Assembly (NCBI GenBank): GCA_035528115.1
Contig: DATKZF010000003.1
Span: 292,651 to 356,650 of the forward strand
Direction of reading: 5' to 3'
DNA from: Candidatus Bipolaricaulota bacterium
GTDB taxonomy: Bacteria > Patescibacteriota > Patescibacteriia > UBA11705 > DATKZF01
Length of the DNA stretch: 64,000 nucleotides
Part shown: positions 1 through 64,000 of the stretch, piece by piece
Numbering within the stretch: the stretch's first letter is position 1
How the letters are laid out: the number at the start of each line of letters is the position of its first letter
Program-made: the position numbers and the translations under genes
The notes under the pieces: generated by a model
What the model was told of the DNA's origin: nothing
Database searches by the model: none
Seen by the model: only the letters and a program-made list of their open reading frames with translations

Positions 1-435
1 TGATTAAAAAAGGAGAGAGCCGTTGCCATTCCGTTAAATGGCGCATCACTTTTACCCTAAATAGTTGAATAGTTGAAGGGTAAGGCCATAAGCTGAGGTC
101 TGCTTAAATGCCGCAAAAGGTGATGAATACTGATCGCCTAAAGCGATTGGGAGATCTCTTTCCTGGAATTCTTTTATCTTTTAGAAGTTTTCAGGGGAAG
201 AGATCCCTCAGTCGCTTTTTTCATGAATATAAAGATAGGGTATCCTCGCCAGCTTTTCCGGAAACAGGAAATTTGGCAAGGGTAATTTACCCTAAAGTGG
301 CATCGCTCGATAAAAAAAGGACGGGTAGTCCGGCCGGTCAACCGGTCATCGAGGATGAGAGTGGGTTCCTGCCTGCCGGCAGGCAGGCGACTCCCACCGG
401 TGCCGCTAAACAACCATGGATGGGAAGGAGGCAAC

Positions 436-654
436 ATGTTTTCCATCCTGATTGTCTTGAGTCTGGTCGTGAGCTTTCACATGCTGAAGTCCTTCGTCAA
501 GGAGGATATCAGCAAATTCCGCAGTCTGTGGGGTATCGTCCCCGCGGACTGCAAAGGGCCGCTCCTGCTCGAGCTCCTCTTCGACCCCACCGCTCTCAGG
601 GAGCGGTTCGAAAGAGAGAGCTCCTTCCAACACAATCTCACCCATTGGAGATAA
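436..654 (+). CDS. Small membrane protein (72 aa) inside GC-rich island 1
   Basis: RBS GGAAGGAGG 5 nt before the ATG; single TM helix FSILIVLSLVVSF. It overlaps the larger 108..728 ORF in another frame, which lacks an RBS and is low-complexity. Confidence 0.45.
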   Translation: MFSILIVLSLVVSFHMLKSFVKEDISKFRSLWGIVPADCKGPLLLELLFDPTALRERFERESSFQHNLTHWR

Positions 655-781
655 ACTCTCCGCTTCAACTGGGAGCACTCTCATCTGCTCCCAAATCCGC
701 TTTAGCCCACAAACTCTTTATTGGCTAAAGCGGGTTCTTTATTCAAAACAATGCCGACCTCGAGTCGGAGGGAGACGGAAA

Positions 782-1963
782 ATGAAGGTCATCGTGTGTG
801 GTCCCCCACACTCGGGGAAGTCGGTGTTCGTGGCAAACCTGAGAAGGTTTCTGCCACGAGAGGGTTCCTTCCTGTTCCGGTGCGCGCCGGACGGTGAGGG
901 AACGTGGAGCAACAAGGCAGATCAGGAGCTCGTCTCCCGGATTCGCCGCAAGGGCAAGTTCGACAGCAAGTTCATGGACTACGTCCTGAACGGTCTGGAG
1001 AACTGCCACATCCCCATCACCTTGGTGGATGTCGGCGGAATCAGGAGCGAGCAGAACGAGGCGATCTTCGCCAAGTGCGACGCCTTCATTGTGCTCTCGT
1101 CGAAGGACGAGGAGCTCAGTGAGTGGCAGCGCTTCGGCGAGGCCCTCGGTCTGAAGTGCCTGGCGCTCCTCCGATCCCGACTGGTCGGAAGTGAGGAGAT
1201 CGAAAACGTGCAGGCGGACGCCCCCATCGCCGGCACGATCTGTGGACTCGAGAGGGGGACGGAGATCGATTCCGAGCTGTTGCGGCAGATCGCCCAGCGG
1301 CTCACCACCATCACGGCGAGCGAGCTCGCCAAGTACGAAGAGGAGAAGGACATGAGCGAGAACACTACCATCACGACGGCCCAGATCGCGGACACCCTCG
1401 GCAAGGGCGTGATCGAGAAGACCCTCCCCAACGGGCGGGTCATCAAGACCATCGACTGGACCGGGGACGACCTCGCCGGGCTCGACGAGCACCTGCGGTC
1501 CCGCGGCTTCGGCCGGGCGGATCACGTCGTGTTCGACGGCCCGATGCCGGCGTGGATGGGCCTGGCGCTGGTGCACGGCGTGCACCCGGCGTTCAGCTCC
1601 CTAAACGATCCGAGGCTCGGCGCGGTCGGGATCGGCATGACCAACCCCGACGGGGAAGGCGCCGGCCCGAACCTGAAATTCTCGGTCGAAGACAAGGGTG
1701 GCTACATGCTGCTCACGTTCGAGATCGAGGGCGTAACGTTCGCCGTCGCCGACCTCGACAAGGTCGTGCCGCCGGCCATCCCCGAGCAGAAGGGTCTGGT
1801 CATCTCCGGCCGCGGACCCAACTGGCTCGCCGTCTCGCTGGCTCTGGCGTACCACGCCAAGGCCAAGTGGGTCGCGATGTTCCAGCCGGGCGTGGGCGCC
1901 ACCGTGGCGATGTCCCACGATCCCGACACCGTTCTCGGCTCGGTGATCCAGATCACCCTTTAA
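782..1963 (+). CDS. P-loop NTPase-domain protein (393 aa), GC-rich foreign-looking gene
   Basis: Walker A motif MKVIVCGPPHSGKS at the N-terminus, with a weak KTI12/PSTK-like kinase resemblance; DVGG switch-like motif; RBS GGAGGGAG 7 nt upstream. About 63% GC versus about 40% for the flanking DNA. Confidence 0.7.
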   Translation: MKVIVCGPPHSGKSVFVANLRRFLPREGSFLFRCAPDGEGTWSNKADQELVSRIRRKGKFDSKFMDYVLNGLENCHIPITLVDVGGIRSEQNEAIFAKCDAFIVLSSKDEELSEWQRFGEALGLKCLALLRSRLVGSEEIENVQADAPIAGTICGLERGTEIDSELLRQIAQRLTTITASELAKYEEEKDMSENTTITTAQIADTLGKGVIEKTLPNGRVIKTIDWTGDDLAGLDEHLRSRGFGRADHVVFDGPMPAWMGLALVHGVHPAFSSLNDPRLGAVGIGMTNPDGEGAGPNLKFSVEDKGGYMLLTFEIEGVTFAVADLDKVVPPAIPEQKGLVISGRGPNWLAVSLALAYHAKAKWVAMFQPGVGATVAMSHDPDTVLGSVIQITL

Positions 1964-2188
1964 TTCTTTTTCCAGCCCCCAGAAAGAAGACAGGGCTGCT
2001 ACAAATAATATGTCTTCTGCGGCACATCACAGCCCGCCGTTCCCTTGCACAGGGAAAAGGGCTGTTAACATAGGGCGAGACTGCACTAGTTTCGCCCCCT
2101 CAAGCAGAGTAAGCTTTACTCACTCCTCCTCTCCGCCTCTGGCGGAGAGAAAAGCTTGCTCTACTTGAGAGAAAAAATTAATACAAAA

Positions 2189-2222
2189 AATCGCCAACTA
2201 ATGTTGGTGATTTTTTGTTTGC
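2189..2222 (+). terminator. Intrinsic terminator downstream of the island-1 gene
   Basis: Stem atcgccaac / gttggtgat followed by TTTTTTGTTTG. Confidence 0.5.
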
Positions 2223-2353
2223 GTTCTACTGTGGAACACCATGAGCGATAATTGTCCCTCGACTTCCTGCCTGCCGGCAGGCGCTCGGGACACTCGACTC
2301 GTCATATGGTGGTACACCACGAGCGAGCCCGAGCAGCGCGAGGGCGAGTCGAG

Positions 2354-2430
2354 TGGTGGACCCGGCAGGGATCGAACCTGTGACCTCCTGTGTGCAAAAC
2401 AGGCGCTCTAGCCAACTGAGCTACGGGCCC
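2354..2430 (-). tRNA. tRNA-Ala (TGC)
   Basis: Cloverleaf with anticodon loop tttgcac and the G3:U70 identity pair; CCA is encoded. Its 3' end faces GC island 1. Confidence 0.9.
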
Positions 2431-2520
2431 GAGAATAGAAAATATTTTTTCGATCATCGACGCTAAAAAATTATACCAAATATATTATTCATCGTCAATC
2501 TCCGGTATTTCCCTGAAATA

Positions 2521-2556
2521 TTTTAAAAATAAAAGCGCCGGATCCGATAGCGCTTT
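2521..2556 (-). terminator. Intrinsic terminator of the helicase gene
   Basis: Hairpin aaagcgcc...ggcgcttt followed by a T-run on the minus strand, immediately after the stop at 2561. Confidence 0.7.
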
Positions 2557-2560
2557 TGAA

Positions 2561-5500
2561 TTACAGAGAATCTATTAAAATGGACTCCAACTCAGCGTCC
2601 AAATCTTCCGGGATATTTTTTTGTTGAGAAAACGATGCCAATTTGACTCGAATTTTCTCCCACGTCGGGTCATCTATTTCCACCTCTTGTTCTTTGGCTA
2701 TTTCTTTTACCCTCGCCGCGCATTGTCTCAAAACGCTCGGCCAATCCTCGTTCTTATTGGAGAGACGGGCGAATTCTTTGCCTGCGGATTCGGCTCGCCT
2801 GACAAGATCAGCGACTTTGCCGCGAGCATATGAGGCGTCATCCGTTTTGGCAAGTTCCGCGGCAAACGCCCCTAATTCTTTTTTCGCCTCTTTTATTCTT
2901 GCTTTTAATTTTGCTATTTTAGAAGCATTGGGATCTTTTTTTCCCGCGTCGGGAATTGAATTGACAATATCCCATAAAAAGCGGGCGTTGCTTAATTCTT
3001 CACCGAATTGATTTCTCAATTCCGATGTCATTTTTTCCCTTTCCTCCGTTTTGGATTTGGGCAAGTGTCTTTCTTCTTTCGGGACGGCTTTTGCCGTTTG
3101 CGCTTCTTTACCGGATATTTTACCCAGCAGTGTCGCGAACACACCCGCGGCAAGCCCTTCCTTGCGCTCCGGCATTTCTTCCTTTATCGATTGAGCCGCT
3201 CGGTATGTAGCGTCATTATCATAAGAAGTTTCAACATCATAAAAAGTTTCAACGCGAGAAATCGCCCTCCAACCGTATGGCGCGCCTGTTTTTTCTTCAA
3301 CCTTAAACACATCGCCGGCGTCTCTGGAAAAAAGATAATCTCCGTCGGTTAATTTCCAGCGTTCACCTTCGCGCCCGCTTCCATAAACAAACACCAGTCG
3401 CGACCCTTTTACCAAAAGCTCGCGTCCGGATCCGCCAATGGCTATTTCGTCCGGCGCGTGCGCTATATCGCTTGTCTGCCCGGGAGAAAAAGCCTCCGCC
3501 ACTCGTCCACCGCGAACGCGTATGATTTTAGCGTAGCCGGAATTACGACCGGATAATATATCAACCAACATTTCTTGTTCGGGAGTAAATTCTTGCTCTT
3601 CCGGCAATTCCGCCTCCAATTCTTGAAACAAAGTCTCGGATTTGTCGGGATCGAGCAAAACCGGCCGGCCGTATGGATCTTCCACCTTTAGAGCGTTAAC
3701 GGCCTCGCTCCATTTATTCCTTAGCGCTGAATATTGTTCATAGGAAAGTCCGAATCGGGCATAGTTATTATAATCGATTCTCTCTATTTTATCGGCAAGC
3801 CCATCCATTATTTTTTGAACTTCCGGAGCTCTTTTCAATCGTCTTTCAATTTCCATCGATCTTTCGGCGATAGCGGCGCGGATCGATTCCAAAATTTGAA
3901 GCGCTTTCTTCGGATCGGCGTCGGGACTCTCAATCACGGATCGCGCCTCGTTATATTGGCGCTCCAGCTCAGAACGCTCGTCATAAGAAAATCCTTTTTC
4001 GCGATATCCGGCAAGCAACTCTTTCATCGTGTCTTGCATAACCGCATATTGCTCTTTCGCCGGAGCCAGAAATTGCTCCCTGTCTATTTTTCTTTGTTTT
4101 CTCGCGTCATCTTGCGTTTTTTGCTCAATGGCTCTCTCGGTGGAATTTGCCGCGGCTTCGTTCGTGCGGAAATATCTCACACCGTATTCATATTTATATT
4201 CACGTTTATCGTAATCATAATTTGGCCCCAGAATATTTATTCCGGGCATAACGAAGACTTCTTCCCCTCGGTGATTTTTTGCGATAACGACCGGTCGCGC
4301 TCCCAGCTCTTCAACGGTTGGCAAGGGGAAAAAATCTTCGACTTTTATTTTCAATGTCTCCGGCGGTCTGAAATTATACCAAGCCTCATCAAGCCGTTTT
4401 TTATCCATTGCTTCTTTAAGCTTTGCAAGCGACTCAACGACAACATTGTATCCTTCCCCCGATTTGTACAATATCGCGGGACGCCCGGTCGCTCCGATTG
4501 ACGGAGCATCTTCTTCGGTCATAGAAAAAACCAAATCAACGGGAATATTCAAGGTAGCCGTAAATTTTTCAACTTTTTCGCTTTCCAACCAGCCGTTAGG
4601 ATTGGCAAGACGATAATCATAAGAAACTCTGACGGCCACGCCCTTAATTTCAACTGTCTCCGGATGCGATGCGTTAATTTCCGATAAAGTTTCAAGCGGA
4701 CAAAAATCTTCGATGTTGATTCTCATTTGCTCATCAATGTGGGCGGCCTCCTTTTTGCTTACGCAACCACCCGCTTTTTCTTTATACCAGTCGCCGATCA
4801 CGGGCAATTTGATCATGCCTCCGGATCGGACATAAAGCGAGTGAAGCAGCTCCATTGCCTCGTTATTGCGTTCAACGCATGGCAAATCCACTTTGCCTTC
4901 AACCAACGCTTTCATGAACACTTCCGCTGCTTTTTCATGATCTTTAACTATCCGCCTCTGTTCAACCAATGGCGAGCTCCGTCCCTTTAAACCGAGACGC
5001 GAGAGTTCAATCACTGAGTCTTGCTCGGGATCGTAGCTGAAAGATTTGTCATATTCCCTTAAAAGTTGCGGCGCTATTTCCGGCAGCCAGGTGGGATCAA
5101 CAGGCTGACAGCTGCGGGCGTATGTTTTCGAAGTCCTCATGACATCAGCGCCAATCATCAATTCCGGTTTCATCGAAAATACGGTTGAAGAAGGATGTAT
5201 ATAAATTCTATCAGATCGCTGCTCAGTTCCTTGAACCACGCGCTCATAAGCGAATTTACCGGAATAGGCCATCAAATGCTGAATCAAGCCCGCGGCAATG
5301 CACTTCTGAATCTCAACGGGATCGTTGCCGTTGGCGTCATCCACCGGCACTCCCCTTTTTCTCAATACGCGCATAAGCTGAGAGCGGATTTCTCTAACCT
5401 CAAACAATTGACGAACATTAAGATAATGATCTATCGCCCAGCCTTCACTGAAACCGGCCGCTGACCATTGACGCCCAATCTCCAGCAATCTTAAAAAATC

Positions 5501-7000
5501 CGAACCCTCTTTCGCAAACTGGTTATGCGCCGTATCTGCCTCATGCTCTTTGCCTTTCGGCCGCGCAAAAATGGATTTATCTCCAAGCATGGCCGCAATG
5601 GTGCAAATTTTTCCTACACAATGATGTTTTTCCGCCTCCAATACCATGCGGCTTATCTCCGGCCGCAATGGCAATTCAGCCATGACCTTGCCGATCGCGG
5701 TAAGCTTTTCTTGATCATCGAGAGCACCCAACATTTTCAGAGTCTCAACGGCTTGGGAGATGGCGCTCTCGCTTGGACGATCAATGAAATCAAATCCTCT
5801 GACATCTTCAATGCCCCCGTTCTTCATGGCCAAAATCACATGATCCAAATTGGAACGCGCGATTTCCGGCGTTTGAAAATCGGGTAAATTCTGATAATCC
5901 TGCTCGGTGTAAAGCCGATAGCACACGCCCGGGGCGGTGCGCCCGGCGCGCCCTTTTCGCTGTTCACAACCCGATTTGGCGTGTTGTTTAACCGTTAGCG
6001 CTTCTATGCCGGTTACTGGATTAAATTCTTTTTGCTTGATGAGACCCGAATCAACGACGAAACGAACGCCATCAATGGTCACCGATGTTTCAGCGATATT
6101 GGTGGCGACGATAATTTTTCGTTTGGCGCTTTTTAAAAAAATTTTATCTTGATCTTCCGAGGCCATGGCTCCGTAAAGCGGCAAAACCTCGACTTCTTTG
6201 ATGCCCAAAGATTCTATTTGCTTGATTGTCTGCTGTATTTCTGCTTTGCCCGGCATAAAAATCAAAACATCGCCTTCCGCGCCGCCTTGAACAATCTCTC
6301 TGACTTTTTCCGCGGCTTCTAATATGTAATCGCGGACAGTAGATTTTTCATATTTAACATCAACCGGAAACATTCTTCCGGCCACCTCTACTACCGGCGA
6401 CTTCTCGAAATAATTTGAAAACTTTTCTTTTTCGATCGTCGCCGAGGTGGCCAGCACTTTAAGCTGCTTTTTACCTACCTTTACCCTTTCTCTTTGAATA
6501 CGCTTTAAAAGTCCGAGCACAAAATCAATATTAAGAGACCTTTCATGAGCTTCGTCGACCATCACCACGTCATATTCTTCAAGCAACGGATCGCTTTGCA
6601 TTTTTCTAAGCAATATTCCTTCAGTCATGAAATTCGCTCGAGTGCCTTCAGTGGTTTTGTCCTCAAAACGCACTTGATAGCCGATCTCATCTCCAATCCT
6701 GCCGCCGCGTTGCTCCGCGACATAACGCGCGACCGAACGCGCGGCCACGCGCCGCGGCTGAGTGATGGCGATTTTCGCTTTTGGCAAAGCGTCAAGCAAA
6801 AAAACGGGGATTCGAGTGCTTTTGCCCGAACCGGTTTCGCCGATAATGACAGCGTTATTATTGTTTCGCACGCATTCAACCACTTCTTGACGCCGCTCAT
6901 CCATGGGCAACGCCGCCTTTTCTAAATTGCGCGCTCTTGGAATCTCCGAAGACGGTTTCGGCCGAGATTCCATTGAAGGATTCAAATTATTTTCCGTCAT
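2561..7000 (-). CDS. hrpA: DEAH-box ATP-dependent helicase HrpA/HrpB-like with a long E/K-rich coiled-coil C-terminal extension (1479 aa)
   Basis: Motifs GETGSGKST, DEAHERS and SATIE plus an HA2/OB-like region in the N-terminal ~650 aa. The C-terminal half is low-complexity coiled-coil. Confidence 0.8.
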   Translation of the reverse strand: MTENNLNPSMESRPKPSSEIPRARNLEKAALPMDERRQEVVECVRNNNNAVIIGETGSGKSTRIPVFLLDALPKAKIAITQPRRVAARSVARYVAEQRGGRIGDEIGYQVRFEDKTTEGTRANFMTEGILLRKMQSDPLLEEYDVVMVDEAHERSLNIDFVLGLLKRIQRERVKVGKKQLKVLATSATIEKEKFSNYFEKSPVVEVAGRMFPVDVKYEKSTVRDYILEAAEKVREIVQGGAEGDVLIFMPGKAEIQQTIKQIESLGIKEVEVLPLYGAMASEDQDKIFLKSAKRKIIVATNIAETSVTIDGVRFVVDSGLIKQKEFNPVTGIEALTVKQHAKSGCEQRKGRAGRTAPGVCYRLYTEQDYQNLPDFQTPEIARSNLDHVILAMKNGGIEDVRGFDFIDRPSESAISQAVETLKMLGALDDQEKLTAIGKVMAELPLRPEISRMVLEAEKHHCVGKICTIAAMLGDKSIFARPKGKEHEADTAHNQFAKEGSDFLRLLEIGRQWSAAGFSEGWAIDHYLNVRQLFEVREIRSQLMRVLRKRGVPVDDANGNDPVEIQKCIAAGLIQHLMAYSGKFAYERVVQGTEQRSDRIYIHPSSTVFSMKPELMIGADVMRTSKTYARSCQPVDPTWLPEIAPQLLREYDKSFSYDPEQDSVIELSRLGLKGRSSPLVEQRRIVKDHEKAAEVFMKALVEGKVDLPCVERNNEAMELLHSLYVRSGGMIKLPVIGDWYKEKAGGCVSKKEAAHIDEQMRINIEDFCPLETLSEINASHPETVEIKGVAVRVSYDYRLANPNGWLESEKVEKFTATLNIPVDLVFSMTEEDAPSIGATGRPAILYKSGEGYNVVVESLAKLKEAMDKKRLDEAWYNFRPPETLKIKVEDFFPLPTVEELGARPVVIAKNHRGEEVFVMPGINILGPNYDYDKREYKYEYGVRYFRTNEAAANSTERAIEQKTQDDARKQRKIDREQFLAPAKEQYAVMQDTMKELLAGYREKGFSYDERSELERQYNEARSVIESPDADPKKALQILESIRAAIAERSMEIERRLKRAPEVQKIMDGLADKIERIDYNNYARFGLSYEQYSALRNKWSEAVNALKVEDPYGRPVLLDPDKSETLFQELEAELPEEQEFTPEQEMLVDILSGRNSGYAKIIRVRGGRVAEAFSPGQTSDIAHAPDEIAIGGSGRELLVKGSRLVFVYGSGREGERWKLTDGDYLFSRDAGDVFKVEEKTGAPYGWRAISRVETFYDVETSYDNDATYRAAQSIKEEMPERKEGLAAGVFATLLGKISGKEAQTAKAVPKEERHLPKSKTEEREKMTSELRNQFGEELSNARFLWDIVNSIPDAGKKDPNASKIAKLKARIKEAKKELGAFAAELAKTDDASYARGKVADLVRRAESAGKEFARLSNKNEDWPSVLRQCAARVKEIAKEQEVEIDDPTWEKIRVKLASFSQQKNIPEDLDAELESILIDSL

Positions 7001-7010
7001 AAAATTTCAA

Positions 7011-7619
7011 TTATAAAAAAAGCGGAACGCTCGAAGCGTCGGCCTGTTTTTGATAAAAGATTCGCTTGCCATATGACCGCGAGAAATAAATTGCGGCAAA
7101 AAGCGGTAATGCCGGAATTTCTCCAATAAGGATAACCTTCTCAGCCGGTAAAAAAGCGTTTGGGAGCAATGGAATAAAATCTTGCGTCCGAGAGACAACC
7201 GCATCACCGGTAGTTTGTTCCCAAAGAGAAATAAGATCTATCTGGCGCGACGACCGCGCGCCAGCCAAGTCTGAAACGTTGGTTCTTTGATCTTTAACCT
7301 TTTTAATCTTATTCCAAACATCGTTGGAAAAAGTCTCAGCGTACGAAACCGGAGACTTTGAATGCAAAAAAAGTCGCATCAAACTATTATCCGGCATTCT
7401 AATCAGCGTTTCATCGGCTATATCGCAAAATATCGCGAAAGTCGCCGCCGACGCTTCAGCCGGCCAGTCGCTTGGCAAGACGGCTATCTCACCTTGAGCT
7501 TGAATCGCGACATGATTTCTAAAATCATGATATCCTTTCTCGTTACTCAAATTAAAATCATCCATTAACCGTATTGAAATGAAATCTCGCGCAATTACAG
7601 GCATCGCTCCGATCGTCAT
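7011..7619 (-). CDS. Hypothetical protein with weak resemblance to HPPK (FolK)
   Basis: Pattern GARSSRQIDLISLW resembles the HPPK motif GPRTLDLDIL. The stop lies 10 bp from the hrpA start, so the two are likely co-transcribed. Confidence 0.3.
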   Translation of the reverse strand: MTIGAMPVIARDFISIRLMDDFNLSNEKGYHDFRNHVAIQAQGEIAVLPSDWPAEASAATFAIFCDIADETLIRMPDNSLMRLFLHSKSPVSYAETFSNDVWNKIKKVKDQRTNVSDLAGARSSRQIDLISLWEQTTGDAVVSRTQDFIPLLPNAFLPAEKVILIGEIPALPLFAAIYFSRSYGKRIFYQKQADASSVPLFL

Positions 7620-8045
7620 AATTAAAAAAGTTAATATATTTCAACTGAGTTAATTATATCATCTGCTCCGCGCAACAACAACATTCAATCGGTCCGGCCA
7701 CGCCTTGCAATAAAATTTCATATTCCGAAATTCAAATTTCAACTTTTAACTTATTTTAAAAAATTTATAAAACATTTGTAACAAATAATAAAACAATAAA
7801 CCAAGGCTAGCTAATCGGAATTTTTAATTCGTAACGTAAAAGTTTTCCACAGTTTAAATAAAAAACATTGTTTGCATTTAAAAAACAGTTTATAATTTAA
7901 ATGTGATTGTTCTTTAAATAAAAAATAAAAATTAAATTATAAAAATTTGATTTTTTCTTCCAAAGACAAACTTGTCTTACAATATATTTCGAAAGTATTG
8001 TAATTCATTTTTGCAAGGAAGGCGAAAGGAGGTGAAAACAAAATT

Positions 8046-8222
8046 ATGCCAGCTAAAAAAAGAAAGAAAGCCGTGAAGAAGGCGGCTCCTAAGAGAAAGA
8101 AAGCAGTGAAGAAGACCGCGAAGAAAAAAGCGGCTCCTAAGAGAAAAAAAGCCGTAAAGAAGACCACTAAGAAAAAAGCGGCTCCTAAGAGAAAAAAAGC
8201 CAGTCGCAGAAAGAAAAAGTAG
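8046..8222 (+). CDS. Small basic Lys/Ala-rich repeat protein (58 aa), histone H1/Hc1-like DNA-binding candidate
   Basis: RBS AAAGGAGGTGA; AAPKRKKAVKKT repeated three times. It is absent from the ORF track because it is under 60 aa. The 7937..8239 minus-strand ORF is its antisense artifact. Confidence 0.6.
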   Translation: MPAKKRKKAVKKAAPKRKKAVKKTAKKKAAPKRKKAVKKTTKKKAAPKRKKASRRKKK

Positions 8223-8229
8223 TATAAAA

Positions 8230-8272
8230 ACAGCCCCATTTTCCTCGCGAAATATCAGGGCTGTTTTATTTT
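8230..8272 (+). terminator. Intrinsic terminator
   Basis: Stem acagccc...gggctgt followed by TTTTATTTT. Confidence 0.7.
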
Positions 8273-8339
8273 AAATATTTGAAATTTTGAAAATTGCTAA
8301 TTGGAGCTTATTTGTTATTTGACGCTTGTTATTTGGAAT

Positions 8340-9599
8340 TTACAATAAGGTCTCCTGCTTTGGCGCAAACTTTTTAATATCTTGATCATCGAATATTTTC
8401 ACCTGACCGTACACTCCGTCATATCCCGGCTTTATGCTGAGATTGCCCGTGCGAACTCTATTCACCGCTTCGGCCAGCAATTCATTTTCTTTTTTCAAAT
8501 CATCAATGCTTGATTCAAGCAAGACATTGAACTCGCTGCCAAAATTATTTATCAAATCGTCATAAACTTTGGCGACTTTTTTTGTTTTTGACTTGACCTG
8601 AAAACATTCGGCGATGATTTCGGCCAGCGGCACCAAGCTTTTATATGGAATGGCATTGGCCGGCGTAAATCCCGGCGGCCGATCAGCCAATTCATCCACG
8701 CGGTAATCAACGCCGAGCGTCAGCGGTTTTTTGCAGACCGGACAAATCCCTTTCAATTTTTTCGTTTCCGCGGGAGAAAAAGAAGTTTTACAGTCGGCGT
8801 GGCCGTCATAATGATACTTGCCTTCTTGCGGATAAAATTCAACGGTGTACAAAAATTTCTTTTTATCTTTATTTTTCAACAAATTGTAAATTTCATCATA
8901 ACTGAAATCATTCAACTCGAAAACATTAGCCTCTCTGCCGAGATTGGCCGGGCTGTGGCTGTCGCCGTTGGAAATCAAAGTAATGCGATCAAGAGCTGAT
9001 AAGCGCCAATTCATGGCAGGATCGGACGACAAACCGGTTTCAGCCGCGAAAATATTGGGCGACAATTCCTCAAAGCATTCTTCGATTGAATCAAATCCCG
9101 ATTTTGAGCCGAATAAAGAAAACCACGGCGTCCAAATGTGCGCCGGCGCGATTATGAATTTTTCATTGATGTCCAAAGCCATTTTCGCCAATTCTTTGGC
9201 GTCAAGGCCCAGAATCGGCCGGCCGTCCGACTTAATGTTAAATCCCATTTTGTCCAACCGCTCGTTCAATTTTCCAACCGCTTCAAGCGTTGGCGCGAAA
9301 AGTAGAATATGAATCCGCCTGGTCTTGTCATTTTTTTTGTAAATGCAAGAAATTTCATTGGATAATAAAAAATGAGTCTTTTTTTCGCCAAGATCGCCTT
9401 TGAAAGTAAAAATCCCGAGGCCGTTATCGACCAATCCGACTTTCAATTCCTTAAAATACGCCGGATGGCAAAAATCTCCGGTGGCGATAAGGTCAATGCC
9501 TTTGATTTTCGCTCGCTCGCTCAAATTCAAAATATCCATTTCCTTGGATGTGGCTCTCGAATATTTGGAATGCAAATGAAGATCGGCGATGATTTTCAT
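8340..9599 (-). CDS. PHP-domain nuclease, endonuclease Q-like
   Basis: N-terminal IADLHLHSKYSRA PHP motif; C-terminal Zn-finger-like CKTSF...CPVCKK. Confidence 0.5.
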   Translation of the reverse strand: MKIIADLHLHSKYSRATSKEMDILNLSERAKIKGIDLIATGDFCHPAYFKELKVGLVDNGLGIFTFKGDLGEKKTHFLLSNEISCIYKKNDKTRRIHILLFAPTLEAVGKLNERLDKMGFNIKSDGRPILGLDAKELAKMALDINEKFIIAPAHIWTPWFSLFGSKSGFDSIEECFEELSPNIFAAETGLSSDPAMNWRLSALDRITLISNGDSHSPANLGREANVFELNDFSYDEIYNLLKNKDKKKFLYTVEFYPQEGKYHYDGHADCKTSFSPAETKKLKGICPVCKKPLTLGVDYRVDELADRPPGFTPANAIPYKSLVPLAEIIAECFQVKSKTKKVAKVYDDLINNFGSEFNVLLESSIDDLKKENELLAEAVNRVRTGNLSIKPGYDGVYGQVKIFDDQDIKKFAPKQETLL

Positions 9600-10393
9600 A
9601 ATTTTTTCGATAAAAATTTTTCAACTAAAAGTCTTTCTTCTTCCGTATTAACGCCCAAGCATTCTTTCGGATCAACCTCCATATTTAAAATTTTATGACC
9701 GTCGGCCACGGCGATTTCAACCAAATCGGTCAGATAATATTCGCCTTGGGCGTTATTTTTATTCAATTTTTTCAAATTCTCGAAAAGCCACTTTCGGTCA
9801 AAGCAAAATTGCGAAGGATTTAATTCCTTAATCTTCAATTCCTCGGGGGTCGCGTCTTTTTTCTCTTTAATACCGATAATTTCGTCGGCTTCATTTCTTA
9901 AAATTCTGCCAAAGCCGAATAAACCGGCTCGCCAATCCGAAAAATCGTCGGCTTTAATGGTAATCATGGCCATCGGCTCGTCTTCGGTCTCGGCCAAATC
10001 GTTCAATCCGACAATGGTTTGCGCGGACAGACAAGGCATGTCTCCGTATAAAACGATTATTTTCTCAATGGCCGGATCGATAAACTTCTCGCAGACCGCC
10101 ACCGCGTGTCCGGTGCCGAGCCGCTCATGTTGCCAAACGAAATCTGCCCGATCTTTCAACCGTTCTATGACCAAATCGCCTTGAAAGCCTATGACCGCCA
10201 GCGGTTTTCCAATCTTGGACTCCGAGACTTTTTCCATCACCGAATCGATCATCGGCCGGCCGTTTATTTCAACCAATACTTTAGGCAATTCAATCGAGCC
10301 GAATCGTTTGCCTCGGCCGGCCGCCAAAATTATAATTTGAGTTTTATTGTCTTTCGTAAACATACGTTTTGCCCAACTTTTTATTTCCTTCAT
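9596..10393 (-). CDS. Sugar-phosphate nucleotidyltransferase (GlmU N-terminal domain-like)
   Basis: IILAAGRGKRF and LGTGHAV motifs; 4-bp overlap with the upstream gene. Confidence 0.7.
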   Translation of the reverse strand: MKEIKSWAKRMFTKDNKTQIIILAAGRGKRFGSIELPKVLVEINGRPMIDSVMEKVSESKIGKPLAVIGFQGDLVIERLKDRADFVWQHERLGTGHAVAVCEKFIDPAIEKIIVLYGDMPCLSAQTIVGLNDLAETEDEPMAMITIKADDFSDWRAGLFGFGRILRNEADEIIGIKEKKDATPEELKIKELNPSQFCFDRKWLFENLKKLNKNNAQGEYYLTDLVEIAVADGHKILNMEVDPKECLGVNTEEERLLVEKFLSKKL

Positions 10394-10904
10394 CCGTATA
10401 AATTATTTCCTTTGGCGTCCAGCCGTTGACTTGAAACCCGTATGAAATCACTGTCGCGCCGGCCGCCAACTCTTTTTCGAACTTCGGCCTTAATTTTTCC
10501 AAATATTTTTCCATCAAATAAACAAAAATCACATCGAATTCCTTTAAATTTATTTTTTCAAAATTTTTCAGTCGGATCAAAGTCTTTGACCTCAGACACA
10601 AATTTTTTATTTTGCCTATACAGTACGGCCAGAGATTCAGCTCATAACCGCGCAAATTTTTATACCCATTCTTTTCCAAAAATCTGAGCACCCTGCCGTC
10701 GCCGCAACCAAGGTCAACGATTTGAGCGTTAAAATCAAAACGCTGTTTTAAAAAAATCTTTTTAAGTCTTTTTTTCTTCAACGATACATAAGGAACTCCT
10801 CCGACAAACGGCAAAATAAACACATTCATTGAAAAAACTATCGCTATAATCAGCGAAAAAAATAAAAACGCGAATAATATTACCCAAAATAGCATTTCCG
10901 GCAT
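10344..10904 (-). CDS. Class I SAM-dependent methyltransferase with an N-terminal TM anchor
   Basis: Motif I VDLGCGDGR; N-terminal hydrophobic helix. Confidence 0.6.
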   Translation of the reverse strand: MPEMLFWVILFAFLFFSLIIAIVFSMNVFILPFVGGVPYVSLKKKRLKKIFLKQRFDFNAQIVDLGCGDGRVLRFLEKNGYKNLRGYELNLWPYCIGKIKNLCLRSKTLIRLKNFEKINLKEFDVIFVYLMEKYLEKLRPKFEKELAAGATVISYGFQVNGWTPKEIIYTDEGNKKLGKTYVYERQ

Positions 10905-10979
10905 ACATCTTCATTTTAACAAAAAAAACATGAAAGAACGAATAACGCATTTTAAATTTTTTAAAATATAAAAGAGGTA

Positions 10980-11098
<119 letters not shown>

Positions 11099-11160
11099 TA
11101 CCTCTTTAAAATTGTTGCTTTAAAATAAACTTTCTCATTTAAGTGGTTATGCATTTGACT

Positions 11161-14156
<2,996 letters not shown>

Positions 14157-14534
14157 GCATAACCACTAAAATGAGAAAATTTGTACTGTTATATTGATTC
14201 TCCATAGTATGTTGATATACTCGACGAATAAATTGAAAATTTATTTGTCATTTTTTAATTGTCAATGATCATGAGACAACTTAATCGGAAATAAAAAAGG
14301 CATTCGCAGCTCTGAAATCGTTATCTTGTTCGAGCAAACGACTACCTGTGGATAATTTAAATTGTCTGTGAAACATTATACATTAAATAAACGAACCATG
14401 TCAAGCAGCAAACCTTTTGCTTCAAAACATTGACATTTTCGCTAAATTACGGTATAATTATTCAGTTACAAGATTAAAGTTTCTAGTTGAAAGTATGGGG
14501 TGATTTTTAATCCTACTGAACTTTAATCTAACAA

Positions 14535-14620
14535 GCTGGGGTGGTGAAATTGGTATACACGCTTGCCTTAGGAGCAGGTGGGCATTGCCCGTGGAGGTTC
14601 GAGTCCTCTCCCCAGCACCA
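14535..14620 (+). tRNA. tRNA-Leu (TAG), class II
   Basis: Anticodon loop cttagga; long variable arm; CCA encoded. Confidence 0.85.
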
Positions 14621-14734
14621 TTCGACTCGGCTTTGCTGCGGCAAAGCCTCGCTCATGGTGTTCCACCACCTGCACAAGCGGGGCGAGGCGAATGCCCTGA
14701 GTGAGGAGCGGTAGTGACGAATCGAAGGGCATTC
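14621..14734 (+). repeat. Conserved tRNA 3'-trailer element (class 1)
   Basis: TTCGACTCG...CTCGCTCATGGTGTTCCACCACCTG...GAGGCGAATGCCCTGAG. Near-identical copies follow tRNA-Phe, tRNA-Gly(CCC) and tRNA-Ala. Confidence 0.7.
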
Positions 14735-15119
14735 TTAAAACCGGCATCTTGGCCGATTTTTTTATTTTTAAAAATTTTAATGAATTTTAAAAGCGGCCTG
14801 CGTTGCAGTCCGCTTGGTGGTTGACTTGAGAAGACGAGGTTCAGCTCACGAGGAAGCCCGAGGCAGAACCCCACTGCCGTCTGGCAAGCGCGCCCAGTAC
14901 GTCGTCTCCGACAACTTTCGTCGTCATGACAACTCTCCTTGCGCTCGCGCTGAAAAACCGGTCAGCGCTTCCGGCCCCGCCTCGACTTGAGAACAGGGAG
15001 ATTCGGAAAAAATTTGTCCGAATGTCTTTATTCTCAATTCAAGATAGTATGTTATACAACAACAGAAATGTCAATGATAAAATCTCTTATTATAACCGAA
15101 GTCAAAGGCATATTTTACA

Positions 15120-15148
15120 TTGACAGTACCTCCCTCATAAGTTAAAAT
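15120..15148 (+). promoter_or_regulatory. Sigma70-type promoter (TTGACA-17-TAAAAT) for the island-2 gene
   Basis: Exact -35 hexamer, 17-bp spacer, near-consensus -10, 33 bp upstream of the ATG. Confidence 0.6.
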
Positions 15149-15181
15149 TTATTCGAACTCAACACCCGGGAGGGCCACAAG

Positions 15182-15808
15182 ATGAGCGGGAACACAACGC
15201 CCGAAACTGGCGCGGATCAATCAACCCGCGATGAGGAGACGTGGCACAGCCGCGTCTTTCATCAGTGGGTCGGCCAGGCAAACGGCCGGCTGGTTGGATA
15301 TCCGGCCGCGTTCATCAGCGAAGTGATCGGAGACAATCCCTGTTTCTCAGATGCCGCGGCCACCGGATCAAGCGTGGCCAATGCCTGCATGGCCGCCATG
15401 TCAGTCGATTACTCGGACGAGCTCGGGCGCGGCGGAGCGCTCTGGCTGAGGCGACAGCCGGCAAGGATTTGGAAGCAGCTTCTAGGATTTTCAGAACATC
15501 ACCGCCAAGGAGTCGACGAAACATTCCTGGCCATGGTGATGTGGCTGTTTGACCCGGAAAGCGACCGAGCTCATGACAACGCCTTCGAATGGCTATGGGA
15601 TATACATCCTTACTTTTCCTGCGGTATGCACATGACCGGCAGACTCAGCTCCGACTTCGACAACCAGATTGAGGAGACAGCTCAATCCTGGCCGGCAGAT
15701 ACCAGGCGATGGACGCGCTGGGCGACCGAGAAATACCCGCTCGCGTTCCAAAATCTCGGAGGTTTTATCAAGCGCGGCGACTTAATAAGCGCGCCGATCC
15801 AAGAGTAG
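15182..15808 (+). CDS. Hypothetical protein (208 aa), GC-rich island 2
   Basis: RBS GGGAGGG 7 nt upstream; about 62% GC; no recognizable domain. Confidence 0.6.
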   Translation: MSGNTTPETGADQSTRDEETWHSRVFHQWVGQANGRLVGYPAAFISEVIGDNPCFSDAAATGSSVANACMAAMSVDYSDELGRGGALWLRRQPARIWKQLLGFSEHHRQGVDETFLAMVMWLFDPESDRAHDNAFEWLWDIHPYFSCGMHMTGRLSSDFDNQIEETAQSWPADTRRWTRWATEKYPLAFQNLGGFIKRGDLISAPIQE

Positions 15809-15833
15809 CCACGGCTGCTCTTTTTCAAATTTA

Positions 15834-15858
15834 AGAGAGCCAATGTGATGGCTCTCTA
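15834..15858. terminator. Bidirectional hairpin between convergent genes
   Basis: agagagcca-atgtga-tggctctct, a 9-bp stem. Confidence 0.4.
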
Positions 15859-16185
15859 GTTGAACGCGACTTCGTGATACGGAGCAAAAGACTCCGCGTC
15901 AAAGATCGACGCGACCATGCGGCCGTTCAATTCCGGGTCCCAGGCCGGTTTGATCGAAATCAACACTTTTTTGCCGACCACTTCGCCGAAAAGACAGCCC
16001 GAAAACACCATGACTTGTTCCTTGCCGTCAATTTCAACAACAATGACCGCTCGGTGTCTGGCATGTCTGCCATATTTGTCGGCCGTTACTTTCAGCAACC
16101 GGAACCTTTTGAACACGCCAAGCACTTGAAGCATCGTCTTCCCTCCCGGTTTAGGTTCCCATTCGACATACATTATAATTATCAA
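15856..16185 (-). CDS. Hypothetical protein (~105 aa)
   Basis: About 50% GC. TTGACA-N15-TATAAT lies immediately before the internal Met MYVEW, so it is possibly leaderless. Confidence 0.4.
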   Translation of the reverse strand: MIIIMYVEWEPKPGGKTMLQVLGVFKRFRLLKVTADKYGRHARHRAVIVVEIDGKEQVMVFSGCLFGEVVGKKVLISIKPAWDPELNGRMVASIFDAESFAPYHEVAFN

Positions 16186-16227
16186 GCAATCCTGTCAATT
16201 GCGATTTTTGTCTTTGAGTGGTAAAAT

Positions 16228-16320
16228 TTGGGTACAAGATTACAGATAAACACACGAGATTATACAGATTGGAGTTATATCTCGTACAATCTGTACACTA
16301 ATCTGTAATCTCGTAACCTA
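16228..16320 (+). repeat. Palindrome-rich ~70-nt intergenic element (copy 1)
   Basis: cgagattatacagattgg...aatctgtaatctcgtaa. Near-identical copy at 57085..57152. Confidence 0.7.
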
Positions 16321-16325
16321 AAAAT

Positions 16326-17372
16326 ATGCAAACGATTTACATAATCACCACCGTAATTTTCGCGATTCTTTTCATCGCTGCGCTTTTTTATTTTTCAAAA
16401 AAACTAAGCGCGCTCAAGCCCGAAGAAAAAGACGACAAAAGCATGCAGCTTTTGCAAGAGCAATTGAAAGAAATCCGGCAGACCATGGATTACAAGCTGG
16501 GTGAATCTCAAAAACAAATTCAAACGCAATTCGGCCAGAGCGCCAAAATAATTCGGGACGTCACGGAAAAATTGACCAAACTCGACGACACCAATAAACA
16601 AGTGATGGGCTTTGCCGAGCAGCTGCAAAGTCTGGAAAATATTTTAAAAAACCCGAAGCAAAGAGGAATTTTGGGAGAATATTATTTGGAAACTCTTTTG
16701 AAAAACGTTTTCGCGCCCAATCAATATCAATTGCAATACAAATTCACTGACGGAGAAATAGTGGATGCCGTGATTTTCATCAAAGACTATATCATTCCCA
16801 TTGATTCGAAATTTTCACTCGAAAATTACAATAAAATCGTGGAGGAAAAAGATCCGACTCGGCACGAGCAGCTGGAAAAACTTTTCAAACAGGATTTAAA
16901 AAACCGAATCGATGAAACATCCAAATACATCAGGCCTCAAGAAACAACGACTGACTTCGCTTTCATGTTTATCCCGTCCGAAGGAATTTACTACGACCTT
17001 TTGGTCAACCAAGTCGGCGCGGTCAAAGTCAACACGCGCGATCTGATCGAATACGCGTTCAAGGAAAAACATGTGATCATTGTTTCGCCGACTTCATTTT
17101 ACGCGTATTTGCAAACAGTGATTCAGGGCTTGAAAAAAATGCAAATAGAGGAGCAGACCAAGGAAATAATCAAACGCGTGGAAGAACTCAACAAACATAT
17201 CGCGGCTTATGACATGCACATGAAAAAATTGGGCAATAACATCGGCACGACCGTGAACACTTACAATACCGCTTATAAAGAATTCAAAAAAATAGACAAA
17301 GACGTAGTGCGGATTACCGGCAGCGAGCCGGCGATTGATCCGATGGAGATTGATAGGCCGCAGGCAGACTAA
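16326..17372 (+). CDS. rmuC: DNA recombination protein RmuC
   Basis: N-terminal TM, long coiled coil, C-terminal RmuC-like domain. Confidence 0.7.
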   Translation: MQTIYIITTVIFAILFIAALFYFSKKLSALKPEEKDDKSMQLLQEQLKEIRQTMDYKLGESQKQIQTQFGQSAKIIRDVTEKLTKLDDTNKQVMGFAEQLQSLENILKNPKQRGILGEYYLETLLKNVFAPNQYQLQYKFTDGEIVDAVIFIKDYIIPIDSKFSLENYNKIVEEKDPTRHEQLEKLFKQDLKNRIDETSKYIRPQETTTDFAFMFIPSEGIYYDLLVNQVGAVKVNTRDLIEYAFKEKHVIIVSPTSFYAYLQTVIQGLKKMQIEEQTKEIIKRVEELNKHIAAYDMHMKKLGNNIGTTVNTYNTAYKEFKKIDKDVVRITGSEPAIDPMEIDRPQAD

Positions 17373-17590
17373 TAAATCCAGCGGCATCGGTATTGAGGCT
17401 TGAACATTGAAATTCGTTATATCGAAATTCGAAATTGGCTATGGAAATTCGAGGTTCGAGATTCGTTTTAACCGATTTCCGACGTTCTATTTTCTATTAC
17501 TCTTCAGCTTCGCTCAGGACGGACGATTTTTCCTTCTAATTTGTAACCATTTGTAATATTTGTATTGATTTGTAAATTTGTAACCCCAAC

Positions 17591-17619
17591 TTGACAAGGC
17601 CTCAATTCCCCGCTATTAT
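17591..17619 (+). promoter_or_regulatory. Sigma70 promoter TTGACA-17-TATTAT for rpsT
   Basis: Exact -35 hexamer and 17-bp spacer. Confidence 0.65.
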
Positions 17620-17666
17620 ATCAAAAGTCATTATCTTTAATATTCAACCTTAATCTTACAACTGAT

Positions 17667-17945
17667 ATGCCAAATACCAATCAAGGTAAAAAAGAACTGA
17701 GAAAAAGCATCAAGCGATCCAAATTAAATCGCGTCGCTGTGGCAAAAGTTAAAACTTTGAGAAAGAAAACTCTCAAATCAATCGAATCAAAATCGGCCGA
17801 TGCGGAAAAAATGATCAAAGAGACCATTAAAAATATAGACAAGCAAACTCAAAAAGGCAGAATCAAAAAAAACACCGGCTCGAGAATGAAATCAAGGTTG
17901 ATAAAAAACTATAACAAGACCAAAGCCGCGACAGATTCAAAATAA
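17667..17945 (+). CDS. rpsT: 30S ribosomal protein S20
   Basis: KKR...RNK...QKGRIKKNTGSRMKSRL pattern typical of S20. Confidence 0.8.
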   Translation: MPNTNQGKKELRKSIKRSKLNRVAVAKVKTLRKKTLKSIESKSADAEKMIKETIKNIDKQTQKGRIKKNTGSRMKSRLIKNYNKTKAATDSK

Positions 17946-17962
17946 ATTCAATCCAATATAAA

Positions 17963-17992
17963 AAGACCGGCATAAAAGCCGGTTTTTTGTTT
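17963..17992 (+). terminator. Intrinsic terminator of rpsT
   Basis: accggc-ataaaa-gccggt followed by TTTTTTG. Confidence 0.75.
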
Positions 17993-18000
17993 TGATCGCG

Positions 18001-18078
18001 CGGGATGGGCGCATGCCCATCGTAGAGACGCGCCATGGCGCGTCTCTACGCGGCGGCGACCCGCCGCCGACCCGCGCG
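18001..18078. repeat. GC-rich nested palindromic element (copy 1 of 3)
   Basis: gatgggcgcatgcccatc, gtagagacgcgccatggcgcgtctctac, gcggcggcgacccgccgccg. The same core GTAGAGACGCGCC..GGCGCGTCTCTAC occurs at 50172 and 53987. Confidence 0.8.
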
Positions 18079-18081
18079 GTT

Positions 18082-19053
18082 TTACAACCCCATCACAAAC
18101 AAATCCAACAAAAGTTGCGGCGACCAGGAAGTGGATTTGAATTTTTTTTCAATCGATAAAAGCCGGCTGTAAATTTTTTTCAATTCTTCAAAAGTGAATC
18201 TGTCCGCCTGCTGCCAAGTCTTTTTGGCCACGAACGGGTGCAGTTTCAATTCCCTGGCCGCGAATTCCGGCGAACTTGTTCGGCCGCTGTTTTTAACGTC
18301 TTTGATCATCAAAATATTTCTGAATTGCCTGACAATCATGGTCAACAAATAAAATTGATTGGCGCCGCTGCCAAGTTGATCGGCCAAGAGCTTGCCGCTT
18401 AAAGCTTTATTTTTTACTGAAAGCGCGTCCACGAAATCGAAAATATTGTCGTTGAATTTTCCCTTGACCAAATCCTCGACATCTTTGACTGAAATTTCCC
18501 GATTCCGGCAATAGCTCGCCAACTTCTGAATTTCAGCGTCCAGCTGCCACAAATCATTGCCGACCAAAATTGCCAGCCGCTCAGCCGCCGAATTGGCAAT
18601 GGTCCCGCCGACCGAAGCGACTTGTTTTTTTATCCAATCATTTAGCAAAAAACCTTTGGGGCTGGCAAACGATTTTACTTCCGCCAAAGGCGCCTTAGCG
18701 AGCGCTTTGTAAATCTTGCTTCTTTTATCGATTTCGCCTTTTTGGGAAAAAATCACGAAAAATTTTTCCGGCAATTTTTCAACGCTCCCCAAAATCAATT
18801 CTTCTATTTTTTTATCTTGTTTTTTCGCGAAAAAATTTTTCAAAATAATCAATTTATTTTGGCCGAAAAGCGAATCGACCTGCAAAGCGTTCTTTAATGT
18901 TTGTTCGACATTCCCCTTTTCTTCAAAATCTATTTTTAGAATATTAAAATATCCGTATTTGTCTTCAAACAAGGTTGTCCATTTTTGAATTTGTTTTGAA
19001 ATCGCCCAGCCGTTTTCGCCTGACCAGACGTAGATTTGTTTTTTATCAACCAT
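18082..19053 (-). CDS. holA: DNA polymerase III delta subunit
   Basis: HolA-like sequence. The true start is probably MVDKKQIYVW; the upstream extension MQQQEIPAFAGMT is a translated hairpin repeat. Confidence 0.7.
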   Translation of the reverse strand: MVDKKQIYVWSGENGWAISKQIQKWTTLFEDKYGYFNILKIDFEEKGNVEQTLKNALQVDSLFGQNKLIILKNFFAKKQDKKIEELILGSVEKLPEKFFVIFSQKGEIDKRSKIYKALAKAPLAEVKSFASPKGFLLNDWIKKQVASVGGTIANSAAERLAILVGNDLWQLDAEIQKLASYCRNREISVKDVEDLVKGKFNDNIFDFVDALSVKNKALSGKLLADQLGSGANQFYLLTMIVRQFRNILMIKDVKNSGRTSSPEFAARELKLHPFVAKKTWQQADRFTFEELKKIYSRLLSIEKKFKSTSWSPQLLLDLFVMGL

Positions 19054-19075
19054 AATTAGACAATAACCTTTTGTG

Positions 19076-19146
19076 GATTCCCGCTTTCGCGGGAATGACT
19101 GCCGGGAGCGGAACAATGCCCTTTTTGTCATTCCCGCGAAAGCGGG
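19076..19146. repeat. Inverted pair of hairpins attcccgctttcgcgggaat / attcccgcgaaagcgggaat
   Basis: Two perfect 20-nt hairpins in opposite orientation. They generate the FAGMT-type spurious N-terminus. Confidence 0.7.
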
Positions 19147-19173
19147 AATCTCTTGCTGTTGCATTGCTGCTCC

Positions 19174-21900
19174 CTAATACAACTTCTCCAAATCCCTCCA
19201 ATTATCCCCGTAATCGGTTTCGACCGTGATCGGCACGCAGGTTTTGTGGATCTTCTCCATTTTTTCATCGATTATTTTCGCCACTTTTTCCAATTCTTTT
19301 TCCGGCACTTCGAAAACAAGCTCATCGTGAACTTGAAGCAGCATTTTTGTCTCGGGACTGATTTTTTTCAATTCTTTATAAACTTCAATCATGGCGATCT
19401 TTATCAAGTCAGCGGCCGTGCCCTGAATGGGCGTATTGATCGCTTCGCGCTCAGCCGCGGCCTTGATTTGCTGCACGCCCGAATGAATATCCGGGAAATA
19501 TCTTTTTCTGCCGAACATGGTTTCCGTGTAGCCGTTTTCGCGGGCGAATTCTTTGATGCTTTCCATGTATTCTTGAACACGGCTAAATGACCGGTAATAT
19601 TTATCGATAAATTCTTTGGCTCTTTGAATGGAAATGCCGGTTCTGGCCGCCAAACCGTACGCGCCCATGCCGTATAAAATGCCGAAATTAATCATCTTGG
19701 CTTCGCGGCGCATATCTTTGGTGACGTCTTCGAGCTTGACGCCGTGAATTTTGGCCGCGGTTGCCGTATGAATATCATGTCCGGCTTTGAAAATTTCTAT
19801 CATGTTCTCGTCTTTGGCGAGACAAGCGACCACTCGAAGCTCTACCTGGGAATAGTCCGAAGAAACCAGTTTGCTTCCGGGCGCGGCAATAAAAGCTTTT
19901 CTGATTTTCATGCCGAGCGTCGTTCTTTTCGGAATATTTTGCAAATTCGGATCGGAAGAAGACAGCCGTCCCGTGGCCGTGATCGTTTGATTGAAGCTGG
20001 TGTGCACGCGACCGTCCGGCTTGACCAGTCGCGGCAAGGCGTCGATATAAGTGGATTTTAATTTCGTCAATTCGCGATATTCGACTATCAATTCAATGAT
20101 GGCATGCTTGCCCAAAAGTTTTTCCAGCTCCCCGGCTGCGGTCGAAATGCCGGTCTTGGTTTTTTTCAGTCCTTCGGTCGGCAATTTCAATTTTTCGAAA
20201 AAAATCACTTTCAATTGCAACGGCGAATTGATGTTGAATTTTTCACCGGCTTGCTTGTAAATTTTTTTCTCGAGCTCGCCCAGTTTTTCTTCGAATTCTT
20301 CAGACAATTTTTTCAAATATTTCAAATCGAGTAAGACGCCGTTTTTCTCCATTTCCGCCAAAACGTAAATCAAAGGCATTTCCATTTTTTCGAGCAAATC
20401 AAACAGTCCGTTTTCTTTTAATCTCTTCTCCAAAATTTTGTAAATTCGATAAGAAATATCCGCGTCTTCGCAAGAATATTCCGAGACTTTTTCTTTGGCC
20501 ACTTCAAATAAAGATTTTTGTTCTTTGCCTTTGCCGATCAGCTCTTCAATGGCAATCATTTGATGCCCCAGCTCGCGAAACGCCAAATCATTCAAATTGT
20601 GGCCGCGAGATCCGGGATTTAAAAGATACGACGCGATCATGGTGTCGAAATACAACCCTTTGACTTCAAGACCCGCCGCTTCAATCACTTCAAAATCGAA
20701 TTTCAGGTTATGGCCGACTTTTTTTATCTCCTGATTTTTGAAAATGGATTTTAATTTTTCAAACCGCTCTTTGTCGTAAATCACGTAATAAGCTTTGCCC
20801 TCATGCCAAGAAAAGCTGACTCCCAAAAGTTTATTAAAAAAGGGATCCAAGCCATCGGTTTCGGTGTCAAACGCGAAAATATTTTGTTTTTTCAGATCCG
20901 CTAAAAACGACTCGAACTTTTCAGCCGTATCCACCAATCGGTAATCGAGATTTTCTTTGGTTTTGGCAATGACCTTTTCTTCCGTTTGGCCGGCAATCTC
21001 TATTTTTTCCAAACGGTTCATCAATGTTTTAAATTGCAATTTTTGAAACAGTTTGCTCACTTTTTCCAAATCAAAAGGTTTGACCTTGGAATCGGACAAT
21101 TTGAATTTAATCGGCGTGTCTTTGACCAAGGTAACCAATCTTTTACTCTCGAACGCCGCCTTTTTATTTTCTTTCAATAAATTAATCACCCGCGGCTTCA
21201 AGTTTTTCGACTTGGCCGTGTCTTTTTCCAATTCATCATATAAATTTTCCAGAGTGTCGAATTTATTCAGTAAATCAATAGCCGTTTTCTCGCCGATGCC
21301 CGGCACGCCCGGAATATTGTCCGAGGGGTCGCCGCGCAAAGCTTTGTAATCGATCATCTGTTCCGGACCCAAGCCGTTAAATTTTTCCCTGACTTCTTTT
21401 TCATTGTAAGTGATTGTCTCTGAAATTCCCTTATGCAAAGCGTAAACTTTGGTGTTATGGTCAACCAATTGCAAAGCATCCATGTCGCCGGTGACGATTA
21501 TCGACTCGACATCCGGGTTGTCAATGATTTTTCTATTGACCAAAGTGGCGATGATGTCATCGGCTTCATAACCCTTGAGATCGTAATAAGGAATTTTAAA
21601 AACATCCAAAATGTTTTTTACATCATCCAGCTGAGCGTACAATTCATCGGGCTGTTTCACTCTCTGCGCTTTATATTCTTTATACTCAATTTTTCGAAAA
21701 GTCGGTTCGCGCCGGTCAAAGGCCACGGCCAAATAATCCGGTTTCAAATCCGGATAAAGTCTCAGCAAAATCGAAGTAAAGCCGTAAGCGGCATTGATCA
21801 ATTTACCGTCTTCGGTGGTGAGCGGCGGCAAGGCGTGCCAAGCTCGATGCAAGATGGCATTGCCGTCGATAATGACGAATTTTTTCTTTTTTAAAGCCAT
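19174..21900 (-). CDS. polA: DNA polymerase I
   Basis: 5'-3' exonuclease N-terminus and a polymerase domain with DYSQVELRV...HD motifs. Confidence 0.92.
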   Translation of the reverse strand: MALKKKKFVIIDGNAILHRAWHALPPLTTEDGKLINAAYGFTSILLRLYPDLKPDYLAVAFDRREPTFRKIEYKEYKAQRVKQPDELYAQLDDVKNILDVFKIPYYDLKGYEADDIIATLVNRKIIDNPDVESIIVTGDMDALQLVDHNTKVYALHKGISETITYNEKEVREKFNGLGPEQMIDYKALRGDPSDNIPGVPGIGEKTAIDLLNKFDTLENLYDELEKDTAKSKNLKPRVINLLKENKKAAFESKRLVTLVKDTPIKFKLSDSKVKPFDLEKVSKLFQKLQFKTLMNRLEKIEIAGQTEEKVIAKTKENLDYRLVDTAEKFESFLADLKKQNIFAFDTETDGLDPFFNKLLGVSFSWHEGKAYYVIYDKERFEKLKSIFKNQEIKKVGHNLKFDFEVIEAAGLEVKGLYFDTMIASYLLNPGSRGHNLNDLAFRELGHQMIAIEELIGKGKEQKSLFEVAKEKVSEYSCEDADISYRIYKILEKRLKENGLFDLLEKMEMPLIYVLAEMEKNGVLLDLKYLKKLSEEFEEKLGELEKKIYKQAGEKFNINSPLQLKVIFFEKLKLPTEGLKKTKTGISTAAGELEKLLGKHAIIELIVEYRELTKLKSTYIDALPRLVKPDGRVHTSFNQTITATGRLSSSDPNLQNIPKRTTLGMKIRKAFIAAPGSKLVSSDYSQVELRVVACLAKDENMIEIFKAGHDIHTATAAKIHGVKLEDVTKDMRREAKMINFGILYGMGAYGLAARTGISIQRAKEFIDKYYRSFSRVQEYMESIKEFARENGYTETMFGRKRYFPDIHSGVQQIKAAAEREAINTPIQGTAADLIKIAMIEVYKELKKISPETKMLLQVHDELVFEVPEKELEKVAKIIDEKMEKIHKTCVPITVETDYGDNWRDLEKLY

Positions 21901-21912
21901 ATGGTCATTTGA

Positions 21913-21941
21913 ATTATAGCGTTTTATGATGAAATTTTCAA
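21913..21941 (-). promoter_or_regulatory. Sigma70 promoter TTGAAA-17-TATAAT for polA, near-leaderless
   Basis: -10 ends about 12 nt before the ATG; no RBS. Confidence 0.5.
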
Positions 21942-22010
21942 TGTTAGAGGGCTAATGTTAGGAATTACATCCACCTTTGGCCTTATGCTTGAGAAGATTG
22001 TATTTCGTAA

Positions 22011-22052
22011 CACTGTATTGAAAAAGCCCAATGGTCATGACCAAAGGGCTTT
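22011..22052 (-). terminator. Intrinsic terminator of the island-3 gene
   Basis: aaagccc...gggcttt hairpin followed by a T-run on the minus strand. Confidence 0.65.
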
Positions 22053-22067
22053 CGGGGGCGGGCCAAC

Positions 22068-23735
22068 CTAGTAGTTGCAGAAGTACCCGCCGTCGACCGT
22101 GTCAAACACCGCGTTGATGTTGGGGTACGTGGGCAAAACACACATGACTGCGTGTTCCCCTGGCGAAACGCAAGTCATGAATGGGGTCATCCCGGAAACC
22201 TCGTCCGGAGTGCCCGGATCGATGTACGCCGTAGGCGGGGGAGCCGACGTATTGCTGGTGATGCTCACCCATACCTTACCGGTCAGCGTCTCGCTGATCG
22301 GATCGCTTGACTGGACGTCGAACAACAGCGCTTTGTAATCCACGCAACTCGAATAAAACTCAAACACGTGGATTCCTGGACCAATCGCGATCTGGCAGTT
22401 GCCCGGCAATGTGGAGTTGCAGACCACGGTTCCGTCCAACCGCAGGGTAGACGACGGCTGGGAGGTGATCGGTACGGTCAGGTCTTCTGTGGCCGCGGCG
22501 AACGTCACGTCGAACGTGTTGTTCGTCGCATCGATGAACTCATCGAGAACGACCGGGACGAATCCCCAACTGTTCACGATGACCTCATGCTGTCCTTCCG
22601 GCACCTCCATGGAACATGGCGTGCGGCAGACAGCCGGCTCGTTGTCGATTGACACGACCGCGTCCGTGGGGGTGCTCGTCACCGTCAGGAGAACGGGCAG
22701 CATGGCCTCGAGCATGGCGTCCACGACGTAGTCGTTGTCCAAAAATGACTCAACCGTCTCGTCGTAGTACCCGTCGAGATTGAACACGTACGTATGAGCG
22801 CACGCGGTCTGCTCAACGGCCAGGCATGGAGTCGCTTCGCAAACAACTTCGCCGCCTTCAGTGACGGTCGCGCCGATCGGCTCGGACGTGAAATCGCCAA
22901 CCACGGTCAGCGGCACGAGTGTCACGTTGAACGCGAAGCTCGTTTCCGAGACCATGATCAAGATATCCTCCGAGACGAAGCACCCGGTCAAGTCAATGAT
23001 GTGCACGGTGTGCTGCCCCTCGGTCAGAGAGATCTCTGCCGGCGTATAGTTCGTGACCGTGTCATCATCTACTCGGAAATAGACTCCGATCGGCTCGGAC
23101 GTGATAGTCACGACCACCACGATCGGCGCAATGTCCGGCTGAACATCGACAGGAACCACGTCCACGGCCATGTCAACCGGCACATCCGGCTGCACGTCAG
23201 CCGGCACGTCCTCGGCCACGTCGATTAGCACGTCCGGCTGCACGTCGACCGGCGCGTCCTCGATCACGTCGGGCGTCACCTCCGGCTGAACTTCGGCCAA
23301 CGCGTCCTCGATCAGATCGACCGGAACGTCCGGCTGAACATCGACCGGAACATCTTCCACCAACTCCGGCGGAACGTCCGGCTGAACTTCGACCGGAATG
23401 TCCTCGACCACCTCGAGCGGCACATCCTCCGCCACTTCTACCGGAATGTCCTCGACCAGCTCGGCCGGCACATCCCGCGCGACGTCGAGCGGATGGAGAT
23501 CTCGCATGGGCCTGCTGTCAGCCTCTGCGTCTTCTTCCATGTCCGGAACGGTGGCGTCCTCCTTGATGTCCGGCAAGCGCGGGATGTCGGTGATGACCTC
23601 GAGGAAGTCCCCTCCGAAATCATGAGCCATTGCATCTTCCGTTTCGACCAGGCTCGGGCCGACCGTGGCCTCACTACCGCAAGCGGCGAAGAAAAGGCCG
23701 ACAAAAACAAAAAGAACAAATTGTCTCGGACTCAT
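22068..23735 (-). CDS. Secreted acidic-repeat lipoprotein with about five PEGA-like domains, GC-rich island 3
   Basis: RBS AGGAGGA-7-ATG; signal peptide plus lipobox-like FAACGS; about 120 aa of (E/D)DVPV(D/E)VQPDVP tandem repeats; repeated ITSEP..G..V..DG...G.TP..EGQH blocks. About 62% GC. Confidence 0.7.
   Translation of the reverse strand: MSPRQFVLFVFVGLFFAACGSEATVGPSLVETEDAMAHDFGGDFLEVITDIPRLPDIKEDATVPDMEEDAEADSRPMRDLHPLDVARDVPAELVEDIPVEVAEDVPLEVVEDIPVEVQPDVPPELVEDVPVDVQPDVPVDLIEDALAEVQPEVTPDVIEDAPVDVQPDVLIDVAEDVPADVQPDVPVDMAVDVVPVDVQPDIAPIVVVVTITSEPIGVYFRVDDDTVTNYTPAEISLTEGQHTVHIIDLTGCFVSEDILIMVSETSFAFNVTLVPLTVVGDFTSEPIGATVTEGGEVVCEATPCLAVEQTACAHTYVFNLDGYYDETVESFLDNDYVVDAMLEAMLPVLLTVTSTPTDAVVSIDNEPAVCRTPCSMEVPEGQHEVIVNSWGFVPVVLDEFIDATNNTFDVTFAAATEDLTVPITSQPSSTLRLDGTVVCNSTLPGNCQIAIGPGIHVFEFYSSCVDYKALLFDVQSSDPISETLTGKVWVSITSNTSAPPPTAYIDPGTPDEVSGMTPFMTCVSPGEHAVMCVLPTYPNINAVFDTVDGGYFCNY
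23093..23480. repeat. Tandem ~24-bp coding repeats (acidic DVPVDVQP array)
   Basis: cgtccggctgaacttcgaccggaa-like units iterated about 15 times. Confidence 0.75.
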
Positions 23736-24053
23736 GCTGTCATCCTCCTGTTGTTGCGCATGATTGATATATCGATATGTCAAACTGCTGACTTATTATA
23801 CTAGAACAAAATCGTATTCTTGTCAATTCCCCAAATTATTTCAAAAGCTCTGCCATTTTACAATATGTATGACTGATTGGAAAGTAAAAGTATTACAAAA
23901 AAATGTCCCGATCAAGGACACTTTTTCTACCGATTCATGCCATTCTTCGCTTCGCGAAGAATGGGGGCACGGACCCACCTTCGTCAAGACTACGGCAAGC
24001 AGGCGGGATTTGCACCCATGCATAGCGGTTTTGTCCCGATAAATAAATAAATT

Positions 24054-24128
24054 TGGAGGCACGGATGGGAATTGCACCCATGCGTTGCGGTTTTGCAGAC
24101 CGCTGCCTTACTGCTTGGCTACCGTGCC
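24054..24128 (-). tRNA. tRNA-Cys (GCA)
   Basis: Anticodon loop ctgcaaa, discriminator U, CCA encoded. Flanked by a 17-bp inverted repeat gataaataaataaattt, with partial self-duplicates at 24005..24037 and 24193..24232. Confidence 0.85.
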
Positions 24129-24300
24129 AACAAATTTATTTATTTATCGAGGATCCTCGAAAATTATAAAAATAAAGGATTTTTAATTTTCGGGACAGAC
24201 CGCTGCCTTACTAATTGGCTACCGTGCCTTAAAAAGATTAAAAATAAAAAAATATTGAATATCTATTTAATCTTATCATGCAAAAAGCAGGCTGTAAACA

Positions 24301-24326
24301 TAAAAGAAAAGCCCGCGGAAGCGGGC
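24301..24326 (-). terminator. Intrinsic terminator
   Basis: gcccgc-ggaa-gcgggc followed by a T-run on the minus strand. Confidence 0.65.
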
Positions 24327-24354
24327 ATTTTCTTCATATCGCGTTATATTATAA

Positions 24355-24912
24355 TTACTCAACAACCACTATTTTTACATTTTGCTTACCGAATTGAATG
24401 GCATCGCTTCTGTCTTTCATCCAGATATCGACACGGTTGGAATATCGTCTGTTCATACGATCATGAACAACGAATTCTTTATCACCGTATAATTCAGGAA
24501 TCTTAACCTTGGTGCCAAACGGCAAAAAGTTCGTGGCAATGACGTTTTCCTCGCCCGCGGCGCAAACGTTATAACCGTCGGCCGTAATACAAGGAGAAGC
24601 ATCGCACTGGTCAACCGTACTGGTATAAGCGGTAGCGGTCGTCCATAATTCGCCCTGCTTGGATTTCGGGTAAATAACCCTCTGTCTGACCAAGGCTTGA
24701 GTCTTAATCTTATCCTGTTTTTCCTTATAAGCGATTATATTCTCGGAAATAATATCTTTCTTATTGGCCGAAATCACGGAATTGATATTCCCTGAATTAT
24801 CGGTTTCTTTAGCCCAACTCGGCAAAGCGATATTGGTCAAAATCAACAAAACCATAACAAATAAGGAGATTTTGCTGATTTTGCGTAATTTTACGCTATT
24901 AAATATATTCAT
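24355..24912 (-). CDS. Secreted 3D-domain (MltA-like) cell-wall protein
   Basis: Signal/TM N-terminus; C-terminal TATAYTS...CDASPC...GT.V...DRMNRR...IW 3D-domain pattern. Confidence 0.55.
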   Translation of the reverse strand: MNIFNSVKLRKISKISLFVMVLLILTNIALPSWAKETDNSGNINSVISANKKDIISENIIAYKEKQDKIKTQALVRQRVIYPKSKQGELWTTATAYTSTVDQCDASPCITADGYNVCAAGEENVIATNFLPFGTKVKIPELYGDKEFVVHDRMNRRYSNRVDIWMKDRSDAIQFGKQNVKIVVVE

Positions 24913-25069
24913 ATATTATATGTTACTTAAGATTAAATTATAGCACAAATCGTTAAAAATGTCAATACCCCCAAACATACATCCACATACTATCATTTTC
25001 GCTTGACAATAGGCAATATTATAAGCTATTATTATTACTACGTTATTCGTAAAACATCTATATAACATT

Positions 25070-25480
25070 ATGTTAAAAATTATCTTGTCGAGAATAGGAA
25101 AAAAACATCAACCCTTTTATCGCATAACGGTTCTTGAAAAGAGCAAAGATCCGTGGGGAAATTATCTGGAAAAATTGGGTCATTACAACCCGAGAACAAA
25201 AGAAATAAAGTTGAATGCGGAGAGAATCAAGCACTGGATCGCGAACGGAGCCCAACCTTCTGCCACGGTTCACAATTTGCTGGTGAAGAACGAAATCATT
25301 TCCGGAAAAAAGGTTTCCGTAACGACAATCAGCAAAAAGCGACAAGCAAAGATGGCCGCAAAAAAAGCTGAAAGCGCGGCCAAAGAAGAAGCTGCCAAAC
25401 CGGCCGCGGAAATAAAAGAAGAAGCTCCGGCCGTTGAAGATACTCCCAAGGCGGAACAGACTGAAACTGAAAAAAAATAA
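25070..25480 (+). CDS. rpsP: 30S ribosomal protein S16 with a K/A/E-rich tail
   Basis: MLKIILSRIGKKHQPFYRI S16 signature. Confidence 0.85.
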   Translation: MLKIILSRIGKKHQPFYRITVLEKSKDPWGNYLEKLGHYNPRTKEIKLNAERIKHWIANGAQPSATVHNLLVKNEIISGKKVSVTTISKKRQAKMAAKKAESAAKEEAAKPAAEIKEEAPAVEDTPKAEQTETEKK

Positions 25481-25493
25481 ATTTATCACAAAA

Positions 25494-25528
25494 AAATCGC
25501 CCCTCGACCTAAATCGGGGCGTTTTTTA
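25494..25528 (+). terminator. Intrinsic terminator after rpsP
   Basis: cgcccc...ggggcg followed by TTTTTT. Confidence 0.7.
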
Positions 25529-25530
25529 TC

Positions 25531-25559
25531 TTGACAGAAAACCTGTATTTTGCTATAAT
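25531..25559 (+). promoter_or_regulatory. Consensus sigma70 promoter TTGACA-17-TATAAT
   Basis: Perfect hexamers and spacer; about 100-nt structured leader before the KH gene. Confidence 0.65.
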
Positions 25560-25660
25560 GGTTATAGATCCTTAAAAAGGGATTCTTCAGTAAATACCGC
25601 TGGTCTGGTCACCAGTAGATATTTCTGACTGAATTAAGAATTAAGCGCGAAAAGAATTTT

Positions 25661-25990
25661 ATGGCAGAAAAATTTGCTGACCAAGAGTTTGTTGAGTACC
25701 TTGTAAAGACGATCGTTTCTCATCCCGAAGATGTGCAAGTTGAACGAAAAGTTGATGAAATGGGAGTATTGCTTTCATTGACCATCAACGCGGAAGACAT
25801 GGGTTACGTCATCGGCAAACAAGGCAAAACAGCGAAGGCCATTAGAACTTTGCTGAAAATCGTCGGAGCGAAAAACAACGCTCGAGTCAACTTAAAAATC
25901 ATTGAACCGGAAGGCTCGACTCACGTTCGAAGACCGGAACCGGAAAGAGAAGAAGTTGACACCGACGTTGTTGATGATCTCAAGATCTAA
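25661..25990 (+). CDS. KH-domain RNA-binding protein (YlqC/UPF0109-like)
   Basis: GYVIGKQGKTAKAIRTL KH motif; conserved position after rpsP. Confidence 0.75.
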   Translation: MAEKFADQEFVEYLVKTIVSHPEDVQVERKVDEMGVLLSLTINAEDMGYVIGKQGKTAKAIRTLLKIVGAKNNARVNLKIIEPEGSTHVRRPEPEREEVDTDVVDDLKI

Positions 25991-26076
25991 ACAAATTTGT
26001 ATACTGCGAAAGCCACGGTAAAACGTGGCTTTTGTAATTTAAAAGGGCTACTGCTGTAAGTAGCCCGCGAGTAAGT

Positions 26077-26451
26077 TTACTCATTCAAAAAATCGTAAAA
26101 GAGCGAAGACGCATGGGAAATCAACCGCAGAATCTCCGTGAAATGCTTGCGCCTGAGTCTGGCGGACGCGCCCGCCACCATGCAATTTCTCCTCTTTAGA
26201 GCGGCCAGATCCGCCAAGGCGGCTCTCAAGGGCTCATTCTGCCTAATAATTTCTTTTATCAACATGTACACGGCGTCCGCGCCCGGGTAACGACGCAGGA
26301 AATTCTTCTTTCTTGTTCTGCGCGCCAGCTCGAGCGTTGCGCACAACTCAAAGACGCGATGCGCATCGCACATGCCACGGTTGTACAGCTGAAGGACGAA
26401 CAACTTCACCATCACCCTATTGAAAGTATCCAGCGTCGGTCGTCTGGTCAT
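26077..26451 (-). CDS. Hypothetical cytoplasmic protein (125 aa), GC-rich island 4
   Basis: Very strong RBS AGGAGGAGGAG immediately before ATG MTRRP; upstream promoter TTGACA-17-TATTTT. Confidence 0.5.
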   Translation of the reverse strand: MTRRPTLDTFNRVMVKLFVLQLYNRGMCDAHRVFELCATLELARRTRKKNFLRRYPGADAVYMLIKEIIRQNEPLRAALADLAALKRRNCMVAGASARLRRKHFTEILRLISHASSLFYDFLNE

Positions 26452-26579
26452 CTCCTCCTCCTTTAATAAATAAAAAATATCAATTCCGCGCCGCGCTGTC
26501 AAACGCGGCTTATTGGCTGATTGACAAAAAAGCGATTTTATGAGACGGTATACCAGGCCAAGCAACAAGGAGGATCGCC

Positions 26580-27353
26580 ATGAAACGGTCAATTTGTCTG
26601 GCTCTGTGTCTGTCTCTGTCGGTTTTGGCAAGCTGCGGAGCCAATGCTCCAAACACTTGCCCTGATCAAATCGTCTGGAACGTGCCGTATTCCTTGTGCG
26701 GCCAAAGCTGCGCCAAGTCCGAGACTGCGTGGGCAGGCGTCAACAAGAACATCTGCACAATGATGGAGGCAAGGATCTCACATGCCCCTGTCGTGAGCGG
26801 GCCATACCTGTTTCAGCTTTCGATGTCTTCGGCCTACGGAGCTTTGAGTCTTACTACCGCGCAAGAAGTCAGCGACTTGTTCCACATCTTCTACCCGCTG
26901 ACACAGCCGACGCACCAGCCGGGCGAGGTCGCGGGAGACTTGGTGTCAAACGAACAGCCATACCTCGTTCTGATTAACGGCGGCAACGTCAAAGAAATCA
27001 TTCAGTTGCGTGCGCTCGACGTTCCTTGGATGAACAAAGGCCGGGACTTTATTCCCACGGACAGGGACGCACTGCTTCTGGAAATCATGTCCAAAATGCA
27101 CGTCAACAATGACGGCGCATACACGTTGATACCTGTCAACATCAATTGTCCAATCTCGGAGTGCTATACCATCGATCTTGCTCCGGAGACCGTTGAAGGG
27201 TTTTTCCACATGGGTAAGACTCCTCGCAGAATATGGACTGTACAATATCAACAAAAGGAATTGACCGGCATCATCGAGATGGTCTTCCTCGATAACAACA
27301 GTTGCCGCAAACCTGAGACACCCGAGCCATTAGCCCCTGTCTTCGACCTCTGA
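26580..27353 (+). CDS. Lipoprotein (257 aa), GC-rich island 4
   Basis: RBS AAGGAGGA; signal peptide with lipobox LASCG; about 55% GC. Confidence 0.6.
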   Translation: MKRSICLALCLSLSVLASCGANAPNTCPDQIVWNVPYSLCGQSCAKSETAWAGVNKNICTMMEARISHAPVVSGPYLFQLSMSSAYGALSLTTAQEVSDLFHIFYPLTQPTHQPGEVAGDLVSNEQPYLVLINGGNVKEIIQLRALDVPWMNKGRDFIPTDRDALLLEIMSKMHVNNDGAYTLIPVNINCPISECYTIDLAPETVEGFFHMGKTPRRIWTVQYQQKELTGIIEMVFLDNNSCRKPETPEPLAPVFDL

Positions 27354-27418
27354 ACCTAGTCGCCATAGCCTCTAGGTTTTTTCAATTCATAATCCAGATG
27401 ATATAATGATTTCATAAT

Positions 27419-28090
27419 ATGAAATACGACATTTTAACTCTTTTCCCAGAAATCTTCGACTCTTATCTAAATGAGAGTATTTTGGGACGCGCTCAAAAAA
27501 ACAAGAAAATTCAAATCAAAATCCATGACATTAGAAAAAACGCGATTGATAAACACAACACCGCCGATGACAAGCCGTATGGCGGCGGACCGGGCATGGT
27601 CATGATGATCGAGCCGATTTACAAAACCTTAAAAAAAATCAGACGCAAAAAAAACTCCAAGGTTATCTTATTGTCCGCTCGCGGCAAAACATGGACTCAG
27701 CAAAGAGCGCAAAAATACAAAAAATTGGATCAGCTGATTTTAATCTGCGGACATTATGAAGGCGTGGACGAAAGAATCAAAAATTTCATTGATGAGGAAA
27801 TTTCCATCGGCGATTATGTTTTGACCGGGGGCGAGCTGGGCGCCATGGTTTTAGTTGATTCCATCTCAAGATTGATTCCCGGAGTACTGGGCAAAAAGGA
27901 ATCCTTGAAAGAAGAATCTCATTCCCAAAAAGGTTATTTGGAATATCCTCAATATACTCGGCCCGAAATATTTAAAGCTGGTGGCAAAAAATACGCGGTG
28001 CCGGAAATCTTACTCTCGGGCCACCATTTGAAAATAAACGAGTGGCGACAACGCCAATCAAAAAAGTTTGATTTTTTTAACAAGGTCTGA
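27419..28090 (+). CDS. trmD: tRNA (guanine37-N1)-methyltransferase
   Basis: PYGGGPGMVM and GDYVLTGGE SPOUT motifs. Confidence 0.9.
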   Translation: MKYDILTLFPEIFDSYLNESILGRAQKNKKIQIKIHDIRKNAIDKHNTADDKPYGGGPGMVMMIEPIYKTLKKIRRKKNSKVILLSARGKTWTQQRAQKYKKLDQLILICGHYEGVDERIKNFIDEEISIGDYVLTGGELGAMVLVDSISRLIPGVLGKKESLKEESHSQKGYLEYPQYTRPEIFKAGGKKYAVPEILLSGHHLKINEWRQRQSKKFDFFNKV

Positions 28091-28136
28091 TAAAATAAAA
28101 AAATAAACTCGCTATTCGCGAGTAAGGGAGCAACCA

Positions 28137-28331
28137 ATGAACGGGGAACGCAAAATTCTGATTCCACAAATCAGGGATTTCGAGAAGTTGAAGGTGAACG
28201 CGCCTTCTCAAGGAATCCAAGCTCTCTGCAACTTGCCCTGCCACCAGGTCTGCCGCGCCTGCAGCTGCAAGGCCCCTCAGGACAAACCAACAACACCCCA
28301 AAACGAATACAGGTTCAACTTCGGGGCGTAA
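28137..28331 (+). CDS. Cys-rich small ORF (64 aa), candidate RiPP precursor
   Basis: RBS AAGGGAG; CNLPCHQVCRACSCK cluster; convergent with the rSAM/peptidase genes. Confidence 0.3.
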   Translation: MNGERKILIPQIRDFEKLKVNAPSQGIQALCNLPCHQVCRACSCKAPQDKPTTPQNEYRFNFGA

Positions 28332-28361
28332 CAACGCATCCCGAGAAAGCGTCTCTCAAGT

Positions 28362-28391
28362 GAGAAGGAAAAACCCTTCTCATTTTAATTT
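28362..28391. terminator. Bidirectional intrinsic terminator
   Basis: gagaagg-aaaaa-ccttctc followed by ATTTTAATTT. Confidence 0.55.
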
Positions 28392-29063
28392 CAAAAATAA
28401 GTACTTTAATAATTTGTCAATATTAGCGTCTCGATAAAGCTCAATAGAATTTTTATAAATTTTTTCATGTTCCGGATAAGGCTTTTGCTTTCCGATGTTA
28501 AACTTTTCTTTGCATTTACTGGAATTCATTATATGTATATTTATAATCTCAGAAACCGCCCATAATATATTCTCGTTCTTCTTGCCAGTAAACGCTGGGA
28601 ACCTTGCAAAAACATAATCATAAAAAATAAAATGAAGCATTTCATGAATAATTGTTTCAATTATACCGACCCTTTTATAATATGCCTGAAATATCTTATT
28701 CTTTATATCCCGTGGATTGCAATTCCAGATAGATAAATAGCACTTGTATACCCCCTTTGGGAAGGGGTGGCAATTAAAATACTCTTCGGCGAAACAAAAA
28801 AATTCATCACTTTTTCTATCCCACGCCTTCTCAGATGCAACTTTCGCTTTCAATATATCTTTTAAATGCGTTTTATAATATGAGGCCGTGTATGACTTTA
28901 GTACACATGGACTTATTCTTCCTTTCTTTTTCAATTCAGGATGCGAATTCAAAATACCTTTTTCAAAAAAAGAAAAACCTCCAAATTTAATTTTTCTAAA
29001 TTGGCAAGCTATTTTATAATCCAACTTTTCATCTAGACGAAACAGTAATTTAGGATGGTTCAT
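28380..29063 (-). CDS. HExxH-motif protein (putative metallopeptidase)
   Basis: IIHEMLHFIF motif. Confidence 0.5.
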   Translation of the reverse strand: MNHPKLLFRLDEKLDYKIACQFRKIKFGGFSFFEKGILNSHPELKKKGRISPCVLKSYTASYYKTHLKDILKAKVASEKAWDRKSDEFFCFAEEYFNCHPFPKGVYKCYLSIWNCNPRDIKNKIFQAYYKRVGIIETIIHEMLHFIFYDYVFARFPAFTGKKNENILWAVSEIINIHIMNSSKCKEKFNIGKQKPYPEHEKIYKNSIELYRDANIDKLLKYLFLKLK

Positions 29064-29106
29064 AAAAAAATGGCAAACTTCAATGTAAGTTTACCATCTC
29101 GAAACA

Positions 29107-30495
29107 CTATCGCAAAGACTTGTAAAACGTCCAGATGAGGTATTCAAGCGTCCTTTTTGCATGGACGCAGAACACCTCATCAATATCATAGAGATTCCCA
29201 TGTTTGATTTCGGCATAATAAGGACAGCCTCCACCGCATATTGCCAACGCCGGACAAGAAAAGCAATGGGCTATATTCAACGGAGATCTTTGTCCCCAGT
29301 ATTTGAATTCCGCAGAACCTCGGAAATCGAAAGACTGCTCCTTCACGTCGGTAATGAAATATTTACCTGTTCCCAAAAACCCCGCACAAATACCTACGCT
29401 CCCTTTGGGAGATACCACAATCTGACTACCGCACCCAGCGCAATCATAGGGGTGGCAGTTCCCCATGACAAACGCATCGAACTTTCTACCCATTCTATCT
29501 TCATAAATTCCCCTGCGTTTCAAATGTTCAAATCCAGAAATCAAGGCCTTGGCAACCCTTTCGCCATAATCATCCGAGACTGCATATGGTGGTATTGGCC
29601 TAACAATATTGAAACCGACACTTTTGATTGCCGGCGTTTTATCTATCCATTCCAAAATTTGATCAAAGTCCCTCAGGCTTTCTTCACCCAAGGTACAGGA
29701 GATCCCGAACTCTGCGCCCACTTGATGCAGTAATTCCATCCCCGCAAAAATTGCCCTCACTGTTTTATGACTCTGACTGCGGTTAAGGTTCAATGCGGCC
29801 GGGCCGTCGATTGAAATAACCACAGTAACCCCATGCTCTTTCAAAAAAACGGCTATCTCCCTGGTCAACAAGGTACCATTTGTAATAATCGAAATGTCGG
29901 TCTTTTTAGGCAGTTGTGACCTCTCCACAAAGGAAAGAATTGACAGAATGGCCCTTTTCAGACCTCGCTCATTAATCAAAGGTTCCCCGCCATAAAGAAT
30001 CACCTAGCATTCAGAATGACTGGCCAATGTCACCTGGCGGGCGAAAAATTGAATCGCCGCATCCACGGTCGACTCAGACATCAAAGCAGGACGGTATGTG
30101 GACGGAAAACTATTTCGGACAAAACAATACCTGCATGATAGATTGCATTTATCAGTCAGCAACAAGTACATTACAGAGACGCCCCATATCATCTGCTTTG
30201 AACGAAAAGACTCCAGTTCTGCTTGACTGTCATGCGTATCCAAGACAATGAACTTCTTCGACAGAAGAAGCTCGAACATTTTTTCCGAATCATCCTGTCC
30301 CATTCTCAAATGGTCAACAAATTCTTCCCTTATAAACAAAGTGCCGGTCAACCATTGAATGAATGGCTCGTTGCTCATGGGAAAAAAGATTGGGCTAATT
30401 CCCAAAGAATGATAGAGACAAAGGGCCTCATCTCCCTTATAAAAGTGCGTGAACGGAGATATTCTATACTTGTTTTCAAGGTTCAATCCTGGCAT
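29107..30495 (-). pseudogene. Radical SAM / SPASM-domain enzyme interrupted by a single in-frame TAG (at 30004..30006)
   Basis: The N-part carries CNLSCRYC (CxxxCxxC). The C-part begins VILYGGEPL and ends with the Cys-rich SPASM motif CAGCGS...CFSCPALAICGGGCP. Both parts share one frame, separated only by TAG. RBS AAAGGAGA before MPGLNL. Confidence 0.6.
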
Positions 30496-30615
30496 TTCCG
30501 TCTCCTTTCGTTGTTTAGGCTTTGCCACTCGCATTTTAGAATATTATTTGAAAATATTCAAAAATCCCGTAAAAACTACCCACAATTAATCCACCTTTTG
30601 GAACCAAAAAAAGAT

Positions 30616-30644
30616 TTGACATCTTTTTTATATTGCGATATAAT
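30616..30644 (+). promoter_or_regulatory. Consensus sigma70 promoter TTGACA-17-TATAAT for 16S rRNA
   Basis: About 100 nt upstream of the 16S 5' end. Confidence 0.6.
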
Positions 30645-30744
30645 CTTTACCACATTGATCTTTACAATAGAAAATTGATAGAAAGAAGTCCATTGTTTAC
30701 TTTTTTTCAGAGTTTTGACCAACTCTTTTCAAAATGGTCAAATT

Positions 30745-32231
<1,487 letters not shown>

Positions 32232-32378
32232 TGGAGATATCGAATAAGTGACCTTGACATTGCTTATTCAAATTCGGTCGAGATTCCGATTTATCGGAGT
32301 CAGGACTTCCTTTCTATCAATTTTCTGTTGTAAATAAAAAAAGCGGCCTGATTGGCTGTTTTTTTATTCAATAAAACA

Positions 32379-32407
32379 TTGACTATTTCATACATTTTTG
32401 ATATAGT
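32379..32407 (+). promoter_or_regulatory. Promoter TTGACT-17-TATAGT for the tRNA cluster
   Basis: Follows a weak hairpin plus T-run after the 16S. Confidence 0.45.
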
Positions 32408-32464
32408 TTCTATTGAAGTTTTTGTAATAATCCGATAGAATAAAGCCATAGTCGGTTCCCTTTA

Positions 32465-32541
<77 letters not shown>

Positions 32542-32631
32542 GCCTTCGCTAAAGCTTCGGCTGGCAGGCCAACTTTTAGAAATCGGTCCGATTCATCGGG
32601 ACTCCAAAATTTTTCACTTTTAACTTTTTAC

Positions 32632-32708
32632 GGGCGTGTAGCTCAGTTGGTTAGAGCGCAGCACTGATAATGCTGAGGTCATAGGTTCGATTCCTATCAC
32701 GCCCACCA
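32632..32708 (+). tRNA. tRNA-Ile (GAT)
   Basis: Anticodon loop ctgataa. Confidence 0.85.
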
Positions 32709-32774
32709 GCCTTCGCTAAAGCTTCGGCTGGCAGGCCATAAGATGCTTGCCCGACAAAGCCTTGGCGAAGTCGG

Positions 32775-32849
32775 GCCAGGTTAGCTCAGTGGTAGAGCGA
32801 AGGACTGAAAATCCTTGCGTCCCCAGTTCAATTCTGGGACCTGGCACCA
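32775..32849 (+). tRNA. tRNA-Phe (GAA)
   Basis: Anticodon loop ctgaaaa. Confidence 0.85.
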
Positions 32850-32960
32850 TTCGACTCGCCCTCGGTGCCACTCGGGCTCGCTCATGGTGTGCCACCACCT
32901 GAATGTACGAAGTGAGGCGAGTGCCCTGAGTTTATGGAAGGGTTTTTTTATTTTTGTTTG
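32850..32960 (+). repeat. tRNA 3'-trailer element (class 1) copy
   Basis: TTCGACTCG...CTCGCTCATGGTGTGCCACCACCTG...GAGGCGAGTGCCCTGAG followed by a terminator-like hairpin and T-run. Confidence 0.7.
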
Positions 32961-33025
32961 TTATTTGATATTTGTTGTTTGGAATTTGTTTAGGATTTAG
33001 TGTTTAGAATTTATAATTTAATCCA

Positions 33026-33102
33026 CGGGGTGTGGCGCAGTTGGCTAGCGCGCTTGCTTTGGGAGCATGAGGCCGTGGGTTCGAGTCCCACCACCCCGAC
33101 CA
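33026..33102 (+). tRNA. tRNA-Pro (TGG)
   Basis: Anticodon loop tttggga with one mismatch in the anticodon stem; acceptor CGGGGTG. Confidence 0.75.
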
Positions 33103-33162
33103 GCCTTCGCTCCTCCTCGCTCCGCTCGTCGGGGCTTCGGCTGGCGGGCCAGCCAAAAAAAT

Positions 33163-33420
33163 ATGCAAAACCATTTAAAATATTTTGTTTATATAGCACA
33201 AAGTTTAATTAAAGATGATGAATTTTATAAGGGATATTCAGTTGATATTGACGAAAGATTGATTAAGCATAATTTAGGATTATCCAAGCATACTGCAAAA
33301 TATAAACCATGGAAAATTATATTTTATTGCGCTCTTAGCAATAGAGAAAAAGCTATCGCTTTTGAGAAATATCTTAAATCCGGATCAGGAAGGGCTTTTG
33401 CCAAAAAAAGATTCATATAA
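33163..33420 (+). CDS. GIY-YIG nuclease superfamily protein (UPF0213/YhbQ-like, 85 aa)
   Basis: YFVYIAQSL...GYSVDIDERL...KYL.SGSG pattern. Confidence 0.6.
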   Translation: MQNHLKYFVYIAQSLIKDDEFYKGYSVDIDERLIKHNLGLSKHTAKYKPWKIIFYCALSNREKAIAFEKYLKSGSGRAFAKKRFI

Positions 33421-33561
33421 TTTAAATCGCTTGGCGGGTTTACCCCGCTAAAATTTCAACATGCCTACGAGATGGCGGGCCTGCTCCTCGAGTCTGAGCG
33501 ACGAGATCGTCAGACCTCGGAGTCGAAGACCCGCCGAAGCTCGAACATAGTGAGAGCGCAG

Positions 33562-33636
33562 GCGGGTATAGTATAATGGCTATTATGTCAGCCTTCCAAG
33601 CTGAATATACGGGTTCGATTCCCGTTACCCGCTCCA
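33562..33636 (+). tRNA. tRNA-Gly (TCC)
   Basis: Anticodon loop cttccaa. A partial 3' duplicate lies at 33750..33772. Confidence 0.85.
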
Positions 33637-33645
33637 ATAAAAAAA

Positions 33646-33682
33646 TCCCAACGATGTGTTGGAGTTTTTTTATTTAGGAATC
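33646..33682 (+). terminator. Intrinsic terminator
   Basis: tccaac-gatgt-gttgga followed by GTTTTTTTATTT. Confidence 0.65.
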
Positions 33683-33826
33683 GAACCCATACCAAGAGCA
33701 AAACAGATTCCCGCTGCCCTGAGCGAGAGAGGCTTTACCGAACGAGTCGAAGGGTTACCCGCTCCAATAAAAGAACTTCAACATTGCGTTGAAGCTTTTT
33801 TATATCAGTAAAATAATCTCAAAAAT

Positions 33827-34591
33827 TTACGCCACCTCAAAAAACAATCTTAACAGCAACATAAAGCCCAAACCCAGCAAAAAGAAAATAAACGCGAGAA
33901 TCGATTTGCTAAGCTTCAGCTCGCGATTGAGCTCGGGAATCAAATCCGAGGCCGCAATATAGATAAATCCGCCGGCGGTAATGGCCAAAAGCAGCGGCGT
34001 AACGCCCTCAATATGTCTGGCCAAAATCAAACCGATCACAGCGCCAACAACCGCGATAAGCGCGGACATAAAATTGTAAAACAAGGCTCTTGCTTTAGTA
34101 AAACCGCCATAAATTAAAACTCCGAAGTCACTGATCTCCTGCGGAATTTCATGAGTAATAACCGCCAATGTTGTCACCAACCCCAGATGAAAATCAGCCG
34201 CGAAAGAAGCGGCAATCACCAAGCCGTCGATAAAATTATGAAAACCATCGCCGATCAAATTCATATAAGATAACGCTTTTCGATGTCTTTTCTCATCGCA
34301 CTCGCCTTTGCATTTATGATTGTGGTGCCAGTGAAAAACCCTTTCGATGATAAAAAACAACGTGAATCCCGACAAGATGAAAAAGGTTATGGAGATCGCC
34401 GGTTTTTCCGCCAGCGCCTCGGGGATCAGATGAAGCAAAGCCCCGCCCAAAAGCGATCCGGCGGAAAACCCCACCAAAAGCAATAAAATTTTCTCAAGCA
34501 ATTTATCTTTTAACAGCAATGCCAAGATGCCCGCGAACGATAAAAGGCTGACCAAAAAAGTTGCTCCGATTGTCCAAAGAATGATTTGCAT
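33827..34591 (-). CDS. zupT: ZIP-family zinc transporter
   Basis: Multi-TM; HNFIDGLVIA and HEIPQEISDF motifs. Confidence 0.8.
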   Translation of the reverse strand: MQIILWTIGATFLVSLLSFAGILALLLKDKLLEKILLLLVGFSAGSLLGGALLHLIPEALAEKPAISITFFILSGFTLFFIIERVFHWHHNHKCKGECDEKRHRKALSYMNLIGDGFHNFIDGLVIAASFAADFHLGLVTTLAVITHEIPQEISDFGVLIYGGFTKARALFYNFMSALIAVVGAVIGLILARHIEGVTPLLLAITAGGFIYIAASDLIPELNRELKLSKSILAFIFFLLGLGFMLLLRLFFEVA

Positions 34592-34678
34592 ATGCTCTCA
34601 GCATAGCAAAATATCAAGGCGCAATCAAGCGCTCAACGCTTGTTTTAAGCCTCAGGAATTGCTAAAATAATAATGCTC

Positions 34679-34753
34679 GCGGGCGTCGTATAGTGGTTAT
34701 TACATCGGCTTCCCAAGCCGAGAACGGCGGTTCGATTCCGCTCGCCCGCTCCA
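34679..34753 (+). tRNA. tRNA-Gly (CCC)
   Basis: Anticodon loop ttcccaa. Confidence 0.85.
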
Positions 34754-34850
34754 CTCGACTCGGTCTTCGCAAGCTCAGACCTCGCTCGTGGTCTTCGACC
34801 ATTATTGACCGAGGCGAGTGCCCCGAGCATGCCGAGGGGCATTCTCAAAT
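34754..34850 (+). repeat. tRNA 3'-trailer element (class 1) copy
   Basis: CTCGACTCG...CTCGCTCGTGG...CCGAGGCGAGTGCCCCGAG followed by a GC hairpin. Confidence 0.7.
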
Positions 34851-34862
34851 TATAAAACCTAC

Positions 34863-36386
34863 ATGAGCGAAAAAATAAAAAATCTAATTTTAAAAAACAA
34901 AGCGTTAATTTGTCTTTTTTTAATTTACGCGATTTCCACGATATTCTTCGCTTCCCATTACCTGGCCAATTGGGACGCCGGGCAATTCGCTTTGGGAACG
35001 CAAAACTTCAATCTCGAAAATCATCAGCCTCATCCGCCCGGCTATTTTTTATTTATTTTTTGCGCCAAGGGTCTTAATTATTTCATTTCAAATATCAATG
35101 CTTGCTTTTTGGTCATCAATTTTCTGGCCGGATTTTTCGCCTTGATTTTCCTTCATAAATTGACACTGGAAATTTCCAAAAATGAAAAAACATCTTTTAT
35201 AATCGCTCTGCTTTTTATTTTCAATCCTGTTTTCTGGTACTATCGCGATATTGCCAATACCTACGTCTTTGAATCATTGGCCATATTATCGACGGCTTTT
35301 TTCGCTTATGAGTCGATTGTCGGAGAAAAAAACAGATTTGCTTTGTCCGTTGGCATTATTGCCATTTTAATGGGCTTTCGGCCGTCGATTATTTTGGCAG
35401 CCGCGCCCATACTTTTTATCCACTGGATTTTCAGCAAAGATAAAATCAAGAATATTTTTTTGGGCGCGGCTGCCTTTCTAATCATTTTTTCCGCCTGGTT
35501 TATTCCTTTCGCGAAAACAGTCGGTTGGCACAATCTGTCCGCTTTAATCAAAGGACAACTTACGTCAGCTCATGAATCATTTTCTCAAAAATCGCAACTG
35601 ATGTTTTTAATTAAAAGTTTAATTTTTTCCGTGAGCGCTTCTCTTTTAGTCGCGTTCTTTTTCATCAAGAAAAATTTGAATTTCCTCAAAGAAAAAAAAC
35701 TTTTTTATTTTCTGATTTCGCCCGCTTTTTTAATCTTTTTTTACGCGCTCGTTCATTTCGGCGAGGTCGGCTATCTTCTCGGCATAATTTCACTTTTTTC
35801 TTTGTTGATCATCTACCCCGTATCCAAGCTCCTAAACAAATCATGGGGTCTGATTTTATTGATCGCCGTTTTAATCGGACAAATTTGCTGTTTTATTTAC
35901 CCGCAAAAATATTTTCAAAATGAAAAAATCGAAAAAATAAATTATGTCTCGATTCGCGCTCGTGACACTCTTTTGAACAATTATATTTCTTTCATCAAAA
36001 CGCTTGATCCCAAAGAATCCTTGATCCTGATTTTGCGCGGGCAATATTTCAACGCGGAAAATAAAGTCGATAAATACGAAAACGAGGACATTCGAGCTCT
36101 CGGCTATTATCTGCCCGAATACAAGCTTTACGACTTTTCCGGCGTGACGAGCGAATATTCGATTTTGGAAAATTTTGACACTGCCAAATATTTCAGCAAT
36201 GACATTGAAATAAACTCAGGAATTAAAAACTTTTATGTTCTCGCAAATTACGTCAATCCGATCGACTACACGGATGAATTCACGTTATCAGAGCAAAACA
36301 TGCCTGATTCGGCTCTGAATTATTACTTGGGAAACATTGAAAACATTGATGAATTTGAATTTAAGGGATTCTTTTTTACAAAATAA
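34863..36386 (+). CDS. Polytopic membrane protein, GT-C-fold glycosyltransferase-like (PMT/ArnT-like)
   Basis: At least 12 predicted TM helices; family commonly expanded in CPR genomes. Confidence 0.5.
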   Translation: MSEKIKNLILKNKALICLFLIYAISTIFFASHYLANWDAGQFALGTQNFNLENHQPHPPGYFLFIFCAKGLNYFISNINACFLVINFLAGFFALIFLHKLTLEISKNEKTSFIIALLFIFNPVFWYYRDIANTYVFESLAILSTAFFAYESIVGEKNRFALSVGIIAILMGFRPSIILAAAPILFIHWIFSKDKIKNIFLGAAAFLIIFSAWFIPFAKTVGWHNLSALIKGQLTSAHESFSQKSQLMFLIKSLIFSVSASLLVAFFFIKKNLNFLKEKKLFYFLISPAFLIFFYALVHFGEVGYLLGIISLFSLLIIYPVSKLLNKSWGLILLIAVLIGQICCFIYPQKYFQNEKIEKINYVSIRARDTLLNNYISFIKTLDPKESLILILRGQYFNAENKVDKYENEDIRALGYYLPEYKLYDFSGVTSEYSILENFDTAKYFSNDIEINSGIKNFYVLANYVNPIDYTDEFTLSEQNMPDSALNYYLGNIENIDEFEFKGFFFTK

Positions 36387-36457
36387 TATTAAACCCGAAA
36401 AACAGCCGTCAAAAGCGGCTTTTTTGTTTAATTTAAGACAAATTTTAACAGAAAACC

Positions 36458-36486
36458 TTTACAAAATATTAGAATTGTGATATAAT
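36458..36486 (+). promoter_or_regulatory. Promoter TTTACA-17-TATAAT for the island-5 gene
   Basis: Follows the terminator of the preceding gene. Confidence 0.6.
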
Positions 36487-36542
36487 TTTTTGATTGTCCG
36501 AAAAGACTATCAATCGCAACACTGCAACCCTGGAGGAGATCG

Positions 36543-37259
36543 ATGGGAATAAAACGCTTTGTGGCGACGAGTGAGCTCCCTGAGCTCGCGCTCGGGGGAT
36601 GCGGACTCGTGCTCAAGGATCCCGAAGAACTGCCGGCAGAACTCGAGCCGGCCTTGACCTCGACCAAGTTCCTCGGGGTCAACGCCTATAGTAATGGCTC
36701 CCGCCTGCCCTGTCGGTTCCTCAAAGTCGTCAACGAAGGAGCCGGGGACTCCTTCTGGTACAAACTGCCGCAGGGGCTCGAGGAAAACTTCGACTCGTTC
36801 GAGGTCTCCTTGCGCGTGTCCTGCGCGGAGGAGGACCCGGACACCGGCGCCGGGGTTGAGATCCTGTTCGGCAGAGAAAGCGAGAGTCAGTGCTTTCTCT
36901 TCATGAACACCAGGGACCGCTCGTCGTTCCTGCGGTTCGGCAAGCTCCGCATCGCGCGGGGCGTCGAGTTTCCGACACTGTTCATTCGGTGCCGGCGACT
37001 CGTCGGCGGCCAGGTCGTCTTCAAGTACTTCGCGCTCAACGCCGAAGTGAAAGAAGCGGCCGGCCGGCTCGTCGTCTCGTTCGAGCCGATCAGCCTGGCC
37101 GAACTGCCCGAGTCGCTCCGGACCAAGACGTTCTGGACGCCGCGGCCCGAGCACCTCGAGCGCATGCGCGAGGACCTGGCTCTGCGCGAGGAGCAGAGCG
37201 AGTGCTTCCTGCTGCCGCACAAAGTGCGCGTGCAGCTCGTTCACACCCCGGCCGAGTAG
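36543..37259 (+). CDS. Hypothetical protein (238 aa), GC-rich island 5
   Basis: RBS GGAGGAG; about 63% GC; no recognizable domain. Confidence 0.6.
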   Translation: MGIKRFVATSELPELALGGCGLVLKDPEELPAELEPALTSTKFLGVNAYSNGSRLPCRFLKVVNEGAGDSFWYKLPQGLEENFDSFEVSLRVSCAEEDPDTGAGVEILFGRESESQCFLFMNTRDRSSFLRFGKLRIARGVEFPTLFIRCRRLVGGQVVFKYFALNAEVKEAAGRLVVSFEPISLAELPESLRTKTFWTPRPEHLERMREDLALREEQSECFLLPHKVRVQLVHTPAE

Positions 37260-37274
37260 AGGCAGAGGATTCTT

Positions 37275-37316
37275 GGCGGCGGAAAGATCGAGATCTTTCC
37301 GCCGCCTTTTGATTTT
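37275..37316 (+). terminator. Intrinsic terminator of the island-5 gene
   Basis: ggcggcggaaagatcgagatctttccgccgcc followed by TTTTGATTTT. Confidence 0.75.
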
Positions 37317-37370
37317 AAAAGCATGGAAAAAAAATCCATGCTTATTTATATCAAATTAAATTCAGGCTTG

Positions 37371-40300
37371 CTATTTCGCTTCTATTTTCTCCGCTTCTTT
37401 CAGATCAATGGATAACACTCGCGACACGCCGTCATCGCCCATGGAAACGCCATACAAAATATCGGCCGAGTGCATGACTACGCGATTGTGAGTGATGACC
37501 AAAAACTGCGTTTTATAAGACAACTCATTAATGATATTGGCAAAGCGCTCGGAATTGGCCTCATCGAGAGCGGCATCGACTTCATCCATGACCACGAACG
37601 GCGAGGGATTGCTGTCTATGATGGCGCACAGCAAGGCGATCGAAGTCATGGTGCGCTCGCCGCCCGAGAGCGCCGTGATATGAACAATCTTTTTATTGGG
37701 CGGAGAGACCATGATGTCTATACCTTGATTTACCGGTTTGTATTTTTTATCAAAATATTCCTTTTCAACCGGCTCTTCGACGACTTGGCCTTCAATCTGC
37801 GGAATTTTTTCGTCCTTTGAGCTTTCTTCCGACTGAACCAAGCTCAGCTTGGCCTTGCCGCCTTGAAAAATTTTCTGAAAATATTCGCTGAAAGATTTAT
37901 TGATTTTTTTAAATGAAGATTCGAATTGTCCTCTGATCACTTTATCGAGTTCGATGATTATTTGTTCCAAATCGGCGATGGCTTTTTCCAAATCCTTCAG
38001 CTGGCCGCTCAAAAACTCATATCTTTCTTTGACTTCGCTGTATTCGCCGACTATTTCCGGATCAATACCGCCGATCAAATCCAAATCATGTTTTATCTTG
38101 CCGATTTCATGCCACAATTGATCGATATTGAGCTGACCCTTGGGCTCAGGCAGATTATCAGGATTTATACTATCTCCCAGCTCCTGCCCGATTTCCCGCG
38201 ACAAATCCTCGGCCTTGGCTTCCAGCTTGGCCAGCATGATTTTCGCTTGATTTACTTTGTCCGTTATTTCATTGACTTCCGCCTGCTTTTTTTGCATTTC
38301 TTCTTGCAGTTTGAAAACCTGCGCGGTCTTTTTTTCTTCTTCGAGATTGAACCTGTCCATTTTTTCTTTGCTGACCAAAATCTTTTTCTCCAAAGACTGC
38401 AAACGATCTTCCAATTCTTTCTTTTGCCTGCTGACTTCAACCAAAAACTTGGGCTGATCTTTTGGAGACAGTTTGTTTTCTTCAAGCTCCATGACCACTT
38501 TTCTTTTTTCCACCGAAAGTCCGCCCAAATCGTTTTTCAAACCTTTTTCCTTGGTGTCATTGACTTCAATATTAACTTTCAAGTCGTTTATCTCATTGAT
38601 TAGAATTTCTTTTTCTCTCGACGAATTGTTTAATTTGTTTTTCAGGGTTTCTATTTCCTGCATTTTCGTTTCCTGCGAAATTTCAGCAATGGCGGCTTTG
38701 GCGCCGAATGAAAACACGGCTTCGCGGATTCGCCGAAAACCGCCGCGGATCGAACCGGCTTTTTCCACCAAATCTCCATCCAAAGTCACCATTCTGACCG
38801 CGCCGAATCCGATGGATTTGGCCGAATTCATTTCATCGACCACGATGGTGTCGCCCAAAACGTATGAAAAAATCTTTTTAAATTGGGGATCGAAAGACAC
38901 CAAGTCGATCGCTTTCGCTATGGCGCCTCTCTCCGCCAAAATATTTTTATGATCCGATCTTGACTCAAAAGGATTGATTTTGGTCAGCGGCAAAAAAGTG
39001 GCGATGCCCAACCTGTTTTCTTTCAAATAATTTATGCACCTGATGGCCGCGTCCTCGTCTTTGACCACGATCGAGCCGAGCCGACCGCCGGACGCCGCTT
39101 CCAAAGCGATCTGATATTTTTCATCGACTTTGCCCAGCTGGCTGACGCTGCCGAAAATACCCTTGAGATGATTTTGCTGACGCAAAATCGCGGCCACGGC
39201 CTGCTGATTGGAGGAAAAGCCCTGGCCGCCGCGGCCTTTGATTTTCGCCAAATCGTTTTGCGCCGCCTCCAAATTATTGGAAAAAAGCGTAATATTTTTC
39301 AATACCTCTTGATAGCAGTCTTGCTTTTCCGCCAGCATGCCTCGCTGATGCTCCAGCTTGGTCTGCAAATGAGACAAAGACTCGGACACTTCATTGATTC
39401 GAGACAAAACTTCTTCCTTTTTTTCTTCCATCCAGGAAATGTTTTGTTTGCCGAGTTTGGAATATTCCAAATTCGACTTGCCTTTTAAAACGGTCAAGTC
39501 TCCCAGCATCTGATTTTTTTCAGCCTGAAGCTTGTTGTATTCTTTTTGCAAATTATAAAACAGATCTTTTCTTGATTCCTGACGGGCCAGCTCAGCCAAT
39601 TGGCGCTGCAACTCACCCAATTCGGCCGCGGCTTCGGCTCTGACTTTTTCCTGAACCTGATATTCGCGATTATAATTTTTTCTTTTGCCCGAAAGATCCT
39701 TCCATAAATAGCCGTAATATTTTTCCTGCAAATCCTTGAGCGCCGCTTCCAATTCTTTTCTTTTTTCCAACTTTTTAACCTGCCGAGTCAAGGATTTCAG
39801 TCGCGGCTCCAGTTCGGCCAAAATGCCGTTTGATTGATCCAAGTTTTCCCTGGATCTCCGCAACTTATTGACCGATTGATCTCTTTTTATTTGATACTGC
39901 TTGATGCCCGTGGCTTCGTCGAAAAATTCTTTGCGCTCGGTCGGGGAAATATTGATCACGTAATCAACCATGCCTTGGCCGATGATGCTGTATGACTTTT
40001 GGCCGAAATTCGCTTTGGCCAAAAGCATTAAAATATCGAAAAGCCTGACTTTGTTTTTATTGATCAAGTATTCGCCTTCGCCGTCCCGATAAACTCGGCG
40101 AGTGATGGCCACTTCCGAATAATCAATGGGCAATTTTTTGTCTTCGTTGTTCAAAAAAAGAGAAACCTCGGCAAAACCCTGCCTGGCCAGACTCGGCGAA
40201 CCGGAAAAAATAACGTCTTCGGATTTTTTGCCGCGAAGCAATTTCAAACTTTGCTCGCCCAAAACCCAGCGCACAGCGTCGGAGATGTTGGATTTGCCAG

Positions 40301-40430
40301 AACCGTTCGGCCCGACAATGGCCGTGACACTGTTGGCCGCTTTGTCTTTGTGCGATTTTTCCGGAAATTCCAAGACCGTCTTTTTGGCGAACGATTTAAA
40401 TCCTTGGATTTCTATTTTTGATAAATACAT
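37371..40430 (-). CDS. smc: Chromosome segregation protein SMC
   Basis: N-terminal GPNGSGKSN, long coiled coils, C-terminal LSGGE...DEVDAALD. Confidence 0.9.
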   Translation of the reverse strand: MYLSKIEIQGFKSFAKKTVLEFPEKSHKDKAANSVTAIVGPNGSGKSNISDAVRWVLGEQSLKLLRGKKSEDVIFSGSPSLARQGFAEVSLFLNNEDKKLPIDYSEVAITRRVYRDGEGEYLINKNKVRLFDILMLLAKANFGQKSYSIIGQGMVDYVINISPTERKEFFDEATGIKQYQIKRDQSVNKLRRSRENLDQSNGILAELEPRLKSLTRQVKKLEKRKELEAALKDLQEKYYGYLWKDLSGKRKNYNREYQVQEKVRAEAAAELGELQRQLAELARQESRKDLFYNLQKEYNKLQAEKNQMLGDLTVLKGKSNLEYSKLGKQNISWMEEKKEEVLSRINEVSESLSHLQTKLEHQRGMLAEKQDCYQEVLKNITLFSNNLEAAQNDLAKIKGRGGQGFSSNQQAVAAILRQQNHLKGIFGSVSQLGKVDEKYQIALEAASGGRLGSIVVKDEDAAIRCINYLKENRLGIATFLPLTKINPFESRSDHKNILAERGAIAKAIDLVSFDPQFKKIFSYVLGDTIVVDEMNSAKSIGFGAVRMVTLDGDLVEKAGSIRGGFRRIREAVFSFGAKAAIAEISQETKMQEIETLKNKLNNSSREKEILINEINDLKVNIEVNDTKEKGLKNDLGGLSVEKRKVVMELEENKLSPKDQPKFLVEVSRQKKELEDRLQSLEKKILVSKEKMDRFNLEEEKKTAQVFKLQEEMQKKQAEVNEITDKVNQAKIMLAKLEAKAEDLSREIGQELGDSINPDNLPEPKGQLNIDQLWHEIGKIKHDLDLIGGIDPEIVGEYSEVKERYEFLSGQLKDLEKAIADLEQIIIELDKVIRGQFESSFKKINKSFSEYFQKIFQGGKAKLSLVQSEESSKDEKIPQIEGQVVEEPVEKEYFDKKYKPVNQGIDIMVSPPNKKIVHITALSGGERTMTSIALLCAIIDSNPSPFVVMDEVDAALDEANSERFANIINELSYKTQFLVITHNRVVMHSADILYGVSMGDDGVSRVLSIDLKEAEKIEAK

Positions 40431-40439
40431 GTTTTTGAG

Positions 40440-40680
40440 ATTACGATATGTCCTGGGTCATGGATCACGTAACAATGAAGCATCGTTACTAATTACATTC
40501 ACTAAAAAGCTCTTTATTTGTATTGTTACAAATTACATTCATCAATGGCTTTAAACCTGAGAATCTTGTAATTAGTAACAAATTACCTAAAAGCTAAATA
40601 GTCGATTGTAATTCGTAACAGAAAGCTAAATAGAATCTTGTAATTCGTAACAAACCAATTATACAATTAATATTATAGCC
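40440..40680. repeat. Repeat region A of the TTGTAATTCGTAACA family, with about 2.5 tandem ~36-bp units
   Basis: Imperfect inverted copy of 56380..56600; tandem units aaagctaaatag..cttgtaattcgtaaca. Confidence 0.7.
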
Positions 40681-40757
40681 CATTTCAAACCTCCGAACAA
40701 GCCCGCCATGTAGATATTTTCAAACAAAAAAGAGGCGGAAATGGCCTCTTCTTCAAA

Positions 40758-43574
40758 TTATCTCAAGGTTATTGGAATTGCGCTGGTCGCGTGAGTCTGC
40801 CCCGCTTTATCAATGATTTGCGCGCTGATGGCATAGCTGCCCGAGCCGGGAAAATCAGTCCAGGAGACAAAAACCGTCTTCGAATCCGGATTTTGAACGG
40901 AACCGATTTCGGTCGAATCGTAAAAAAACTTCACTTCCTTGGTTTGACTCAAATCGGTCAACCGCCCCTTCACCACCAAAGGGAAATTATCAATCGAATA
41001 ATCGCCGCCCACCGCCGGGAACATCCAGGTCATGCTCGGAGCCGGCCGATCGGCTTTAATATTTATGTCAATCGATGTCTCGGCGAAATTATCAACGTCA
41101 TCGTAGGCGATCGCTTTCAAATTATGGTAACCGTTGACCGTATCGGATTTAATTTGATAATAAAGAGAATAAGGAGCGCTGCCGGCCGTAAAGATATAAT
41201 CGTTGTCCAAATAATATTCAACCCGGCGAATCCCGCGCGGAGCGTTGGCGAAAATCTGAGCCGATAAATTCAAATCCGTTATATCTTGCCCGCTTTGCGG
41301 CGAAGTGAATCTGACGGTCGGCTTTAATTCCGGCAAATGAACATCATCATATTCCGTGGGAGCTTTGGCGAATTCCAATTCTTTGCCCTCGGCCTTGGCT
41401 TTCTCGGAGGCTTTATCAAGCCAAGCCTGCACCGCCGCTTCCCAATTTTTATATTCGGGATCGAAATTATTTTCCGTCGGCGCCGAGCCCAACGGATCTT
41501 CTTTTCTGATATAATGCAAAATATTGTGAACTTCCATGAAGGTTTTTTCTTCAATGGCTGAAGCGGGCGTGTATTCCGTGGCCAACTTGCCGCTGAACTT
41601 ATCTATTTTTTCCGTTTTTTCCGCGGTATAACTGCCGTTTAAAATCGCTTTATCCGTTTTCGGTTTGTTGTAGCCCGCGAAACTCTCCATGGGCAAATCT
41701 TTGACCGCTTCCGCCATATAAGCGTGCCAGATCGGCGCTGCCACAACGCCGCCGGCCGCGCCTCTTTTCATTTCGCTGTTATCATTATTGCCCACCCAGA
41801 CGCCGGCCACCAAATTGGGCGTGTAGCCCATGGTCCAAGCATCGCGATAATCATTGGTGGTGCCGGTTTTGGCCGCGACGGGCCGGCCGCCCAAAGTCAA
41901 CGGATTTTGAGTTCCGAAAACGTATGCTCGCGCTTCATTGTCAGACAAAACACTGCTGATCATGCGCGAAATATTGGGATCGATCACGTCTCTGGGATCG
42001 GGATCTTCGAATTCCTCGATCAATTGACCGCCATTATCCTCTATTCTTAAAATCGCGACTGACGGCACGTATTTCCCCTCGTTGGCGTAAACCGCGTAGG
42101 CGTTGGCGTGTTCCAATAATTCGACTTCGCCGCCACCCAAAACGAGCGCCAAGCCGAAACGGCTGCGATCCTGAAATGAAGTATAACCGAATTTTTCCAA
42201 TAAATTTATAACATTGTCCACGCCGGACAAATACAGCGCTTTGACCGCCGTAGTATTGAGCGAGCCGGCCAAAGCCTTTCTGATGCTGACCGGACCTCTT
42301 TCGGCATTGTCATAATTGTGCGGAGTGTACGGCTTGCCGCCGGTGCTGAAAGTGGTCACTACGTCGAATAAAATGCTTTCCGGAGAAAATCCTTTTTCAA
42401 ACAAGGCGGAATAAACCATTGGCTTAAGCGATGAACCGGGCTGCCGAGGCCTGGTGGTCACATTAACTTGGCCATCAATGGAATCGTCAAAAAAATCTTT
42501 GGAACCGACCATGGCCAGAATCTGTCCTGTTTTCGGATCCAAAGAAATCAAGGCGGCATTGGAAAAACCGTATTGCTCGCCTCTGGCCTCCACGCCTTCG
42601 GTCACCGCTTTTTCCGCTATCAGCTGTTTGTCCAAATCCAAGGTGGTGATGACTTTTAAACCCTCTTCCAATGTTTTCTCTCCGTATTTTTCAGACAATA
42701 ATTCTTTGACATACATGACAAAGTGCGGCGCGATGATGCTTTCCGATTTTTGTTGAAAAGAAATCTCCTCTTTTTTGGCTTCATCGGCCTGCTCTTGAGT
42801 GATGTAACCCTGTTCGGCCATCTTATCCAAAACAAAATGCTGGCGATTGATCAATTCATCTTGATTGCTGCCGTAAGGCGAATAATAGCTCGGGCGTTGC
42901 GGCAATGAGGCCAAAAGAGCGCTCTCGGCCAATGTCAAATCCCGGACATCTCTGCCCAAAAAAGTCTGAGAAGCCGCGGCGATGCCGTAAGACACCGACC
43001 CGTAAGGAATTTCATTCAAATACATTTGCAATATCTGGTCCTTGGTAAATTTCTTTTCCATCTGATAAGACAAAATCAATTCTTTTATTTTTCTGGTGTA
43101 AGTTTTTTCCGAAGTCAAAATCGCGTTTTTCACGAATTGCTGAGTAATGGTCGAGCCTCCGCCGCGCGAACCGCCGAAAATCACCGCGCGCAAAACTCCG
43201 GTATAACTGAATCCGTGATGCTTATAAAAATCTTTGTCTTCAACGGCTATCGTGGCCCATTTGACCGTGTCCGGTATCTCTTCGATCGGCACCAAAGTTC
43301 TTTTCTCTTCGCCATGAACTTCATACAAAACGGTCTGGCCGGTGCGGTCGTAAATTTTCGTGCTTTGAGCGATGTCTCGCTCCATTATTTTGTTCGGATC
43401 GGGCAAGTCGCGCGAAAACCAGGCGAAAGCGCCGATTAAACAAATCACGCCGATAACAAAGCAAAAAATGCCGGCCAAAATCAATCGGCGAAGCCATAAT
43501 TTATAATCGAATTTGCCTCTTTTTTTCGGCTGGCGGTCCAGCGTGCTTTTAGATTTGATATAAGGAATCGGCAT
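40758..43574 (-). CDS. Bifunctional class A penicillin-binding protein (PBP1A-type) with a C-terminal beta-rich extension
   Basis: Transglycosylase GSTITQQ motif; transpeptidase SxxK and KTGTT motifs. Confidence 0.88.
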   Translation of the reverse strand: MPIPYIKSKSTLDRQPKKRGKFDYKLWLRRLILAGIFCFVIGVICLIGAFAWFSRDLPDPNKIMERDIAQSTKIYDRTGQTVLYEVHGEEKRTLVPIEEIPDTVKWATIAVEDKDFYKHHGFSYTGVLRAVIFGGSRGGGSTITQQFVKNAILTSEKTYTRKIKELILSYQMEKKFTKDQILQMYLNEIPYGSVSYGIAAASQTFLGRDVRDLTLAESALLASLPQRPSYYSPYGSNQDELINRQHFVLDKMAEQGYITQEQADEAKKEEISFQQKSESIIAPHFVMYVKELLSEKYGEKTLEEGLKVITTLDLDKQLIAEKAVTEGVEARGEQYGFSNAALISLDPKTGQILAMVGSKDFFDDSIDGQVNVTTRPRQPGSSLKPMVYSALFEKGFSPESILFDVVTTFSTGGKPYTPHNYDNAERGPVSIRKALAGSLNTTAVKALYLSGVDNVINLLEKFGYTSFQDRSRFGLALVLGGGEVELLEHANAYAVYANEGKYVPSVAILRIEDNGGQLIEEFEDPDPRDVIDPNISRMISSVLSDNEARAYVFGTQNPLTLGGRPVAAKTGTTNDYRDAWTMGYTPNLVAGVWVGNNDNSEMKRGAAGGVVAAPIWHAYMAEAVKDLPMESFAGYNKPKTDKAILNGSYTAEKTEKIDKFSGKLATEYTPASAIEEKTFMEVHNILHYIRKEDPLGSAPTENNFDPEYKNWEAAVQAWLDKASEKAKAEGKELEFAKAPTEYDDVHLPELKPTVRFTSPQSGQDITDLNLSAQIFANAPRGIRRVEYYLDNDYIFTAGSAPYSLYYQIKSDTVNGYHNLKAIAYDDVDNFAETSIDINIKADRPAPSMTWMFPAVGGDYSIDNFPLVVKGRLTDLSQTKEVKFFYDSTEIGSVQNPDSKTVFVSWTDFPGSGSYAISAQIIDKAGQTHATSAIPITLR

Positions 43575-43637
43575 AATATTTAAGTTAAATTTACCGCAAT
43601 TTACAGTTTAGCAATATTCGTCAAATTTGCAAATCAA

Positions 43638-44702
43638 TCATCTTTTCGCCGAGCCACGACTCTTTTTACTTGGCTTTTTTCGCTTTAATTTCTTCACGGT
43701 CTCCGGATACAGCTGATCTATAATCGCTCCCGCGGCATTGCGAGGTTTTCCGGAGTACGGTTCATGATGAATACTGAGCATTGGCGAATCATTGACTTCA
43801 ATAATGATATAATTTTTTTTGTTTGGCTTTTTGGTGACATCGGTTGTCAGATAATCGATCCCGCCAAAACCCAGACCGGGAATTGCTCTGATTACTTTCA
43901 CGGCCAATTTTTTCACTTCCGGATGAATATCTTCAGTCGAGTCATAACTGTCCCCGCCCGTGGATATATTGGAATTGGCTCTCAAAAAAATTTGCTCTCC
44001 TTTTTTTGGAATACAATCGAGATTCTTTTTTTGTTTTTTCAAATTCATTCTGACCGCCTCGTCAACTTTTATTTTAACCAGACTTTTTTCATGACTCATC
44101 CCCCTTCTGGTATCCATATTCTTTTCCTTAATCAAATCCTTTATCGTGTGAAAGCCGTCTCCCACCACATTGGCGGGCACTCGAAGCGTCGCGGCCACGA
44201 ATTTATCCTTCGTTGCCAATAAACGATACTCTTTGCCGAAAAACATTTTTTCCACGATAATTTTTTTAAATTTGGTGTTTTTGAATTCCGCCAAAGCCGC
44301 TCTGACCTTTTGATCGGAATTCAAATCAACAAAAACATGTTTTCCCTGAATGCCGCTCAAGGGCTTAATAACGACGGGAAATTTAATTTTATGACAAAAA
44401 CTTAATATTTCTCGACTGTCGCTATAATTAAAAATTTGTCCTTCAGACACGTTTATACCGGCTTTTTTGAAAAAAAACTTGGCCAATTGCTTGTTTTTTT
44501 GAATCCAATAAGCGATGCAATCCGTTTTAGATGTTCTCTGGCCAACGATTATTTCGCGATGTCCTTTATAATTCAATTCCAACAAACTGTCCTTGGCCAT
44601 CGGCCCCTCCGTAAAAATTTTATTTACCTCAATTTCCCTGTCTTCCGATTCTTTGGCGAGAAGATATGTGCTGGACTGTAAAAATTGCCACGGTTTTAAC
44701 AT
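43638..44702 (-). CDS. ATP-grasp domain protein (cyanophycin-synthetase/RimK-like ligase)
   Basis: FPVVIKPLSGIQGKHV; C-terminal IIIEVNDSP. Confidence 0.55.
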   Translation of the reverse strand: MLKPWQFLQSSTYLLAKESEDREIEVNKIFTEGPMAKDSLLELNYKGHREIIVGQRTSKTDCIAYWIQKNKQLAKFFFKKAGINVSEGQIFNYSDSREILSFCHKIKFPVVIKPLSGIQGKHVFVDLNSDQKVRAALAEFKNTKFKKIIVEKMFFGKEYRLLATKDKFVAATLRVPANVVGDGFHTIKDLIKEKNMDTRRGMSHEKSLVKIKVDEAVRMNLKKQKKNLDCIPKKGEQIFLRANSNISTGGDSYDSTEDIHPEVKKLAVKVIRAIPGLGFGGIDYLTTDVTKKPNKKNYIIIEVNDSPMLSIHHEPYSGKPRNAAGAIIDQLYPETVKKLKRKKPSKKSRGSAKR

Positions 44703-44739
44703 AGAGTTTGAATTTATTTTTTAAGGGAAATATCTTCAG

Positions 44740-45630
44740 CTACTTTTTCTCGCGATATACTTTTTCTAAAAACTTAATAATTCTATCCGCGATATTTATG
44801 CCGGTGACCAAAGACAATCTTTCAAAACCCGGGCAGCGATTGACCTCCAGTATATAAGGTTTGCCGTCCCGATCATAAATCAAATCCACCCCGGCAATGT
44901 CGGTATTGGCGGCTTTGGCCGCTCTGACGGCCAAGTCTTTTTGTTTTTTGCTCAAAACATGTTTTTGGCTGCGTTGTGCAAGCGGCACCCGATGATTTTT
45001 AAGATAACTCAATGTATAGCGCTTTATTGACCCGACAGATTCATTGCCGATAACAAAAACTCTGTAATAATGATCCGCCTCTATAATTTCCTGAATAAAA
45101 AAATCATTTATCTTGTGTTTGCTCAAAAATTTCAACAACTGATTATTGCTGTTCTCATTGAAAATATTTTTTCCATGCATGCCCTGAATATCCTTGACCA
45201 ATACCGGAAAAGGCAGTTTAACTCCGCTTTTCTTGAATTCTTTGATGTCGGAAAAATACCAACAGTCGGGGCAAGGCAGCCCATGATAGCTGAGCGCGGC
45301 ATAGCCGAACATTTTGTCGAATACATATACTTTGCGGTACAATTCACGATCAACCACTTCTTTGCCGCAACGCTTGAGGTATTTGGCAATGGTATGCGCT
45401 TTTTCCATATACGGATAAATGCCGCGGATCAAACAAATATCAAAGTCCCGGATGTCTTGCCTGCCGATCTTCACGATAAATTTTTTATCCTTTAAAACAA
45501 AACAAAAATCAACAATGGACGCCAGCTTAACCCGATGACCGCGAACTTTGACCGCTTTGGCCAGCGCTCGATTGGCATAATTTTCAGGTCCCACTATGAG
45601 TATTTTCATAATATTATTTAGACGGATCAA
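44740..45630 (-). CDS. RimK-family ATP-grasp ligase
   Basis: PVLVKDIQGMHGKNIF and GVDLIYDRDGKPYILEVN motifs. Confidence 0.75.
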   Translation of the reverse strand: MIRLNNIMKILIVGPENYANRALAKAVKVRGHRVKLASIVDFCFVLKDKKFIVKIGRQDIRDFDICLIRGIYPYMEKAHTIAKYLKRCGKEVVDRELYRKVYVFDKMFGYAALSYHGLPCPDCWYFSDIKEFKKSGVKLPFPVLVKDIQGMHGKNIFNENSNNQLLKFLSKHKINDFFIQEIIEADHYYRVFVIGNESVGSIKRYTLSYLKNHRVPLAQRSQKHVLSKKQKDLAVRAAKAANTDIAGVDLIYDRDGKPYILEVNRCPGFERLSLVTGINIADRIIKFLEKVYREKK

Positions 45631-47014
45631 CCAAAAATCGCTGCAAATCGCGGCGACCGATGATCGCCTGATAAGCCAGCTCTTTTCGACTGACGACCGA
45701 GACGCGGGTGTTAATATCGAAACCGGATAAATTAATGGTCACCGGCACTTCGATGCGGTAAGTGGCGCCGTGGCTGCTCAAGGTCTTGGCCACGGCCACG
45801 ATGTCGGGGTGTTTTTCCAATTCTTTGAAAACTTTTTTCGCGGACAGCTCCTCCATTTCTTCCCTGGTCAGGACGCTTTTGATGTTGAATGAATTGTAAT
45901 AATCAATCGCTTCTTGAAATCCCAGCTCAATGGCCAATTCTTCGTCAATCGCGGAAATACCCGCTCCGGTGTCTATCTTGGCTTCGATTTCAACCGCTTT
46001 GGTTTTATTCTTGCCTAAAATTTTAACTTGCTCAATAATGCCGACCACTTGTTTGCCGGAAATTTCTTCAATCTCTTGCTCCACGTCTCCGCCGAAAAGT
46101 TCTTTGGCCACCTTAATACCCTTGGCCACTGTTTTTATTTTCAAACCCTGCACTCGAAGCAAACGTTCTTTGAGCGGCGCCATATTGGCGATCTGAATGG
46201 ATAAGCCCGGATGCGCGTTCAATTCCAAAATAACCGGCCCCTTTTCCCGATCAATGGCCACGTCGACTCCAAGATAATTCAATTTGGTGGCTTGTTGCGA
46301 CTCAATGGCGATTTCCAAAATCTTGTTCCAAAAAGGAATTTTAATGCCACTCATCGGAAATCTCGTGCCCGGCAGATATTCGATCAATTTGTTATTTAAA
46401 ATGGCGCGAGTGGTAATTCCCGTAGTGATATCAATGCCCACGCCGATGCCGCCCATGTGCAGATTGGCTTTGCCTCCCGAATCTTTGGTGGGCAGCCGCA
46501 GCATGGACATGACCGGCACGCCGTTGAACACGATAATGCGGATATCGGGAATGCCCTTATACGCGTAAAGTTTAAAACTGGGATGAATCTTCAATCTCTC
46601 CTCGAAAAAAGCGATGTCTGACGCGTGGCTTTTCGAATAATCACCGTCCAAGATATTGCTGGCATGCTCTTTGATTTCATCCAAGGTGATTTCCCTGTCT
46701 TTTGACATGATCCAAACGCCGTTTCTCTTGCGACCGAAGGTGACGATAATGCCTTCTCCGCCGAGTCCCATGTTGGGCTTTAACACAAAACTTGAAGGCA
46801 AAAGATCCCAGTCGAAATTATACAATTCTTGACGGTCTGAAATCACGGCGATCAAATCCGCGACGGGCAGACCGACTTCAAACAAGACCTCTTTCGATAA
46901 AAGTTTGTTGTCCGCGATTTTAACGGCAGAAGATTTATTGTATCTTCTGACAAATTGCAGGTTCCGGGCGTTCATGCCCAAAATACCTTTACTTTTTTTC
47001 AGCATCTTCAACAT
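45614..47014 (-). CDS. Alpha-L-glutamate ligase-like ATP-grasp fused to a zinc-protease/retropepsin-like domain
   Basis: N-terminal sugar-transfer-associated ATP-grasp pattern; C-terminal IDTGAGISAIDEELA...RIEVPVT. Confidence 0.6.
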   Translation of the reverse strand: MLKMLKKSKGILGMNARNLQFVRRYNKSSAVKIADNKLLSKEVLFEVGLPVADLIAVISDRQELYNFDWDLLPSSFVLKPNMGLGGEGIIVTFGRKRNGVWIMSKDREITLDEIKEHASNILDGDYSKSHASDIAFFEERLKIHPSFKLYAYKGIPDIRIIVFNGVPVMSMLRLPTKDSGGKANLHMGGIGVGIDITTGITTRAILNNKLIEYLPGTRFPMSGIKIPFWNKILEIAIESQQATKLNYLGVDVAIDREKGPVILELNAHPGLSIQIANMAPLKERLLRVQGLKIKTVAKGIKVAKELFGGDVEQEIEEISGKQVVGIIEQVKILGKNKTKAVEIEAKIDTGAGISAIDEELAIELGFQEAIDYYNSFNIKSVLTREEMEELSAKKVFKELEKHPDIVAVAKTLSSHGATYRIEVPVTINLSGFDINTRVSVVSRKELAYQAIIGRRDLQRFLVDPSK

Positions 47015-48557
47015 TTTTTATAACCTTTCTAAATCTTATGTATTCGACCAATCTGATGCCGGCCCACTTGCCCAAAATCATATTGACGATAATGCACAAA
47101 AATATCACTTCGGGATAGCCGAGTAATATCGACTTGGTAAATTGCAAACTGGCGATCCAATAACAAAAGCTGGACAACACCAAAGTTTCCAGCGTCAGCA
47201 TGATCGCCGCCTTATTGCCTTTTTCAATTTGCACGGACACGAATTTTTCGGATAAAACAATGAGAATCAAAATCGGAAAAATGGAAATGGTGAGCATGCC
47301 GGCGTCTTTTATCATCGCGCCGCCAAGCAGCAAAGCGAAAATCGTTAAACTGACCAGGATCAAAATCAGCGCCATCCTGGGCAGATAAAGCAACCTTAAT
47401 TTTTTAGCCAGAATCCTGCCGATGCTGGCGATGGCGATAATAATGCCGAAAATAATCAAACCGTAAACAATGCCCGTGCCCAGAAACGATAAGGCGATGA
47501 TCGCGGGCGTATAAATGCCGAAGGCTTTAAATCCGATGAACTGCCGGCTGAATGATAAAATGGTGGCGATGACCGGCAAAACCAATAAAAGGTAAAGGGT
47601 GTTGATGGGCACGCCTTGATTGACCATGTAACTGATGGCGTAAGCCAAAAAATTCCAAGGCCGAAGCTGCTGTATTTCCCGCTGAGTATGAAGACCGATA
47701 ATCTGATACTCGATGTCGTCTTCTTTCAAATCGCGAAGCAATGAATCCAAATTAATAACCGTTACGGAGCTATTGATCGCGCTCTGGTCAGCCAAAACTA
47801 TAAATTGAGGTTCCACCAGATTGAACAATGTTTGCGCCAATCTGGAGGTGGAAGCGAATTTATTGGTTATGTTGATGATGACCTTGTTGGAAAAGCCGAA
47901 ATCGACCAAGCCCGTGCGGTCGGGAGACCCGGTGGCGCCCAACGCTTGCGCGGCGTCAATCATGGCATTGAGGCCGATATTGCCTTGCGTCCAAATAATA
48001 ATATTTTTCGCCTGTTTGATGTTTTCTTTTGATTCGATTATTTTTTGCGCCAACTCATTTTCCACGGCCAGGTCCAAATCCTTGGTTTCGTTTTTAATAT
48101 TCACGATCAAAATACCTTGGGTGCTGGAGATCATTTGCAGATTATTTATCTCTTCCGCGGAAATGGTGTGATCCGTGATTAAAATAATCAAATCTTTATC
48201 CACGGAAACAATAAATTGATCTACCGATTGTTCGTTGGTCAATTTATTTTGGAGAGTCAGGCTGGCTCGATAAAAACCCGGATTTTTGTAAGTGTAAACC
48301 GCTTCGCTGCCGGTCGCTCGTCCGTCATCGCCGAAATTCCAAATATATTCCACTTCCGAACCTTCGGGAACACTCGATCCGGCCGCTGAAAACAGCACCT
48401 GCCGGCCGACGACCACGTTACGGTCTCCGCCCGATACGGCTTTGAGGGGCACTTGCAATATTTCGCTTTGATTGTTTGTTTCAGCCGCGATCGCGGAATT
48501 TAATAACAGACCGCCGGCCATAAACGATAAAACCAACAAGGCTAAAAATTTTTTCAT
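46989..48557 (-). CDS. Secreted PKD-like domain fused to a 7TM membrane domain
   Basis: Signal peptide; VYTYKNPGFYRASLT PKD-like motif; seven C-terminal TM helices. Overlaps the ATP-grasp gene. Confidence 0.55.
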   Translation of the reverse strand: MKKFLALLVLSFMAGGLLLNSAIAAETNNQSEILQVPLKAVSGGDRNVVVGRQVLFSAAGSSVPEGSEVEYIWNFGDDGRATGSEAVYTYKNPGFYRASLTLQNKLTNEQSVDQFIVSVDKDLIILITDHTISAEEINNLQMISSTQGILIVNIKNETKDLDLAVENELAQKIIESKENIKQAKNIIIWTQGNIGLNAMIDAAQALGATGSPDRTGLVDFGFSNKVIINITNKFASTSRLAQTLFNLVEPQFIVLADQSAINSSVTVINLDSLLRDLKEDDIEYQIIGLHTQREIQQLRPWNFLAYAISYMVNQGVPINTLYLLLVLPVIATILSFSRQFIGFKAFGIYTPAIIALSFLGTGIVYGLIIFGIIIAIASIGRILAKKLRLLYLPRMALILILVSLTIFALLLGGAMIKDAGMLTISIFPILILIVLSEKFVSVQIEKGNKAAIMLTLETLVLSSFCYWIASLQFTKSILLGYPEVIFLCIIVNMILGKWAGIRLVEYIRFRKVIKNVEDAEKK

Positions 48558-48566
48558 ATTTTGTTT

Positions 48567-49070
48567 TTATTTCACTCTCAACATTTTTAAAGAATTTGAT
48601 GCGCAAATGGCCGCGGCCAGCGCGTCGGCCGCATGGCTTGGCGTCGGTAGAACGTCCATATTCAACAATATTTGAACCATTTTTTGAACTTGTGTTTTGT
48701 CGGCTCGGCCATAAGCGGCCAAAGCCTGCTTTATTTGCAAAGGCGTAAAAACCAAAACGGGCACGCTTGCCAAGCTGGCGGTCAAACTGATCACGCCGCA
48801 CGCTTGACTGACTTTCAAGGCACTTTTGGCATTCTTGGCGAAAAAAAGATCTTCGACGGATAAGTAGTCGGGCCGATATTTTTTAATAAGCTCTCCGAGC
48901 TTTTTGTGAATTTCAAGCAACCGATGGGAAAATTCAAGACCGCTTTCGGTATGAATACAGCCGTACTCCAACAAGGAATCTTGCCCGAGGATATTTGAAA
49001 TAACGCCGTAACCGGTGTCCGCCAAACCCGGATCGACCCCCAAAATAATTGTGGATTTAATTTTTGGCAT
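48567..49070 (-). CDS. ruvC: Crossover junction endodeoxyribonuclease RuvC
   Basis: ILGVDPGLADTGYGVI ... SHAADALA. Confidence 0.85.
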   Translation of the reverse strand: MPKIKSTIILGVDPGLADTGYGVISNILGQDSLLEYGCIHTESGLEFSHRLLEIHKKLGELIKKYRPDYLSVEDLFFAKNAKSALKVSQACGVISLTASLASVPVLVFTPLQIKQALAAYGRADKTQVQKMVQILLNMDVLPTPSHAADALAAAICASNSLKMLRVK

Positions 49071-49782
49071 TTGAATACACGCAGCTTATATCATCCGAGT
49101 CTTCCAGCGCTTCGATTATCTCTTCAAGCTTGGCCTTATCATCAGCCGATATTTCAACTTTTTCTTTGGAGATCCATTCGAGACCCGCGTAATCCGGCGA
49201 CAGGCCGGCTTGCCTGATTTCATTTTCCAAATTTTTCAAATTCTCGCGCGTCGTCAAAACCGTTAACCCGCCCTCTTCCGATTTAACGTCATCAGCTCCA
49301 AAATCTATGATTTCCAGAGCCACCTGGTCTTCTGATTTGCCAGCCAAGGCGTCCGCCGGTACTCTGATCACGCCTTTTTGTTCGAACATCCATTTCACCG
49401 AGTTGGCGCCGCCGAGAGCGCCGCCCATTTTATTGAAAACAGCCTTCACGTCGGAAACGGTTCGGTTGCGATTGTCCGTGGTTCCCTCGATTAAAAGTCC
49501 GACGCCCGCCGGACCGAAAGCTTCGTATAAAACTTCTTCGATAACATCTCCTCCCAGCTCTCCCGCGCCTCTGGCAATGGCTCTCTCGATGTTGTCTTTG
49601 GGCATATTGCTCGCGCGCGCTTGGTCAATGGCCAGCCGCAACTTAAAATTGGCCTCGGGATCTTTCCCTTCCCTGGCCGCCAGGATAATATTTCGCGCCA
49701 ATTTCGTAAAAACCGAAGCTTTCTTTTTGTCTGACGCTTCTTTTTGCCTGTGGGTCGTTGCCCACTTGGAATGGCCTGACAT
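49057..49782 (-). CDS. yebC: YebC/PmpR-family transcriptional regulator
   Basis: MSGHSKWATTHRQK start. The ORF-track N-terminal extension is spurious. Confidence 0.85.
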   Translation of the reverse strand: MSGHSKWATTHRQKEASDKKKASVFTKLARNIILAAREGKDPEANFKLRLAIDQARASNMPKDNIERAIARGAGELGGDVIEEVLYEAFGPAGVGLLIEGTTDNRNRTVSDVKAVFNKMGGALGGANSVKWMFEQKGVIRVPADALAGKSEDQVALEIIDFGADDVKSEEGGLTVLTTRENLKNLENEIRQAGLSPDYAGLEWISKEKVEISADDKAKLEEIIEALEDSDDISCVYSNAKN

Positions 49783-50171
49783 ATTCAAAAATAAAATATA
49801 AAATATAAAAAATAAAGAAAATGGAGGTCTTGCTTGAAATAAAACAAAGATTAGCGCCGCGAGGCTCGTATTAAATATACCAAAAACAAGTCTTAAAATC
49901 AAGCCGCCGGCACACTCAAGTATAGTTATACACACTTCTTAAATTTCTCTTGTTGCAAATTTTTCAAAAATTATGCAAGATAATAATAACACAAATTTGA
50001 ACTCGACTTTTATCGGCGGTATCGACAAGAAAAAATCAAAAACAGGAGGGGAAAATCTCTCTGTTTAAATAAAAACAAAAACGAAAATCTCCGCGGCCAT
50101 GCTTGGCGGAGATTTTCGTTTTATTCGTTAATTTGATGATATAATGATAAGGCAACGGGGCGCGGATATGC

Positions 50172-50213
50172 GGCCGCCGTAGAGACGCGCCGCGGCGCGT
50201 CTCTACGGCGGCC
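50172..50213. repeat. 42-bp perfect GC-rich palindrome (copy 2)
   Basis: ggccgccgtagagacgcgccgcggcgcgtctctacggcggcc. Confidence 0.85.
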
Positions 50214-50252
50214 CCCAAATGTTTCATGCAAAATATTTTCCCAAAAATAAAA

Positions 50253-51755
50253 ATGTCTCTTTTCTGGCAAACTATCATTGTTTTTTGTATCTCCTTGTTT
50301 TTATTTTCCCTGACCCAATTTCCCCACACGTTCTATGACCCGGACGGATTTTATCACGCCAAAATTTCCGAAACGATCGCCGAGCGCGGCCTTGTCAAAT
50401 CTTTTCCCTGGACGCAATTCGCCACGCTCAAAGACGGCTTTGTCGATCATCACCTCGGATTTCATCTGCTGATCGCGCCGCTAACCAAAATCTTCCCCTC
50501 GGAATACGCGCTCAAACTGGGCAACCTTTTCATCAATTCCGCTTTTGTCTCCGTATTTTTTCTTTTCCTCAAAAAAAATAAAATAAAATACTCCTGGCTG
50601 TTCACTTCATTTTTATTTCTAACCGCTCCGCTTTACGCCAGACTGAGCATGAATAAAGCCATTGGGTTGGCCCTGCTTTTGCTGATGTTTTTTATCTGGG
50701 CGCTTATGGCTGAAAAAAAATGGCCGTTGTTTTTCATCAGCGCTCTTTTTGTCTGCAGTTATGGCGGCTGGCCGATAAGCATTATCGTTTTAATTTGCTA
50801 TATCGTTGCCAGAATTCTTTTCCAAATAGTGGAAAATAAAAAAATGGATAAGAAATTAAAAAATCATTTACTCGGCGCCGCCTGCTTGACTTTGGCCGGA
50901 CTGGCGGCGGGCCTGGTGATCAATCCATATTTTCCGCAAAATCTGAATTTTTATTGGCAGCAAGTGGTTCAAATCGGCCTGATCAATTATCAAAATCAGC
51001 TCAACGTGGGCTCGGAATGGCTGCCTTATGATTTCATTACTTTGGCGGCCGGCACTTTTTTCCTCTGGGGCATTTTGATTTTTTCGCTGAAAGCGATTAT
51101 GGATCAAAAAGCAAAACTTAATTGGCGACACATTTTTCTGACCTTCTCTTTTATCATCTTTTTCGCCGTCACTTTGAAGTCGCGAAGGTATATCGAATAT
51201 TTCGCGCCATTTTTTATTCTCTACATCGCTTTTTTATCCCGTGAATTGGATTTGAAAAAATTGCTGGGAGGCCTCGGCGTCAAAATGAAATGGTTTTGCC
51301 TGTCTTTGACCGCTTTGTTGGCCGGACTGATCCTCGCCAATTTCAGCTCGACCATCCAAATATTTCAAACCAAGCACTCCGTTGACAAATTCAGCGGCGC
51401 CGCGGCTTGGCTGGCTGAAAACACGGCCGAAGGGTCAATTGTTTTTCACACCGATTGGGATGATTTTCCCATGCTGTGGTTTCACAATGACCGCAATTAT
51501 TATATCGGCGGCCTGGATCCGACATTCACCTATTTATTCAACCCGGAATTGTCGAAAAAATGGATGAGCATCTCTTCGGGCAGCCAAGCGGACGAACTTT
51601 ATCTAATAATTAAAAACGATTTTCAGGCAAACTATGTCTTTGTGGAGAAAAACAATCACGCGCTTTTTTTAAACAATTTGGAAAATAACTTTTTGGCTGA
51701 AAAAAAATTCGAAGACGCTGAAAGCGCAATTTTTCACCTTAAAAACAACGATTGA
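50253..51755 (+). CDS. Polytopic membrane protein, GT-C glycosyltransferase-like
   Basis: Multiple TM helices; start chosen at MSLFWQ. Confidence 0.5.
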   Translation: MSLFWQTIIVFCISLFLFSLTQFPHTFYDPDGFYHAKISETIAERGLVKSFPWTQFATLKDGFVDHHLGFHLLIAPLTKIFPSEYALKLGNLFINSAFVSVFFLFLKKNKIKYSWLFTSFLFLTAPLYARLSMNKAIGLALLLLMFFIWALMAEKKWPLFFISALFVCSYGGWPISIIVLICYIVARILFQIVENKKMDKKLKNHLLGAACLTLAGLAAGLVINPYFPQNLNFYWQQVVQIGLINYQNQLNVGSEWLPYDFITLAAGTFFLWGILIFSLKAIMDQKAKLNWRHIFLTFSFIIFFAVTLKSRRYIEYFAPFFILYIAFLSRELDLKKLLGGLGVKMKWFCLSLTALLAGLILANFSSTIQIFQTKHSVDKFSGAAAWLAENTAEGSIVFHTDWDDFPMLWFHNDRNYYIGGLDPTFTYLFNPELSKKWMSISSGSQADELYLIIKNDFQANYVFVEKNNHALFLNNLENNFLAEKKFEDAESAIFHLKNND

Positions 51756-53362
51756 ATCAAATGACCAAAAACATTTCGCAAATTATCAAAAGTTTTTCAA
51801 AAAAAGACTGGCTCTGTCTGTCTATTATTTCTTTGGTTTTGATTGCGATCGTTTCAATTACCTATATTTTCGGTTTGACTTCATCTGATGCCGATCATAT
51901 TTTCAACGGACGGCGCGCCACATCTCCCGGAGACACCTCGGTTTATTTTTCATACATCAATCAAGCGAAACAAGGCGACGGTTTTTTCATCAATCAATTC
52001 ACTTCCGAAAAAGACGAACTTAAAGTCTTCAATATCTTCTGGCTGATGGCCGGCAAATTCGCGGCCGTTTTCCGCCTGTCCGCGCCGGCAACCATGCTGG
52101 CGCTAAAAATTTTACTGGCGCCGATTTTTGTTTTATTTTGCTATGTCTTTTTGAGTTTGTTTTTTGAAAATAAACGCGTAAAGCGCCTCGCGCTGATTCT
52201 GATTTCATTTTCTTCCGGAGTCGGGCTTTGGTTCGGTTTTCTGAATGGAGAGCAAAATACTTTTTTGAAAGCGCCGATCGATCTGTGGGTGACGGAAAGT
52301 AATTTTTTCACTTCGTTTTTGCACTCGCCGCATTTCATTTTGGCCTGGACATTGCTTTTGATCGTTTTTTCTTTTTTCATTTTGGCCGTTCGAAACAATA
52401 ATTGGAAACAAAGCTTTCTGGCCGGCCTGACCGCGCTTTTTCTCTTTCAATTTCATCCCTATAATTTTCTGACGGTTTACGCGGTCTGCCTGACTTTCAC
52501 GATTTATGAAATTTTTCTTAAAAAAACATGGCGACCTTCGGTCCACTTTTTACTTCTGACCGTTGTTTCCGTTCCTTCCGTAATTTATCATTTTTTCACG
52601 CTTTCCGACACTCTCATCGCCGCGCGTTCCGCTCAAAACATCACCCTGACTCCCCCGCTCATTTACGTGGCTTTGGGCTTTGGAATATTTTTCCCTTTGG
52701 CGATTTGGGGCGTTTGGAAAATTTTCAAAAACAACATGGAAGACAAATATATTTTCCTTGTCATCTGGCTGTTGGTCGGTTTATTGCTGATATATTTTCC
52801 GGGTTTTCAATTTCAACGGCGCTTGCTTTTGGGTCTTCAAATTCCGATAATCATGTTGGCTTTCATCGGTCTTGGAAATTTCGTTGAAAAAACGGCTGAC
52901 AAAATAAAACGATCCAAACTGTCCGCCATGATCGCCGTGTATTTGGCCATGATTTTTATTTTGCCGACCTCTTTTTACCACCTTGCTTCCGATTTTTTAT
53001 ATTATTTCAATCACGAGCCTCTTTTCTATCAAACGTCCGAGCAAAAAAAAATCATTGAAGCAATAGAAGCGGACAATGGCCCGGTCAATATCATTATCTG
53101 CGAAGACATTCCTTTCGCCAATACTTTGCCGATTTATTTGCCGAATAAAATTTTTCTGGCTCACCTTCATGAAACGACTTTTTTCGAAAACAAAAAAAGC
53201 CTGCAAGCAAACTTTTTCAATCAAGCGATGACGCCGCTCGATGCTGAAAATTTTATTCGGAACAATTTTATCGAATATGTCATTTCAAAAAAACCGCTGC
53301 CTTATAATTTTCTGGAACCGATTATTGGCGGAGAAAAATATTTCTTATATCGAGTCAATTGA
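51752..53362 (+). CDS. Polytopic membrane protein, GT-C glycosyltransferase-like
   Basis: Multiple TM helices; 4-bp overlap with the upstream gene. Confidence 0.5.
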   Translation: MNQMTKNISQIIKSFSKKDWLCLSIISLVLIAIVSITYIFGLTSSDADHIFNGRRATSPGDTSVYFSYINQAKQGDGFFINQFTSEKDELKVFNIFWLMAGKFAAVFRLSAPATMLALKILLAPIFVLFCYVFLSLFFENKRVKRLALILISFSSGVGLWFGFLNGEQNTFLKAPIDLWVTESNFFTSFLHSPHFILAWTLLLIVFSFFILAVRNNNWKQSFLAGLTALFLFQFHPYNFLTVYAVCLTFTIYEIFLKKTWRPSVHFLLLTVVSVPSVIYHFFTLSDTLIAARSAQNITLTPPLIYVALGFGIFFPLAIWGVWKIFKNNMEDKYIFLVIWLLVGLLLIYFPGFQFQRRLLLGLQIPIIMLAFIGLGNFVEKTADKIKRSKLSAMIAVYLAMIFILPTSFYHLASDFLYYFNHEPLFYQTSEQKKIIEAIEADNGPVNIIICEDIPFANTLPIYLPNKIFLAHLHETTFFENKKSLQANFFNQAMTPLDAENFIRNNFIEYVISKKPLPYNFLEPIIGGEKYFLYRVN

Positions 53363-55094
53363 TCTTAAGCGGTTCGGTCAAATTTTCTATTTTTGAAAAA
53401 TTATTTTCGACGAAATATAAATTGTTCAAATACAAGCCGCCTTCGACTTCAACCGAATAGGCAAAAATTTCAGCGTCTTTTTCCCGCGAAACCGTCAATT
53501 CATCAGTAAACGGCCAAAACAGCCGTTTTTTTATGGTTTTCCCATCAATTTGATATTCAATCAGCATGGGCTTTTTATCTTCGCTTGCCTCAAAATTTTC
53601 AAGGTTGATTTTTACAAAATTAGCCTCATCAAAGGCAACCTCCTGTCCCGATTTTCCGTAAATCAAATATCTGTCTTTATTTTCCAGCAAAACAAGGCCG
53701 TTTTTTTTGATTTTTTCCAGCAACTCATCGCCACCGCTAGAATAATATTTTTGATAATACGGCCGATTGTCTTTTTGCAAATAAAAAGTCAGCAATTCGT
53801 CCTGATCAATGATCAAGTAATCCAACCCGGGCGTCTCGTATTTTTGATCGGAAAATTGTCGGTGGCCCCAAAAAATTCTGGTCGTTGAATAGACAACGTT
53901 TTTTTCGGACAAATAAACGGCCAAAGACGCGGGCGCGGCTACAATGGAATTTTCAATGGCCGTGGCCGGCGGCGCCGCCGCCGCCGTAGAGACGCGCCGC
54001 GGCGCGTCTCTACCCGCCCGCGCGAACGCGGGCGGCCACGGCCCGAAAAACCAATTTAAATAAATAATGGCCGCGATCAAAACAAACGGCGCCATTTTTT
54101 TGTAGGCGTTAAAAATAAAAATTTTGCCCGGCCGGTCATTTTTTAAAACCTCGATCAAAGCCAAATAGCAGGGAATAAAAAGCGGCGCGCCATAATGCAG
54201 ATTGGCGACCGGCGCGCCGAAGGCCAAGGCGATTTGCAAATAATAAAAAAGGCCGATAACCAGATATCTGGGACGCAGGAGCGGCAAAAAAACCAACGGC
54301 AAGAAAATCTGCACCAAAAGCTCCAGTTGTCCGAGGCTGAAAACGCGGCCAAGAACCGTGTGCCAATCAAAATAGACCAAAAATTTGCTGGCCTCGCCGT
54401 TAAAATGCTTTATCGTCAGCCAACCGATAATTAAAAACAATAGACTAGAAAAAATAGTCGTCAAAACCTTGGGAAAAAACAAGGCTTTTTGGAAACCGAC
54501 AATCCTTCTTTTTTCCAAAAAGATAAACAGAGCAAAGCCGAGTAGCAAAATTCCCATATCTTCCCTGATCAGCAAAGTCAAAAACAAAAAAACATAATAA
54601 CCGGCTTGATTGTTTTCAAGATAAAAATAGTACAGCCAAAAAAAGAAAAAGAACAAAAACGGCAAAAAGTGAAATTCGAACAAGTTCATGCCGATGATGA
54701 ACGGATTGAATAAATAGGCGATCAAAACCAAAATTGTTTTATTGAAATTTAAACTCTTTCGACAAATCAAATACAACGGCCAAGCTCCGAGGCCGATAAA
54801 CAACGTTTGCAAAAAGAGCAACAAAATCGGTGATTGTAAAAAATGATACAGCGGATAAAATATAAAAAACAAAAAGCTGAAATGGTCCGCAAAATACTGC
54901 GCTCCCTGCAAAGGCACGAACAAAAAATTGCCCGCGTCAAGACTTTGGAACGCCTGAAAAAAAATGGTCAAGTCAAGACCGTTATAAAGATGGTTGTGAT
55001 ATTTGAAAAGGCAAACCGAAAAAACAGCGGCCACGTAAACCGTGATTGAGCAAATTAGAATCACTTTGCGTTTCATATGACTTAATGATATCAA
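53355..55094 (-). CDS. Polytopic membrane protein (DUF2079-like) carrying an in-frame GC palindrome insertion
   Basis: N-terminal TM bundle; palindromic element at 53961..54040 encodes GRDAPRRVSTAAAAPPATA in frame. Confidence 0.5.
   Translation of the reverse strand: MISLSHMKRKVILICSITVYVAAVFSVCLFKYHNHLYNGLDLTIFFQAFQSLDAGNFLFVPLQGAQYFADHFSFLFFIFYPLYHFLQSPILLLFLQTLFIGLGAWPLYLICRKSLNFNKTILVLIAYLFNPFIIGMNLFEFHFLPFLFFFFFWLYYFYLENNQAGYYVFLFLTLLIREDMGILLLGFALFIFLEKRRIVGFQKALFFPKVLTTIFSSLLFLIIGWLTIKHFNGEASKFLVYFDWHTVLGRVFSLGQLELLVQIFLPLVFLPLLRPRYLVIGLFYYLQIALAFGAPVANLHYGAPLFIPCYLALIEVLKNDRPGKIFIFNAYKKMAPFVLIAAIIYLNWFFGPWPPAFARAGRDAPRRVSTAAAAPPATAIENSIVAAPASLAVYLSEKNVVYSTTRIFWGHRQFSDQKYETPGLDYLIIDQDELLTFYLQKDNRPYYQKYYSSGGDELLEKIKKNGLVLLENKDRYLIYGKSGQEVAFDEANFVKINLENFEASEDKKPMLIEYQIDGKTIKKRLFWPFTDELTVSREKDAEIFAYSVEVEGGLYLNNLYFVENNFSKIENLTEPLKIN
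53961..54040. repeat. GC-rich nested palindromic element (copy 3), located inside a CDS
   Basis: ggccgtggcc...gccgtagagacgcgccgcggcgcgtctctac...ccgcccgcgcgaacgcgggcgg...ggccacggcc. Confidence 0.8.
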
Positions 55095-55155
55095 ACATCA
55101 ACCAAACAAAAAAGCGCCCGCCAAAGACGGAACGCTTTCTTTTTCGCTTTCGTTA

Positions 55156-55572
55156 TTAAGCTCCCAAAGTCACATTGACCAATTCACCGACCACATAACT
55201 GGAAATGGCATAAGCCAACAAAACGATGACCAAGCCGATGATGCCGTTGATGATCCAGTCTTTGGCTTTTTTAACCTTTTCATCGGCTCCGCCGGCGGTC
55301 ATGTACAAAAAGCCTCCGTACAAGATGACCACGAGCAAAATAATGCCCATGAAAGTCAAAACGATTCTGATGATGTCGCCGATCACTACCGGCAAAGATC
55401 TTGACTCCGCTCCGAACTGATCGCCCGTCGTTCCCAATGTCCCGATAATGTCAGGCGTGCCCGCGGCGCCGGTGCTGTCGGCTAAAACCACTGCCGGCGT
55501 AACCAGCAACGCGATGGTTGCGAGCGCCAGTAAAGCCGGGACGAATTTTTTCAATGAAATTTTCGTACGCAT
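55156..55572 (-). CDS. VirB2/TrbC-like pilin-family protein (paralog 1)
   Basis: Signal peptide; two hydrophobic helices separated by the YMTAGG loop; KVKKAKDWIINGIIGL. Confidence 0.6.
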   Translation of the reverse strand: MRTKISLKKFVPALLALATIALLVTPAVVLADSTGAAGTPDIIGTLGTTGDQFGAESRSLPVVIGDIIRIVLTFMGIILLVVILYGGFLYMTAGGADEKVKKAKDWIINGIIGLVIVLLAYAISSYVVGELVNVTLGA

Positions 55573-55610
55573 AAATTTTTTAATTTATTGATATTTAAGT
55601 TAATTTTATT

Positions 55611-56000
55611 TTATGCCGCCGGGGGCAAACTGCCGCCCGTCGCTTCAATCATGCTTCTTACCACATAGTCTGAGATGGCGTAAGCCGATAGTACTATCGC
55701 TAAGCCGATCATGGCATTGATAATCATTTCCTTAGCTTTTTTTACCTGATTTGCATCCCCGCCGGCAGTCATCCACATGATGCCCGCATAAATTAATAAT
55801 AATAGTAAAATTACACCCAGCAAAGTCAAGATCACTCTAATTATTCTGCCCACGATGACCGCGATGCTCTCGGACTGAAGCCCTGCCTGATCGGCGGTTT
55901 GTTCTAATCCGGTCGCAATGGCCAGGGTTGGCTGAACGCAACTTGAAAAAAATATAATCGCCACGGACAATATAGTTATAATATATAAAAAATGATTCAT
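55611..56000 (-). CDS. VirB2/TrbC-like pilin-family protein (paralog 2)
   Basis: Signal peptide; IYAGIMWMTAGG; KKAKEMIINAMIGL. Confidence 0.6.
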   Translation of the reverse strand: MNHFLYIITILSVAIIFFSSCVQPTLAIATGLEQTADQAGLQSESIAVIVGRIIRVILTLLGVILLLLLIYAGIMWMTAGGDANQVKKAKEMIINAMIGLAIVLSAYAISDYVVRSMIEATGGSLPPAA

Positions 56001-56005
56001 ATTTA

Positions 56006-56374
56006 CTATGTTATACCTCCAGGCTGAATCTGCGAAAAAATATATTTTAGTATAGCATATGAAGCCAGCACTAAAATCAAACCAATTATCCCGTTAATTA
56101 TTATTGTTCTGGCTTTTTGCACTTTGGATTTAGCCCCCACTTGCAGGGTTATTGATCCGCCGGCGGTCATCCACAAAACTCCGCCGTAAATAATCATAAC
56201 CAAAAAAAGTACTCCAACAAATCCCAATGCATAATTCAAGATATTGCCGATAATTTCAGGCAACGCCTTGTCCGTCTGCAATTCCGCCTGACCCGCCGCC
56301 GTATTCAGTCCTTCTTGCAAGGCGCCGGCTTTGGCGCAGGAAATACCGACTAGTTCTTTTATCCATTGTCTCAT
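56006..56374 (-). CDS. VirB2/TrbC-like pilin-family protein (paralog 3)
   Basis: IIYGGVLWMTAGG; QKARTIIINGIIGL; no clear signal peptide. Confidence 0.55.
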   Translation of the reverse strand: MRQWIKELVGISCAKAGALQEGLNTAAGQAELQTDKALPEIIGNILNYALGFVGVLFLVMIIYGGVLWMTAGGSITLQVGAKSKVQKARTIIINGIIGLILVLASYAILKYIFSQIQPGGIT

Positions 56375-56379
56375 ATCGG

Positions 56380-56600
56380 TTACAAATTTACAAATCTTTT
56401 ACTAATGCACAAATTGTTACACGCTATATGTTACGAATTACAATATCCTATTTAACTTTCAGGTTATTTGTTACTAATTACAAGATTCTCAGGCTTAAGG
56501 CTATAGGTGAATGTCCCAATGGGATCACTTCGTGATACTTCGTAACAATACAAATAAAGAGCCATTTAGTGAATGTAATTCGTAACATCTTCTCGATTCA
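56380..56600. repeat. Repeat region B of the TTGTAATTCGTAACA family (inverted relative to region A)
   Basis: Reverse complement aligns to 40485..40600. Confidence 0.7.
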
Positions 56601-56675
56601 GCCATCTACAAAGATAAATGACTGAACCAAGAAGGGCAGAGTTTCCCAGCTGGGACGCAAACCCTGCCTCCTCTT

Positions 56676-57056
56676 TTATTCCGCGATTGTGGCTGAAACC
56701 AAGGAATTGATGACGAAAGTGGTAATGGCATATGCGGCCAAGATAATGGCCAAACCGATAATGCCGGAGATAAGCCACTGTCTGGCTGCCGTGACCTTTT
56801 CATCGCTGCCTCCGGCGGTCATGTATTTGAAGCCGCCGATTAAAACGATGACAATAGCCACCACACCCAAAAATCCCAACGCCGCTTTGATGATATCTCC
56901 GATCACTTCTCTTAAATCTCGAGTTGAATAACCAACGCTGTTTTCAATCGCGTTGAATCCGAAATCGATTTGAGCTGAAGCGAGCAAAGGCACGGCCGCC
57001 ATGAAAAGAACGGCCAATACCATGGTAGCGGTAGTAAACTTTTGAATTTTGTTCAT
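56676..57056 (-). CDS. VirB2/TrbC-like pilin-family protein (paralog 4)
   Basis: Signal peptide; LIGGFKYMTAGG; ARQWLISGIIGL. Confidence 0.6.
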   Translation of the reverse strand: MNKIQKFTTATMVLAVLFMAAVPLLASAQIDFGFNAIENSVGYSTRDLREVIGDIIKAALGFLGVVAIVIVLIGGFKYMTAGGSDEKVTAARQWLISGIIGLAIILAAYAITTFVINSLVSATIAE

Positions 57057-57084
57057 ATTTTTTATTACAAGATTACGAAATTTG

Positions 57085-57152
57085 CATACGAGATTGTACG
57101 GATTGGAATTATCTCGTATAATCTGTACACAAATCTGTAATCTCGTAAAAAC
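57085..57152 (+). repeat. Palindrome-rich ~70-nt element (copy 2)
   Basis: acgagattgtacggattgg...aatctgtaatctcgtaa, about 85% identical to 16248..16320. Confidence 0.7.
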
Positions 57153-57184
57153 TAAATTTATTCGACCTTTTATTAATTGTTAAA

Positions 57185-57973
57185 TTATTGAAATTGGGTT
57201 TGACATTTGGCGCGGCATTCTTTGGAGTCATTGGCGAGAAGGGCCATGCAATCCTTATATTGCTCATCTTGCTCGGGCTCATTGTATTCTTGAAGACAAT
57301 GATTTTCACCGTTGGTGTCCATTTGCTGGCAATCGGACAGGCAATCGCCTCGTTGCTTTTCGACGGAACCCAGTCCGCTGGTGAGCGGGGTTATTATCGC
57401 CGAAACAATAGCATAGCTCGAAAAAACCACAATCAAGCCCAGGATGGACCAAACCAAGGTACCGCGAGCCTTGCTCGCTTTTTCCGCCGCGCCACCCGAA
57501 GTCATATACATAATGCCTCCGTACACGAACATGGCCAAGGCGACCGAACCGATGATGCCAAGCAGGGCTTTGATGATTTTTCCCGCGATAGTGGGAACAT
57601 CCCCGCTAATCAATTCTCCCTTGATCGGCTCTTTATTTAAAAACGAATCCAGCTTTTGAATGGTCTGATTCAGCCCTCCTTCAGAGGCGGGTGTCGCCGC
57701 GGTTTCCGCCGTAGAGGAGGTGGGTTTGCAATAGGTCAGGCAAGTCGTTGAATCGGGCTGCGAACTGCAGGCATCCTGACTTAATAAATCCACGTCGACG
57801 TCCCCACAATAACAAACAGGGGCGTTGCCTGCGCCGCAAGCCGCGCAAATTTTTGCGCAATCTCCGACGGCGTTTTCGCAACTGGCGCAAAAACCGTCAG
57901 CCAGCGCGCTCGACGCGAAGCCAAGCGATAAAATCGCGCAAAAAAAGATGATTGAAAAAAGCTTAAACTTCAT
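57185..57973 (-). CDS. Pilin-family core embedded between Cys-rich N- and C-terminal extensions (262 aa)
   Basis: Signal peptide; 12 Cys in CASCENAVGDCAKICAACG...CYCGD; core VYGGIMYMTSGG; C-terminal 6-Cys region. Confidence 0.6.
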   Translation of the reverse strand: MKFKLFSIIFFCAILSLGFASSALADGFCASCENAVGDCAKICAACGAGNAPVCYCGDVDVDLLSQDACSSQPDSTTCLTYCKPTSSTAETAATPASEGGLNQTIQKLDSFLNKEPIKGELISGDVPTIAGKIIKALLGIIGSVALAMFVYGGIMYMTSGGAAEKASKARGTLVWSILGLIVVFSSYAIVSAIITPLTSGLGSVEKQRGDCLSDCQQMDTNGENHCLQEYNEPEQDEQYKDCMALLANDSKECRAKCQTQFQ

Positions 57974-57978
57974 ATTTA

Positions 57979-58332
57979 TTATCCTTGGAGCGCGCTTAAA
58001 ACGAATTTAATGATGACCCCGGCGCCCAAGATCAAAGCCAGACCGATTACCGACGTTGATAAGACTTTTTTGGCTTTGGACACCGTGTCCGAAGAGCCGC
58101 CGGAAAAAATATACATGAACCCGCCGATCACGAACATCAACAAGGCGATGGACCCACTCAGTCCCAAAATAATGCCGGCCACGTTGGCCATAAGATTTTC
58201 AACCGAACCCAGATTGCACTCCGTGGCGTCGCCCAAACATTCTTGCGGCACCAGAGTCGGCAGAGCGGCCATGACCGGACAGGCCACGAGCAGAATCAAT
58301 ATTGGCATTAATATTTTTTTCATAATTCTCAA
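57979..58332 (-). CDS. VirB2/TrbC-like pilin-family protein (paralog 6)
   Basis: Signal peptide; VIGGFMYIFSGG; SKAKKVLSTSVIGL. Confidence 0.55.
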   Translation of the reverse strand: MRIMKKILMPILILLVACPVMAALPTLVPQECLGDATECNLGSVENLMANVAGIILGLSGSIALLMFVIGGFMYIFSGGSSDTVSKAKKVLSTSVIGLALILGAGVIIKFVLSALQG

Positions 58333-58333
58333 A

Positions 58334-59704
58334 TTATTCTTTCCAAGTCAGCTTTATCCTCTGCGCGGCCAGGTCGATCGCGTCCTTGATTTTCTCACCG
58401 CTTAAAACATCATTTATTAAATCGGCAAACACCGATTCGGCGGCCGCGGAATCTTTGCCTCGATACCAGCTCTGAGCCGTCAGCAATTGATCCGCGAAAA
58501 CATCCAAGTCCGGATCATTGAGCTGTTCGTTGATCAGCGCCCTTAACGCCGTGGGGCGCTTGCTCGATGCTAAATATTTTCTGGCTTCATCCGGTGAGGT
58601 GATGAATTGAATGAAGTTCCAGGCGTGATTTACATTTTTGGTTTTTTTGGATACGGTTTCCACCCAATAATTGGCGTAATTGGTGCGATTGTCTTCATAT
58701 ATTTGAGGAGTTCCGGCGATGTCGTAATTCAATTTCGGCGCTCGAGAATCTATAACCGGAATATGGTAAGCATACCCGAAAAAATAAGCGGTCTGCCCGG
58801 TAATGAAAGCATCCAGCGAATTGGGCATGTCTTCGTTCCAAGTGTAAAACCCGCTGTCTATTTGAGAAAAACCCGTATAAAAAGTCAAAGCTTCCTGTCC
58901 GGGCGGCAATTGCGAGGTCGAGCCGGCAGGTTTTTGATTGAATAAAACATTGCCTTGCTTGTCCGCCATGACCGCGCGATTTTGCATCATCAACAGAGAC
59001 AAAATATCAAAAGATCTGACAATATTGTTGGCCGTGCCCAGAGCCACTCCCGAAATCAAAATATTTCCATCCGAATCTTTTTGGGTCAGTTGTTGCGCTT
59101 GGCTGATGAAATCCTCCCAATTTCTCGCCGGCTGGGCAATGTTCGCGTTATTTAACAAATCGCGATTATAGAACAAAACCAAGGTGTCCAAACTGATCGG
59201 CAGACCAAAGATCCGCTCGACCCCGTCCTGCGTCCAAATCACGTCTTGAGTCACCACTTCCGGAAAAATCTTGGGCGCGTCTTTGACGGCCAAAGAAGTT
59301 TTTACTTCATTGATCACGCTTTCTTTTTTTCTGATATCGCCTTCCGTTATCTTTCTGGCCACCTGCGTTTGAGCCGGCAGAGGGGAAATCAAGGTCTGAT
59401 ATTTATTCACCCACGTATTGTGTATGGAATAAATATCCGGTCCCCGATCCTGCGCGAAAGCCTCGATCAATTCTTTTTCATATTCTTCAAATCTGAATTT
59501 ACGGTAATTGATGGTGACATTGGGATAAATCGCTCGATAATCGTTGATTAATGTCCTAATATCGTTCGGTTCTTCCCAAACGCCCCAATATTCGAGCACC
59601 ACGGACTCATAAGAAACTGCCGGCGCGGATCCGCAAGACAGACCGGTGGTCAACAAAAACAATAATATCAAAAAAATAACGCTGGCTTTTATTTTTATTC
59701 TCAT
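58334..59704 (-). CDS. ABC transporter substrate-binding lipoprotein (family-1 solute-binding, sugar type)
   Basis: Lipobox LSCGS; length and composition typical of a sugar-binding SBP. Confidence 0.65.
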   Translation of the reverse strand: MRIKIKASVIFLILLFLLTTGLSCGSAPAVSYESVVLEYWGVWEEPNDIRTLINDYRAIYPNVTINYRKFRFEEYEKELIEAFAQDRGPDIYSIHNTWVNKYQTLISPLPAQTQVARKITEGDIRKKESVINEVKTSLAVKDAPKIFPEVVTQDVIWTQDGVERIFGLPISLDTLVLFYNRDLLNNANIAQPARNWEDFISQAQQLTQKDSDGNILISGVALGTANNIVRSFDILSLLMMQNRAVMADKQGNVLFNQKPAGSTSQLPPGQEALTFYTGFSQIDSGFYTWNEDMPNSLDAFITGQTAYFFGYAYHIPVIDSRAPKLNYDIAGTPQIYEDNRTNYANYWVETVSKKTKNVNHAWNFIQFITSPDEARKYLASSKRPTALRALINEQLNDPDLDVFADQLLTAQSWYRGKDSAAAESVFADLINDVLSGEKIKDAIDLAAQRIKLTWKE

Positions 59705-59726
59705 ACGGTAAAAATAATATTGCTCT

Positions 59727-60608
59727 TTATTTAATTGTTTTTTTCAAAAATGCCAAAAATTCTTTTCTCAAGCTCGCATTTTTCAAGCCGAAATTCACAT
59801 TGGCTCTCAGATAGCCGTGCTTATTGCCGCAATCATAGTACTCGCCTTCATATTCTAGCGCGTAGCCATCTTCTTCTTTCAATAAATCGTTAAAAGCGTC
59901 AGCCAGCCAGATTTCGCCGCCTTTGCCCGGCTTGGTATTTTCCAATTTTTCAAAAATTTTCTCGGACAAAACATATCTCATCCCCAAAATCGCCAAGTTC
60001 GACGGCGCGCTCGCGAGCGAAGGTTTTTCCACGGTTTTTTTTATTTTGTGCAATTTGCCGATCGAGGAAATCGGGTCCACAATGCCGTATCTGTCCACCA
60101 ATTTTTTATCAACCTTTTGCACGCCCACGTAATTGCCCGGATGTTTTTTATAACTTTGCAAAAGTTGCTTCATGGCCGGGACTTTGCTGTCGATGATGCT
60201 GTCGCCGTCGGAAAAAACAAACGGCTCATCGCCCACGATTTCTTTGGCCATCAGGAGAGCGTGGCCGTTGCCGAGAGGTTTGTTTTGCCTGACGTAAACG
60301 AATTTGGCCATGGAAGAAATTTTCCTGACCTCGGCCAATTCTTCTTTCTTGCCCTTTTCCTCCAATTGATATTCCAATTCAAACGACGGATCAAAATGAT
60401 CCTCAATCGCGCGTTTGGTTCTGCCGGTGATAAAAATAATTTCTTCAATGCCTGACGCCACCATTTCCTCAACAATATATTGAATAACGGGTTTGTCCAC
60501 GACCGGCAGCATTTCTTTCGGCTGGGCGATGGTGGCCGGCAAAAACCTGGTGCCGAAGCCCGCGACCGCGATAACCGCTTTTCTGATTGGCTTCATACGC
60601 TGTTTCAA
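59727..60608 (-). CDS. galU: UTP--glucose-1-phosphate uridylyltransferase
   Basis: KAVIAVAGFGTRFLPATIAQPKEMLPV signature. Confidence 0.85.
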   Translation of the reverse strand: MKQRMKPIRKAVIAVAGFGTRFLPATIAQPKEMLPVVDKPVIQYIVEEMVASGIEEIIFITGRTKRAIEDHFDPSFELEYQLEEKGKKEELAEVRKISSMAKFVYVRQNKPLGNGHALLMAKEIVGDEPFVFSDGDSIIDSKVPAMKQLLQSYKKHPGNYVGVQKVDKKLVDRYGIVDPISSIGKLHKIKKTVEKPSLASAPSNLAILGMRYVLSEKIFEKLENTKPGKGGEIWLADAFNDLLKEEDGYALEYEGEYYDCGNKHGYLRANVNFGLKNASLRKEFLAFLKKTIK

Positions 60609-60765
60609 AATAACGAATTAATATTCTCTTTCATTTTAACATATTTTTCAAATATCTGACAAAAAACTTATAAACAAAAAAGCGCGGGCGCCCGCCTTTG
60701 GCGGACTGTAAGAACAGAATAATATTCTGGCCCTACACGCGGACATGCGTCCGCCCTACCCGCGC

Positions 60766-61332
60766 CTATCCGAAAATACGCTTCTTCAAAACATTATAGC
60801 CATCGGGCTGTCTTAAGATTTTCGCCACGTCCACGGCGAAATCCCGTTCAAAAAATTCATCTGAAAAAACGATATTTAAAAATTCATCGAAATCAACCTC
60901 TTTTATTTCAATCTTCTCCCCGGGATCAAAATTTTGCTCGCCGATTTTCGCCGCGTTTCTGGCGACGTAGATAAAAATCGTCCAATCGATTTTGGATTCG
61001 GGTTCGTATTCCGCAAAAAGCTCCCAGTCATTTGTTTCCATGCCGCTTTCTTCTCTAAATTCCCTTTTCGCCGCTTCAAGCGGCTCTTCGCCCGCCTCGA
61101 TCCTGCCGCCGAAAAACGAATGGCACCAATCCATGTCGGGCTGCTTCTCGCGGGCGATTAAAATTTTATCTCCGACAGTCGGAATGATTTGCGCGGTGTT
61201 TGGCCGCTTGATCCGCTCGAAAGTGGCGCTCGAGCCGTCGAACATTTTCTGCTGCCATTGATAAACATCGAAAATTATTCCCTTGAAAACCTTTTTGGCG
61301 TCTTTTGGTATTTTCATAATTCTATATAACAT
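60766..61332 (-). CDS. NUDIX hydrolase
   Basis: Nudix box GGRIEAGEEPLEAAKREFREESG. Confidence 0.75.
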   Translation of the reverse strand: MLYRIMKIPKDAKKVFKGIIFDVYQWQQKMFDGSSATFERIKRPNTAQIIPTVGDKILIAREKQPDMDWCHSFFGGRIEAGEEPLEAAKREFREESGMETNDWELFAEYEPESKIDWTIFIYVARNAAKIGEQNFDPGEKIEIKEVDFDEFLNIVFSDEFFERDFAVDVAKILRQPDGYNVLKKRIFG

Positions 61333-61392
61333 TTCCCCAGATGCTAATGTTGCGGCATGAGTGAGCTGGAACGAAGCCAAATATTCGCAATT

Positions 61393-62277
61393 TTATTTTC
61401 CATAAACATTATCCAACAACCTGTTAAAAAAAGGAAAATCCTTCTTATCGTAGTGTTCGCTAATCATTGCCAAAACATCTTCTCTGCTTTTACTTTGATC
61501 TTTTAGATATTGAAATTGCTTGGTGAAGGTATAACGTTCAACTGGATTATTTGGATAGTAGACAGGCATTTTAATAACATCTTCATCAGTTGATTTAAGC
61601 AACTTCTTCATATCTTCAATTGCCTGTTTATCGCCTCCATGACTTTCAATTTGGCTAAGTTCATGTTCTAGATCTGTTCGAGAAATACTTGCGTATTGTG
61701 CGATATCCTCAAAAGCAAATTTTTGCATATTTCCGCGATAACTCTCAGGTGACTCAAAATCCAAAAAGTTTTGGCAATGCGCCAATTCATGACACAACCA
61801 AGCAATTTCATCGGGATTTCCCCGCGCTTCAAAATAACTCTGTTTGATTAAGATGAGTTGTTTTTCAGCACTTGATTCCGAGGGTTGGTTTCCCTTGTCC
61901 CATAAATCATCCGGGACCACCGCGATAGTAACTCCGTCTAATCTTTCATCATGAAGAGCCTCGCGTTGTGCTTTATATTTTGTTGGCAAATCCTTTGCTT
62001 TCAATAATCCTACTCTTTCAACAGCGCCTTCTTTTAAGCCAAGGTGTTCTTGCAAGTATTGTTTGGTATCGTTCTGTTCCAGAGGCCGCTCTAAGTCATG
62101 CGATACTCCGATCTCTGCTATTTTAGCGTCATCTTGTTTGTTTGCCTCTGCTCGCCCGGCTTCCACACCACCGGAACCCGGCTCCTCTGAATCGACAATC
62201 GGGGATTTTACAGGTTTTTCACCCTTTGGTAATTCAGGTTGTTGATCAATTGGTTTTGGTACTTTTTCAGCGTCCAT
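61393..62277 (-). CDS. Hypothetical acidic protein with an HExxH motif
   Basis: WLCHELAHC; no signal peptide. Confidence 0.45.
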   Translation of the reverse strand: MDAEKVPKPIDQQPELPKGEKPVKSPIVDSEEPGSGGVEAGRAEANKQDDAKIAEIGVSHDLERPLEQNDTKQYLQEHLGLKEGAVERVGLLKAKDLPTKYKAQREALHDERLDGVTIAVVPDDLWDKGNQPSESSAEKQLILIKQSYFEARGNPDEIAWLCHELAHCQNFLDFESPESYRGNMQKFAFEDIAQYASISRTDLEHELSQIESHGGDKQAIEDMKKLLKSTDEDVIKMPVYYPNNPVERYTFTKQFQYLKDQSKSREDVLAMISEHYDKKDFPFFNRLLDNVYGK

Positions 62278-62403
62278 ATTTTGTTTTTTATAATATTTTC
62301 TATTTTACTTAACTATCATTCATTAATATATTAGCATCGATCCGCGTCAACGAGCAATGATTGATTTTTTCACACGTTTATGCTATAATTCCTAAGATCG
62401 TGA

Positions 62404-62501
62404 TTTCATGTTTCATGTTTCATGTTTCATGTTTCATGTTTCATGTTTCATGTTTCATGTTTCATGTTTCATGTTTCATGTTTCATGTTTCATGTTTCAT
62501 G
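62404..62501. repeat. (TTTCATG)14 heptanucleotide microsatellite
   Basis: 14 perfect tandem units immediately 5' of tRNA-Ser, downstream of a TGcTATAAT -10 element. Confidence 0.95.
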
Positions 62502-62506
62502 AAAAT

Positions 62507-62596
62507 GGAGAGGTGGCCGAGTGGTTGAAGGCGCAGCTCTCGAAAAGCTGTAGGGGCGAAAGCTCCTCGTGGGTTCAAATCCCACCCTCTCCGCCA
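62507..62596 (+). tRNA. tRNA-Ser (CGA), class II
   Basis: Anticodon loop ctcgaaa, long variable arm, discriminator G, CCA. Followed by the 18-bp palindrome cgtcgctcgcgagcgacg. Confidence 0.85.
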
Positions 62597-62637
62597 CGTC
62601 GCTCGCGAGCGACGTGGCTCAGCCAATTTCCAAAATT

Positions 62638-63141
62638 ATGACAATGGAAAAAAAAATCGCGAAGATATTCAATCTCACCGATGAAAATTGGATGAAGCAC
62701 GCCAATCCATGGAGCGTCTGGACTCGATATTCGGTCTTGCCGATCATTGTCTTGGCTTTTTGGAGCAGGCTTTGGATCGGCCGGTGGTGCCTTATCCCTG
62801 CATTGATTTCTCTGGGCTGGATGTTTTTCAATCCGATATTTTTTCCAAAACCCAAGTCAACGAATAATTGGGCGTCAAAATCCGTTTTGGGCGAGCGCGT
62901 TTATTTGAATCGGGACAAGATAGCGATTCCAAAGCATCATAAATCTTTGCCAAAAATATTGAACGCGATTTCATTTTCCGGAATAATTTTGTCCGTTTGG
63001 GGAATCGTCGCGCTGTCCATCTGGCCGGCAATATTGGGCGTGACTTTGGCTTACTTGGGAAAAAGCTGGTATTTGGACAGAATGGTTTGGTTGTATGAAG
63101 ACATGAAAGAGCGGCCGGAATACAAAGCATGGATGTATTGA
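62638..63141 (+). CDS. Hypothetical membrane protein (167 aa)
   Basis: Start at MTMEKK after the tRNA; about four TM helices. The ORF-track N-terminal extension spans the tRNA. Confidence 0.5.
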   Translation: MTMEKKIAKIFNLTDENWMKHANPWSVWTRYSVLPIIVLAFWSRLWIGRWCLIPALISLGWMFFNPIFFPKPKSTNNWASKSVLGERVYLNRDKIAIPKHHKSLPKILNAISFSGIILSVWGIVALSIWPAILGVTLAYLGKSWYLDRMVWLYEDMKERPEYKAWMY

Positions 63142-63172
63142 TAAACAATTACGAAAATATTACTTTAAATGA

Positions 63173-63198
63173 TTCGCCGCTATCGGCGGTTTTTTATT
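63173..63198 (+). terminator. Intrinsic terminator
   Basis: cgccgctatcggcgg followed by TTTTTT. Confidence 0.7.
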
Positions 63199-63298
63199 GG
63201 ACGGCAAACCGCGCTTTTGATAAAATGAGTGTATCACCAAATTCTTTTCGGAAAAACAAAAAAAACTTCAAATAAAAACTAAAAATCAAAACGCCTTT

Positions 63299-63952
63299 AT
63301 GAAACAGCGGGGCACAAAATTAAAACATTACTTTTTAAAAGACATAAATCCGACCATTCGATTTTTGATAATGTCAGACACCGTTCTGGTGGGCGCGGCC
63401 GGACTTTTGGGCCCGATCTTCGCGCTGTTTATTGAAGGCTTCATTGATGGCGGCAACGCGGCGGTCGCGGGCGTGGCCGCGGGCATTTATCTTTTCACCA
63501 AAAGCGTTTTGCAAATTCCCATCGCGCATTTTATTGATAAAATAAGAGGAGAAAAAGACGACTTCTGGTTCATGTTCATTTTCACCATGCTGATCGCTTT
63601 CATCCCGCTTTTATATCTGGTTATTTCCACGCCTTTACAACTTTATCTCGTGCAATTTCTGCTCGGCTTCTTCACGGCCTTCACTTTTCCGACTTACATG
63701 GCTATTTTCACCCGACATGTCGATAAATCAAAAGAAGGCACGGAATGGGGCGTTTATTTCACGCTGACCGACCTAACCAGCGCCGCGCTGGCCACCATCG
63801 GCGGTTATGTGGCGGCCACGCAAGGCTTTCCCACTTTGATTATCACCGTCGTCGCGATATCGTTTCTCGGCTCCTTGCTCCTCTGGCCGATTAAGCCGTA
63901 TATCAGGCTGGCCAGAAAAAATAGGAGGAAGACTCGGCAAGCGCGAGCTTAA
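63299..63952 (+). CDS. Membrane transporter-like protein (MFS half-size-like)
   Basis: Six predicted TM helices, basic C-terminus. Confidence 0.45.
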   Translation: MKQRGTKLKHYFLKDINPTIRFLIMSDTVLVGAAGLLGPIFALFIEGFIDGGNAAVAGVAAGIYLFTKSVLQIPIAHFIDKIRGEKDDFWFMFIFTMLIAFIPLLYLVISTPLQLYLVQFLLGFFTAFTFPTYMAIFTRHVDKSKEGTEWGVYFTLTDLTSAALATIGGYVAATQGFPTLIITVVAISFLGSLLLWPIKPYIRLARKNRRKTRQARA

Positions 63953-64000
63953 ATCAAAAGCAACAGCAAACCGGCATTATAATATCAATTGCCGGTTTTA

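Follow-up and report, generated by a model that had tools for sequence, protein, structure and literature searches.

Introduction

Lawrence and Ochman reportedly set out an amelioration framework in which transferred genes are recognised by their atypical composition. Individually transferred genes as well as islands have been reported in Patescibacteria, and most transfers into these bacteria come from other Patescibacteria, which are AT-rich (PMC12455944). Here we describe five GC-rich patches, units of 0.7-1.9 kb with one or two genes each, in a 64-kb stretch of DNA (the window) from a small genome of the Patescibacteria (CPR) with ~43% GC, the public NCBI label Bipolaricaulota probably being a mislabel. 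As in known horizontally transferred islets, the patch genes are atypical relative to their flanks in GC, GC3, codon and amino-acid usage, they are intergenic near tRNA genes, they carry accessory functions (defence, cell surface) and patch 4 is missing from the same junction in relatives. The patches differ from such islets in being unusually small, trimmed to the coding unit and without a mobility gene, and in having no donor found. We consider it likely that each of the five patches was acquired separately, as foreign genes from high-GC donors that entered a CPR genome of about 43% GC.

Two other described systems share features with this locus. Like the patches, integron gene cassettes are compact, each with a single ORF, little DNA around it and a palindromic element behind it, but the patches are dispersed rather than arrayed, no integrase is present and each unit has a promoter-like site of its own; an attC reading was rejected, the downstream palindromes being simple hairpins with T runs and no R/L boxes. 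The proximity of patches 1, 2 and 3 to tRNA-Ala, tRNA-Leu and tRNA-Cys, 130-560 nt from their 3' sides, and the partial copies of tRNA-Cys are reminiscent of tRNA-targeting integrative islands. Unlike these, the window has no integrase and no tRNA-derived direct repeat at the far end of any patch, and an att reading was rejected in favour of a region that is simply tRNA-dense (9 tRNA genes in 35 kb).

Base composition and codon usage

The GC content of the window is 0.449. Background ORFs (n=44) have a GC content of 0.432±0.043 (range 0.306-0.510) and a GC3 of 0.494±0.076, with a maximum of 0.640, against 0.52-0.65 and 0.64-0.89 for the seven ORFs across the five patches (Table 1), whose GC3 z-scores relative to the background run from 2.0 to 5.1. 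When codon usage was scored as a leave-one-out codon log-likelihood ratio (LLR, bits per codon), the two sets showed zero overlap: all 44 background ORFs fall between -0.58 and -0.15 and all 7 patch ORFs between -0.075 and +0.476. Both base composition and codon usage of the patches therefore lie outside the distribution of the recipient genome, as in a horizontally acquired islet. GC, GC3 and codon LLR (7 vs 44 ORFs) thereby confirm the claim of an earlier note, made from the sequence alone, that five GC-rich patches interrupt an AT-richer genome. Against the GC content of 55–65% given there, patch 4 reaches only ~52% and is the weakest of the five cases.

The foreign composition extends to every codon position and to amino-acid usage. 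The R/(R+K) ratio is 0.47-0.82 in patch proteins and 0.32±0.11 in the background, and FYMINK is 0.17-0.27 vs 0.33; this GC-type amino-acid usage indicates that the bias is old and more than synonymous. The GC step falls no more than one 60-nt bin from the CDS or terminator ends, in agreement with the compositional switch at gene ends that had been noted before. Some further GC-rich sequence is non-coding: 14790-15000 has no codon periodicity, while 14615-14745 and part of 2230-2350 are a structured repeat after tRNA genes and not cassette DNA. For the GC-rich stretches outside coding sequence, Rfam searches at permissive thresholds gave no known RNA.

Table 1. Coordinates of features in the five patches, numbered along the window
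Feature	Position	Strand	GC/GC3	Remarks
Patch 1, 19-nt direct repeat TTCCTGCCTGCCGGCAGGC	366..2282	+		bounds the patch; copies at 366-384 and 2264-2282; palindrome inside repeat
Patch 1, 72-aa ORF	436..654	+	0.539/0.767	hydrophobic N-terminus; GGAAGGAGG upstream; codon LLR +0.40
Patch 1, 393-aa AAA(P-loop)-Csx3 fusion protein	782..1963	+	0.646/0.886	assigned by family models
Patch 1, 3' end hairpins	2096..2217			read from sequence: long imperfect hairpin (about 2096-2170), then terminator-like hairpin and T run (2186-2217)
Patch 2, promoter-like TTGACA-17-TAAAAT	15120..15148	+		upstream of patch 2; 11/12 positions
Patch 2, 208-aa protein (HUT22433)	15182..15808	+	0.581/0.670	R/(R+K) 0.82
Patch 3, 555-aa lipoprotein	22068..23735	-	0.591/0.748 (ORF 22068-23783)	signal peptide and lipobox; acidic 48-nt tandem-repeat region; PEGA-type C-terminal domains
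Patch 3, promoter-like site	23826-23798	-		
Patch 4, terminator of 124-aa ORF	26066-26045	-		
Patch 4, 124-aa Arg-rich ORF	26077..26451	-	0.525/0.680	divergent from lipoprotein gene
Patch 4, promoter-like site of 124-aa ORF	26502-26474	-		
Patch 4, 257-aa lipoprotein	26580..27353	+	0.523/0.643	signal peptide ends LASCG; between khpA and trmD
Patch 5, promoter-like TTTACA-17-TATAAT	36458..36486	+		upstream of patch 5; extended -10 TG; 11/12 positions
Patch 5, 238-aa protein	36543..37259	+	0.637/0.841	predicted beta-sandwich
Patch 5, intrinsic terminator	37275..37306	+		14-bp GC-rich hairpin, then TTTTGATTTT

Gene content of the patches

Each patch is a complete gene unit carrying both an RBS and a terminator, as had been proposed. 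A promoter for every cassette, which was part of the same proposal, is only partly borne out: promoter-like sites, defined as at least 10/12 positions matching, were found for patches 2, 3 and 5 and for the minus-strand ORF of patch 4, and none for patch 1 or the + strand gene of patch 4.

In patch 1, the automatic ORF call at 108-728 is probably wrong, and the frame at 436-654 is favoured by a periodicity of the coding type (GC of 0.51/0.34/0.77 at the three codon positions) and by its RBS. The 72-aa product has zero family matches in the profile libraries, and its exact sequence is absent from the protein collection; it is read as a small membrane ORF. The neighbouring gene, previously recognised as encoding a P-loop protein, can be refined by Pfam, PADLOC and TIGR02579 to a full-length AAA-Csx3 fusion. 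Its N-terminal P-loop domain has the Walker A motif GPPHSGKS, and its Csx3 domain matches Pfam Cas_csx3 PF09620 (1.7e-19), TIGR02579 (76.8 bits, cutoff 55.4) and PDB AfCsx3 chains (2e-12). The PADLOC profile ‘AAA-Csx3’ (C3a67) is matched at 5.6e-55, with residues 3-392 aligned to profile positions 7-380 of 382. Within the hairpins that close the patch, 2207-2194 (minus strand) is picked out by a terminator scan, and Rfam returns only hairpin-type chance matches.

In profile libraries, the 208-aa protein of patch 2 has no Pfam, PHROG, PADLOC or NCBIfam match and neither the 124-aa ORF nor the 257-aa lipoprotein of patch 4 has a family match. The AlphaFold model of the 208-aa protein is unusable (pLDDT 37.5), and the longest version of the 124-aa ORF, from a TTG start, extends to 26652. 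The patch 3 lipoprotein, which would have 571 aa from an alternative TTG start at 23783, matches Pfam PEGA PF08308 at 1.6e-16 (cutoff 20.8 bits); its tandem repeats lie at 23157-23487, its 518 distant relatives contain repeated PEGA-type stretches, and identity to the best non-self relative is 35%. A homology search with the 238-aa protein of patch 5 detected no homologue. PHROG profiles revealed no viral relatives for patch proteins, and scans of viral contigs gave no relatives of the Csx3, 238-aa or 208-aa proteins.

Insertion sites and mobility signatures

The patches occupy intergenic gaps, with zero host genes interrupted, and are separated by housekeeping units: 23S-5S rRNA, polA-holA, rpsP-khpA-trmD, and 16S rRNA with a tRNA cluster. 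All five fall within 37 kb and none in the other ~46 kb examined, which comprises the remaining 27 kb of the window and 19 kb beyond. At the khpA-trmD junction, patch 4 (1.4 kb) sits in a gap of 1428 nt. A TrmD scan yielded Patescibacteria or Paceibacterota MAGs with 62-65% TrmD identity. In 29 relatives khpA and trmD are adjacent, with a median gap of about 164 nt and one of at most 250 nt in 24. All are distant, their TrmD being no more than 65% identical, and patch 4 is absent from the same locus in them. The 20-kb neighbourhoods of trmD in the relatives are uniform in composition, and no patch gene has a homologue there. Because the relatives are so distant, same-locus absence could be shown for patch 4 alone; around patches 1, 2, 3 and 5 they do not share conserved synteny with the window.

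No integrase, transposase or conjugation gene was found beside a patch among the window ORFs scanned and 19 kb beyond, and no integrase or transposase domain occurs among the precomputed Pfam hits of entries L170 and L171. At the patch borders, neither inverted repeats nor target-site duplications rose above chance, except for the direct repeat of patch 1, which at 19 nt exceeds the longest common word in shuffled flanks (11 nt). Partial copies of tRNA-Cys, seen in the sequence, flank the tRNA-Cys gene. No donor was identified for any patch.

Relatives and mobility of the AAA-Csx3 gene

The protein collection holds 879 AAA-Csx3 homologues with E at most 1e-5, and the Csx3 family is natural, diverged and found across many environmental samples. 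The closest relatives, on metagenomic contigs, are 69-77% identical, and those called orthologues 72-77%. DNA homology to the closest relatives (76-81% nt) spans from the start codon to just before the stop, and the flanks are unrelated; as judged from these alignments, the Csx3 gene moves between unrelated genomic contexts. In one lineage (L005/L174) it again forms a CDS-only GC islet, with GC3 of 0.90 vs 0.41-0.50 in the flanks. A 54% homologue (L087/L088) lies within a context of 57-66% GC, a 73% homologue adjoins GC-rich genes, and the gene of another lineage (L172) is clearly ameliorated, with GC3 of 0.60.

Polarised third-position changes on the window branch comprise 19 G<->C, 11 GC>AT and 0 AT>GC, and those on the L172 branch 24 G<->C, 72 GC>AT and 4 AT>GC. 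The window-branch counts therefore suggest that most divergence accrued under a GC-rich regime with little AT-ward drift since, and, as the changes are mostly G<->C, the acquisition of Csx3 by the window lineage looks recent. A DEAH helicase lies near Csx3 in L172 as in the window; a shared neighbourhood was rejected, and the likeness looks coincidental because of 36-40% identity and a different arrangement.

Origin of the patches

The record is a metagenome-assembled genome, and its Bipolaricaulota label is at odds with its content, both of which would suit an assembly or binning artefact in which pieces of a co-occurring high-GC organism became joined to CPR sequence in one contig. Such a chimera, suggested in the earlier note, was rejected and is extremely improbable: the junctions are base-for-base identical in independent ENA and Logan assemblies, with ENA contig sequence matching the window without a difference over 11,963 and 10,702 bases and a Logan contig identical over 5,963 bases that span both patch 1 junctions. 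The Csx3 gene occurs with the same neighbours on 7-8 contigs from ENA, Logan, JGI and NCBI, one Logan contig with the locus is present in 3 samples, and the patches are whole gene units, RBS and terminator included, in intergenic gaps. Deliberate engineering, in which expression cassettes would have been put into the genome, was also raised, and the neat promoter-RBS-CDS-terminator layout of each unit speaks for it. We regard it as having a negligible chance of being correct, given that the organism is uncultivated and its sequence comes from several environmental datasets, that vector, marker or scar sequences are absent, that function is unassigned for most of the genes, and that the only traced gene, Csx3, has 69-77% relatives in other metagenomes as a member of a natural, diverged family.

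Two biological alternatives deserve more attention. The genes could be native, with their GC raised or kept by a gene-specific process such as selection on mRNA structure or expression, or biased gene conversion; the closest Csx3 orthologues, although their proteins diverge by 23-27%, do hold GC3 of 0.89-0.90, in two lineages within flanks that are AT-richer, and the promoters and terminators are host-like. This is nevertheless highly improbable, since the bias reaches first and second codon positions and amino acids, Csx3 orthologues sit in unrelated genomic contexts, and khpA-trmD has no gene between in relatives; moreover, one orthologue that is plainly decaying toward lower GC (72 GC>AT vs 4 AT>GC) shows that no intrinsic force maintains GC in the family. 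Alternatively, a single large GC-rich island or integrated element could have entered this tRNA- and rRNA-rich region and later been broken by rearrangements and deletions into five remnants, a history that would account for the confinement of all five patches to 37 kb, for GC-rich non-coding remnants at 14790-15000 and 300-435, for the position of three patches a few hundred bases from tRNA genes, and for the partial copies around tRNA-Cys. We consider it unlikely: GC3 differs widely between patches (0.64 to 0.89), conserved housekeeping units separate them, no mobility gene is left, and the placement of patch 4 precisely inside the khpA-trmD junction is hard to obtain by fragmentation.

Separate acquisition is best read as ordinary horizontal transfer in an unusually clean form. 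The idea of repeated acquisition from a high-GC source, already put forward, is upheld by composition, the khpA-trmD insertion, Csx3 mobility and the window-branch substitutions; the actinobacterial host once offered as the donor is without support. The patch genes would have long evolved in genomes of roughly 60-65% GC and then entered by horizontal transfer, possibly brought in by a virus or mobile element or through DNA uptake, with illegitimate recombination then placing them in intergenic DNA beside tRNA, rRNA and housekeeping genes. The deletion bias of a streamlined genome may then have removed donor DNA that was not selected, leaving RBS, CDS and terminator, and this trimming could be why composition seems to switch at gene ends. 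AT-rich local promoters would drive the retained genes, which appear to fall into a putative cyclic-oligoadenylate-binding AAA-Csx3, linked to defence or counter-defence, and cell-surface lipoproteins with small proteins, plausibly serving at the envelope of the cell or at the interface with a host. Differences between donors or in residence time may explain why GC3 ranges from 0.89 to 0.64.

Several observations count against separate acquisition. Clustering within 37 kb is not predicted by fully independent random insertion, a flanking repeat above chance occurs at patch 1 only, and the patches have neither an adjacent mobility gene nor a found donor.

The patches offer an unusually clean, well-bounded case of a streamlined CPR genome that gained genes recently, in which the large contrast between host and donor (GC3 0.49 vs up to 0.89) opens the time since acquisition to reasoning. 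Donors, if traced among organisms of the same samples, might reveal the physical partner of the lineage, a standing problem for CPR. A more specific reading, which we hold to be doubtful, is that an episymbiont has repeatedly captured single genes from its own high-GC host and kept those of the interface. The genes kept could then be two surface lipoproteins, a beta-sandwich protein and a cA4-binding AAA-Csx3 possibly modulating cyclic-oligoadenylate signalling. Were this so, the composition and phylogeny of the islets would mark the host of this uncultivated CPR lineage directly from sequence.

Residues and context of the Csx3 domain

The C-terminal domain of the window protein resembles the Crn3/Csx3 ring nucleases in matching Csx3 models and AfCsx3 structures, and the full-length architecture agrees with the AAA-Csx3 family profile. 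The protein differs from these ring nucleases in its residues and in its surroundings. No CRISPR array was detected in the 64-kb window and no cas gene or domain among the window ORFs scanned or in 19 kb beyond, so within that range the Csx3 gene is not beside a type III CRISPR-Cas locus. Equivalents of AfCsx3 S44-G45-R46, H60 and H80 are retained, whereas D69 is replaced by Q, R71 by G and H57 by L, such that of the AfCsx3 catalytic and binding set (H57, H60, D69, R71, H80) just H60 and H80 remain. The D69A substitution abolishes activity in AfCsx3 (PMC7371418). The protein may act as a sensor of cA4 instead of cleaving it. Since the fusion family is without the aspartate on which the characterised enzyme depends, ‘ring nuclease’ as an automatic name may claim more than is known. 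Among 119 homologues examined, Q occupies the D69 position in 102, G the R71 position in 100, and M or L the H57 position in 95.

Composition and coding content of the patches

The sharp GC contrast between the five patches and their AT-richer flanks, described in the earlier note, is borne out by GC, GC3, codon likelihood ratios and 60-nt bins. Background ORFs (n=44) have a GC content of 0.432±0.043 and a GC3 of 0.494±0.076 (maximum 0.64), whereas the seven ORFs of the patches range from 0.52-0.65 and 0.64-0.89, respectively. By a leave-one-out codon-usage likelihood ratio, background genes fall between -0.58 and -0.15 bits/codon and patch genes between -0.075 and +0.476, with zero overlap, and the GC shift occurs within one 60-nt bin of CDS or terminator ends. 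GC1 and GC2 are also elevated in patch ORFs, and their products favour GC-type amino acids, as seen both in R/(R+K) (0.47-0.82 vs 0.32±0.11 for background) and in FYMINK content (0.17-0.27 vs 0.33). The bias therefore extends beyond synonymous sites, a state that a gene reaches only by evolving for a long time in a GC-rich genome; the composition of the patches is foreign to this one. Patch 4, at ~52% GC, is the mildest case.

Patch 5 contains several open frames, and the coding pattern GC3>GC1>GC2 (0.84/0.65/0.42) appears in its plus-strand frame only. In patch 1, the 72-aa ORF (436-654) is preceded by an RBS and shows coding-type periodicity, and the gene-caller ORF at 108-728 is probably spurious. 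Each patch had been credited with its own promoter and intrinsic terminator, which holds in part: promoter-like sites scoring at least 10/12 precede patches 2, 3, 4 (minus-strand ORF) and 5, with none detected before patch 1, and a clear hairpin-plus-T terminator stands after patches 1, 4 (minus-strand ORF) and 5. Some GC-rich segments previously grouped with the patches fall outside the cassettes: 2230-2350 and 14615-14745 belong to a structured repeat 3' of tRNA genes, and 14790-15000 is GC-rich but lacks codon periodicity.

Products of the patch genes

The 393-aa protein of patch 1 is a full-length AAA-Csx3 fusion (PADLOC C3a67, 5.6e-55; TIGR02579; PF09620). It retains the equivalents of AfCsx3 S44-G45-R46, H60 and H80, and has L, Q and G at the positions of H57, D69 and R71. 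Among 119 family members (P0010-P0128), SGR, H60 and H80 are likewise kept, with M/L at the H57 position in 95, Q at the D69 position in 102 and G at the R71 position in 100. H57 is described as invariant among stand-alone Csx3 (PMC7371418). The D69A mutant of AfCsx3 is inactive (PMC7371418), and for this reason "ring nuclease", as assigned automatically, may be the wrong name for the AAA-Csx3 fusion subgroup. The AAA domain has no established role (PMC12409355). We accordingly regard the fusion as a P-loop protein that binds cA4, with ring-nuclease activity unproven. Neither a CRISPR array nor a cas gene occurs in the window or the 19 kb beyond it.

The 555-aa protein of patch 3 combines a lipoprotein signal with PEGA-type domains and an acidic tandem repeat whose unit is 16 residues; its top relative is 35% identical. 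The 257-aa protein of patch 4 has a lipobox and no family matches; the 208-aa, 124-aa and 72-aa ORFs yield zero matches in Pfam, PHROGs, PADLOC and NCBIfam. The 238-aa protein of patch 5 has zero homologues in a search of 5.8 billion proteins and is predicted, in a low-confidence model, to form a beta-sandwich with generic structural neighbours only.

Mobility and probable recent arrival of the AAA-Csx3 gene

The AAA-Csx3 gene is mobile. It has 879 homologues, of which the closest, all on metagenomic contigs, share 69-77% identity with it, and DNA similarity to them runs from the start codon to just short of the stop codon, with unrelated flanks. On two contigs (L005 and L174, 90% mutually identical) the gene is again a CDS-limited GC islet, with GC3 of 0.90 between flanks of 0.41-0.50; on L003 and L004 it sits at the margin of a 9-kb block of 60-63% GC, and on L087 and L088 a 54% homologue lies in surroundings of 57-66% GC. 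Its GC3 is just 0.60 on L172 and L173. A 55%-identical gene occurs on L086 (JGI 3300012009, contig Ga0153773_1000012, 167 kb). L086 resembles a large phage, with many small ORFs lacking family matches, thymidylate kinase, thymidine kinase and an NAD-dependent ligase, and here too the stretch around Csx3 exceeds its surroundings in GC.

When third-position changes were polarised by parsimony, the window branch showed 19 G<->C, 11 GC>AT and 0 AT>GC changes, and the L172 branch 24, 72 and 4. The L172 copy illustrates long residence in a lower-GC genome, a path that the window copy has barely begun, which points to an acquisition that is recent relative to within-family divergence; the family likewise appears to have no built-in tendency to remain GC-rich. 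Parsimony being rough on long branches, these counts support the recent arrival rather than prove it. A neighbouring protein of ~172 aa is common to two Csx3 contigs (L172 2221-3974 and L003 7820-8335; 59% identity). A DEAH helicase adjoins Csx3 on L172, as in the window, but the two are no more than 36-40% identical and are arranged differently.

Origin of the patches

Chimeric assembly and engineered insertion, both proposed earlier, are rejected. On 7-8 contigs of differing source, among them one of 12 kb from Logan (seen in three samples) and one of 438 kb from ENA, the Csx3 gene keeps its neighbours, with IleRS to one side and the helicase to the other. Aligned to the window, the ENA contig shows 0 mismatches across 11,963 and 10,702 bases, and the Logan contig matches over 5,963 bases covering both borders of patch 1; the remaining patch proteins each occur on three long contigs. 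Acquisition from high-GC donors is supported in its general form by composition, the mobility of Csx3 and the insertion of patch 4. In 29 relatives the KhpA gene leads directly to trmD, with a median spacing of ~164 nt counted from the alignment end (≤250 nt in 24 of 29), whereas the gap in the window is 1428 nt and contains patch 4, an intergenic insertion. This same-locus comparison covers patch 4 only, as relatives are distant and rearranged around the others. The relatives' 20-kb trmD neighbourhoods are uniform in composition (29-47% GC) and hold no homologue of any patch gene.

The main rival to separate gains is a single island that later fragmented. All five patches fall in one 37-kb stretch, and ~46 kb of sequence adjoining it is free of them, a clustering for which separate gains do not account; however, GC3 varies widely among patches and conserved operons stand between them, and we rate the single island lower. 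That an episymbiont took these genes from its own high-GC host is improbable. Under separate acquisition, foreign genes would have entered through DNA uptake or a mobile element and recombined illegitimately into intergenic gaps; deletion bias may then have trimmed the donor flanks, leaving a coding unit driven by local AT-rich promoters. Larger inserts may have left behind the GC-rich non-coding segments at 300-435, 1964-2222 and 14790-15000. Patch 1 alone has a flanking repeat above chance (19 nt, at 366 and 2264), and no integrase or transposase was found among the window ORFs scanned or in the 19 kb beyond.

Compositional islets produced by horizontal transfer are textbook, and the patches are not a new kind of element. 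They lack the defining features of integron cassettes and of tRNA-integrating islands, and both assignments were rejected. A published survey of Patescibacteria records genes transferred singly as well as islands, mostly from other Patescibacteria and often with donors unrecovered (PMC12455944). The present case is clean and extreme, with GC-rich donors.

The host genome and its tRNA-associated elements

The window (44.9% GC, 10 tRNA genes) encodes proteins exactly matching a third-party-annotated NCBI MAG labelled "Candidatus Bipolaricaulota bacterium" (HUT22426-HUT22453); in NCBI, ENA, JGI and Logan sources the corresponding contigs measure 604 to 763 kb. The Bipolaricaulota label is doubtful. 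The nearest TrmD proteins (62-65% identity) come mostly from Patescibacteria, Paceibacterota or Parcubacteria MAGs, the few other names being apparently misassigned, and together with Patescibacteria-typical gene content (tandem T4SS-pilin paralogues, DUF2079) and scattered rRNA genes they indicate Patescibacteria (CPR). Several related MAGs named "uncultured Gammaproteobacteria" or "Pseudomonadales" also appear mislabelled. Background genes are housekeeping ones, among them IleRS, DEAH helicase, RmuC, S20, holA, polA, S16-KhpA-TrmD, ZIP transporter, SMC, PBP1, RuvC and YebC; two of the six pilin paralogues have the highest background GC3 (0.63-0.64). AT-rich outliers, in addition to the GC-rich patches, make the genome a mosaic in both directions.

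Features of the window
Feature	Coordinates	Strand	Remarks
Patch 1	436-2222		72-aa ORF; AAA-Csx3 (782-1963, plus)
Patch 2	15182-15808		208-aa protein
Patch 3	22068-23735	minus	555-aa PEGA lipoprotein
Patch 4	26077-27353		124-aa ORF (minus); 257-aa lipoprotein (plus)
Patch 5	36543-37259		238-aa protein
~100-nt GC-rich trailer	2225-2356	minus	
~100-nt GC-rich trailer	14618-14745	plus	
~100-nt GC-rich trailer	32847-32950	plus	
~100-nt GC-rich trailer	34751-34860	plus	
Second trailer type	32542-32580, 32709-32750, 33103-33160		directly 3' of CCA of tRNA-Val, tRNA-Ile, tRNA-Pro
tRNA-Cys	24054-24128	minus	inside 28-nt inverted repeat, region 23940-24235
TTTCATG, perfect 14-copy tandem repeat	62404-62501		just upstream of tRNA-Ser (62507-62596)
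23S-5S rRNA	10985-14164	minus	unlinked to 16S
16S rRNA	30744-32229	plus	unlinked to 23S-5S
Six tandem T4SS_pilin (PF18895) or TrbC paralogues	55156-58332	minus	precomputed matches on the same genes in L171, a contig with the window's genes
AT-rich outlier	28380-29063	minus	227-aa ORF, GC 0.31, GC3 0.30
AT-rich outlier	33067-33420	plus	GIY-YIG endonuclease-like ORF, GC3 0.30, directly 3' of tRNA-Pro
AT-rich outlier	61393-62277	minus	294-aa ORF, GC3 0.32
AT-rich outlier	7600-8000		intergenic, 25% GC
100-aa Lys/Ala/Pro-rich ORF	7937-8239	minus	48-nt tandem repeats (AAPKRKKAVKK-like); no Pfam match

The ~100-nt trailers abut the CCA ends of tRNA-Ala, tRNA-Leu, tRNA-Phe and tRNA-Gly(ccc) and share a core of TCGACTCG, a variable hairpin, CTCGCTCATGGTGTnCCACCA and, further on, GAGGCGAGTGCCC. 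RNAalifold on the four copies predicts 24 pairs, 8 with compensatory changes; there is no Rfam match, and the element resembles a multi-stem, tRNA-like trailer. The second type reads GCCTTCGCT...GCTTCGGCTGGCAGGCCA. Partial copies flank the tRNA-Cys gene, a 5' half at ~24193-24229 and a 3' half at ~24008-24039 with a further remnant ending in TCCGTGCCCCCA, and look like debris of an older disrupted tRNA-Cys or of a past integration beside patch 3. The product of the 100-aa Lys/Ala/Pro-rich ORF resembles histone H1-like or nucleoid-associated proteins.

Follow-up and report, generated by a model that had tools for sequence, protein, structure and literature searches.

Several tRNA genes in the window (the whole 64,000-nucleotide stretch of DNA analysed here) are directly followed by the same repeat of about 100 bases, which raises the question of what this repeat is and why it lies there. 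We could confirm that it belongs to an uncatalogued family of folded insertions located directly 3' of tRNA and tmRNA genes and widespread in CPR; Rfam searches gave no family match, and literature searches found no description of the family. As for its nature, we lean, without great confidence, towards reading the window copies as miniatures that lack an ORF, or as the non-coding arm, of a mobile cassette that is linked to GIY-YIG genes, is directed at tRNA 3' ends and would be transcribed as a tRNA trailer.

The sequence CTCGCTCRTGGT has exactly four perfect matches in the window, and 16 when up to two mismatches are allowed, against 5.2 expected (none of 100 shuffles had as many), while GAGGCGARTGCCCYGAG has five at up to three mismatches, against 0.33 expected. 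The elements stand out as G+C-rich islands, with 59–68% G+C against 45% for the window. The four copies of the original prediction, after tRNA-Leu, tRNA-Phe, tRNA-Gly(CCC) and tRNA-Ala, all start at the first base behind the tRNA end called by ARAGORN, and the extra partial copy announced near tRNA-Ala was recovered as well. These class-1 features are:

14535..14620, plus strand: tRNA-Leu(TAG) (ARAGORN, Rfam), whose 3' ACCA supplies the 5' side of the stem that closes the element
14621..14729, plus strand: full-length element after tRNA-Leu, with Y+1 and 'a' (TTCGACTCG) at 14621-14629, hairpin P2 at 14630-14647, 'b' and R1 (CTCGCTCA) at 14648-14655, P3 (TGGTGTTCCACCA) at 14656-14668, a'1 (CGAGGCGAATG) at 14684-14694 and P4, an inverted unit, at 14695-14729
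14741..14763, plus strand: canonical hairpin and T-run terminator behind the Leu element, read from the sequence
32850..32949, plus strand: element after tRNA-Phe (32775-32849), with 'a' at 32850-32858, P2 at 32859-32876, 'b' and R1 at 32877-32884, P3 at 32885-32897, a'1 at 32913-32923 and P4 at 32924-32942, followed by T7, so that P4 is also a terminator
34754..34839, plus strand: element of the C/G/G type after tRNA-Gly(CCC) (34679-34753), with 'a' at 34754-34762, P2 at 34763-34780, 'b' and R1 at 34781-34788, P3 at 34789-34801, a'1 at 34810-34820 and P4 at 34821-34839
2255..2353, minus strand: element of the C/G/G type after tRNA-Ala (2354-2430, minus strand), with 'a' at 2345-2353, P2 at 2328-2344, 'b' and R1 at 2320-2327, P3 at 2307-2319, a'1 (CGAGTCGAGTG, a perfect complement of 'a') at 2291-2301 and P4 at 2255-2290
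2231..2249, minus strand: extra partial b-R1-P3 fragment (ATCGCTCATGGTGTTCCAC)
2185-2210, minus strand: terminator downstream of this fragment

The core of these copies, the forward unit, forms a long irregular hairpin, closed by a stem in which R-UGG-U pairs with the tRNA's own ACCA and with Y, the base that opens the trailer; a conserved helix joins UCGACUCG to CUCGCUC, its G-C pairs broken by pyrimidine mismatches and one bulged A; and P2 is a terminal hairpin of free sequence. The UGGU of the closing stem can alternatively pair with a second ACCA shortly downstream, forming the UGG/CCA mini-hairpin P3. Full-length copies also have a long alternative helix, P1 (11 bp), between CGAG(K)CGA-R-UG and CA-Y-UCGACUCG, and they carry P4, an inverted copy of the unit whose conserved helix holds two tandem G.A motifs.

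This structure is strongly supported by covariation. In CPR copies, Y+1, R1 and R2 read T/A/A 40 times, C/G/G 18 times and T/A/G twice, with no discordant case; half copies have T/A (16) or C/G (seven) at Y/R, and the Y4:R5 pair of P4 is T:A in 27, C:G in 14, T:G in three and C:A in none. Position 5 of 'a' and position 4 of 'b' combine as C:G (85), T:A (10) and T:G (3) but never as C:A, about ten further combinations being taken as spurious pattern matches. Compensated 'a'/a'1 variants occur in L008, L092, L069 and L220, and at tRNA-Lys loci four segments (CAC-T, A-GTG-T, GTGT-AAA-CAC and a'1+GT) vary jointly. The 79 distinct P2 hairpins have a mean MFE of -6.2 kcal/mol, against -1.7 kcal/mol when shuffled, and RNAalifold recovered the helices P0, P2 and P4. 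For P1, P2 and P4 together, 92% of cells are paired, against 78% in shuffles, and the covariation score is 0.425, against 0.157, a value of 0.425 being reached by none of 500 shuffles. The proposal of a co-transcribed structured RNA is therefore borne out as to structure; co-transcription is suggested by the placement of the canonical terminators, which come after the element and not before it.

The second, simpler hairpin class that had been noticed after tRNA-Val, tRNA-Ile and tRNA-Pro could also be located. These class-2 hairpins and the trailer of tRNA-Ser share the class-1 design, and some CCA..UGG-loop-CCA trailer is present at eight of the ten tRNAs in the window. The supposed degraded copy at 33680-33740, on the other hand, is not a forward copy: it corresponds to an inverted-orientation unit followed by a second tRNA-Gly(TCC) 3' end. 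These features, and the GIY-YIG gene among them, are:

32542..32571, plus strand: class-2 element after tRNA-Val, GCC-TTCG-C TAAA G-CTTC-GGC-TGG-CAGG-CCA, its closing stem (CCAGCC:GGCTGG) built with the tRNA's CCA and followed by the TGG-CAGG-CCA mini-hairpin
32709..32738, plus strand: class-2 element after tRNA-Ile, its 30 nt identical to the Val copy
33103..33151, plus strand: class-2 element behind tRNA-Pro (33026-33102), its inner hairpin long, with the GIY-YIG gene immediately downstream
33163..33420, plus strand: stand-alone GIY-YIG nuclease gene, 85 aa (Pfam PF01541, E=2e-12), the ORF-bearing form of the cassette
33474..33535, plus strand: inverted-type unit GTC-T-GAGCGA..GAGTCGA-A-GAC between the GIY-YIG gene and tRNA-Gly(TCC), in the loop of a GGCGGG/CCCGCC hairpin (L226 and L230 have a plain GGCGGGTTTACCCGCC hairpin without the unit)
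33716..33766, plus strand: inverted-type unit GCCCT-GAGCGAG-..-CGAGTCGA-AGGG (33716-33754) and the second copy of the tRNA-Gly(TCC) 3' end, TTACCCGCTCCA (33755-33766)
62597..62625, plus strand: trailer after tRNA-Ser, in which the tRNA's GCCA and CGTCGCTC pair with GAGCGACG-TGGC, followed by TGGC-TCA-GCCA
23940..23965, minus strand: trailer of the form CCCA-hairpin-TGG, following a partial tRNA-Cys 3' duplicate (pseudo-copy)

The family extends well beyond this window. A scan of 185,579 genomes gave at least 128 exact-pattern matches; since 'a', 'b' and TGGT were fixed in the pattern, the conservation of these segments is partly imposed by the search. Among the matches listed, the module is found in many Patescibacteria classes and in some Armatimonadota and Acidobacteriota, almost always adjoining a tRNA or tmRNA 3' end. 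Again among the matches listed, (C)CAY lies directly upstream in 84 of 128, all 54 cases matched by ARAGORN are at a tRNA offset of exactly +1 (27 anticodons), at least nine modules adjoin ARAGORN tmRNA genes and four further upstream ends are tmRNA-like. Where tmRNA genes lack CCA, the element starts at the discriminator. In a census of 617 kb, 77 forward units lay at CCA, and almost every other unit was the P4 of one of those elements; about 18 half copies have no 3' arm at all. The module was absent from IMG/VR viral contigs.

Judging from comparisons between genomes, the family appears dispensable and quickly exchanged. The cluster Val-Ile-Phe-Pro-GIY-YIG-Gly is orthologous in two close relatives, L226 and L230, and its homology to the window ends at each CCA; past this point the spacers are too A+T-rich and diverged for empty and filled sites to be aligned. 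At orthologous tRNAs the element is present, absent or of a different class: it is missing after tRNA-Val, tRNA-Ile and tRNA-Phe of L230 and after tRNA-Phe, tRNA-Pro and tRNA-Gly(CCC) of L226, and where the window has a class-2 element after tRNA-Val, L226 has class 1. Whole cassettes are replaced, as between L077 and L082, where flanks 83–90% identical enclose an unalignable element of about 175 nt. Copies within one genome are similar even in their linkers, chimeric copies occur, units are nested in units, and L081 carries tandem half units. In L224 the tRNA gene lacks CCA and the element itself provides the closing stem. The original prediction had set absence of covariation and purely selfish spread against a structured RNA; we found covariation and selfish-repeat behaviour together, and thus this test cannot separate the readings.

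The element is linked to a gene. The single GIY-YIG gene of the window, after tRNA-Pro, encodes a protein with more than 2000 homologs, and its orthologs (80% and 69% identity) occupy the same tRNA cluster. Its layout behind a class-2 hairpin recurs in L230 (after tRNA-Pro) and L226 (after tRNA-Lys), placing this subfamily behind class-2 hairpins in three genomes, and every hairpin class goes with a GIY-YIG subfamily of its own. Among the matches listed, a same-strand GIY-YIG ORF begins 99–277 nt past Y+1 in 18 of about 78 loci, and about 75% of elements have no adjoining ORF. Searching from the protein side, an intact tRNA and class-1 element precede seven of eight different homologs, and the eighth has a 12-nt tRNA 3' fragment and a truncated unit. 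Complete cassettes consist of the element, a short spacer with a TGnTAnnAT box and a gene of 80–90 aa for a stand-alone GIY-YIG (UPF0213/Slx1-like) protein, a catalytic domain without a DNA-binding domain. The ORF apparently has its own promoter, so that the coupling with the element is genomic and not transcriptional. In one locus, L084, a GIY-YIG ORF lies within the D-arm of a tRNA.

If our preferred reading of a mobile cassette is right, cassettes would propagate as DNA, and the GIY-YIG nuclease would provide the mobilising or homing activity. Against this, the bare catalytic domain sets the protein apart from known GIY-YIG homing enzymes, and no GIY-YIG transposase is known. The tRNA 3' flank may offer a safe, highly transcribed harbour, where the element would be transcribed as the tRNA 3' trailer and then cleared by normal maturation. 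The mobility machinery may recognise the anti-CCA segment and the folded units, which would explain why this segment tracks changed tRNA ends. A target of 3–4 nt (CCAY) cannot by itself explain the exclusive specificity for tRNA and tmRNA genes.

That UCGACUCG and CUCGCUC are deeply conserved in sequence, and that the tRNA end is strictly paired, would be equally compatible with an RNA role useful to the host: a cis-acting trailer module that folds onto the CCA end and marks or protects the 3' processing site or terminates transcription, GIY-YIG genes merely inserting nearby. The exact start where the mature tRNA ends (in CCA-less tmRNA genes, at the discriminator), the CCA:UGG pairing, which persists and tracks altered tRNA ends, the trailers at eight of ten window tRNAs and the terminators downstream would all suit such a module. 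We nevertheless consider it unlikely, given the empty sites at orthologous tRNAs of close relatives, the wholesale replacement between conserved flanks and the L224 tRNA without CCA. The suggestion of a processing or termination module required by the host meets the same objection, that orthologous tRNAs have no element or one of another class; in addition, many tRNAs of the same loci run directly into a plain terminator, and only in the Phe copy does the final hairpin double as one. Of the three original proposals, the best supported is the one that takes the repeat for the conserved arm of an element directed at tRNA 3' ends, but this is not the att remnant of an integrase; a minimal GIY-YIG nuclease is what the linked gene encodes. 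For genomic islands and prophages, tRNA and tmRNA genes are well-known places of integration, and a short insert with a repeated tRNA 3' end behind it, as at 33755-33766 in the window, is also seen in L061, L022, L091, L081, L088 and L069. We regard att sites as highly improbable all the same: the element begins after CCA with no tRNA-specific identity block in common, at least 27 different anticodons precede it, four to eight of ten tRNAs in one 64-kb window bear it, no integrase is linked, and IMG/VR viral contigs lack the module.

Two further readings give the RNA an active part. The minimal GIY-YIG protein might, as a structure-specific endonuclease, cleave the transcribed trailer at or close to CCA|Y, and the insertion would then be made harmless much as maturases and self-splicing do for introns. 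One subfamily per hairpin class would agree with this, as would the tandem G.A motifs in YGAR context read from the sequence of inverted-orientation units, such motifs being typical of protein-binding RNA. Moreover, since one such domain is found in fusion with a TrmH-like tRNA methyltransferase, a part in RNA metabolism has been suggested for the stand-alone Slx1-like GIY-YIG domains of prokaryotes (PMC1564403). Characterised GIY-YIG enzymes are DNA nucleases, however, most elements stand without a neighbouring ORF and the ORF is apparently served by a separate promoter, and we judge this reading quite improbable. By analogy with the HDV-like theta ribozymes, structured RNAs that start at the 3' processing site of phage tRNAs (PMC10879173), the element might instead be a new self-cleaving ribozyme that frees the tRNA 3' end. 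It has their location, conserved nucleotides between helices of free sequence, and a boundary at the required cleavage site, also in CCA-less tmRNA genes. There is very little chance of this in our view: no ribozyme family matched even at E<=5-10, the fold differs from HDV-like topology, with a variable linker of 3–35 nt between P3 and the 3' strand of P1, half copies are without that strand, the residues of the 'conserved loop' form pairs among themselves and with a'1, and a CCA that is already complete would be left with a 2',3'-cyclic phosphate after cleavage. Only 4.5% of theta-associated tRNAs encode CCA (PMC10879173), which here is usually encoded and paired, and theta ribozymes occur in phages, whereas our element was not found in IMG/VR.

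Several known systems resemble the cassette in part. Free-standing GIY-YIG homing endonuclease genes, such as that of phage T4 SegB (PMC2330249), lie in tRNA clusters; there too the gene sits among tRNA genes, is inherited as a cassette with its flanks and varies in presence between relatives. SegB-type enzymes are phage proteins with DNA-binding domains, whereas here a bare catalytic domain of 80–90 aa (UPF0213) is encoded in cellular genomes, always behind a folded element that starts at the first base after CCA, and ORF-less miniatures outnumber ORF-bearing copies. Non-intron insertion sequences with GIY-YIG ORFs lie inside CPR rRNA genes (PMC11270868), so that the same organisms and nuclease superfamily are involved in invading structured-RNA genes, but inside rRNA genes and not behind tRNAs; the text of PMC11270868 does not mention tRNA. 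REP/BIME and REPIN-RAYT systems share the short, G+C-rich imperfect palindromes, which are extragenic, arranged in inverted pairs, nested, mosaic and homogenised in each genome, and they likewise have a nuclease-type gene of their own between repeats. That gene is an HUH/Y1 transposase and not GIY-YIG, and our elements have no GTAG motif, lie at tRNA or tmRNA 3' ends and draw their closing stem from the tRNA's own CCA. Integron attC sites are folded; they have paired boxes that are conserved, a base outside the helix and a terminal hairpin of free sequence, and their structure is more conserved than their sequence. Our elements would resemble them in these traits, apparently without sequence similarity or an integron integrase, and follow tRNAs instead of gene cassettes. 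The likeness to IS200/IS605, where the target is recognised by pairing with an internal guide beside a subterminal hairpin, is purely conceptual. Enzyme class and geometry differ, the guide lying here 3' of the hairpin; the parallel is that R-UGG complements the flanking CCA-Y, covaries with it (CAC-T with A-GUG) and adjoins a hairpin.

The module of about 100 nt that the original prediction had placed behind four tRNA genes of the window (the class-1 element) is indeed present there in four copies, each starting at the first base after the 3' end of a tRNA gene, and its conserved blocks occur far more often than in shuffled sequence. The window carries ten tRNA genes (ARAGORN, Rfam) and belongs to a Patescibacteria/CPR-like genome with unlinked rRNA genes (23S-5S on the minus strand, 16S on the plus strand). 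The relevant features are the following.

14621: first base of the class-1 element behind tRNA-Leu
32850: first base of the class-1 element behind tRNA-Phe
34754: first base of the class-1 element behind tRNA-Gly(CCC)
2353, minus strand: first base of the class-1 element behind tRNA-Ala
2231-2249: extra partial copy of the module
33716-33754: single unit in inverted orientation
33163-33420: GIY-YIG nuclease gene

The extra partial copy proved real, as did the simpler hairpin reported behind tRNA-Val, tRNA-Ile and tRNA-Pro (class 2), whose closing stem uses the CCA of the tRNA; the trailer of tRNA-Ser is built by the same logic as these class-2 hairpins. What had been described as a degraded copy near 33700 does contain a unit of the family, but in inverted orientation and followed by a duplicated tRNA-Gly 3' end. 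Four class-1 and two class-2 copies (Val, Ile) lack an ORF, and one copy, behind tRNA-Pro, bears one. Some further peculiarities were seen at the tRNA genes of the window. Behind tRNA-Gly(TCC) lies a 112-nt insert (33637-33766) whose end is made up of the inverted unit, another copy of the 3' end of this tRNA (TTACCCGCTCCA) and a further terminator that has diverged, with a minus-strand T-arm fragment near 33683-33694; a similar layout of short insert and repeated tRNA 3' end was found in six of the genome loci retrieved for comparison (L061, L022, L091, L081, L005, L047). Behind tRNA-Cys, a partial duplicate of the tRNA 3' half with an internal insert (23940-24053, minus strand) terminates in CCCA-hairpin-TGG and a terminator. 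The ORF adjoining the tRNA-Ala element (782-1963, plus strand) encodes an N-terminal AAA-type NTPase region and a C-terminal Csx3 domain (PF09620, E=2e-19).

Behind the CCA, the 5' half of the element consists, in this order, of Y+1, a conserved strand a (TCGACTCG), a variable hairpin (P2), a conserved strand b (CTCGCTC), R1 and the hairpin TGGT-loop-ACCA (P3). Full copies add a linker of 3-35 nt, a strand complementary to a (a'1, CGAG[G/T]CGA-R2-TG) and a hairpin, P4; copies without this 3' arm are referred to as half copies. Since the reverse complement of P4 (NCC-Y4-GAGCGAG-x-CGAGTCGA-R5-GGN) is another a-hairpin-b unit, the full element is composed of a forward unit and an inverted unit. 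In full copies CA-Y-TCGACTCG and CGAGTCGA-R-TG are the two arms of an inverted repeat of 11 bp, which is missing from half copies. The forward unit is bracketed by CCA..CCA (or CAC..CAC); the same segments also pair with UGG, and these flanks could represent structure rather than a target-site duplication.

Y+1, R1 and R2 vary together (T/A/A in 40 copies, C/G/G in 18, T/A/G in 2), with no discordant CPR copy, and half copies without a'1 show T/A in 16 cases and C/G in 7 at Y+1/R1. Y+1 therefore pairs with either R1, forming the closing stem P0 (ACCA-Y:R-UGG-U), or R2, forming the helix P1, which reaches 11 bp together with CA:UG. RNAalifold, applied to 22 copies, chose P0, P2 and P4 unprompted. 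For P1, P2 and P4 together, 92% of cells were paired (shuffles, 78%; slid controls, 28-46%), and the covariation score was 0.425 versus 0.157 for shuffled alignments, none of 500 shuffles scoring as high. P2 is represented by 79 different sequences, almost all of them foldable; the Y4:R5 pair of P4 covaries, with C:A in 0 of 44; and changes in a are compensated in a'1 (L008, L092, L069, L220). Position 5 of a and position 4 of b are C:G in 85 cases, T:A in 10, T:G in 3 and C:A in none, so that a and b pair within one unit, and a CGA:UCG register proposed there by RNAalifold was dropped for the one backed by this covariation. In forward orientation the a:b helix has G-C pairs broken by pyrimidine mismatches, and when inverted it contains two tandem G.A motifs, each set in a YGAR context, and a bulged U.

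The strongest case for selected pairings is provided by the tRNA-Lys(UUU) loci, which have CAC-T for CCA-T, A-GTG-T for A-TGG-T, GTGT-AAA-CAC as P3, and GT, not TG, after a'1. Because these four segments change jointly, we conclude that selection acts on all three pairings, P0, P3 and the P1 extension. In L224, where the tRNA gene lacks a CCA altogether, the element itself provides the closing stem. The asymmetry of G:U versus A:C, which could distinguish selection on RNA from selection on DNA, was examined in P2 as well as in the key single pairs, and it is only the latter (5 U:G versus 1 C:A) that lean towards a sense-strand RNA. A pseudoknot between b and the P4 loop (CUCGCUC with GAGCGAG) is kept as a possibility: the complementarity is common, the extending pair shows 5 A:C violations in 49, and variants are uncompensated. 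Of the proposal that the module is a co-transcribed structured RNA, the covariation thus establishes the folding; transcription as part of the tRNA trailer is suggested by the terminators located behind the element.

When one genome per species was scanned for the exact pattern, at least 120 loci were obtained. Among the matches listed, about 78 loci belong to many classes of Patescibacteria (Saccharibacteria, Peregrini-/Peribacteria, Paceibacteria, Doudna-, Magasanik-, Komeili-, Kerfeld-, Falkow-, Buchanan- and Nomurabacteria), and two Armatimonadota MAGs and two Acidobacteriota MAGs lie outside this group. Other matches, in coding DNA of high-G+C organisms and with no CCA ahead, were rejected as chance, and the viral contigs of IMG/VR do not contain the module, their 4 matches being chance ones within coding DNA. 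Among the matches listed, 84 have (C)CAY ahead; 54 of them abut a tRNA called by ARAGORN, with 27 anticodons represented, and in all 54 the offset is exactly +1. At least 9 listed copies have an ARAGORN tmRNA gene upstream and 4 more a tmRNA-like upstream end; where these tmRNA genes have no encoded CCA, the element begins directly behind the discriminator. Most of the remaining (C)CAY matches are found behind short tRNA 3' fragments or at contig ends, and since so many copies sit at contig ends, the elements probably break assemblies. Over 617 kb of loci, the unit is almost confined to two roles, as forward unit at the CCA and as P4. In one locus (L081, minus strand, oriented ~150-340), three to four half units are repeated in tandem every ~50 nt behind a single tRNA.

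The cluster Val(tac)-Ile(gat)-Phe(gaa)-Pro(tgg)-GIY-YIG-Gly(tcc) is common to the window and two relatives (L226/L227 and L230/L231), and homology with the window ends exactly at each CCA (L226, L230). The class-1 element at tRNA-Phe exists in the window and in neither L226 nor L230; behind tRNA-Val the window has a class-2 hairpin, L226 a class-1 element and L230 no element; tRNA-Gly(CCC) is without an element in L226; and an inverted unit is inserted in a hairpin loop of the window that is intact in both relatives. At the tmRNA loci L077 and L082, flanks that are 83-90% identical enclose ~175 nt that cannot be aligned: a T-type element stands against a C-type one, with differences in P2, P3 and P4 alike. 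Both comparisons reveal presence/absence polymorphism with sharp boundaries at orthologous sites. Copies from the same genome are alike even in their linkers (L038/L114, L076/L089, L086/L097), sub-families common to several genomes occur at different tRNAs, with a chimera in L084, and units are also found nested within P3 or P4 loops or in tandem arrays. The element is dispensable and its turnover is quick. A metagenome scan for orthologous loci based on the ZIP transporter gave no synteny with tRNAs. In L230 (~2050-2330), the intact tRNA-Pro is preceded by its own 5' end and leader, repeated in tandem as three partial copies, each broken behind GGCGC by a G+C-rich insert.

An alignment of five Peribacteria loci uncovered a conserved ORF of 84 aa directly behind the element, after different tRNAs and tmRNA. 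By tblastn, a GIY-YIG ORF starts 99-277 nt past Y+1, on the same strand, at 18 of the ~78 loci among the matches listed, leaving ~60 ORF-less copies; many short ORF-less copies related to ORF-bearing ones are also a feature of MITEs. We also proceeded from the protein, which has 428 close homologs (PF01541 only), and fetched gene contexts blind. Of eight different proteins, seven had upstream of their genes an intact tRNA (three Leu, two Lys, one Val and one Met) and, in the gap, a class-1 element; the eighth was encoded behind a 12-nt tRNA 3' fragment and a truncated unit, adjoining a toxin-antitoxin pair. A conserved TGnTAnnAT box, resembling an extended -10, stands 8-12 nt ahead of the GIY-YIG ATG (L028, L206, L210, L211, L220, L221, L222), suggesting that the gene has its own promoter; so near the start codon, it would generate a leaderless or nearly leaderless mRNA. 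Downstream of the GIY-YIG stop codon, L088 and L069 have a 3'-end fragment of a different tRNA (..CTCGCTACCA / ..GGAGCCACCA) and then a second forward unit.

The GIY-YIG gene of the window represents a second subfamily, far larger than the first (more than 2000 matches, among them Proteobacteria and Acidobacteria), and lies behind a class-2 hairpin in the window, L226 and L230, after tRNA-Pro or tRNA-Lys. Each hairpin class therefore has its own nuclease subfamily. In the cultured alphaproteobacterium Parvularcula flava (L229:756-1330), a window-type gene lies 170 nt past tRNA-Val(gac), bracketed by the direct repeats GCCTTCGGCTTCGG[A/G]TGGCGCAGCCAT, so that the tRNA-adjacent niche reaches cultured Proteobacteria. 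A window-type ORF was also observed inside the D-arm of a tRNA-Phe (L084:555-851), flanked by the 13-nt direct repeat TAGCTCAGTGGTA; in the related L080 this tRNA is intact. The proteins (79-90 aa, PF01541) match the UPF0213 structures 1zg2 and 1ywl in the PDB, comprise the catalytic domain only, with no sequence-specific DNA-binding module, and are members of the Slx1-like group of minimal stand-alone proteins (PMC1564403). No NCBIfam model covers them, and our searches returned no assigned function for this family, of which two structures are solved.

Rfam 15 at gathering score detected only rRNA, tRNA and tmRNA in the window and 18 loci, and cut-offs of E<=5-10 gave nothing relevant over the Leu, Phe, Gly and class-2 copies. 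Two class-2 hairpins (window 32531-32576 and 32683-32743, minus strand) weakly match Pseudomonas sRNA P26, but their 19-20 bits fall short of the gathering score, 36, and these matches are probably chance. HDV-like/theta ribozymes are the one class of RNA known directly 3' of tRNAs (PMC10879173), and the element shares this start position with them, but the likeness is one of position only. Their nested double pseudoknot has P3 abutting the 3' strand of P1, a P1.1 and a catalytic C in J4/2; in the element, the linker from P3 to a'1 varies from 3 to 35 nt, the 3-4 nt in the loop of P3 are too few to form P1.1, the 3' strand of P1 is missing from half copies, and the Rfam scans matched no HDV family. 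Threading by eye onto HDV-like, hammerhead and hatchet topologies likewise gave no P1.1 and no CUGANGA/GAAA. An RNase P substrate mimic, in which RCCA follows a helix, does not agree with the UG-NCC seen by eye after P1, and in an RNase III processing stem the cut would fall 2 bp from the helix end, half copies having no long helix.

The suggestion that the module is the att-site remnant of an integrase was not borne out: the element starts behind the CCA of tRNAs with at least 27 anticodons, no tRNA-specific identity block was found, and duplicated tRNA 3' ends occur at a subset of loci only. REP/REPIN-RAYT systems also have imperfect palindromic units in inverted pairs, as in forward unit plus P4, but they are associated with an HUH/Y1 (RAYT) transposase and a 5' GTAG motif; here a GIY-YIG gene is linked, and no GTAG was present in the sequences read. 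A GIY-YIG homing cassette likewise encodes its nuclease; here only complete cassettes do so, and the four class-1 copies of the window are ORF-less. The nearest precedent for a GIY-YIG gene within a tRNA cluster is SegB of phage T4. A study of CPR rRNA insertions describes GIY-YIG ORFs in non-intron insertions and never mentions tRNA (PMC11270868), and our searches of the literature on CPR tRNA trailers, MITEs at tRNA/tmRNA genes and UPF0213/YhbQ returned no description of the element.

Taken together, the exact junction, selected pairings, patchy orthologous distribution, block replacement, nesting and nuclease linkage are best fitted by a model in which a mobile cassette linked to GIY-YIG genes has the 3' flank of tRNA and tmRNA genes as its niche, the element being the non-coding arm of this cassette and the four class-1 copies of the window its ORF-less miniatures. 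The linkage suggests that the nuclease may mobilise the cassette. CCAY alone is too short to make the target tRNA-specific. A base-pair-guided system, in which the R-UGG "anti-CCA" and the folded units direct the minimal GIY-YIG protein to tRNA-3'-like ends, for insertion or for cutting of the trailer at CCA|Y, seems to us rather improbable; if true, UPF0213 would gain a defined guide- or structure-dependent activity, and tRNA genes a new mode of being targeted. The findings give stand-alone UPF0213/Slx1-like proteins a particular nucleic-acid partner and a niche in the genome, which opens their activity to direct tests, and they present a mobile element whose structure takes in the CCA end of the host tRNA and changes alongside it; this would be a targeting principle that is new, or else a new means of sparing tRNA maturation from insertion. 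A large, structured, unannotated repeat family is identified and delimited in the least understood large bacterial radiation, and CPR tRNA trailers should be checked for it before they are read as host regulatory RNAs.

The elements also inflate ORF calls, since translation of inverted units yields ..PEPVEG.. and peptides like it. In L004 and L106, the inverted units read ..ECPEPVEGQ.. and ..ECPELVEGQ.., and ORF calls were extended upstream of the true GIY-YIG start. Peptides such as PELVEG and SLSKG in spurious ORFs of many phyla presumably resemble these translations, and the family may be far wider.

Follow-up and report, generated by a model that had tools for sequence, protein, structure and literature searches.

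A foldback repeat upstream of rmuC and between two pilin genes is a candidate non-autonomous mobile element

Two intergenic sites in the 64-kb window (the whole stretch of 64,000 nucleotides analysed here) share a palindrome-rich sequence, raising the question of what kind of feature it is. An earlier note had offered two answers, a small structured RNA or an operator array. We find that the repeat is a foldback of about 83 bases with eight units of the octamer TACRAGAT; it is dispersed and has inverted arms at its ends. We read both sequences as probable copies of a small MITE- or foldback-type mobile element, non-autonomous and belonging to a new family spread through a Patescibacteria clade, here in the genome of an uncultivated member.

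That two copies exist was borne out by sequence comparison, by blastn (a 63-nt core shared by both, E = 5e-13), and by nhmmer, which recovered them at E = 3e-29 and 8e-27, the next match in the window having E = 3. The 16-mer AATCTGTAATCTCGTA has 5 matches with at most 3 mismatches, against 0.42 expected, and densities of at least four AGATT/AATCT per 100 nt occur at just these two places in 64 kb (background, 0.27 per 100 nt). The window has no third copy, and none occurs in a further 14 kb or so of flank from the source genome (about 78 kb in total). The locations given in the earlier note (16248–16320 and 57085–57152) were right, but the extents were not: both elements reach further leftward, and their first two units, TACAAGAT-TACAGAT, had been missed. 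The elements and their parts are as follows.

16233–16315, plus strand: copy A, whole element, 83 nt, 33% G+C, in the rmuC 5' leader
16233–16269, plus strand: left arm of copy A, with four units in forward orientation (TACAAGAT, 16233–40; TACAGAT, 16241–47; cACGAGAT, 16253–60; TACAGAT, 16263–69)
16270–16278, no strand: copy A centre or loop, TGGAGTTAT
16279–16315, plus strand: right arm of copy A, with four units in reverse orientation (ATCTCGTA, 16279–86; ATCTGTA, 16289–95; ATCTGTA, 16301–07; ATCTCGTA, 16308–15)
57066–57147, plus strand: copy B, whole element, 82 nt, between two pilin genes
57066–57103, plus strand: copy B left arm (TACAAGAT, 57066–73; TACGAAAT, 57074–81; TACGAGAT, 57087–94; TACGGAT, 57097–103)
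57111–57147, plus strand: copy B right arm (ATCTCGTA, 57111–18; ATCTGTA, 57121–27; ATCTGTA, 57133–39; ATCTCGTA, 57140–47)

Each copy thus consists of two inverted arms of about 37 nt around a centre of 7–9 nt, the arms forming terminal inverted repeats with four inverted pairs (I1–I4). Every arm holds four units, octamers TACRAGAT or sometimes the 7-mer TACAGAT, laid out as unit, 0–1 nt, unit, a spacer of 4–6 nt, unit, 1–2 nt, unit; in copy A, unit starts follow one another at 8, 12, 10, 16, 10, 12, and 7 nt. The right arms include a −10-like hexamer, TACAAT at 16285–90 in copy A and TATAAT at 57117–22 in copy B, and no ORF of at least 60 aa starts within either copy. On alignment the copies are identical at 71 of 83 positions (86%; left arms 30/38, right arms 35/37), a resemblance that spans a complex arrangement including the non-unit spacers and the centre, while the sequences flanking them are unrelated to each other.

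The copies stand in direct orientation, 40.8 kb apart, as would be expected if they were the attL and attR junctions of an integrated prophage or genomic island of 41 kb. This reading deserves almost no credence and is refuted by gene content: the interval contains 16S rRNA, seven tRNAs, polA, SMC, PBP, and ribosomal protein genes but lacks an integrase. Its composition shows no break, and in place of the identical core repeats of an integrase-bearing island we see 86% identity, with indels, around a housekeeping interval. Furthermore, each repeat is a self-contained palindrome, and in GCA_049319825.1 the rmuC and pilin loci lie on different large contigs, both without the element.

The immediate surroundings agree with the earlier description of promoter-proximal DNA upstream of rmuC and between two pilin genes.

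16199–16227, plus strand: rmuC promoter, sigma70-like, TTGCGA-17-TGgTAAAAT with a TG-extended −10
16326–17372, plus strand: rmuC coding sequence, downstream of copy A (Pfam RmuC, 1.4e-55)
56676–57056, minus strand: T4SS-type pilin gene, 126 aa, downstream of copy B
57185–57973, minus strand: T4SS-type pilin gene, 262 aa, preceding copy B in the direction of transcription

Both pilin genes are of the VirB2/TrbC-type T4SS_pilin family (Pfam PF18895) and do not encode type IV pilins. Copy A begins 5 nt past the −10 box and stops 10 nt short of the rmuC ATG (16326), and 9 nt separate the end of copy B from the pilin start codon (57056). Neither copy contains a site resembling an intrinsic terminator; the sequence downstream is A-rich, and we rejected that function because there is no U-tract.

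The inverted repeats reported previously are real, RNA and DNA folds of the copies lying far below those of shuffled sequences (RNA, −29 to −36 kcal/mol with z from −6 to −10; DNA, about −14 kcal/mol with z from −4.2 to −4.7). Hairpins of such stability might themselves be the selected feature, whether as a 5' stem-loop shielding the rmuC transcript against 5'-end-dependent decay, as an element between pilin cistrons that stabilises the operon mRNA or marks it for processing, or as a small RNA. The predicted hairpin would begin no more than a few nucleotides from the predicted transcription start and leave the A-rich start region unpaired, and neither rmuC nor pilin3 has a Shine-Dalgarno sequence, despite the CCUCC tail of the 16S rRNA. 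We nevertheless judge this highly improbable. Relative to its downstream gene, copy B is inverted compared with copy A; therefore, the two transcripts would be mutual complements, and the minus strand gives the stabler RNA fold in both copies, irrespective of which strand is transcribed. In copy A the spacers have lost complementarity, leaving a 15-nt internal loop, while the units are retained. No Rfam 15 family reached its gathering threshold at either copy, only eukaryotic miRNA-hairpin models appearing at E up to 1 (16–27 bits, against thresholds of 72–101 bits). The missing U-tract also counts against an RNA, upstream regions of rmuC are not more structured than others (40 vs 286 regions, Mann-Whitney p = 0.67), and the element is absent from most close relatives' orthologous spacers. 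The proposal of a discrete, conserved structured RNA is accordingly not upheld.

We compared five elements—copies A and B and those on the related Patescibacteria contigs L029, L045, and L113—giving ten arms, all of which align. The arm layout recurs in all ten: unit order and spacing are common to them and the units are invariant, while the spacers vary. Core lengths range from 7 to about 95 nt and the elements in relatives measure 108–180 nt; all five have TA at both start and end. One arm layout is therefore found at unrelated loci of other genomes, with differing cores. The L113 element occupies a DUF2079 leader, that of L045 lies upstream of a TrmB-like gene (TrmB-family HTH), and that of L029 is in the rmuC leader at exactly the position of copy A. 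Relative to the downstream gene, copy A and L029 face one way, copy B and L113 the other. Three or four of the five begin about 4–8 nt past a −10 box, and the elements stop 7–16 nt before the ATG.

Filled and empty orthologous sites were found at three places. First, the pilin locus is syntenic in L109, L111, and L112/L113, and the pilin2–pilin3 spacer lacks the element in three relatives (L109, L111, L112), in which the aligned flanks AAAAGGTCGA ... AAAAAATATGAACAAAATT are kept; the predicted empty site TTTTTAAT resembles TTTTTATT of L112. Second, the rmuC leader carries the element only in the source and L029, two non-sister lineages. It is missing from L022, whose RmuC is 92% identical to that of the source, and from L024/L030 and L034, with RmuC 95% and 94% identical to that of L029; the rmuC promoter is kept in relatives whether or not the element is present. 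Third, the DUF2079 leader is without it in L021, L109, and L111. Compared with the orthologous spacers in relatives, the element is an insertion. A single unit also lies in another leader of the window:

14467–14474, plus strand: solo TACAAGAT unit in a tRNA-Leu leader, 8 nt past the −10 box TATAAT, forming part of a local hairpin

In L022, about five units of the TACAAGAT type stand in the orthologous leader, and the solo unit may be what is left of a member of this family. A separate oddity of the clade at large is that leaders, both of genes and of tRNAs, carry heptanucleotide arrays that evolve fast. On copies and conservation in relatives, the condition set by the earlier note, the outcome is mixed: members do exist in L029, L045, L113, and partly L022, but they are at differing loci, or present and absent at one locus. 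This is the pattern of a mobile repeat and not of a conserved regulator.

Could the units nonetheless be putative sites for a clade-conserved host regulator or nucleoid protein, acting as roadblock or looping operators just downstream of promoters? The rmuC, pilin, DUF2079, and TrmB-like regulator genes would then form one regulon, with copies duplicated or recruited from a mobile element. Consistent with this, the units stay invariant while the spacers drift, with starts at about 0, 8–9, 21–22, and 31–32 in the ten arms, and the spacing is kept across lineages whose RmuC proteins are just 74–88% identical. Each member of the family is placed after a −10 box and ahead of a start codon, one of them directly upstream of the TrmB-family HTH gene, where it could serve autoregulation, and related motifs (TTACAAAT arrays, GTTACNAATTAC) occur in other intergenic regions of the window. 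We consider this fairly unlikely, however. A regulon site should persist, and the element is missing at orthologous, otherwise conserved promoters of very close relatives; no candidate regulator was found; and 141 promoter-like sites showed no general AAGAT-type motif downstream. The irregular unit spacing is unlike that of phased operators such as the omega heptads, and orientation-independent copying of a whole cassette would still require a mechanism of mobility. Of the suggested operator array, what stands is the description as repeated short sites (eight units, invariant over ten arms) that some protein might bind; the patchy presence speaks against an operator conserved at either rmuC or the pilin gene.

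Alternatively, the arrays may have formed in place by replication slippage and inverted duplication, the second copy arising by rare ectopic copying, and be neither mobile nor functional. In 923 kb of related DNA, arrays of period 7 dominate the tandem repeats (63, vs 13 for period 6 and 16 for period 8), and more than half of the heptanucleotide arrays precede genes, in many cases no further than 14 nt from the start. Unrelated arrays are found in the rmuC leaders of lineages with 86–97% identical RmuC, L027 and L028 differ by one 7-nt unit, and the L022 tRNA-Leu leader is a chain of differing heptad blocks that include TACAAGAT units. A TA-AAGA-like sequence also follows the rmuC −10 box in several element-free lineages. 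Yet slippage does not account for an 83-nt composite that reappears 40 kb away, spacers and centre included, where the flanks on both sides are conserved, and it leaves unexplained the four-unit arm layout at four unrelated loci from different genomes, with different cores. Local origin of the whole strikes us as quite unlikely, though part of the architecture could have arisen in place, given the plainly non-transposon short-unit leader arrays of these genomes.

Prokaryotic MITEs are small, under about 500 bp, and lack coding capacity. Under the preferred reading, a mobile element of 82–83 nt with 37-nt inverted arms, the TACRAGAT units would be putative binding sites of a transposase encoded elsewhere; some transposon ends carry several transposase sites. 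Insertion would occur at a TA dinucleotide in A/T-rich DNA, and the TA ends are compatible with a MITE derived from IS630-Tc1-mariner. TA also opens every TACRAGAT unit, so a TA duplication is inseparable from the unit itself, and no longer duplication is visible. Compact genomes might tolerate insertion only in the short stretch between promoter and start codon. Once transcribed, the element would fold into a hairpin of −26 to −40 kcal/mol, 7–16 nt before the start codon. Since copy A starts close after the −10 box and ends close before the ATG, rmuC mRNA would open with a stable hairpin and an unpaired A-rich start region; the pilin operon mRNA would hold one between two cistrons. If Correia and ERIC elements are a guide, mRNA stability or processing could be altered, and the TAYAAT of the right arm could add a weak outward promoter. 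Against mobility, the copies have diverged by 14% and so give no sign of recent activity, and the position shared by the source and L029 could reflect an ancestral element that was lost repeatedly. With two copies in about 78 kb, the number in the whole source genome could be very low. The window (Pfam), gene tables of the loci examined, and about 1 Mb of relatives (unit-cluster scan) yielded neither a transposase nor an autonomous element sharing these arms, and exact-pattern scans of public genomes and metagenomes, with strict patterns, returned no further full copies.

How does the element compare with known systems? The omega (RHH) repressor of pSM19035, a small dimeric protein, binds cooperatively to arrays of 7-bp direct and inverted units. 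The omega heptads adjoin one another and are placed over the promoter or before it, unlike the 7–8-nt units here; the irregular spacing downstream of the −10 box and the lack of an adjacent RHH gene led us to reject such an operator. An integron attC site was likewise rejected, the ends being TACAAGAT ... ATCTCGTA vs R''/R' core sites of the form RYYYAAC ... GTTRRRY and the window having no integrase. REP/BIME/REPIN sequences, mobilised by RAYT, resemble the element as short intergenic palindromes that form hairpins of about 100 nt as inverted doublets and can stabilise upstream mRNA, but REPs are G+C-rich, have a conserved GTAG/CTAC head, and number in the tens to hundreds, with a RAYT gene nearby. 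At 33% G+C, with TACRAGAT ends, no GTAG head, and no Y1_Tnp among the window proteins scanned, the element was not assigned to them. A separate G+C-rich GTAG...CTAC palindrome in the window (family D9) fits REP better.

ERIC/IRU, RUP, BOX, and other dispersed repeats of this size are imperfect palindromes of about 100–130 nt in transcribed intergenic DNA; their presence varies between relatives, and they influence mRNA decay (PMC10969869; PMC3184786). They have no sequence relation to the element and lack octamer-array arms. Correia elements of Neisseria (CREE/NEMIS, about 100–150 nt) are, like the element, A/T-rich, with terminal inverted repeats and no ORF; they lie immediately upstream of genes, can sit just downstream of a promoter, carry promoters, and have inverted repeats that are cut by RNase III (PMC10969869). 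Both share TA at the two ends, −10-like hexamers, and long mRNA hairpins (predicted here). Correia elements are orphan MITEs, with no known cognate transposase, and the window and about 1 Mb of relatives gave none for the present element. They differ in phylum, show no sequence similarity, and contrast in arm structure (single 26-bp inverted repeats vs four tandem octamers per arm) and number (more than 100 copies per genome vs 2 in 78 kb). Correia elements have a TA target duplication.

Multi-repeat transposon ends are known from the IR/DR of Tc1/mariner (Sleeping Beauty, Tc3), IS21 terminal repeats, Tn7 and Mu ends, and eukaryotic foldback elements. Those ends have repeats of 12–30 bp over 50–250 bp, unlike the four 8-bp units in 37 nt seen here, to which no transposase is linked. 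The likeness lies in the plan: each arm is a short direct-repeat array, inverted between the two ends, and the TA ends of the element recall the target of IS630-Tc1-mariner.

The window holds two copies of one intergenic sequence, 86% identical and set in unrelated flanks. The earlier note had correctly picked out the pair but not its extent: alignment with the flanking DNA shows that the common sequence begins earlier than reported there. The copies, with the promoter ahead of the first, are:

16199-16227, sigma70-like promoter of rmuC (TTGCGA, 17 nt, TG-extended TAAAAT), conserved in relatives
16233-16315, copy A (83 nt), in the rmuC leader
57066-57147, copy B (82 nt), in the spacer between the adjoining pilin genes pilin2 and pilin3

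Both copies are well beyond chance in an nhmmer search (E = 3e-29 and 8e-27, with the next best match in the 64 kb at E = 3) and in blastn (E = 5e-13 for the 63-nt core), and they are the sole places in the window with at least four AGATT/AATCT motifs per 100 nt. A third copy was sought in ~14 kb of extra flank from the source genome, and none was found. Each copy comprises four forward and four reverse TACRAGAT units, some of which are the 7-mer TACAGAT; unit by unit, copy A reads TACAAGAT TACAGAT aaacac ACGAGAT ta TACAGAT, then the centre tggagttat, then ATCTCGTA ca ATCTGTA cacta ATCTGTA ATCTCGTA. The whole element is predicted to fold into one long imperfect hairpin, both as RNA (-29 to -36 kcal/mol, z -6 to -10) and as DNA (about -14 kcal/mol, z -4.2 to -4.7), and its G+C content is 33%, compared with 45% for the window. 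Arm divergence is uneven (79% versus 95% identity), though not significantly so (Fisher p = 0.086). Inside the right arm, partly by direct reading, TACAAT / TATAAT lie 17-18 nt past TATACA / TTGTAC; as candidate built-in promoters these are weak leads only.

Copy A starts 5 nt past the -10 box of the rmuC promoter and ends 10 nt ahead of the rmuC ATG (16326), and its left neighbour is a divergent 105-aa gene with its own promoter left of the element. The genes on either side of copy B lie on the minus strand and encode VirB2/TrbC-like T4SS pilins (PF18895), part of a conserved cluster of a solute-binding protein, six pilins, and DUF2079; this copy ends 9 nt upstream of a pilin start codon. Neither rmuC nor the pilin gene has a Shine-Dalgarno sequence, though the 16S rRNA ends in CACCUCCUUUC. 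Homologues of the RmuC and pilin proteins come from Patescibacteria, Falkowbacteria, and similar groups, and 16S is not linked to 23S-5S. Identical RmuC and pilin proteins are encoded on ENA contig ERZ27256828:k141_4005742 (438 kb) and on a 763-kb NCBI contig. The NCBI record is labelled 'Candidatus Bipolaricaulota', as against the Patescibacteria indicated by close homologues and gene content; the label is probably mis-assigned, because all close homologues, the T4SS-type pilin arrays, and the unlinked rRNA genes point to Patescibacteria.

Relative to the downstream gene, copy B is inverted with respect to copy A (model match of 89 bits on the plus strand and 19 bits on the minus strand). This opposite orientation counts against a selected RNA structure, as do the unpaired spacers of copy A, the absence of conservation, and rmuC upstream regions that show no more structure than other such regions; we consider such a structure very improbable. 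Several further candidates were rejected. Rfam searches, run at the gathering threshold and also with E values up to 1, returned no meaningful match; there is no U-tract to support an intrinsic terminator; and attL/attR ends of a 41-kb island were ruled out by gene content and copy divergence. The proposal that RmuC senses palindromes in its own leader failed, with z < -3 in 17.5% of rmuC versus 22% of 286 other upstream regions (p = 0.67), and TACAAGAT as a general promoter-downstream element showed no enrichment past 141 promoter-like sites. A CsrA-type GGA loop and a LexA-type GTAC-N-GTAC box at the centre were dropped, since transcription of copy B uses the opposite strand and such readings do not match the spacing.

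The pilin locus was compared in three syntenic relatives, whose pilin2-pilin3 spacers (42-93 nt) wholly lack the element; the two flanks of the source spacer, AAAAGGTCGA and, opposite it, AAAAAATATGAACAAAATT, are retained in them. With the element removed and one TA retained, the source spacer becomes GGTCGA-ATAAATTTAGTTTTTAATAAAAAAT-ATG, which is in the length class of the relatives and similar to the spacer of related contig L112 (CTTTTTATTAAAATAAAAAAAT). At rmuC, the promoter is conserved everywhere and the sequence past it is not. TACRAGAT elements occupy the same leader position in the source genome and in one related contig, L029 (six forward and four reverse units, 111 nt), while the leader is plain and 27 nt long in L024 and L030, holds unrelated direct arrays in L034, L022, and L114, and holds a different palindrome in L027, L028, and L115. 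RmuC of L029 is 94-95% identical to that of the element-free L034 and L024, and source RmuC is closest (92%) to that of the element-free L022; by these identities, the distribution at rmuC is patchy. Judged from the aligned sequences, the element is an insertion relative to the orthologous sites of relatives. The initial reading, taken as an RNA gene or a conserved operator, is left largely unsupported, given the opposite orientations and the absence at orthologous sites. An operator cassette for a host regulator would fit the invariant units and the promoter-proximal position, but the element is missing at the orthologous promoters of near-identical relatives, and we regard this reading as unlikely.

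Clusters of units were sought in ~1 Mb of related DNA, and three more arrays came to light, on contigs of related Patescibacteria:

L113, 5723-5902, element in a DUF2079 leader: 4 forward units, ~95-nt core, 4 reverse units
L045, 7705-7802, element of 3 forward and 4 reverse units with GGCGC/GCGCC flanks, 16 nt upstream of a TrmB-family gene
L022, 5274-5314, array in a tRNA-Leu leader: degenerate unit set

The DUF2079-leader site is without the element in L021, L109, and L111, and a solo unit in the window (14467-14474) lies at the place orthologous to the L022 array. Across the five complete elements, all ten arms are arranged alike (unit, 0-1 nt, unit, 4-6 nt, unit, 1-2 nt, unit): almost every position within the units is invariant, and the spacers vary freely. 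All five elements start with TA and end with TA, and their cores, 7 to ~95 nt long, are mutually unrelated. A purely local origin by slippage would fit the general repeat turnover of these genomes, but slippage cannot explain how one 83-nt composite came to lie again 40 kb off with conserved flanks around it, nor why four loci share an arm layout, and we think it quite unlikely.

The tRNA-Leu leader of L022 (5250-5460) is a ~230-nt chain of repeat blocks (GATTGCT, TACAAGAT-type, GATTGTT, GAAATGT, GAAAGAC, GAGACAC) with a G·U-rich, partly complementary tail behind it; the corresponding leader in the source measures 75 nt. A MAG from another CPR class, Gracilibacteria (JANNCQ01; contigs L002, 2820-2912, and L001, 7222-7264), has AGATT-core heptads in a foldback arrangement of (TAGATTT)x5, 20 nt, and (AATCTGT AATCTCG)x2, and a contig assigned to an Opitutus bin (L003) also has a tandem like these heptads. 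Exact-pattern scans, with strict patterns and in collections evidently without the source genome, returned only tandem AATCTGTAATCTCG 14-mers in the Gracilibacteria and 'Opitutus' MAGs among genome contigs and no match among metagenome contigs. Annotated phage and plasmid records held no match to the element. In viral contigs, the 15 matches to the 16-mer AATCTGTAATCTCGTA were isolated and due to chance, and at least 120 matches to doubled TACAAGAT were uninformative against 96 and 82 for composition-matched control tandem 8-mers.

We therefore favour, with moderate confidence, a new MITE/foldback-like non-autonomous element, which would add a family to a known class. The repeat is dispersed, has inverted arms at its ends, is present at some orthologous sites and missing from others, combines a conserved arm with a variable core, lacks an ORF and a fixed gene orientation, and has TA ends, which together make up a MITE signature. 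The TACRAGAT units would be putative transposase binding sites, TA would be duplicated at insertion, and the position near start codons may reflect what compact genomes tolerate rather than targeting. Weaknesses of the MITE reading are the low copy number in the sequence read and the 14% divergence of the copies. A further weakness is the missing partner: no transposase was found among the ~40 window proteins scanned or listed, and no autonomous partner in the window or in the ~1 Mb of related DNA.

It also counts against a MITE that these genomes make short-unit leader arrays by other means. Tandem repeats in 923 kb (the window plus related contigs L022-L115, dereplicated) include 63 arrays of period 7, compared with 8, 13, 16, and 22 of periods 5, 6, 8, and 9, a 3- to 8-fold excess over every other period. 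Those upstream of genes (33/63) frequently stop 1-14 nt short of the start codon or 5 nt short of the mature tRNA, and the heptad units are lineage-specific, differ between close lineages, and are mostly G-poor. A heptad example from the window and, as a separate observation, the variable rmuC leaders are:

62404-62501 (window), perfect (TTTCATG)x14 in the pre-tRNA leader between the promoter TTGATT-17-TGcTATAAT and the tRNA-Ser 5' end (62507)
L022 9956-9994, L034, L114 758-784, L027/L028/L115, L033, L040, L045, and L036, variable rmuC leaders

The stretch from promoter to ATG of rmuC is hypervariable, with unrelated arrays or nothing at 86-97% RmuC identity: CATTACT, CCAATTA, CAAT-rich, and TTCATGC arrays, AATTTC, TAAGGG, and CCCTTAC palindromes, and a perfect GC hairpin were seen, and the L027 and L028 leaders are exactly one 7-nt unit apart. 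The period-7 excess, the placement of over half of these arrays upstream of genes, their complete difference between lineages with proteins 94-97% identical, and the conservation of TACRAGAT across lineages at different loci leave room for a non-selfish account that we rate as rather improbable. It holds that the TACRAGAT arrays belong to an undescribed Patescibacteria habit of fast-evolving arrays of 7-8-nt units, often in forward and reverse sets, in the few dozen bases that separate a promoter from the start codon or from the 5' end of a mature tRNA. Such arrays would serve as contingency-like modules that tune expression, or as operator cassettes bound by a protein that is specific to the clade and recognises DNA or RNA.

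Other repeats were noticed in the window. Past rmuC lies (GAAATTC)x8 (17409-17465). Five ATTTGTAA(c) units at ~9-10-nt spacing (17539-17585) stand directly upstream of the rpsT -35 box, and their 19-mer TTACAAATTTACAAAT recurs just upstream of a pilin gene (56378-56396). A second dispersed intergenic repeat of ~160 nt, probably another MITE, occurs in the pilin3-pilin4 spacer (56428-56588), which is far shorter in relatives, and, inverted and 90-93% identical, upstream of an SMC gene (40485-40652), where it holds a 32-nt tandem duplication; at its ends is a 15-nt inverted repeat of its own (ATGTTACGAATTACA), and inside it are GTTACNAATTAC / AATCTTGTAAT motifs similar to the TACRAGAT unit. A G+C-rich, REP-like palindrome (CGTAGAGACGCGCC..GGCGCGTCTCTACG, with GTAG/CTAC heads) lies in gene-end regions at 18021-18050, 50172-50213, and 53986-54013. 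Conserved sequence runs on past tRNA 3' ends, as a ~88-nt trailer, 77% identical between tRNA-Leu and tRNA-Phe (14615-14702, 32844-32931), and as CCAGCCTTCGCT in the trailers of tRNA-Val, Ile, and Pro (32507-32550, 32674-32717, 33068-33111); between tRNA-Pro and tRNA-Gly lies a stand-alone 85-aa GIY-YIG nuclease ORF (33166-33420; Pfam 8.9e-13). Of two sets of 48-nt periodic coding repeats (23157-23487 and 8075-8201), one falls in a 571-aa PEGA-domain protein and the other in an ORF of 100 aa rich in lysine and alanine (7937-8239, minus strand), for which Pfam gave no match. A 393-aa protein (782-1963) carries a C-terminal Cas_csx3 domain (1.7e-19), and no CRISPR array was noticed in the window.

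Patescibacteria and CPR go unmentioned in a 2024 review of prokaryotic MITEs and in a 2024 survey of 183,232 genomes, and a full-text literature search for MITEs with 'candidate phyla radiation' found nothing related. If these minimal genomes, most of them poor in IS, do carry a MITE-like family, mobile DNA would still be reshaping their very short regulatory regions, here by setting a strong hairpin before a recombination gene and within a pilin operon. The element is also a caution for the discovery of RNA motifs and operators in metagenome-assembled genomes, where an intergenic sequence that occurs twice and is highly structured can turn out to be an insertion rather than a conserved regulator, and the octamer-array arms offer a simple search model for the missing transposase. 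Built from short repeats in tandem, these arms bring to mind foldback elements and also transposon ends that bear multiple sites for a transposase. With transcription beginning where predicted, a hairpin would stand at the head of the rmuC mRNA, and the pilin operon mRNA would hold one between cistrons, with an A-rich stretch and the AUG predicted to be unpaired in both. For this likely effect on the host, the closest precedent is the Correia elements, which lie directly upstream of genes (one just downstream of the mtrCDE promoter), are cleaved by RNase III at their inverted repeats, and have promoters built in (PMC10969869).

Follow-up and report, generated by a model that had tools for sequence, protein, structure and literature searches.

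The GC-rich palindromes of this bacterial contig are very probably double-foot REPs of TnpA_REP subclass 2.4 (RAYT group 4), the substrate of a Y1/HuH RAYT, and one of them has replaced, in frame, the linker of a DUF2079 membrane protein. The assignment is based on the identity of the elements to REPs within and around RAYT genes, on the presence of a RAYT in the same genome, on the architecture of the elements and on the in-frame replacement. That RAYT catalysis would mobilise the copies we infer from published work on the E. coli TnpA_REP, and we likewise infer any host function of the elements.

The core of the elements, 28 nt of the form GTAGAGACGCGCC-NN-GGCGCGTCTCTAC, has three exact copies in the window (the whole stretch of 64,000 nucleotides that was analysed), at just the three sites for which a shared perfect core had been claimed; 100 dinucleotide-preserving shuffles contained none. 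Copy 1 (18022-18049) has an AT loop and reads GTAG-AGACGCGCC-AT-GGCGCGTCT-CTAC, and copies 2 (50179-50206) and 3 (53986-54013) have a GC loop. All three carry feet on both sides (GTAG...CTAC), as double-foot REPs do, and the arms of the long G+C-rich core hairpin, 13-21 nt in length, are perfectly complementary. Because the 3' CTAC foot complements the 5' GTAG foot, the same GTAG-plus-hairpin substrate is available on either DNA strand. The core is open in two of the three reading frames on both strands (VETR-x-GASL, RDAP-x-RVST); copy 3 is read on the minus strand, as (G)RDAPRRVST. Another GTAG-footed hairpin, GTAGG-GCGGAC-GCAT-GTCCGC-GTGTAG (60733..60759, minus strand), lies in the gap between two minus-strand ORFs and may represent a REP of a different sequence type.

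Each core is part of a larger multi-hairpin element of 60-86 nt and 78-86% GC. The GC-rich nature of the elements is as the earlier note had it, but the background is not the roughly 40% GC assumed there: the window has 44.9%. The longer palindromes of 42–80 bp are equally real, with limits that had been drawn slightly too narrowly (17997-18078, 50157-50216 and 53958-54043 are the actual ones). Single-strand folds, a check that had been proposed, were computed for all three copies and are stable, with -47, -33 and -49 to -52 kcal/mol for copies 1, 2 and 3, respectively, and z-scores between -6 and -10 relative to shuffled sequences. Composite copy 1 (17997..18078; 82 nt, 78% GC) has an outer stem CGCGCGGG/CCCGCGCG (17997-18004 / 18071-18078) that encloses hairpin X (ATGGGC-GCAT-GCCCAT, 18005-18020), the core hairpin (18021-18050) and hairpin Y (CGGCGGCG-ACC-CGCCGCCG, 18051-18069). 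It sits between the convergent genes rpsT (17667-17945) and holA (18082-19164, minus strand) and ends at a distance of 3 nt from the stop codon of the latter. Composite copy 2 (50157..50216; 60 nt, 79% GC) consists of a small hairpin and, centred on the core, a perfect palindrome of 42 nt (50172-50213), with GGGG/CCCC as the outer stem, and is found in the 290-nt gap between yebC (49057-49935, minus strand) and a multi-TM ORF (50226-51755, plus strand). The neighbours of both copies had been named correctly. A TATAAT at 50140-50145 could place copy 2 within a 5' UTR; a promoter scan of 49900-50300 found nothing.

Composite copy 3 (53958..54043, minus strand; 86 nt, 86% GC) lies within the gene of a DUF2079 membrane protein (53355..55076, minus strand; 573 aa, HUT22464.1). 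Its outer stem GGCCGTGG/CCACGGCC (53958-53965 / 54036-54043) encloses hairpin Y (53967-53986), the core and one further hairpin, CCGCCCGCG-CGAA-CGCGGGCGG (54014-54035). The reading frame stays open through the element (...GPW PPAFARAGRDAPRRVSTAAAAPPATA IENS...), and the 26 residues encoded by it (348-373) follow the last TM helix (316-344) and precede the C-terminal alpha/beta domain (from 378), which confirms the location proposed earlier, with the TM domain on one side and the C-terminal domain on the other. In the predicted model of the protein, residues 345-374 have a pLDDT <50 and the element-coded residues form a linker of low confidence that directly follows the last TM helix. The earlier expectation of a clean insertion did not hold: 11 of 11 aligned homologues keep a segment of about 20 residues at this place, which is swapped here for the 26 element-coded residues, with a net gain of only ~6. 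The event is thus a replacement (indel). No DUF2079 homologue with more than 48% identity was identified among 5.8 billion proteins, and no pair of empty and filled sites was found.

Nor is the family private to this genome. At least 120 loci, spread over Cyanobacteria, Bacteroidota, Chloroflexota, Patescibacteria and others, contain the identical 28-mer in unrelated flanking sequence. At six loci (L015, L039, L078, L099, L120 and L129) the core is found 22-50 nt upstream of, after, and in frame within a gene for a Y1 transposase of 182-200 aa, and the RAYT genes of L015, L078, L099, L120 and L129 have flanking copies of it, as in a REPtron. This transposase family matches Pfam Y1_Tnp and NCBIfam REP_Tyr_transpos, its sole relative in the PDB is E. 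coli TnpA_REP (4ER8), and 144 of 215 homologues have VET/ETR peptides after the HuH motif. An all-against-all comparison of the ORFs of 120 loci identified no gene linked to most copies of the core; a RAYT is present in only 5 of these loci, as expected for elements acting in trans. Megablast searches with a 30-mer gave no match in PLSDB plasmids or INPHARED phages and the core occurs in only 1 of 2.9 million viral contigs; thus, no transfer vehicle was found. A full-text literature search for the core sequence returned only cloning primers, and no paper was found that describes these elements in Patescibacteria-like genomes.

The genome has a RAYT of its own: HUT22164.1, a subclass-2.4 TnpA_REP of 197 aa, is encoded on the 762,837-bp contig that also holds the window, ~270-300 genes away from it (tblastn of the window and a search of 20 kb of added flanks found none closer by). 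The protein has the motifs PNHMHGI, WQ and YITNNP and is 54% identical to a Falkowbacteria RAYT; a profile of 20 homologous sequences matched only TnpA_REP 4ER8 in the PDB, where phmmer with the protein alone found nothing. The middle residue of its HuH motif is M, outside the published [IFV], and its scores are below the curated Pfam and NCBIfam cut-offs, probably because an internal REP splits the domain: the core lies in frame within the gene (L127:10319-10346), between HuH and Y, and is read as VETRRGASL. Within 240 nt of the gene there is no copy of the core; a different double-foot hairpin follows 34 nt after the stop codon. Since the core, letter-identical from Cyanobacteria to CPR, sits inside the transposase gene, the enzyme and its likely substrate are inherited together.

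Besides the copy in the RAYT gene and the three in the window, the core has two copies just upstream of the window (L126) and one on a contig from the same JGI sample (L121), which presumably belongs to the same organism. The copies are dispersed and have unrelated flanks, and five of them lie within 83 kb of contiguous sequence. The composites share a scaffold of ~85-90 nt that folds as a four-way junction and is specific to this organism. In an alignment of five of them, column identity is 75% and both the ends and hairpin Y are conserved; the ends form terminal inverted repeats (ATGGCGCGG/CCGCGCCAT, conserved in 4/5) as in a MITE. The same scaffold also houses a different double-foot core at L124:18980-19060. 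These data would fit a mobile unit that comprises the whole MITE-like composite and is moved by a non-RAYT transposase, with the core as cargo or nested insertion, and yet we consider this unlikely: the flanks of seven copies have no consistent target-site duplication (only occasional matches of 5-6 nt, in AT-rich flanks), the RAYT is the only candidate transposase in 116 kb of this genome, copies 2 and B are without side hairpins, and what is shared across phyla is limited to the core. Of the MITE/REP-like nature originally suggested, the REP part stands (GTAG foot, RAYT-type, dispersed); the elements are not classical MITEs because a consistent target-site duplication is missing.

Somewhat less likely still is that the elements are structured RNA or DNA signals selected by the host (stabilisers of mRNA 3' ends, terminators or protein-binding sites) and are repeated for their function. 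Most copies are indeed only a few nt away from a stop codon (holA; ileS, NIF3; Wzy_C), the folds are very stable and the consensus four-way junction has 10 compensatory pairs, but covariation in a perfect palindrome can just as well stem from events at the DNA level. No copy is followed by a U-tract, as an intrinsic terminator would be, and a terminator scan picked only the bidirectional terminator-like hairpin of rpsT/holA (17961..17988), which adjoins copy 1 but is outside the element; with this ordinary hairpin being separate, the element proper is without a U-tract. Rfam 15 has no match to any element at gathering score, and the matches obtained in E-value mode are all below gathering and on neighbouring terminator-like hairpins. 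Moreover, one copy is in a coding region and one in the RAYT gene. That the palindromes are assembly artefacts from collapsed or chimeric palindromic reads, the only three copies of their kind, as the earlier note had allowed for, is effectively refuted, even though they do disturb assemblers (Logan contig L123 ends exactly within a core): extra copies lie just outside the window, positions 53299-64000 (10.7 kb, copy 3 included) recur with 100% identity in an independent ENA assembly, neighbouring proteins are found on seven contigs of 0.2-1 Mb, the DUF2079 reading frame is preserved, and the same core is present in isolate genomes (Scytonema NIES-4073, Fischerella PCC 9431).

For double-foot REPs mobilised by a RAYT, the likely course of events is as follows. 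The RAYT would bind the folded REP hairpin on single-stranded DNA and cleave and rejoin at the foot, such that copies spread or rearrange in trans; copies would survive at sites of low harm, such as spacers, protein linkers and positions just past a stop codon. Here the core may move within its scaffold of GC-rich ends and two side hairpins, and in the DUF2079 gene the composite has displaced the native linker segment, leaving low-complexity residues with the frame kept. Were the core simply cut and pasted, neither the conserved scaffold nor the loss of native codons would be explained. An outer stem encloses every copy; in coding copies, one of its arms consists of native codons: GPW in DUF2079 (the 5' outer arm on the coding minus strand is GGG CCG TGG, the conserved G-P-W codons), NNDDD in the RAYT and, in a Peregrinibacteria valS, RFVL. 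The second arm is the inverted complement of the native one, and the native sequence downstream has disappeared. Such a pattern could arise, instead of by simple insertion, from fold-back (snap-back) priming or from template switching at the palindromic end cut by the RAYT, a suggestion that we make only tentatively and regard as improbable; the pattern is not general, as the internal cores of other CPR RAYT genes (L128, L129, L130) have no long outer stems. If true, it would account for the symmetrised flanks, the composites with three- and four-way junctions and the linkers overwritten in frame, and would be a previously undescribed mutational mode of REPs.

With the likely assignment to the known RAYT plus REP system, the family of GC spikes in this small, AT-leaning, CPR-type genome finds a place and the system is extended to Patescibacteria. 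For annotation, caution is advisable: low-complexity protein stretches of the RDAPRRVST or VETRHGASL type are repeat-derived. Should the symmetrising of flanks prove to be genome-wide, it would offer a handle on the growth of REPs into mosaics and on the remodelling of protein linkers.

Some other short repeats resemble these elements. The SDRs of heterocystous cyanobacteria, reported by Elhai and colleagues in 2008, are said to be mobile, partly palindromic repeats of 21-27 nt with no linked transposase, which occupy genes as well as spacers, are nested inside other repeats and are reportedly restricted to Nostocaceae. The core described here is similarly short and palindromic. Rickettsia palindromic elements, to the extent that PMC3733652 treats them, are likewise palindromic repeats in frame in coding genes and tolerated in surface loops and linkers, but their sequences are unrelated to the core, and they are generally longer, of the CGTC type or untagged, and have no link to a RAYT. 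They are reported as insertions, whereas in the DUF2079 gene native codons were lost as well. REPs, BIMEs and REPINs of E. coli and Pseudomonas (Di Nocera et al. 2013, PMC3733652; Bertels and Rainey 2011, PMC3116915) share with our elements the GTAG foot, the GC-rich hairpin, sites just downstream of genes, clusters in larger foldable structures, the RAYT association and occasional intragenic copies in frame, which are documented (PMC3733652). Classical REPs differ in having a single unpaired foot and a species- or genus-specific sequence, in contrast to feet on both sides and a 28-mer identical across phyla, and the composite, with one core and two unrelated side hairpins in an outer stem, is neither a REPIN (two inverted REPs) nor a BIME (alternating REPs).

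The closest known system is subclass 2.4 of TnpA_REP, which has ~194 aa, the HuH motif NH[IFV]H, WQ and YIxNNP, double-foot REPs that also occur in frame within tnpA_REP, and a distribution over 'Cyanobacteria, Bacteroidetes and various phyla' (Quentin et al. 2018, PMC6006769). The elements of this study differ from those described in their Patescibacteria-like host, in the four-way-junction scaffold around the core, in the absence of the core within 240 nt of their own RAYT gene and in a HuH motif that reads NHMH. They are like the REPs of subclass 2.4 and RAYT group 4 (PMC6006769; Bertels et al. 2017, PMC5581495) in their 5' GT[AG]G and 3' C[TC]AC feet, long GC stem and dispersed copies, in a Y1 transposase of ~190 aa with NHxH, WQ and YIxNNP, in a REP carried in frame between HuH and Y of the transposase gene, and in their occurrence in scattered phyla.

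The core GTAGAGACGCGCC-NN-GGCGCGTCTCTAC, a 28-nt palindrome with a 5' GTAG foot and a 3' CTAC foot, has three exact occurrences in the window (18022-18049, 50179-50206 and 53986-54013) and none in 100 dinucleotide-preserving shuffles of it; the shared core of the earlier note, and the genes it named beside each copy, are confirmed. Every core is the centre of a bigger GC-rich structure (78-86% GC versus 44.9% for the window), folding at -33 to -52 kcal/mol with z-scores of -6 to -10. Copy 1 (17997-18078, neighbours S20 and the DNA polymerase III delta subunit) and copy 3 (53958-54043, inside a DUF2079 gene) fold on either strand into three hairpins enclosed by an outer stem of 8 bp. Copy 2 (50157-50216), next to a multi-TM ORF, has a 42-nt perfect palindrome and a small hairpin within a GGGG/CCCC stem. 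With two further copies 3-4 kb before the window begins (positions 4877-4963 and 5952-6014 of locus L126), 83 kb of contiguous sequence contain five cores.

The window has other repeats and structures. The 5' end of the holA ORF contains two hairpins of 20 nt each, 53 nt apart (19077-19096 and 19130-19149), which are mutual reverse complements (ATTCCCGC-TTTC-GCGGGAAT and ATTCCCGC-GAAA-GCGGGAAT). The gene of a 571-aa PEGA-domain protein (ORF 22068-23783) includes a 24/48-nt GC-rich tandem repeat on the minus strand (23157-23487, ~7 copies, 75% matches), within a stretch of 56-58% GC. An imperfect GC-rich structure follows tRNA-Pro (33094-33157), a perfect tandem array of 14 TTTCATG heptamers (62404-62501, 100% match) ends 5 nt ahead of tRNA-Ser (62507-62596), and the final bases of this tRNA overlap a 26-nt perfect GC palindrome, GCCACGTCGCTCGCGAGCGACGTGGC (62593-62618). 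The 23S and 5S rRNA genes (10985-14164, minus strand) are unlinked from the 16S gene (30744-32229, plus strand), ~16 kb away on the opposite strand. Within an island of 65% GC, compared with 45% for the window, a 393-aa gene (782-1963, plus strand) codes for a Cas_csx3 domain (PF09620); it adjoins tRNA-Ala (2354-2430) and an HrpA-like DEAD/HA2 helicase (2561-7000) and looks horizontally acquired.

When 185,579 species-representative genomes were scanned with the left arm and part of the right arm, the core was found at at least 120 loci. Among the matches listed, many hosts are cyanobacteria (for example Coleofasciculus, Scytonema, Fischerella, Nostocaceae and Planktothrix), and others belong to Anaerolineae, rumen Bacteroidales, Rhodothermales, Ignavibacteriota, Desulfuromonadales, Parcubacteria, Falkowbacteria and Peregrinibacteria. 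The flanks are unrelated between loci, thus the conserved unit is the ~28-30-nt palindrome alone. Of 63 complete copies among the matches listed, 51 have an AT loop and six a GC loop. Many cyanobacterial copies retain only the left foot (GTAG and hairpin, then GGGA, GGAA or similar) and so have the single-foot form of classical REPs. On both strands, two of the three reading frames of the core are open, and long ORFs read through it at roughly a dozen loci. One of these is valS of a Peregrinibacteria MAG (JACRIE010000026.1, locus positions 2421-2446; gene confirmed by NCBIfam), with the core in frame directly after the conserved NKLWNASRFVL motif and with a 9-bp outer stem, the left arm of which is made of native V-L-G codons. 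The loop at this position is presumably no longer than in the ValRS of E. coli and B. subtilis.

Clustering of all ORFs of the core loci returned one family that spans phyla and overlaps the palindrome: proteins of 182-200 aa with the motifs PNHVHGI (HuH), WQ and YIxNNP, which match Y1_Tnp in Pfam and the REP-associated tyrosine transposase (RAYT) in NCBIfam, and are named 'REP element-mobilizing transposase RayT' by JGI. The sole PDB relative of a 20-sequence family profile is E. coli TnpA_REP (4ER8), with an alignment spanning the HuH and Tyr motifs. At these loci the core lies 22-50 nt ahead of the start codon, sometimes directly after the stop, and always also within the gene itself, in frame, in the stretch that separates HuH from Tyr; there it encodes VETRHGASL if the loop is AT and VETRRGASL if the loop is GC. 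VET or ETR peptides stand at this position in 144 of 215 homologues with a HuH motif; the loop part differs among homologues (VETRNFASL, VETRYIASL, VETLHCNVST) and tandem partial copies are frequent. The motifs are those of TnpA_Y1 subclass 2.4, equivalent to Bertels group 4 (HuH NH[IFV]H, WQ, YIxNNP, median 194 aa; Quentin, Siguier, Chandler and Fichant 2018, PMC6006769).

The window's own genome has such an enzyme. A search with a Falkowbacteria RAYT identified HUT22164.1 (197 aa, 54% identity; motifs PNHMHGI, WQ and RYITNNP), named 'transposase [Candidatus Bipolaricaulota bacterium]', on a 762,837-bp contig; the window proteins are recorded as HUT22436-HUT22465, ~270-300 gene numbers away, on a contig of 762,837 bp from a MAG that carries the label Candidatus Bipolaricaulota. 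The transposase gene (locus L127) contains a GC-loop core at 10319-10346, read VETRRGASL, within a 17-19-bp outer stem (AATGATGATGATTTGAC/GTCAAATCATCATCATT) coding NNDDDLT ... SNHHHY. Within 240 nt of the gene there is no flanking copy of the same core; a different double-foot hairpin, GTAGGGAACAAATATTTTTGTTCCCCAC, lies 34 nt past the stop.

Around the core, five same-oriented composites of this organism (copy A from the upstream locus, copies 1 and 3, locus L121, and positions 18980-19060 of locus L124) align with 75% column identity and have a common layout: ends ATGGCGCGG...CCGCGCCAT, a variable hairpin X, the double-foot core and a hairpin Y (CGGCGGCG-loop-CGCCGCCG). The RNAalifold consensus is a four-way junction of 36 pairs, of which ten, including the outer stems of copies 1 and 3, differ in one or more copies by compensatory changes of both bases. 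The L124 composite, ~8.3 kb past the window end and overlapping the stop codon of a Wzy_C gene, has the same scaffold with a different double-foot core, GTAGGAACAGGGCAATGCCCTGTTCCTAC; a hairpin related to it follows the RAYT gene (L127, ~10630). In 241 million metagenome records, hairpin Y together with the core had only two matches: L121, whose JGI sample also yielded the RAYT locus, and a half-match due to chance. The scaffold is therefore confined to this organism, whereas the core is cosmopolitan. The GGCGGCG motif of hairpin Y is also found in a perfect terminator-like hairpin at 37275-37306 (15-bp stem, GGCGGCGGAAAGATC-GA-GATCTTTCCGCCGCC, then TTTT).

Copy 3 lies in the gene of a 573-aa DUF2079 protein (53355-55076, minus strand), and the ORF runs through it unbroken. 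Its homologues, 47-48% identical at best, come mostly from Patescibacteria and align on both sides of the copy. As gene content and these homologues indicate Patescibacteria/CPR, the NCBI label 'Bipolaricaulota' is doubtful. The interval from GPW to (D)HNS/IENS has ~20 residues in close homologues (e.g. KDFNFENTDKELENYLIEKV) and 26 unrelated residues here (PPAFARAGRDAPRRVSTAAAAPPATA); the 86-nt composite thus caused a net gain of just ~18 nt, and native codons were lost. On the coding strand, the 5' outer arm consists of the GPW codons themselves (GGG CCG TGG). The change is a replacement in which the frame happens to survive, rather than a clean insertion: of the in-frame copy in a membrane-protein gene that the earlier note had proposed, the frame stands and a pure insertion does not. 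In the AlphaFold model (mean pLDDT 77.9), values below 50 fall exactly at residues 345-374, which follow the last TM helix (316-344) and precede a C-terminal domain folded with confidence; the element-coded segment behaves as a tolerated linker. The 90%-identity cluster to which the protein is assigned has an unrelated 52-aa HTH-like peptide as its representative, an apparent clustering error of the collection. Six T4SS-pilin-like paralogues are located nearby (55156-58332).

The best-supported reading is that the elements are REPs mobilised in trans by the RAYT of this genome. The enzyme would act on REP hairpins in single-stranded DNA and, as a subclass 2.4 RAYT, would move REP copies in trans. 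The analysis shows that sequence and architecture are identical, that the elements co-occur with the enzyme, and where in the genome they are placed; for the catalytic step we rely on work on E. coli TnpA_REP, which is cited in PMC3733652 and represented by PDB 4ER8. Every RAYT gene of the clade bears its own in-frame substrate hairpin, therefore enzyme and REP are inherited together, and this co-inheritance is our explanation for why the feet and the stem base (GTAGAGAC) are conserved to the letter from phylum to phylum. The host may possibly use the elements as mRNA 3' structures: most copies abut stop codons, but a U-tract is absent from all of them. An outer stem of 8 bp or more is present in 10 of 16 CPR copies versus 8 of 59 others, and one of 7-19 bp in all seven copies of this genome; in three coding copies one arm is native coding sequence, and three other CPR RAYT genes have internal cores that lack such a stem. 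Fold-back priming or template switching at a palindromic end, a minority reading, would give outer stems, a native arm and codon loss; insertion followed by selection for pairing would do so too. The palindromes are not assembly artefacts, nor are they limited to three copies, since two more lie upstream and the window from 53299 to 64000, copy 3 included, is matched at 100% identity by an ENA contig from an independent assembly; the break of a Logan contig falls exactly within another core.

These REPs, of which we found no prior description in this host group, belong to a known system. REPs of subclass 2.4 are described as 'long' or 'double foot' (5' GT[AG]G with 3' C[TC]AC); they flank the transposase gene and, uniquely, sit in frame within it, and the subclass is found in 'Cyanobacteria, Bacteroidetes and various phyla' (PMC6006769). 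Bertels et al. 2017 (PMC5581495) report group 4 from 17 bacterial classes and as common in Cyanobacteria, Chlorobia and Caldilineae. GTAG-tagged REPs, their placement just after genes, and in-frame intragenic REPs, including in tRNA synthetases and polymerases, were documented by Di Nocera et al. 2013 (PMC3733652). The arrangement of core and RAYT has thus already been described (Quentin et al. 2018), and what had been called REP-like from the window are double-foot REPs of RAYT subclass 2.4, members of a described system with a locally elaborated scaffold.
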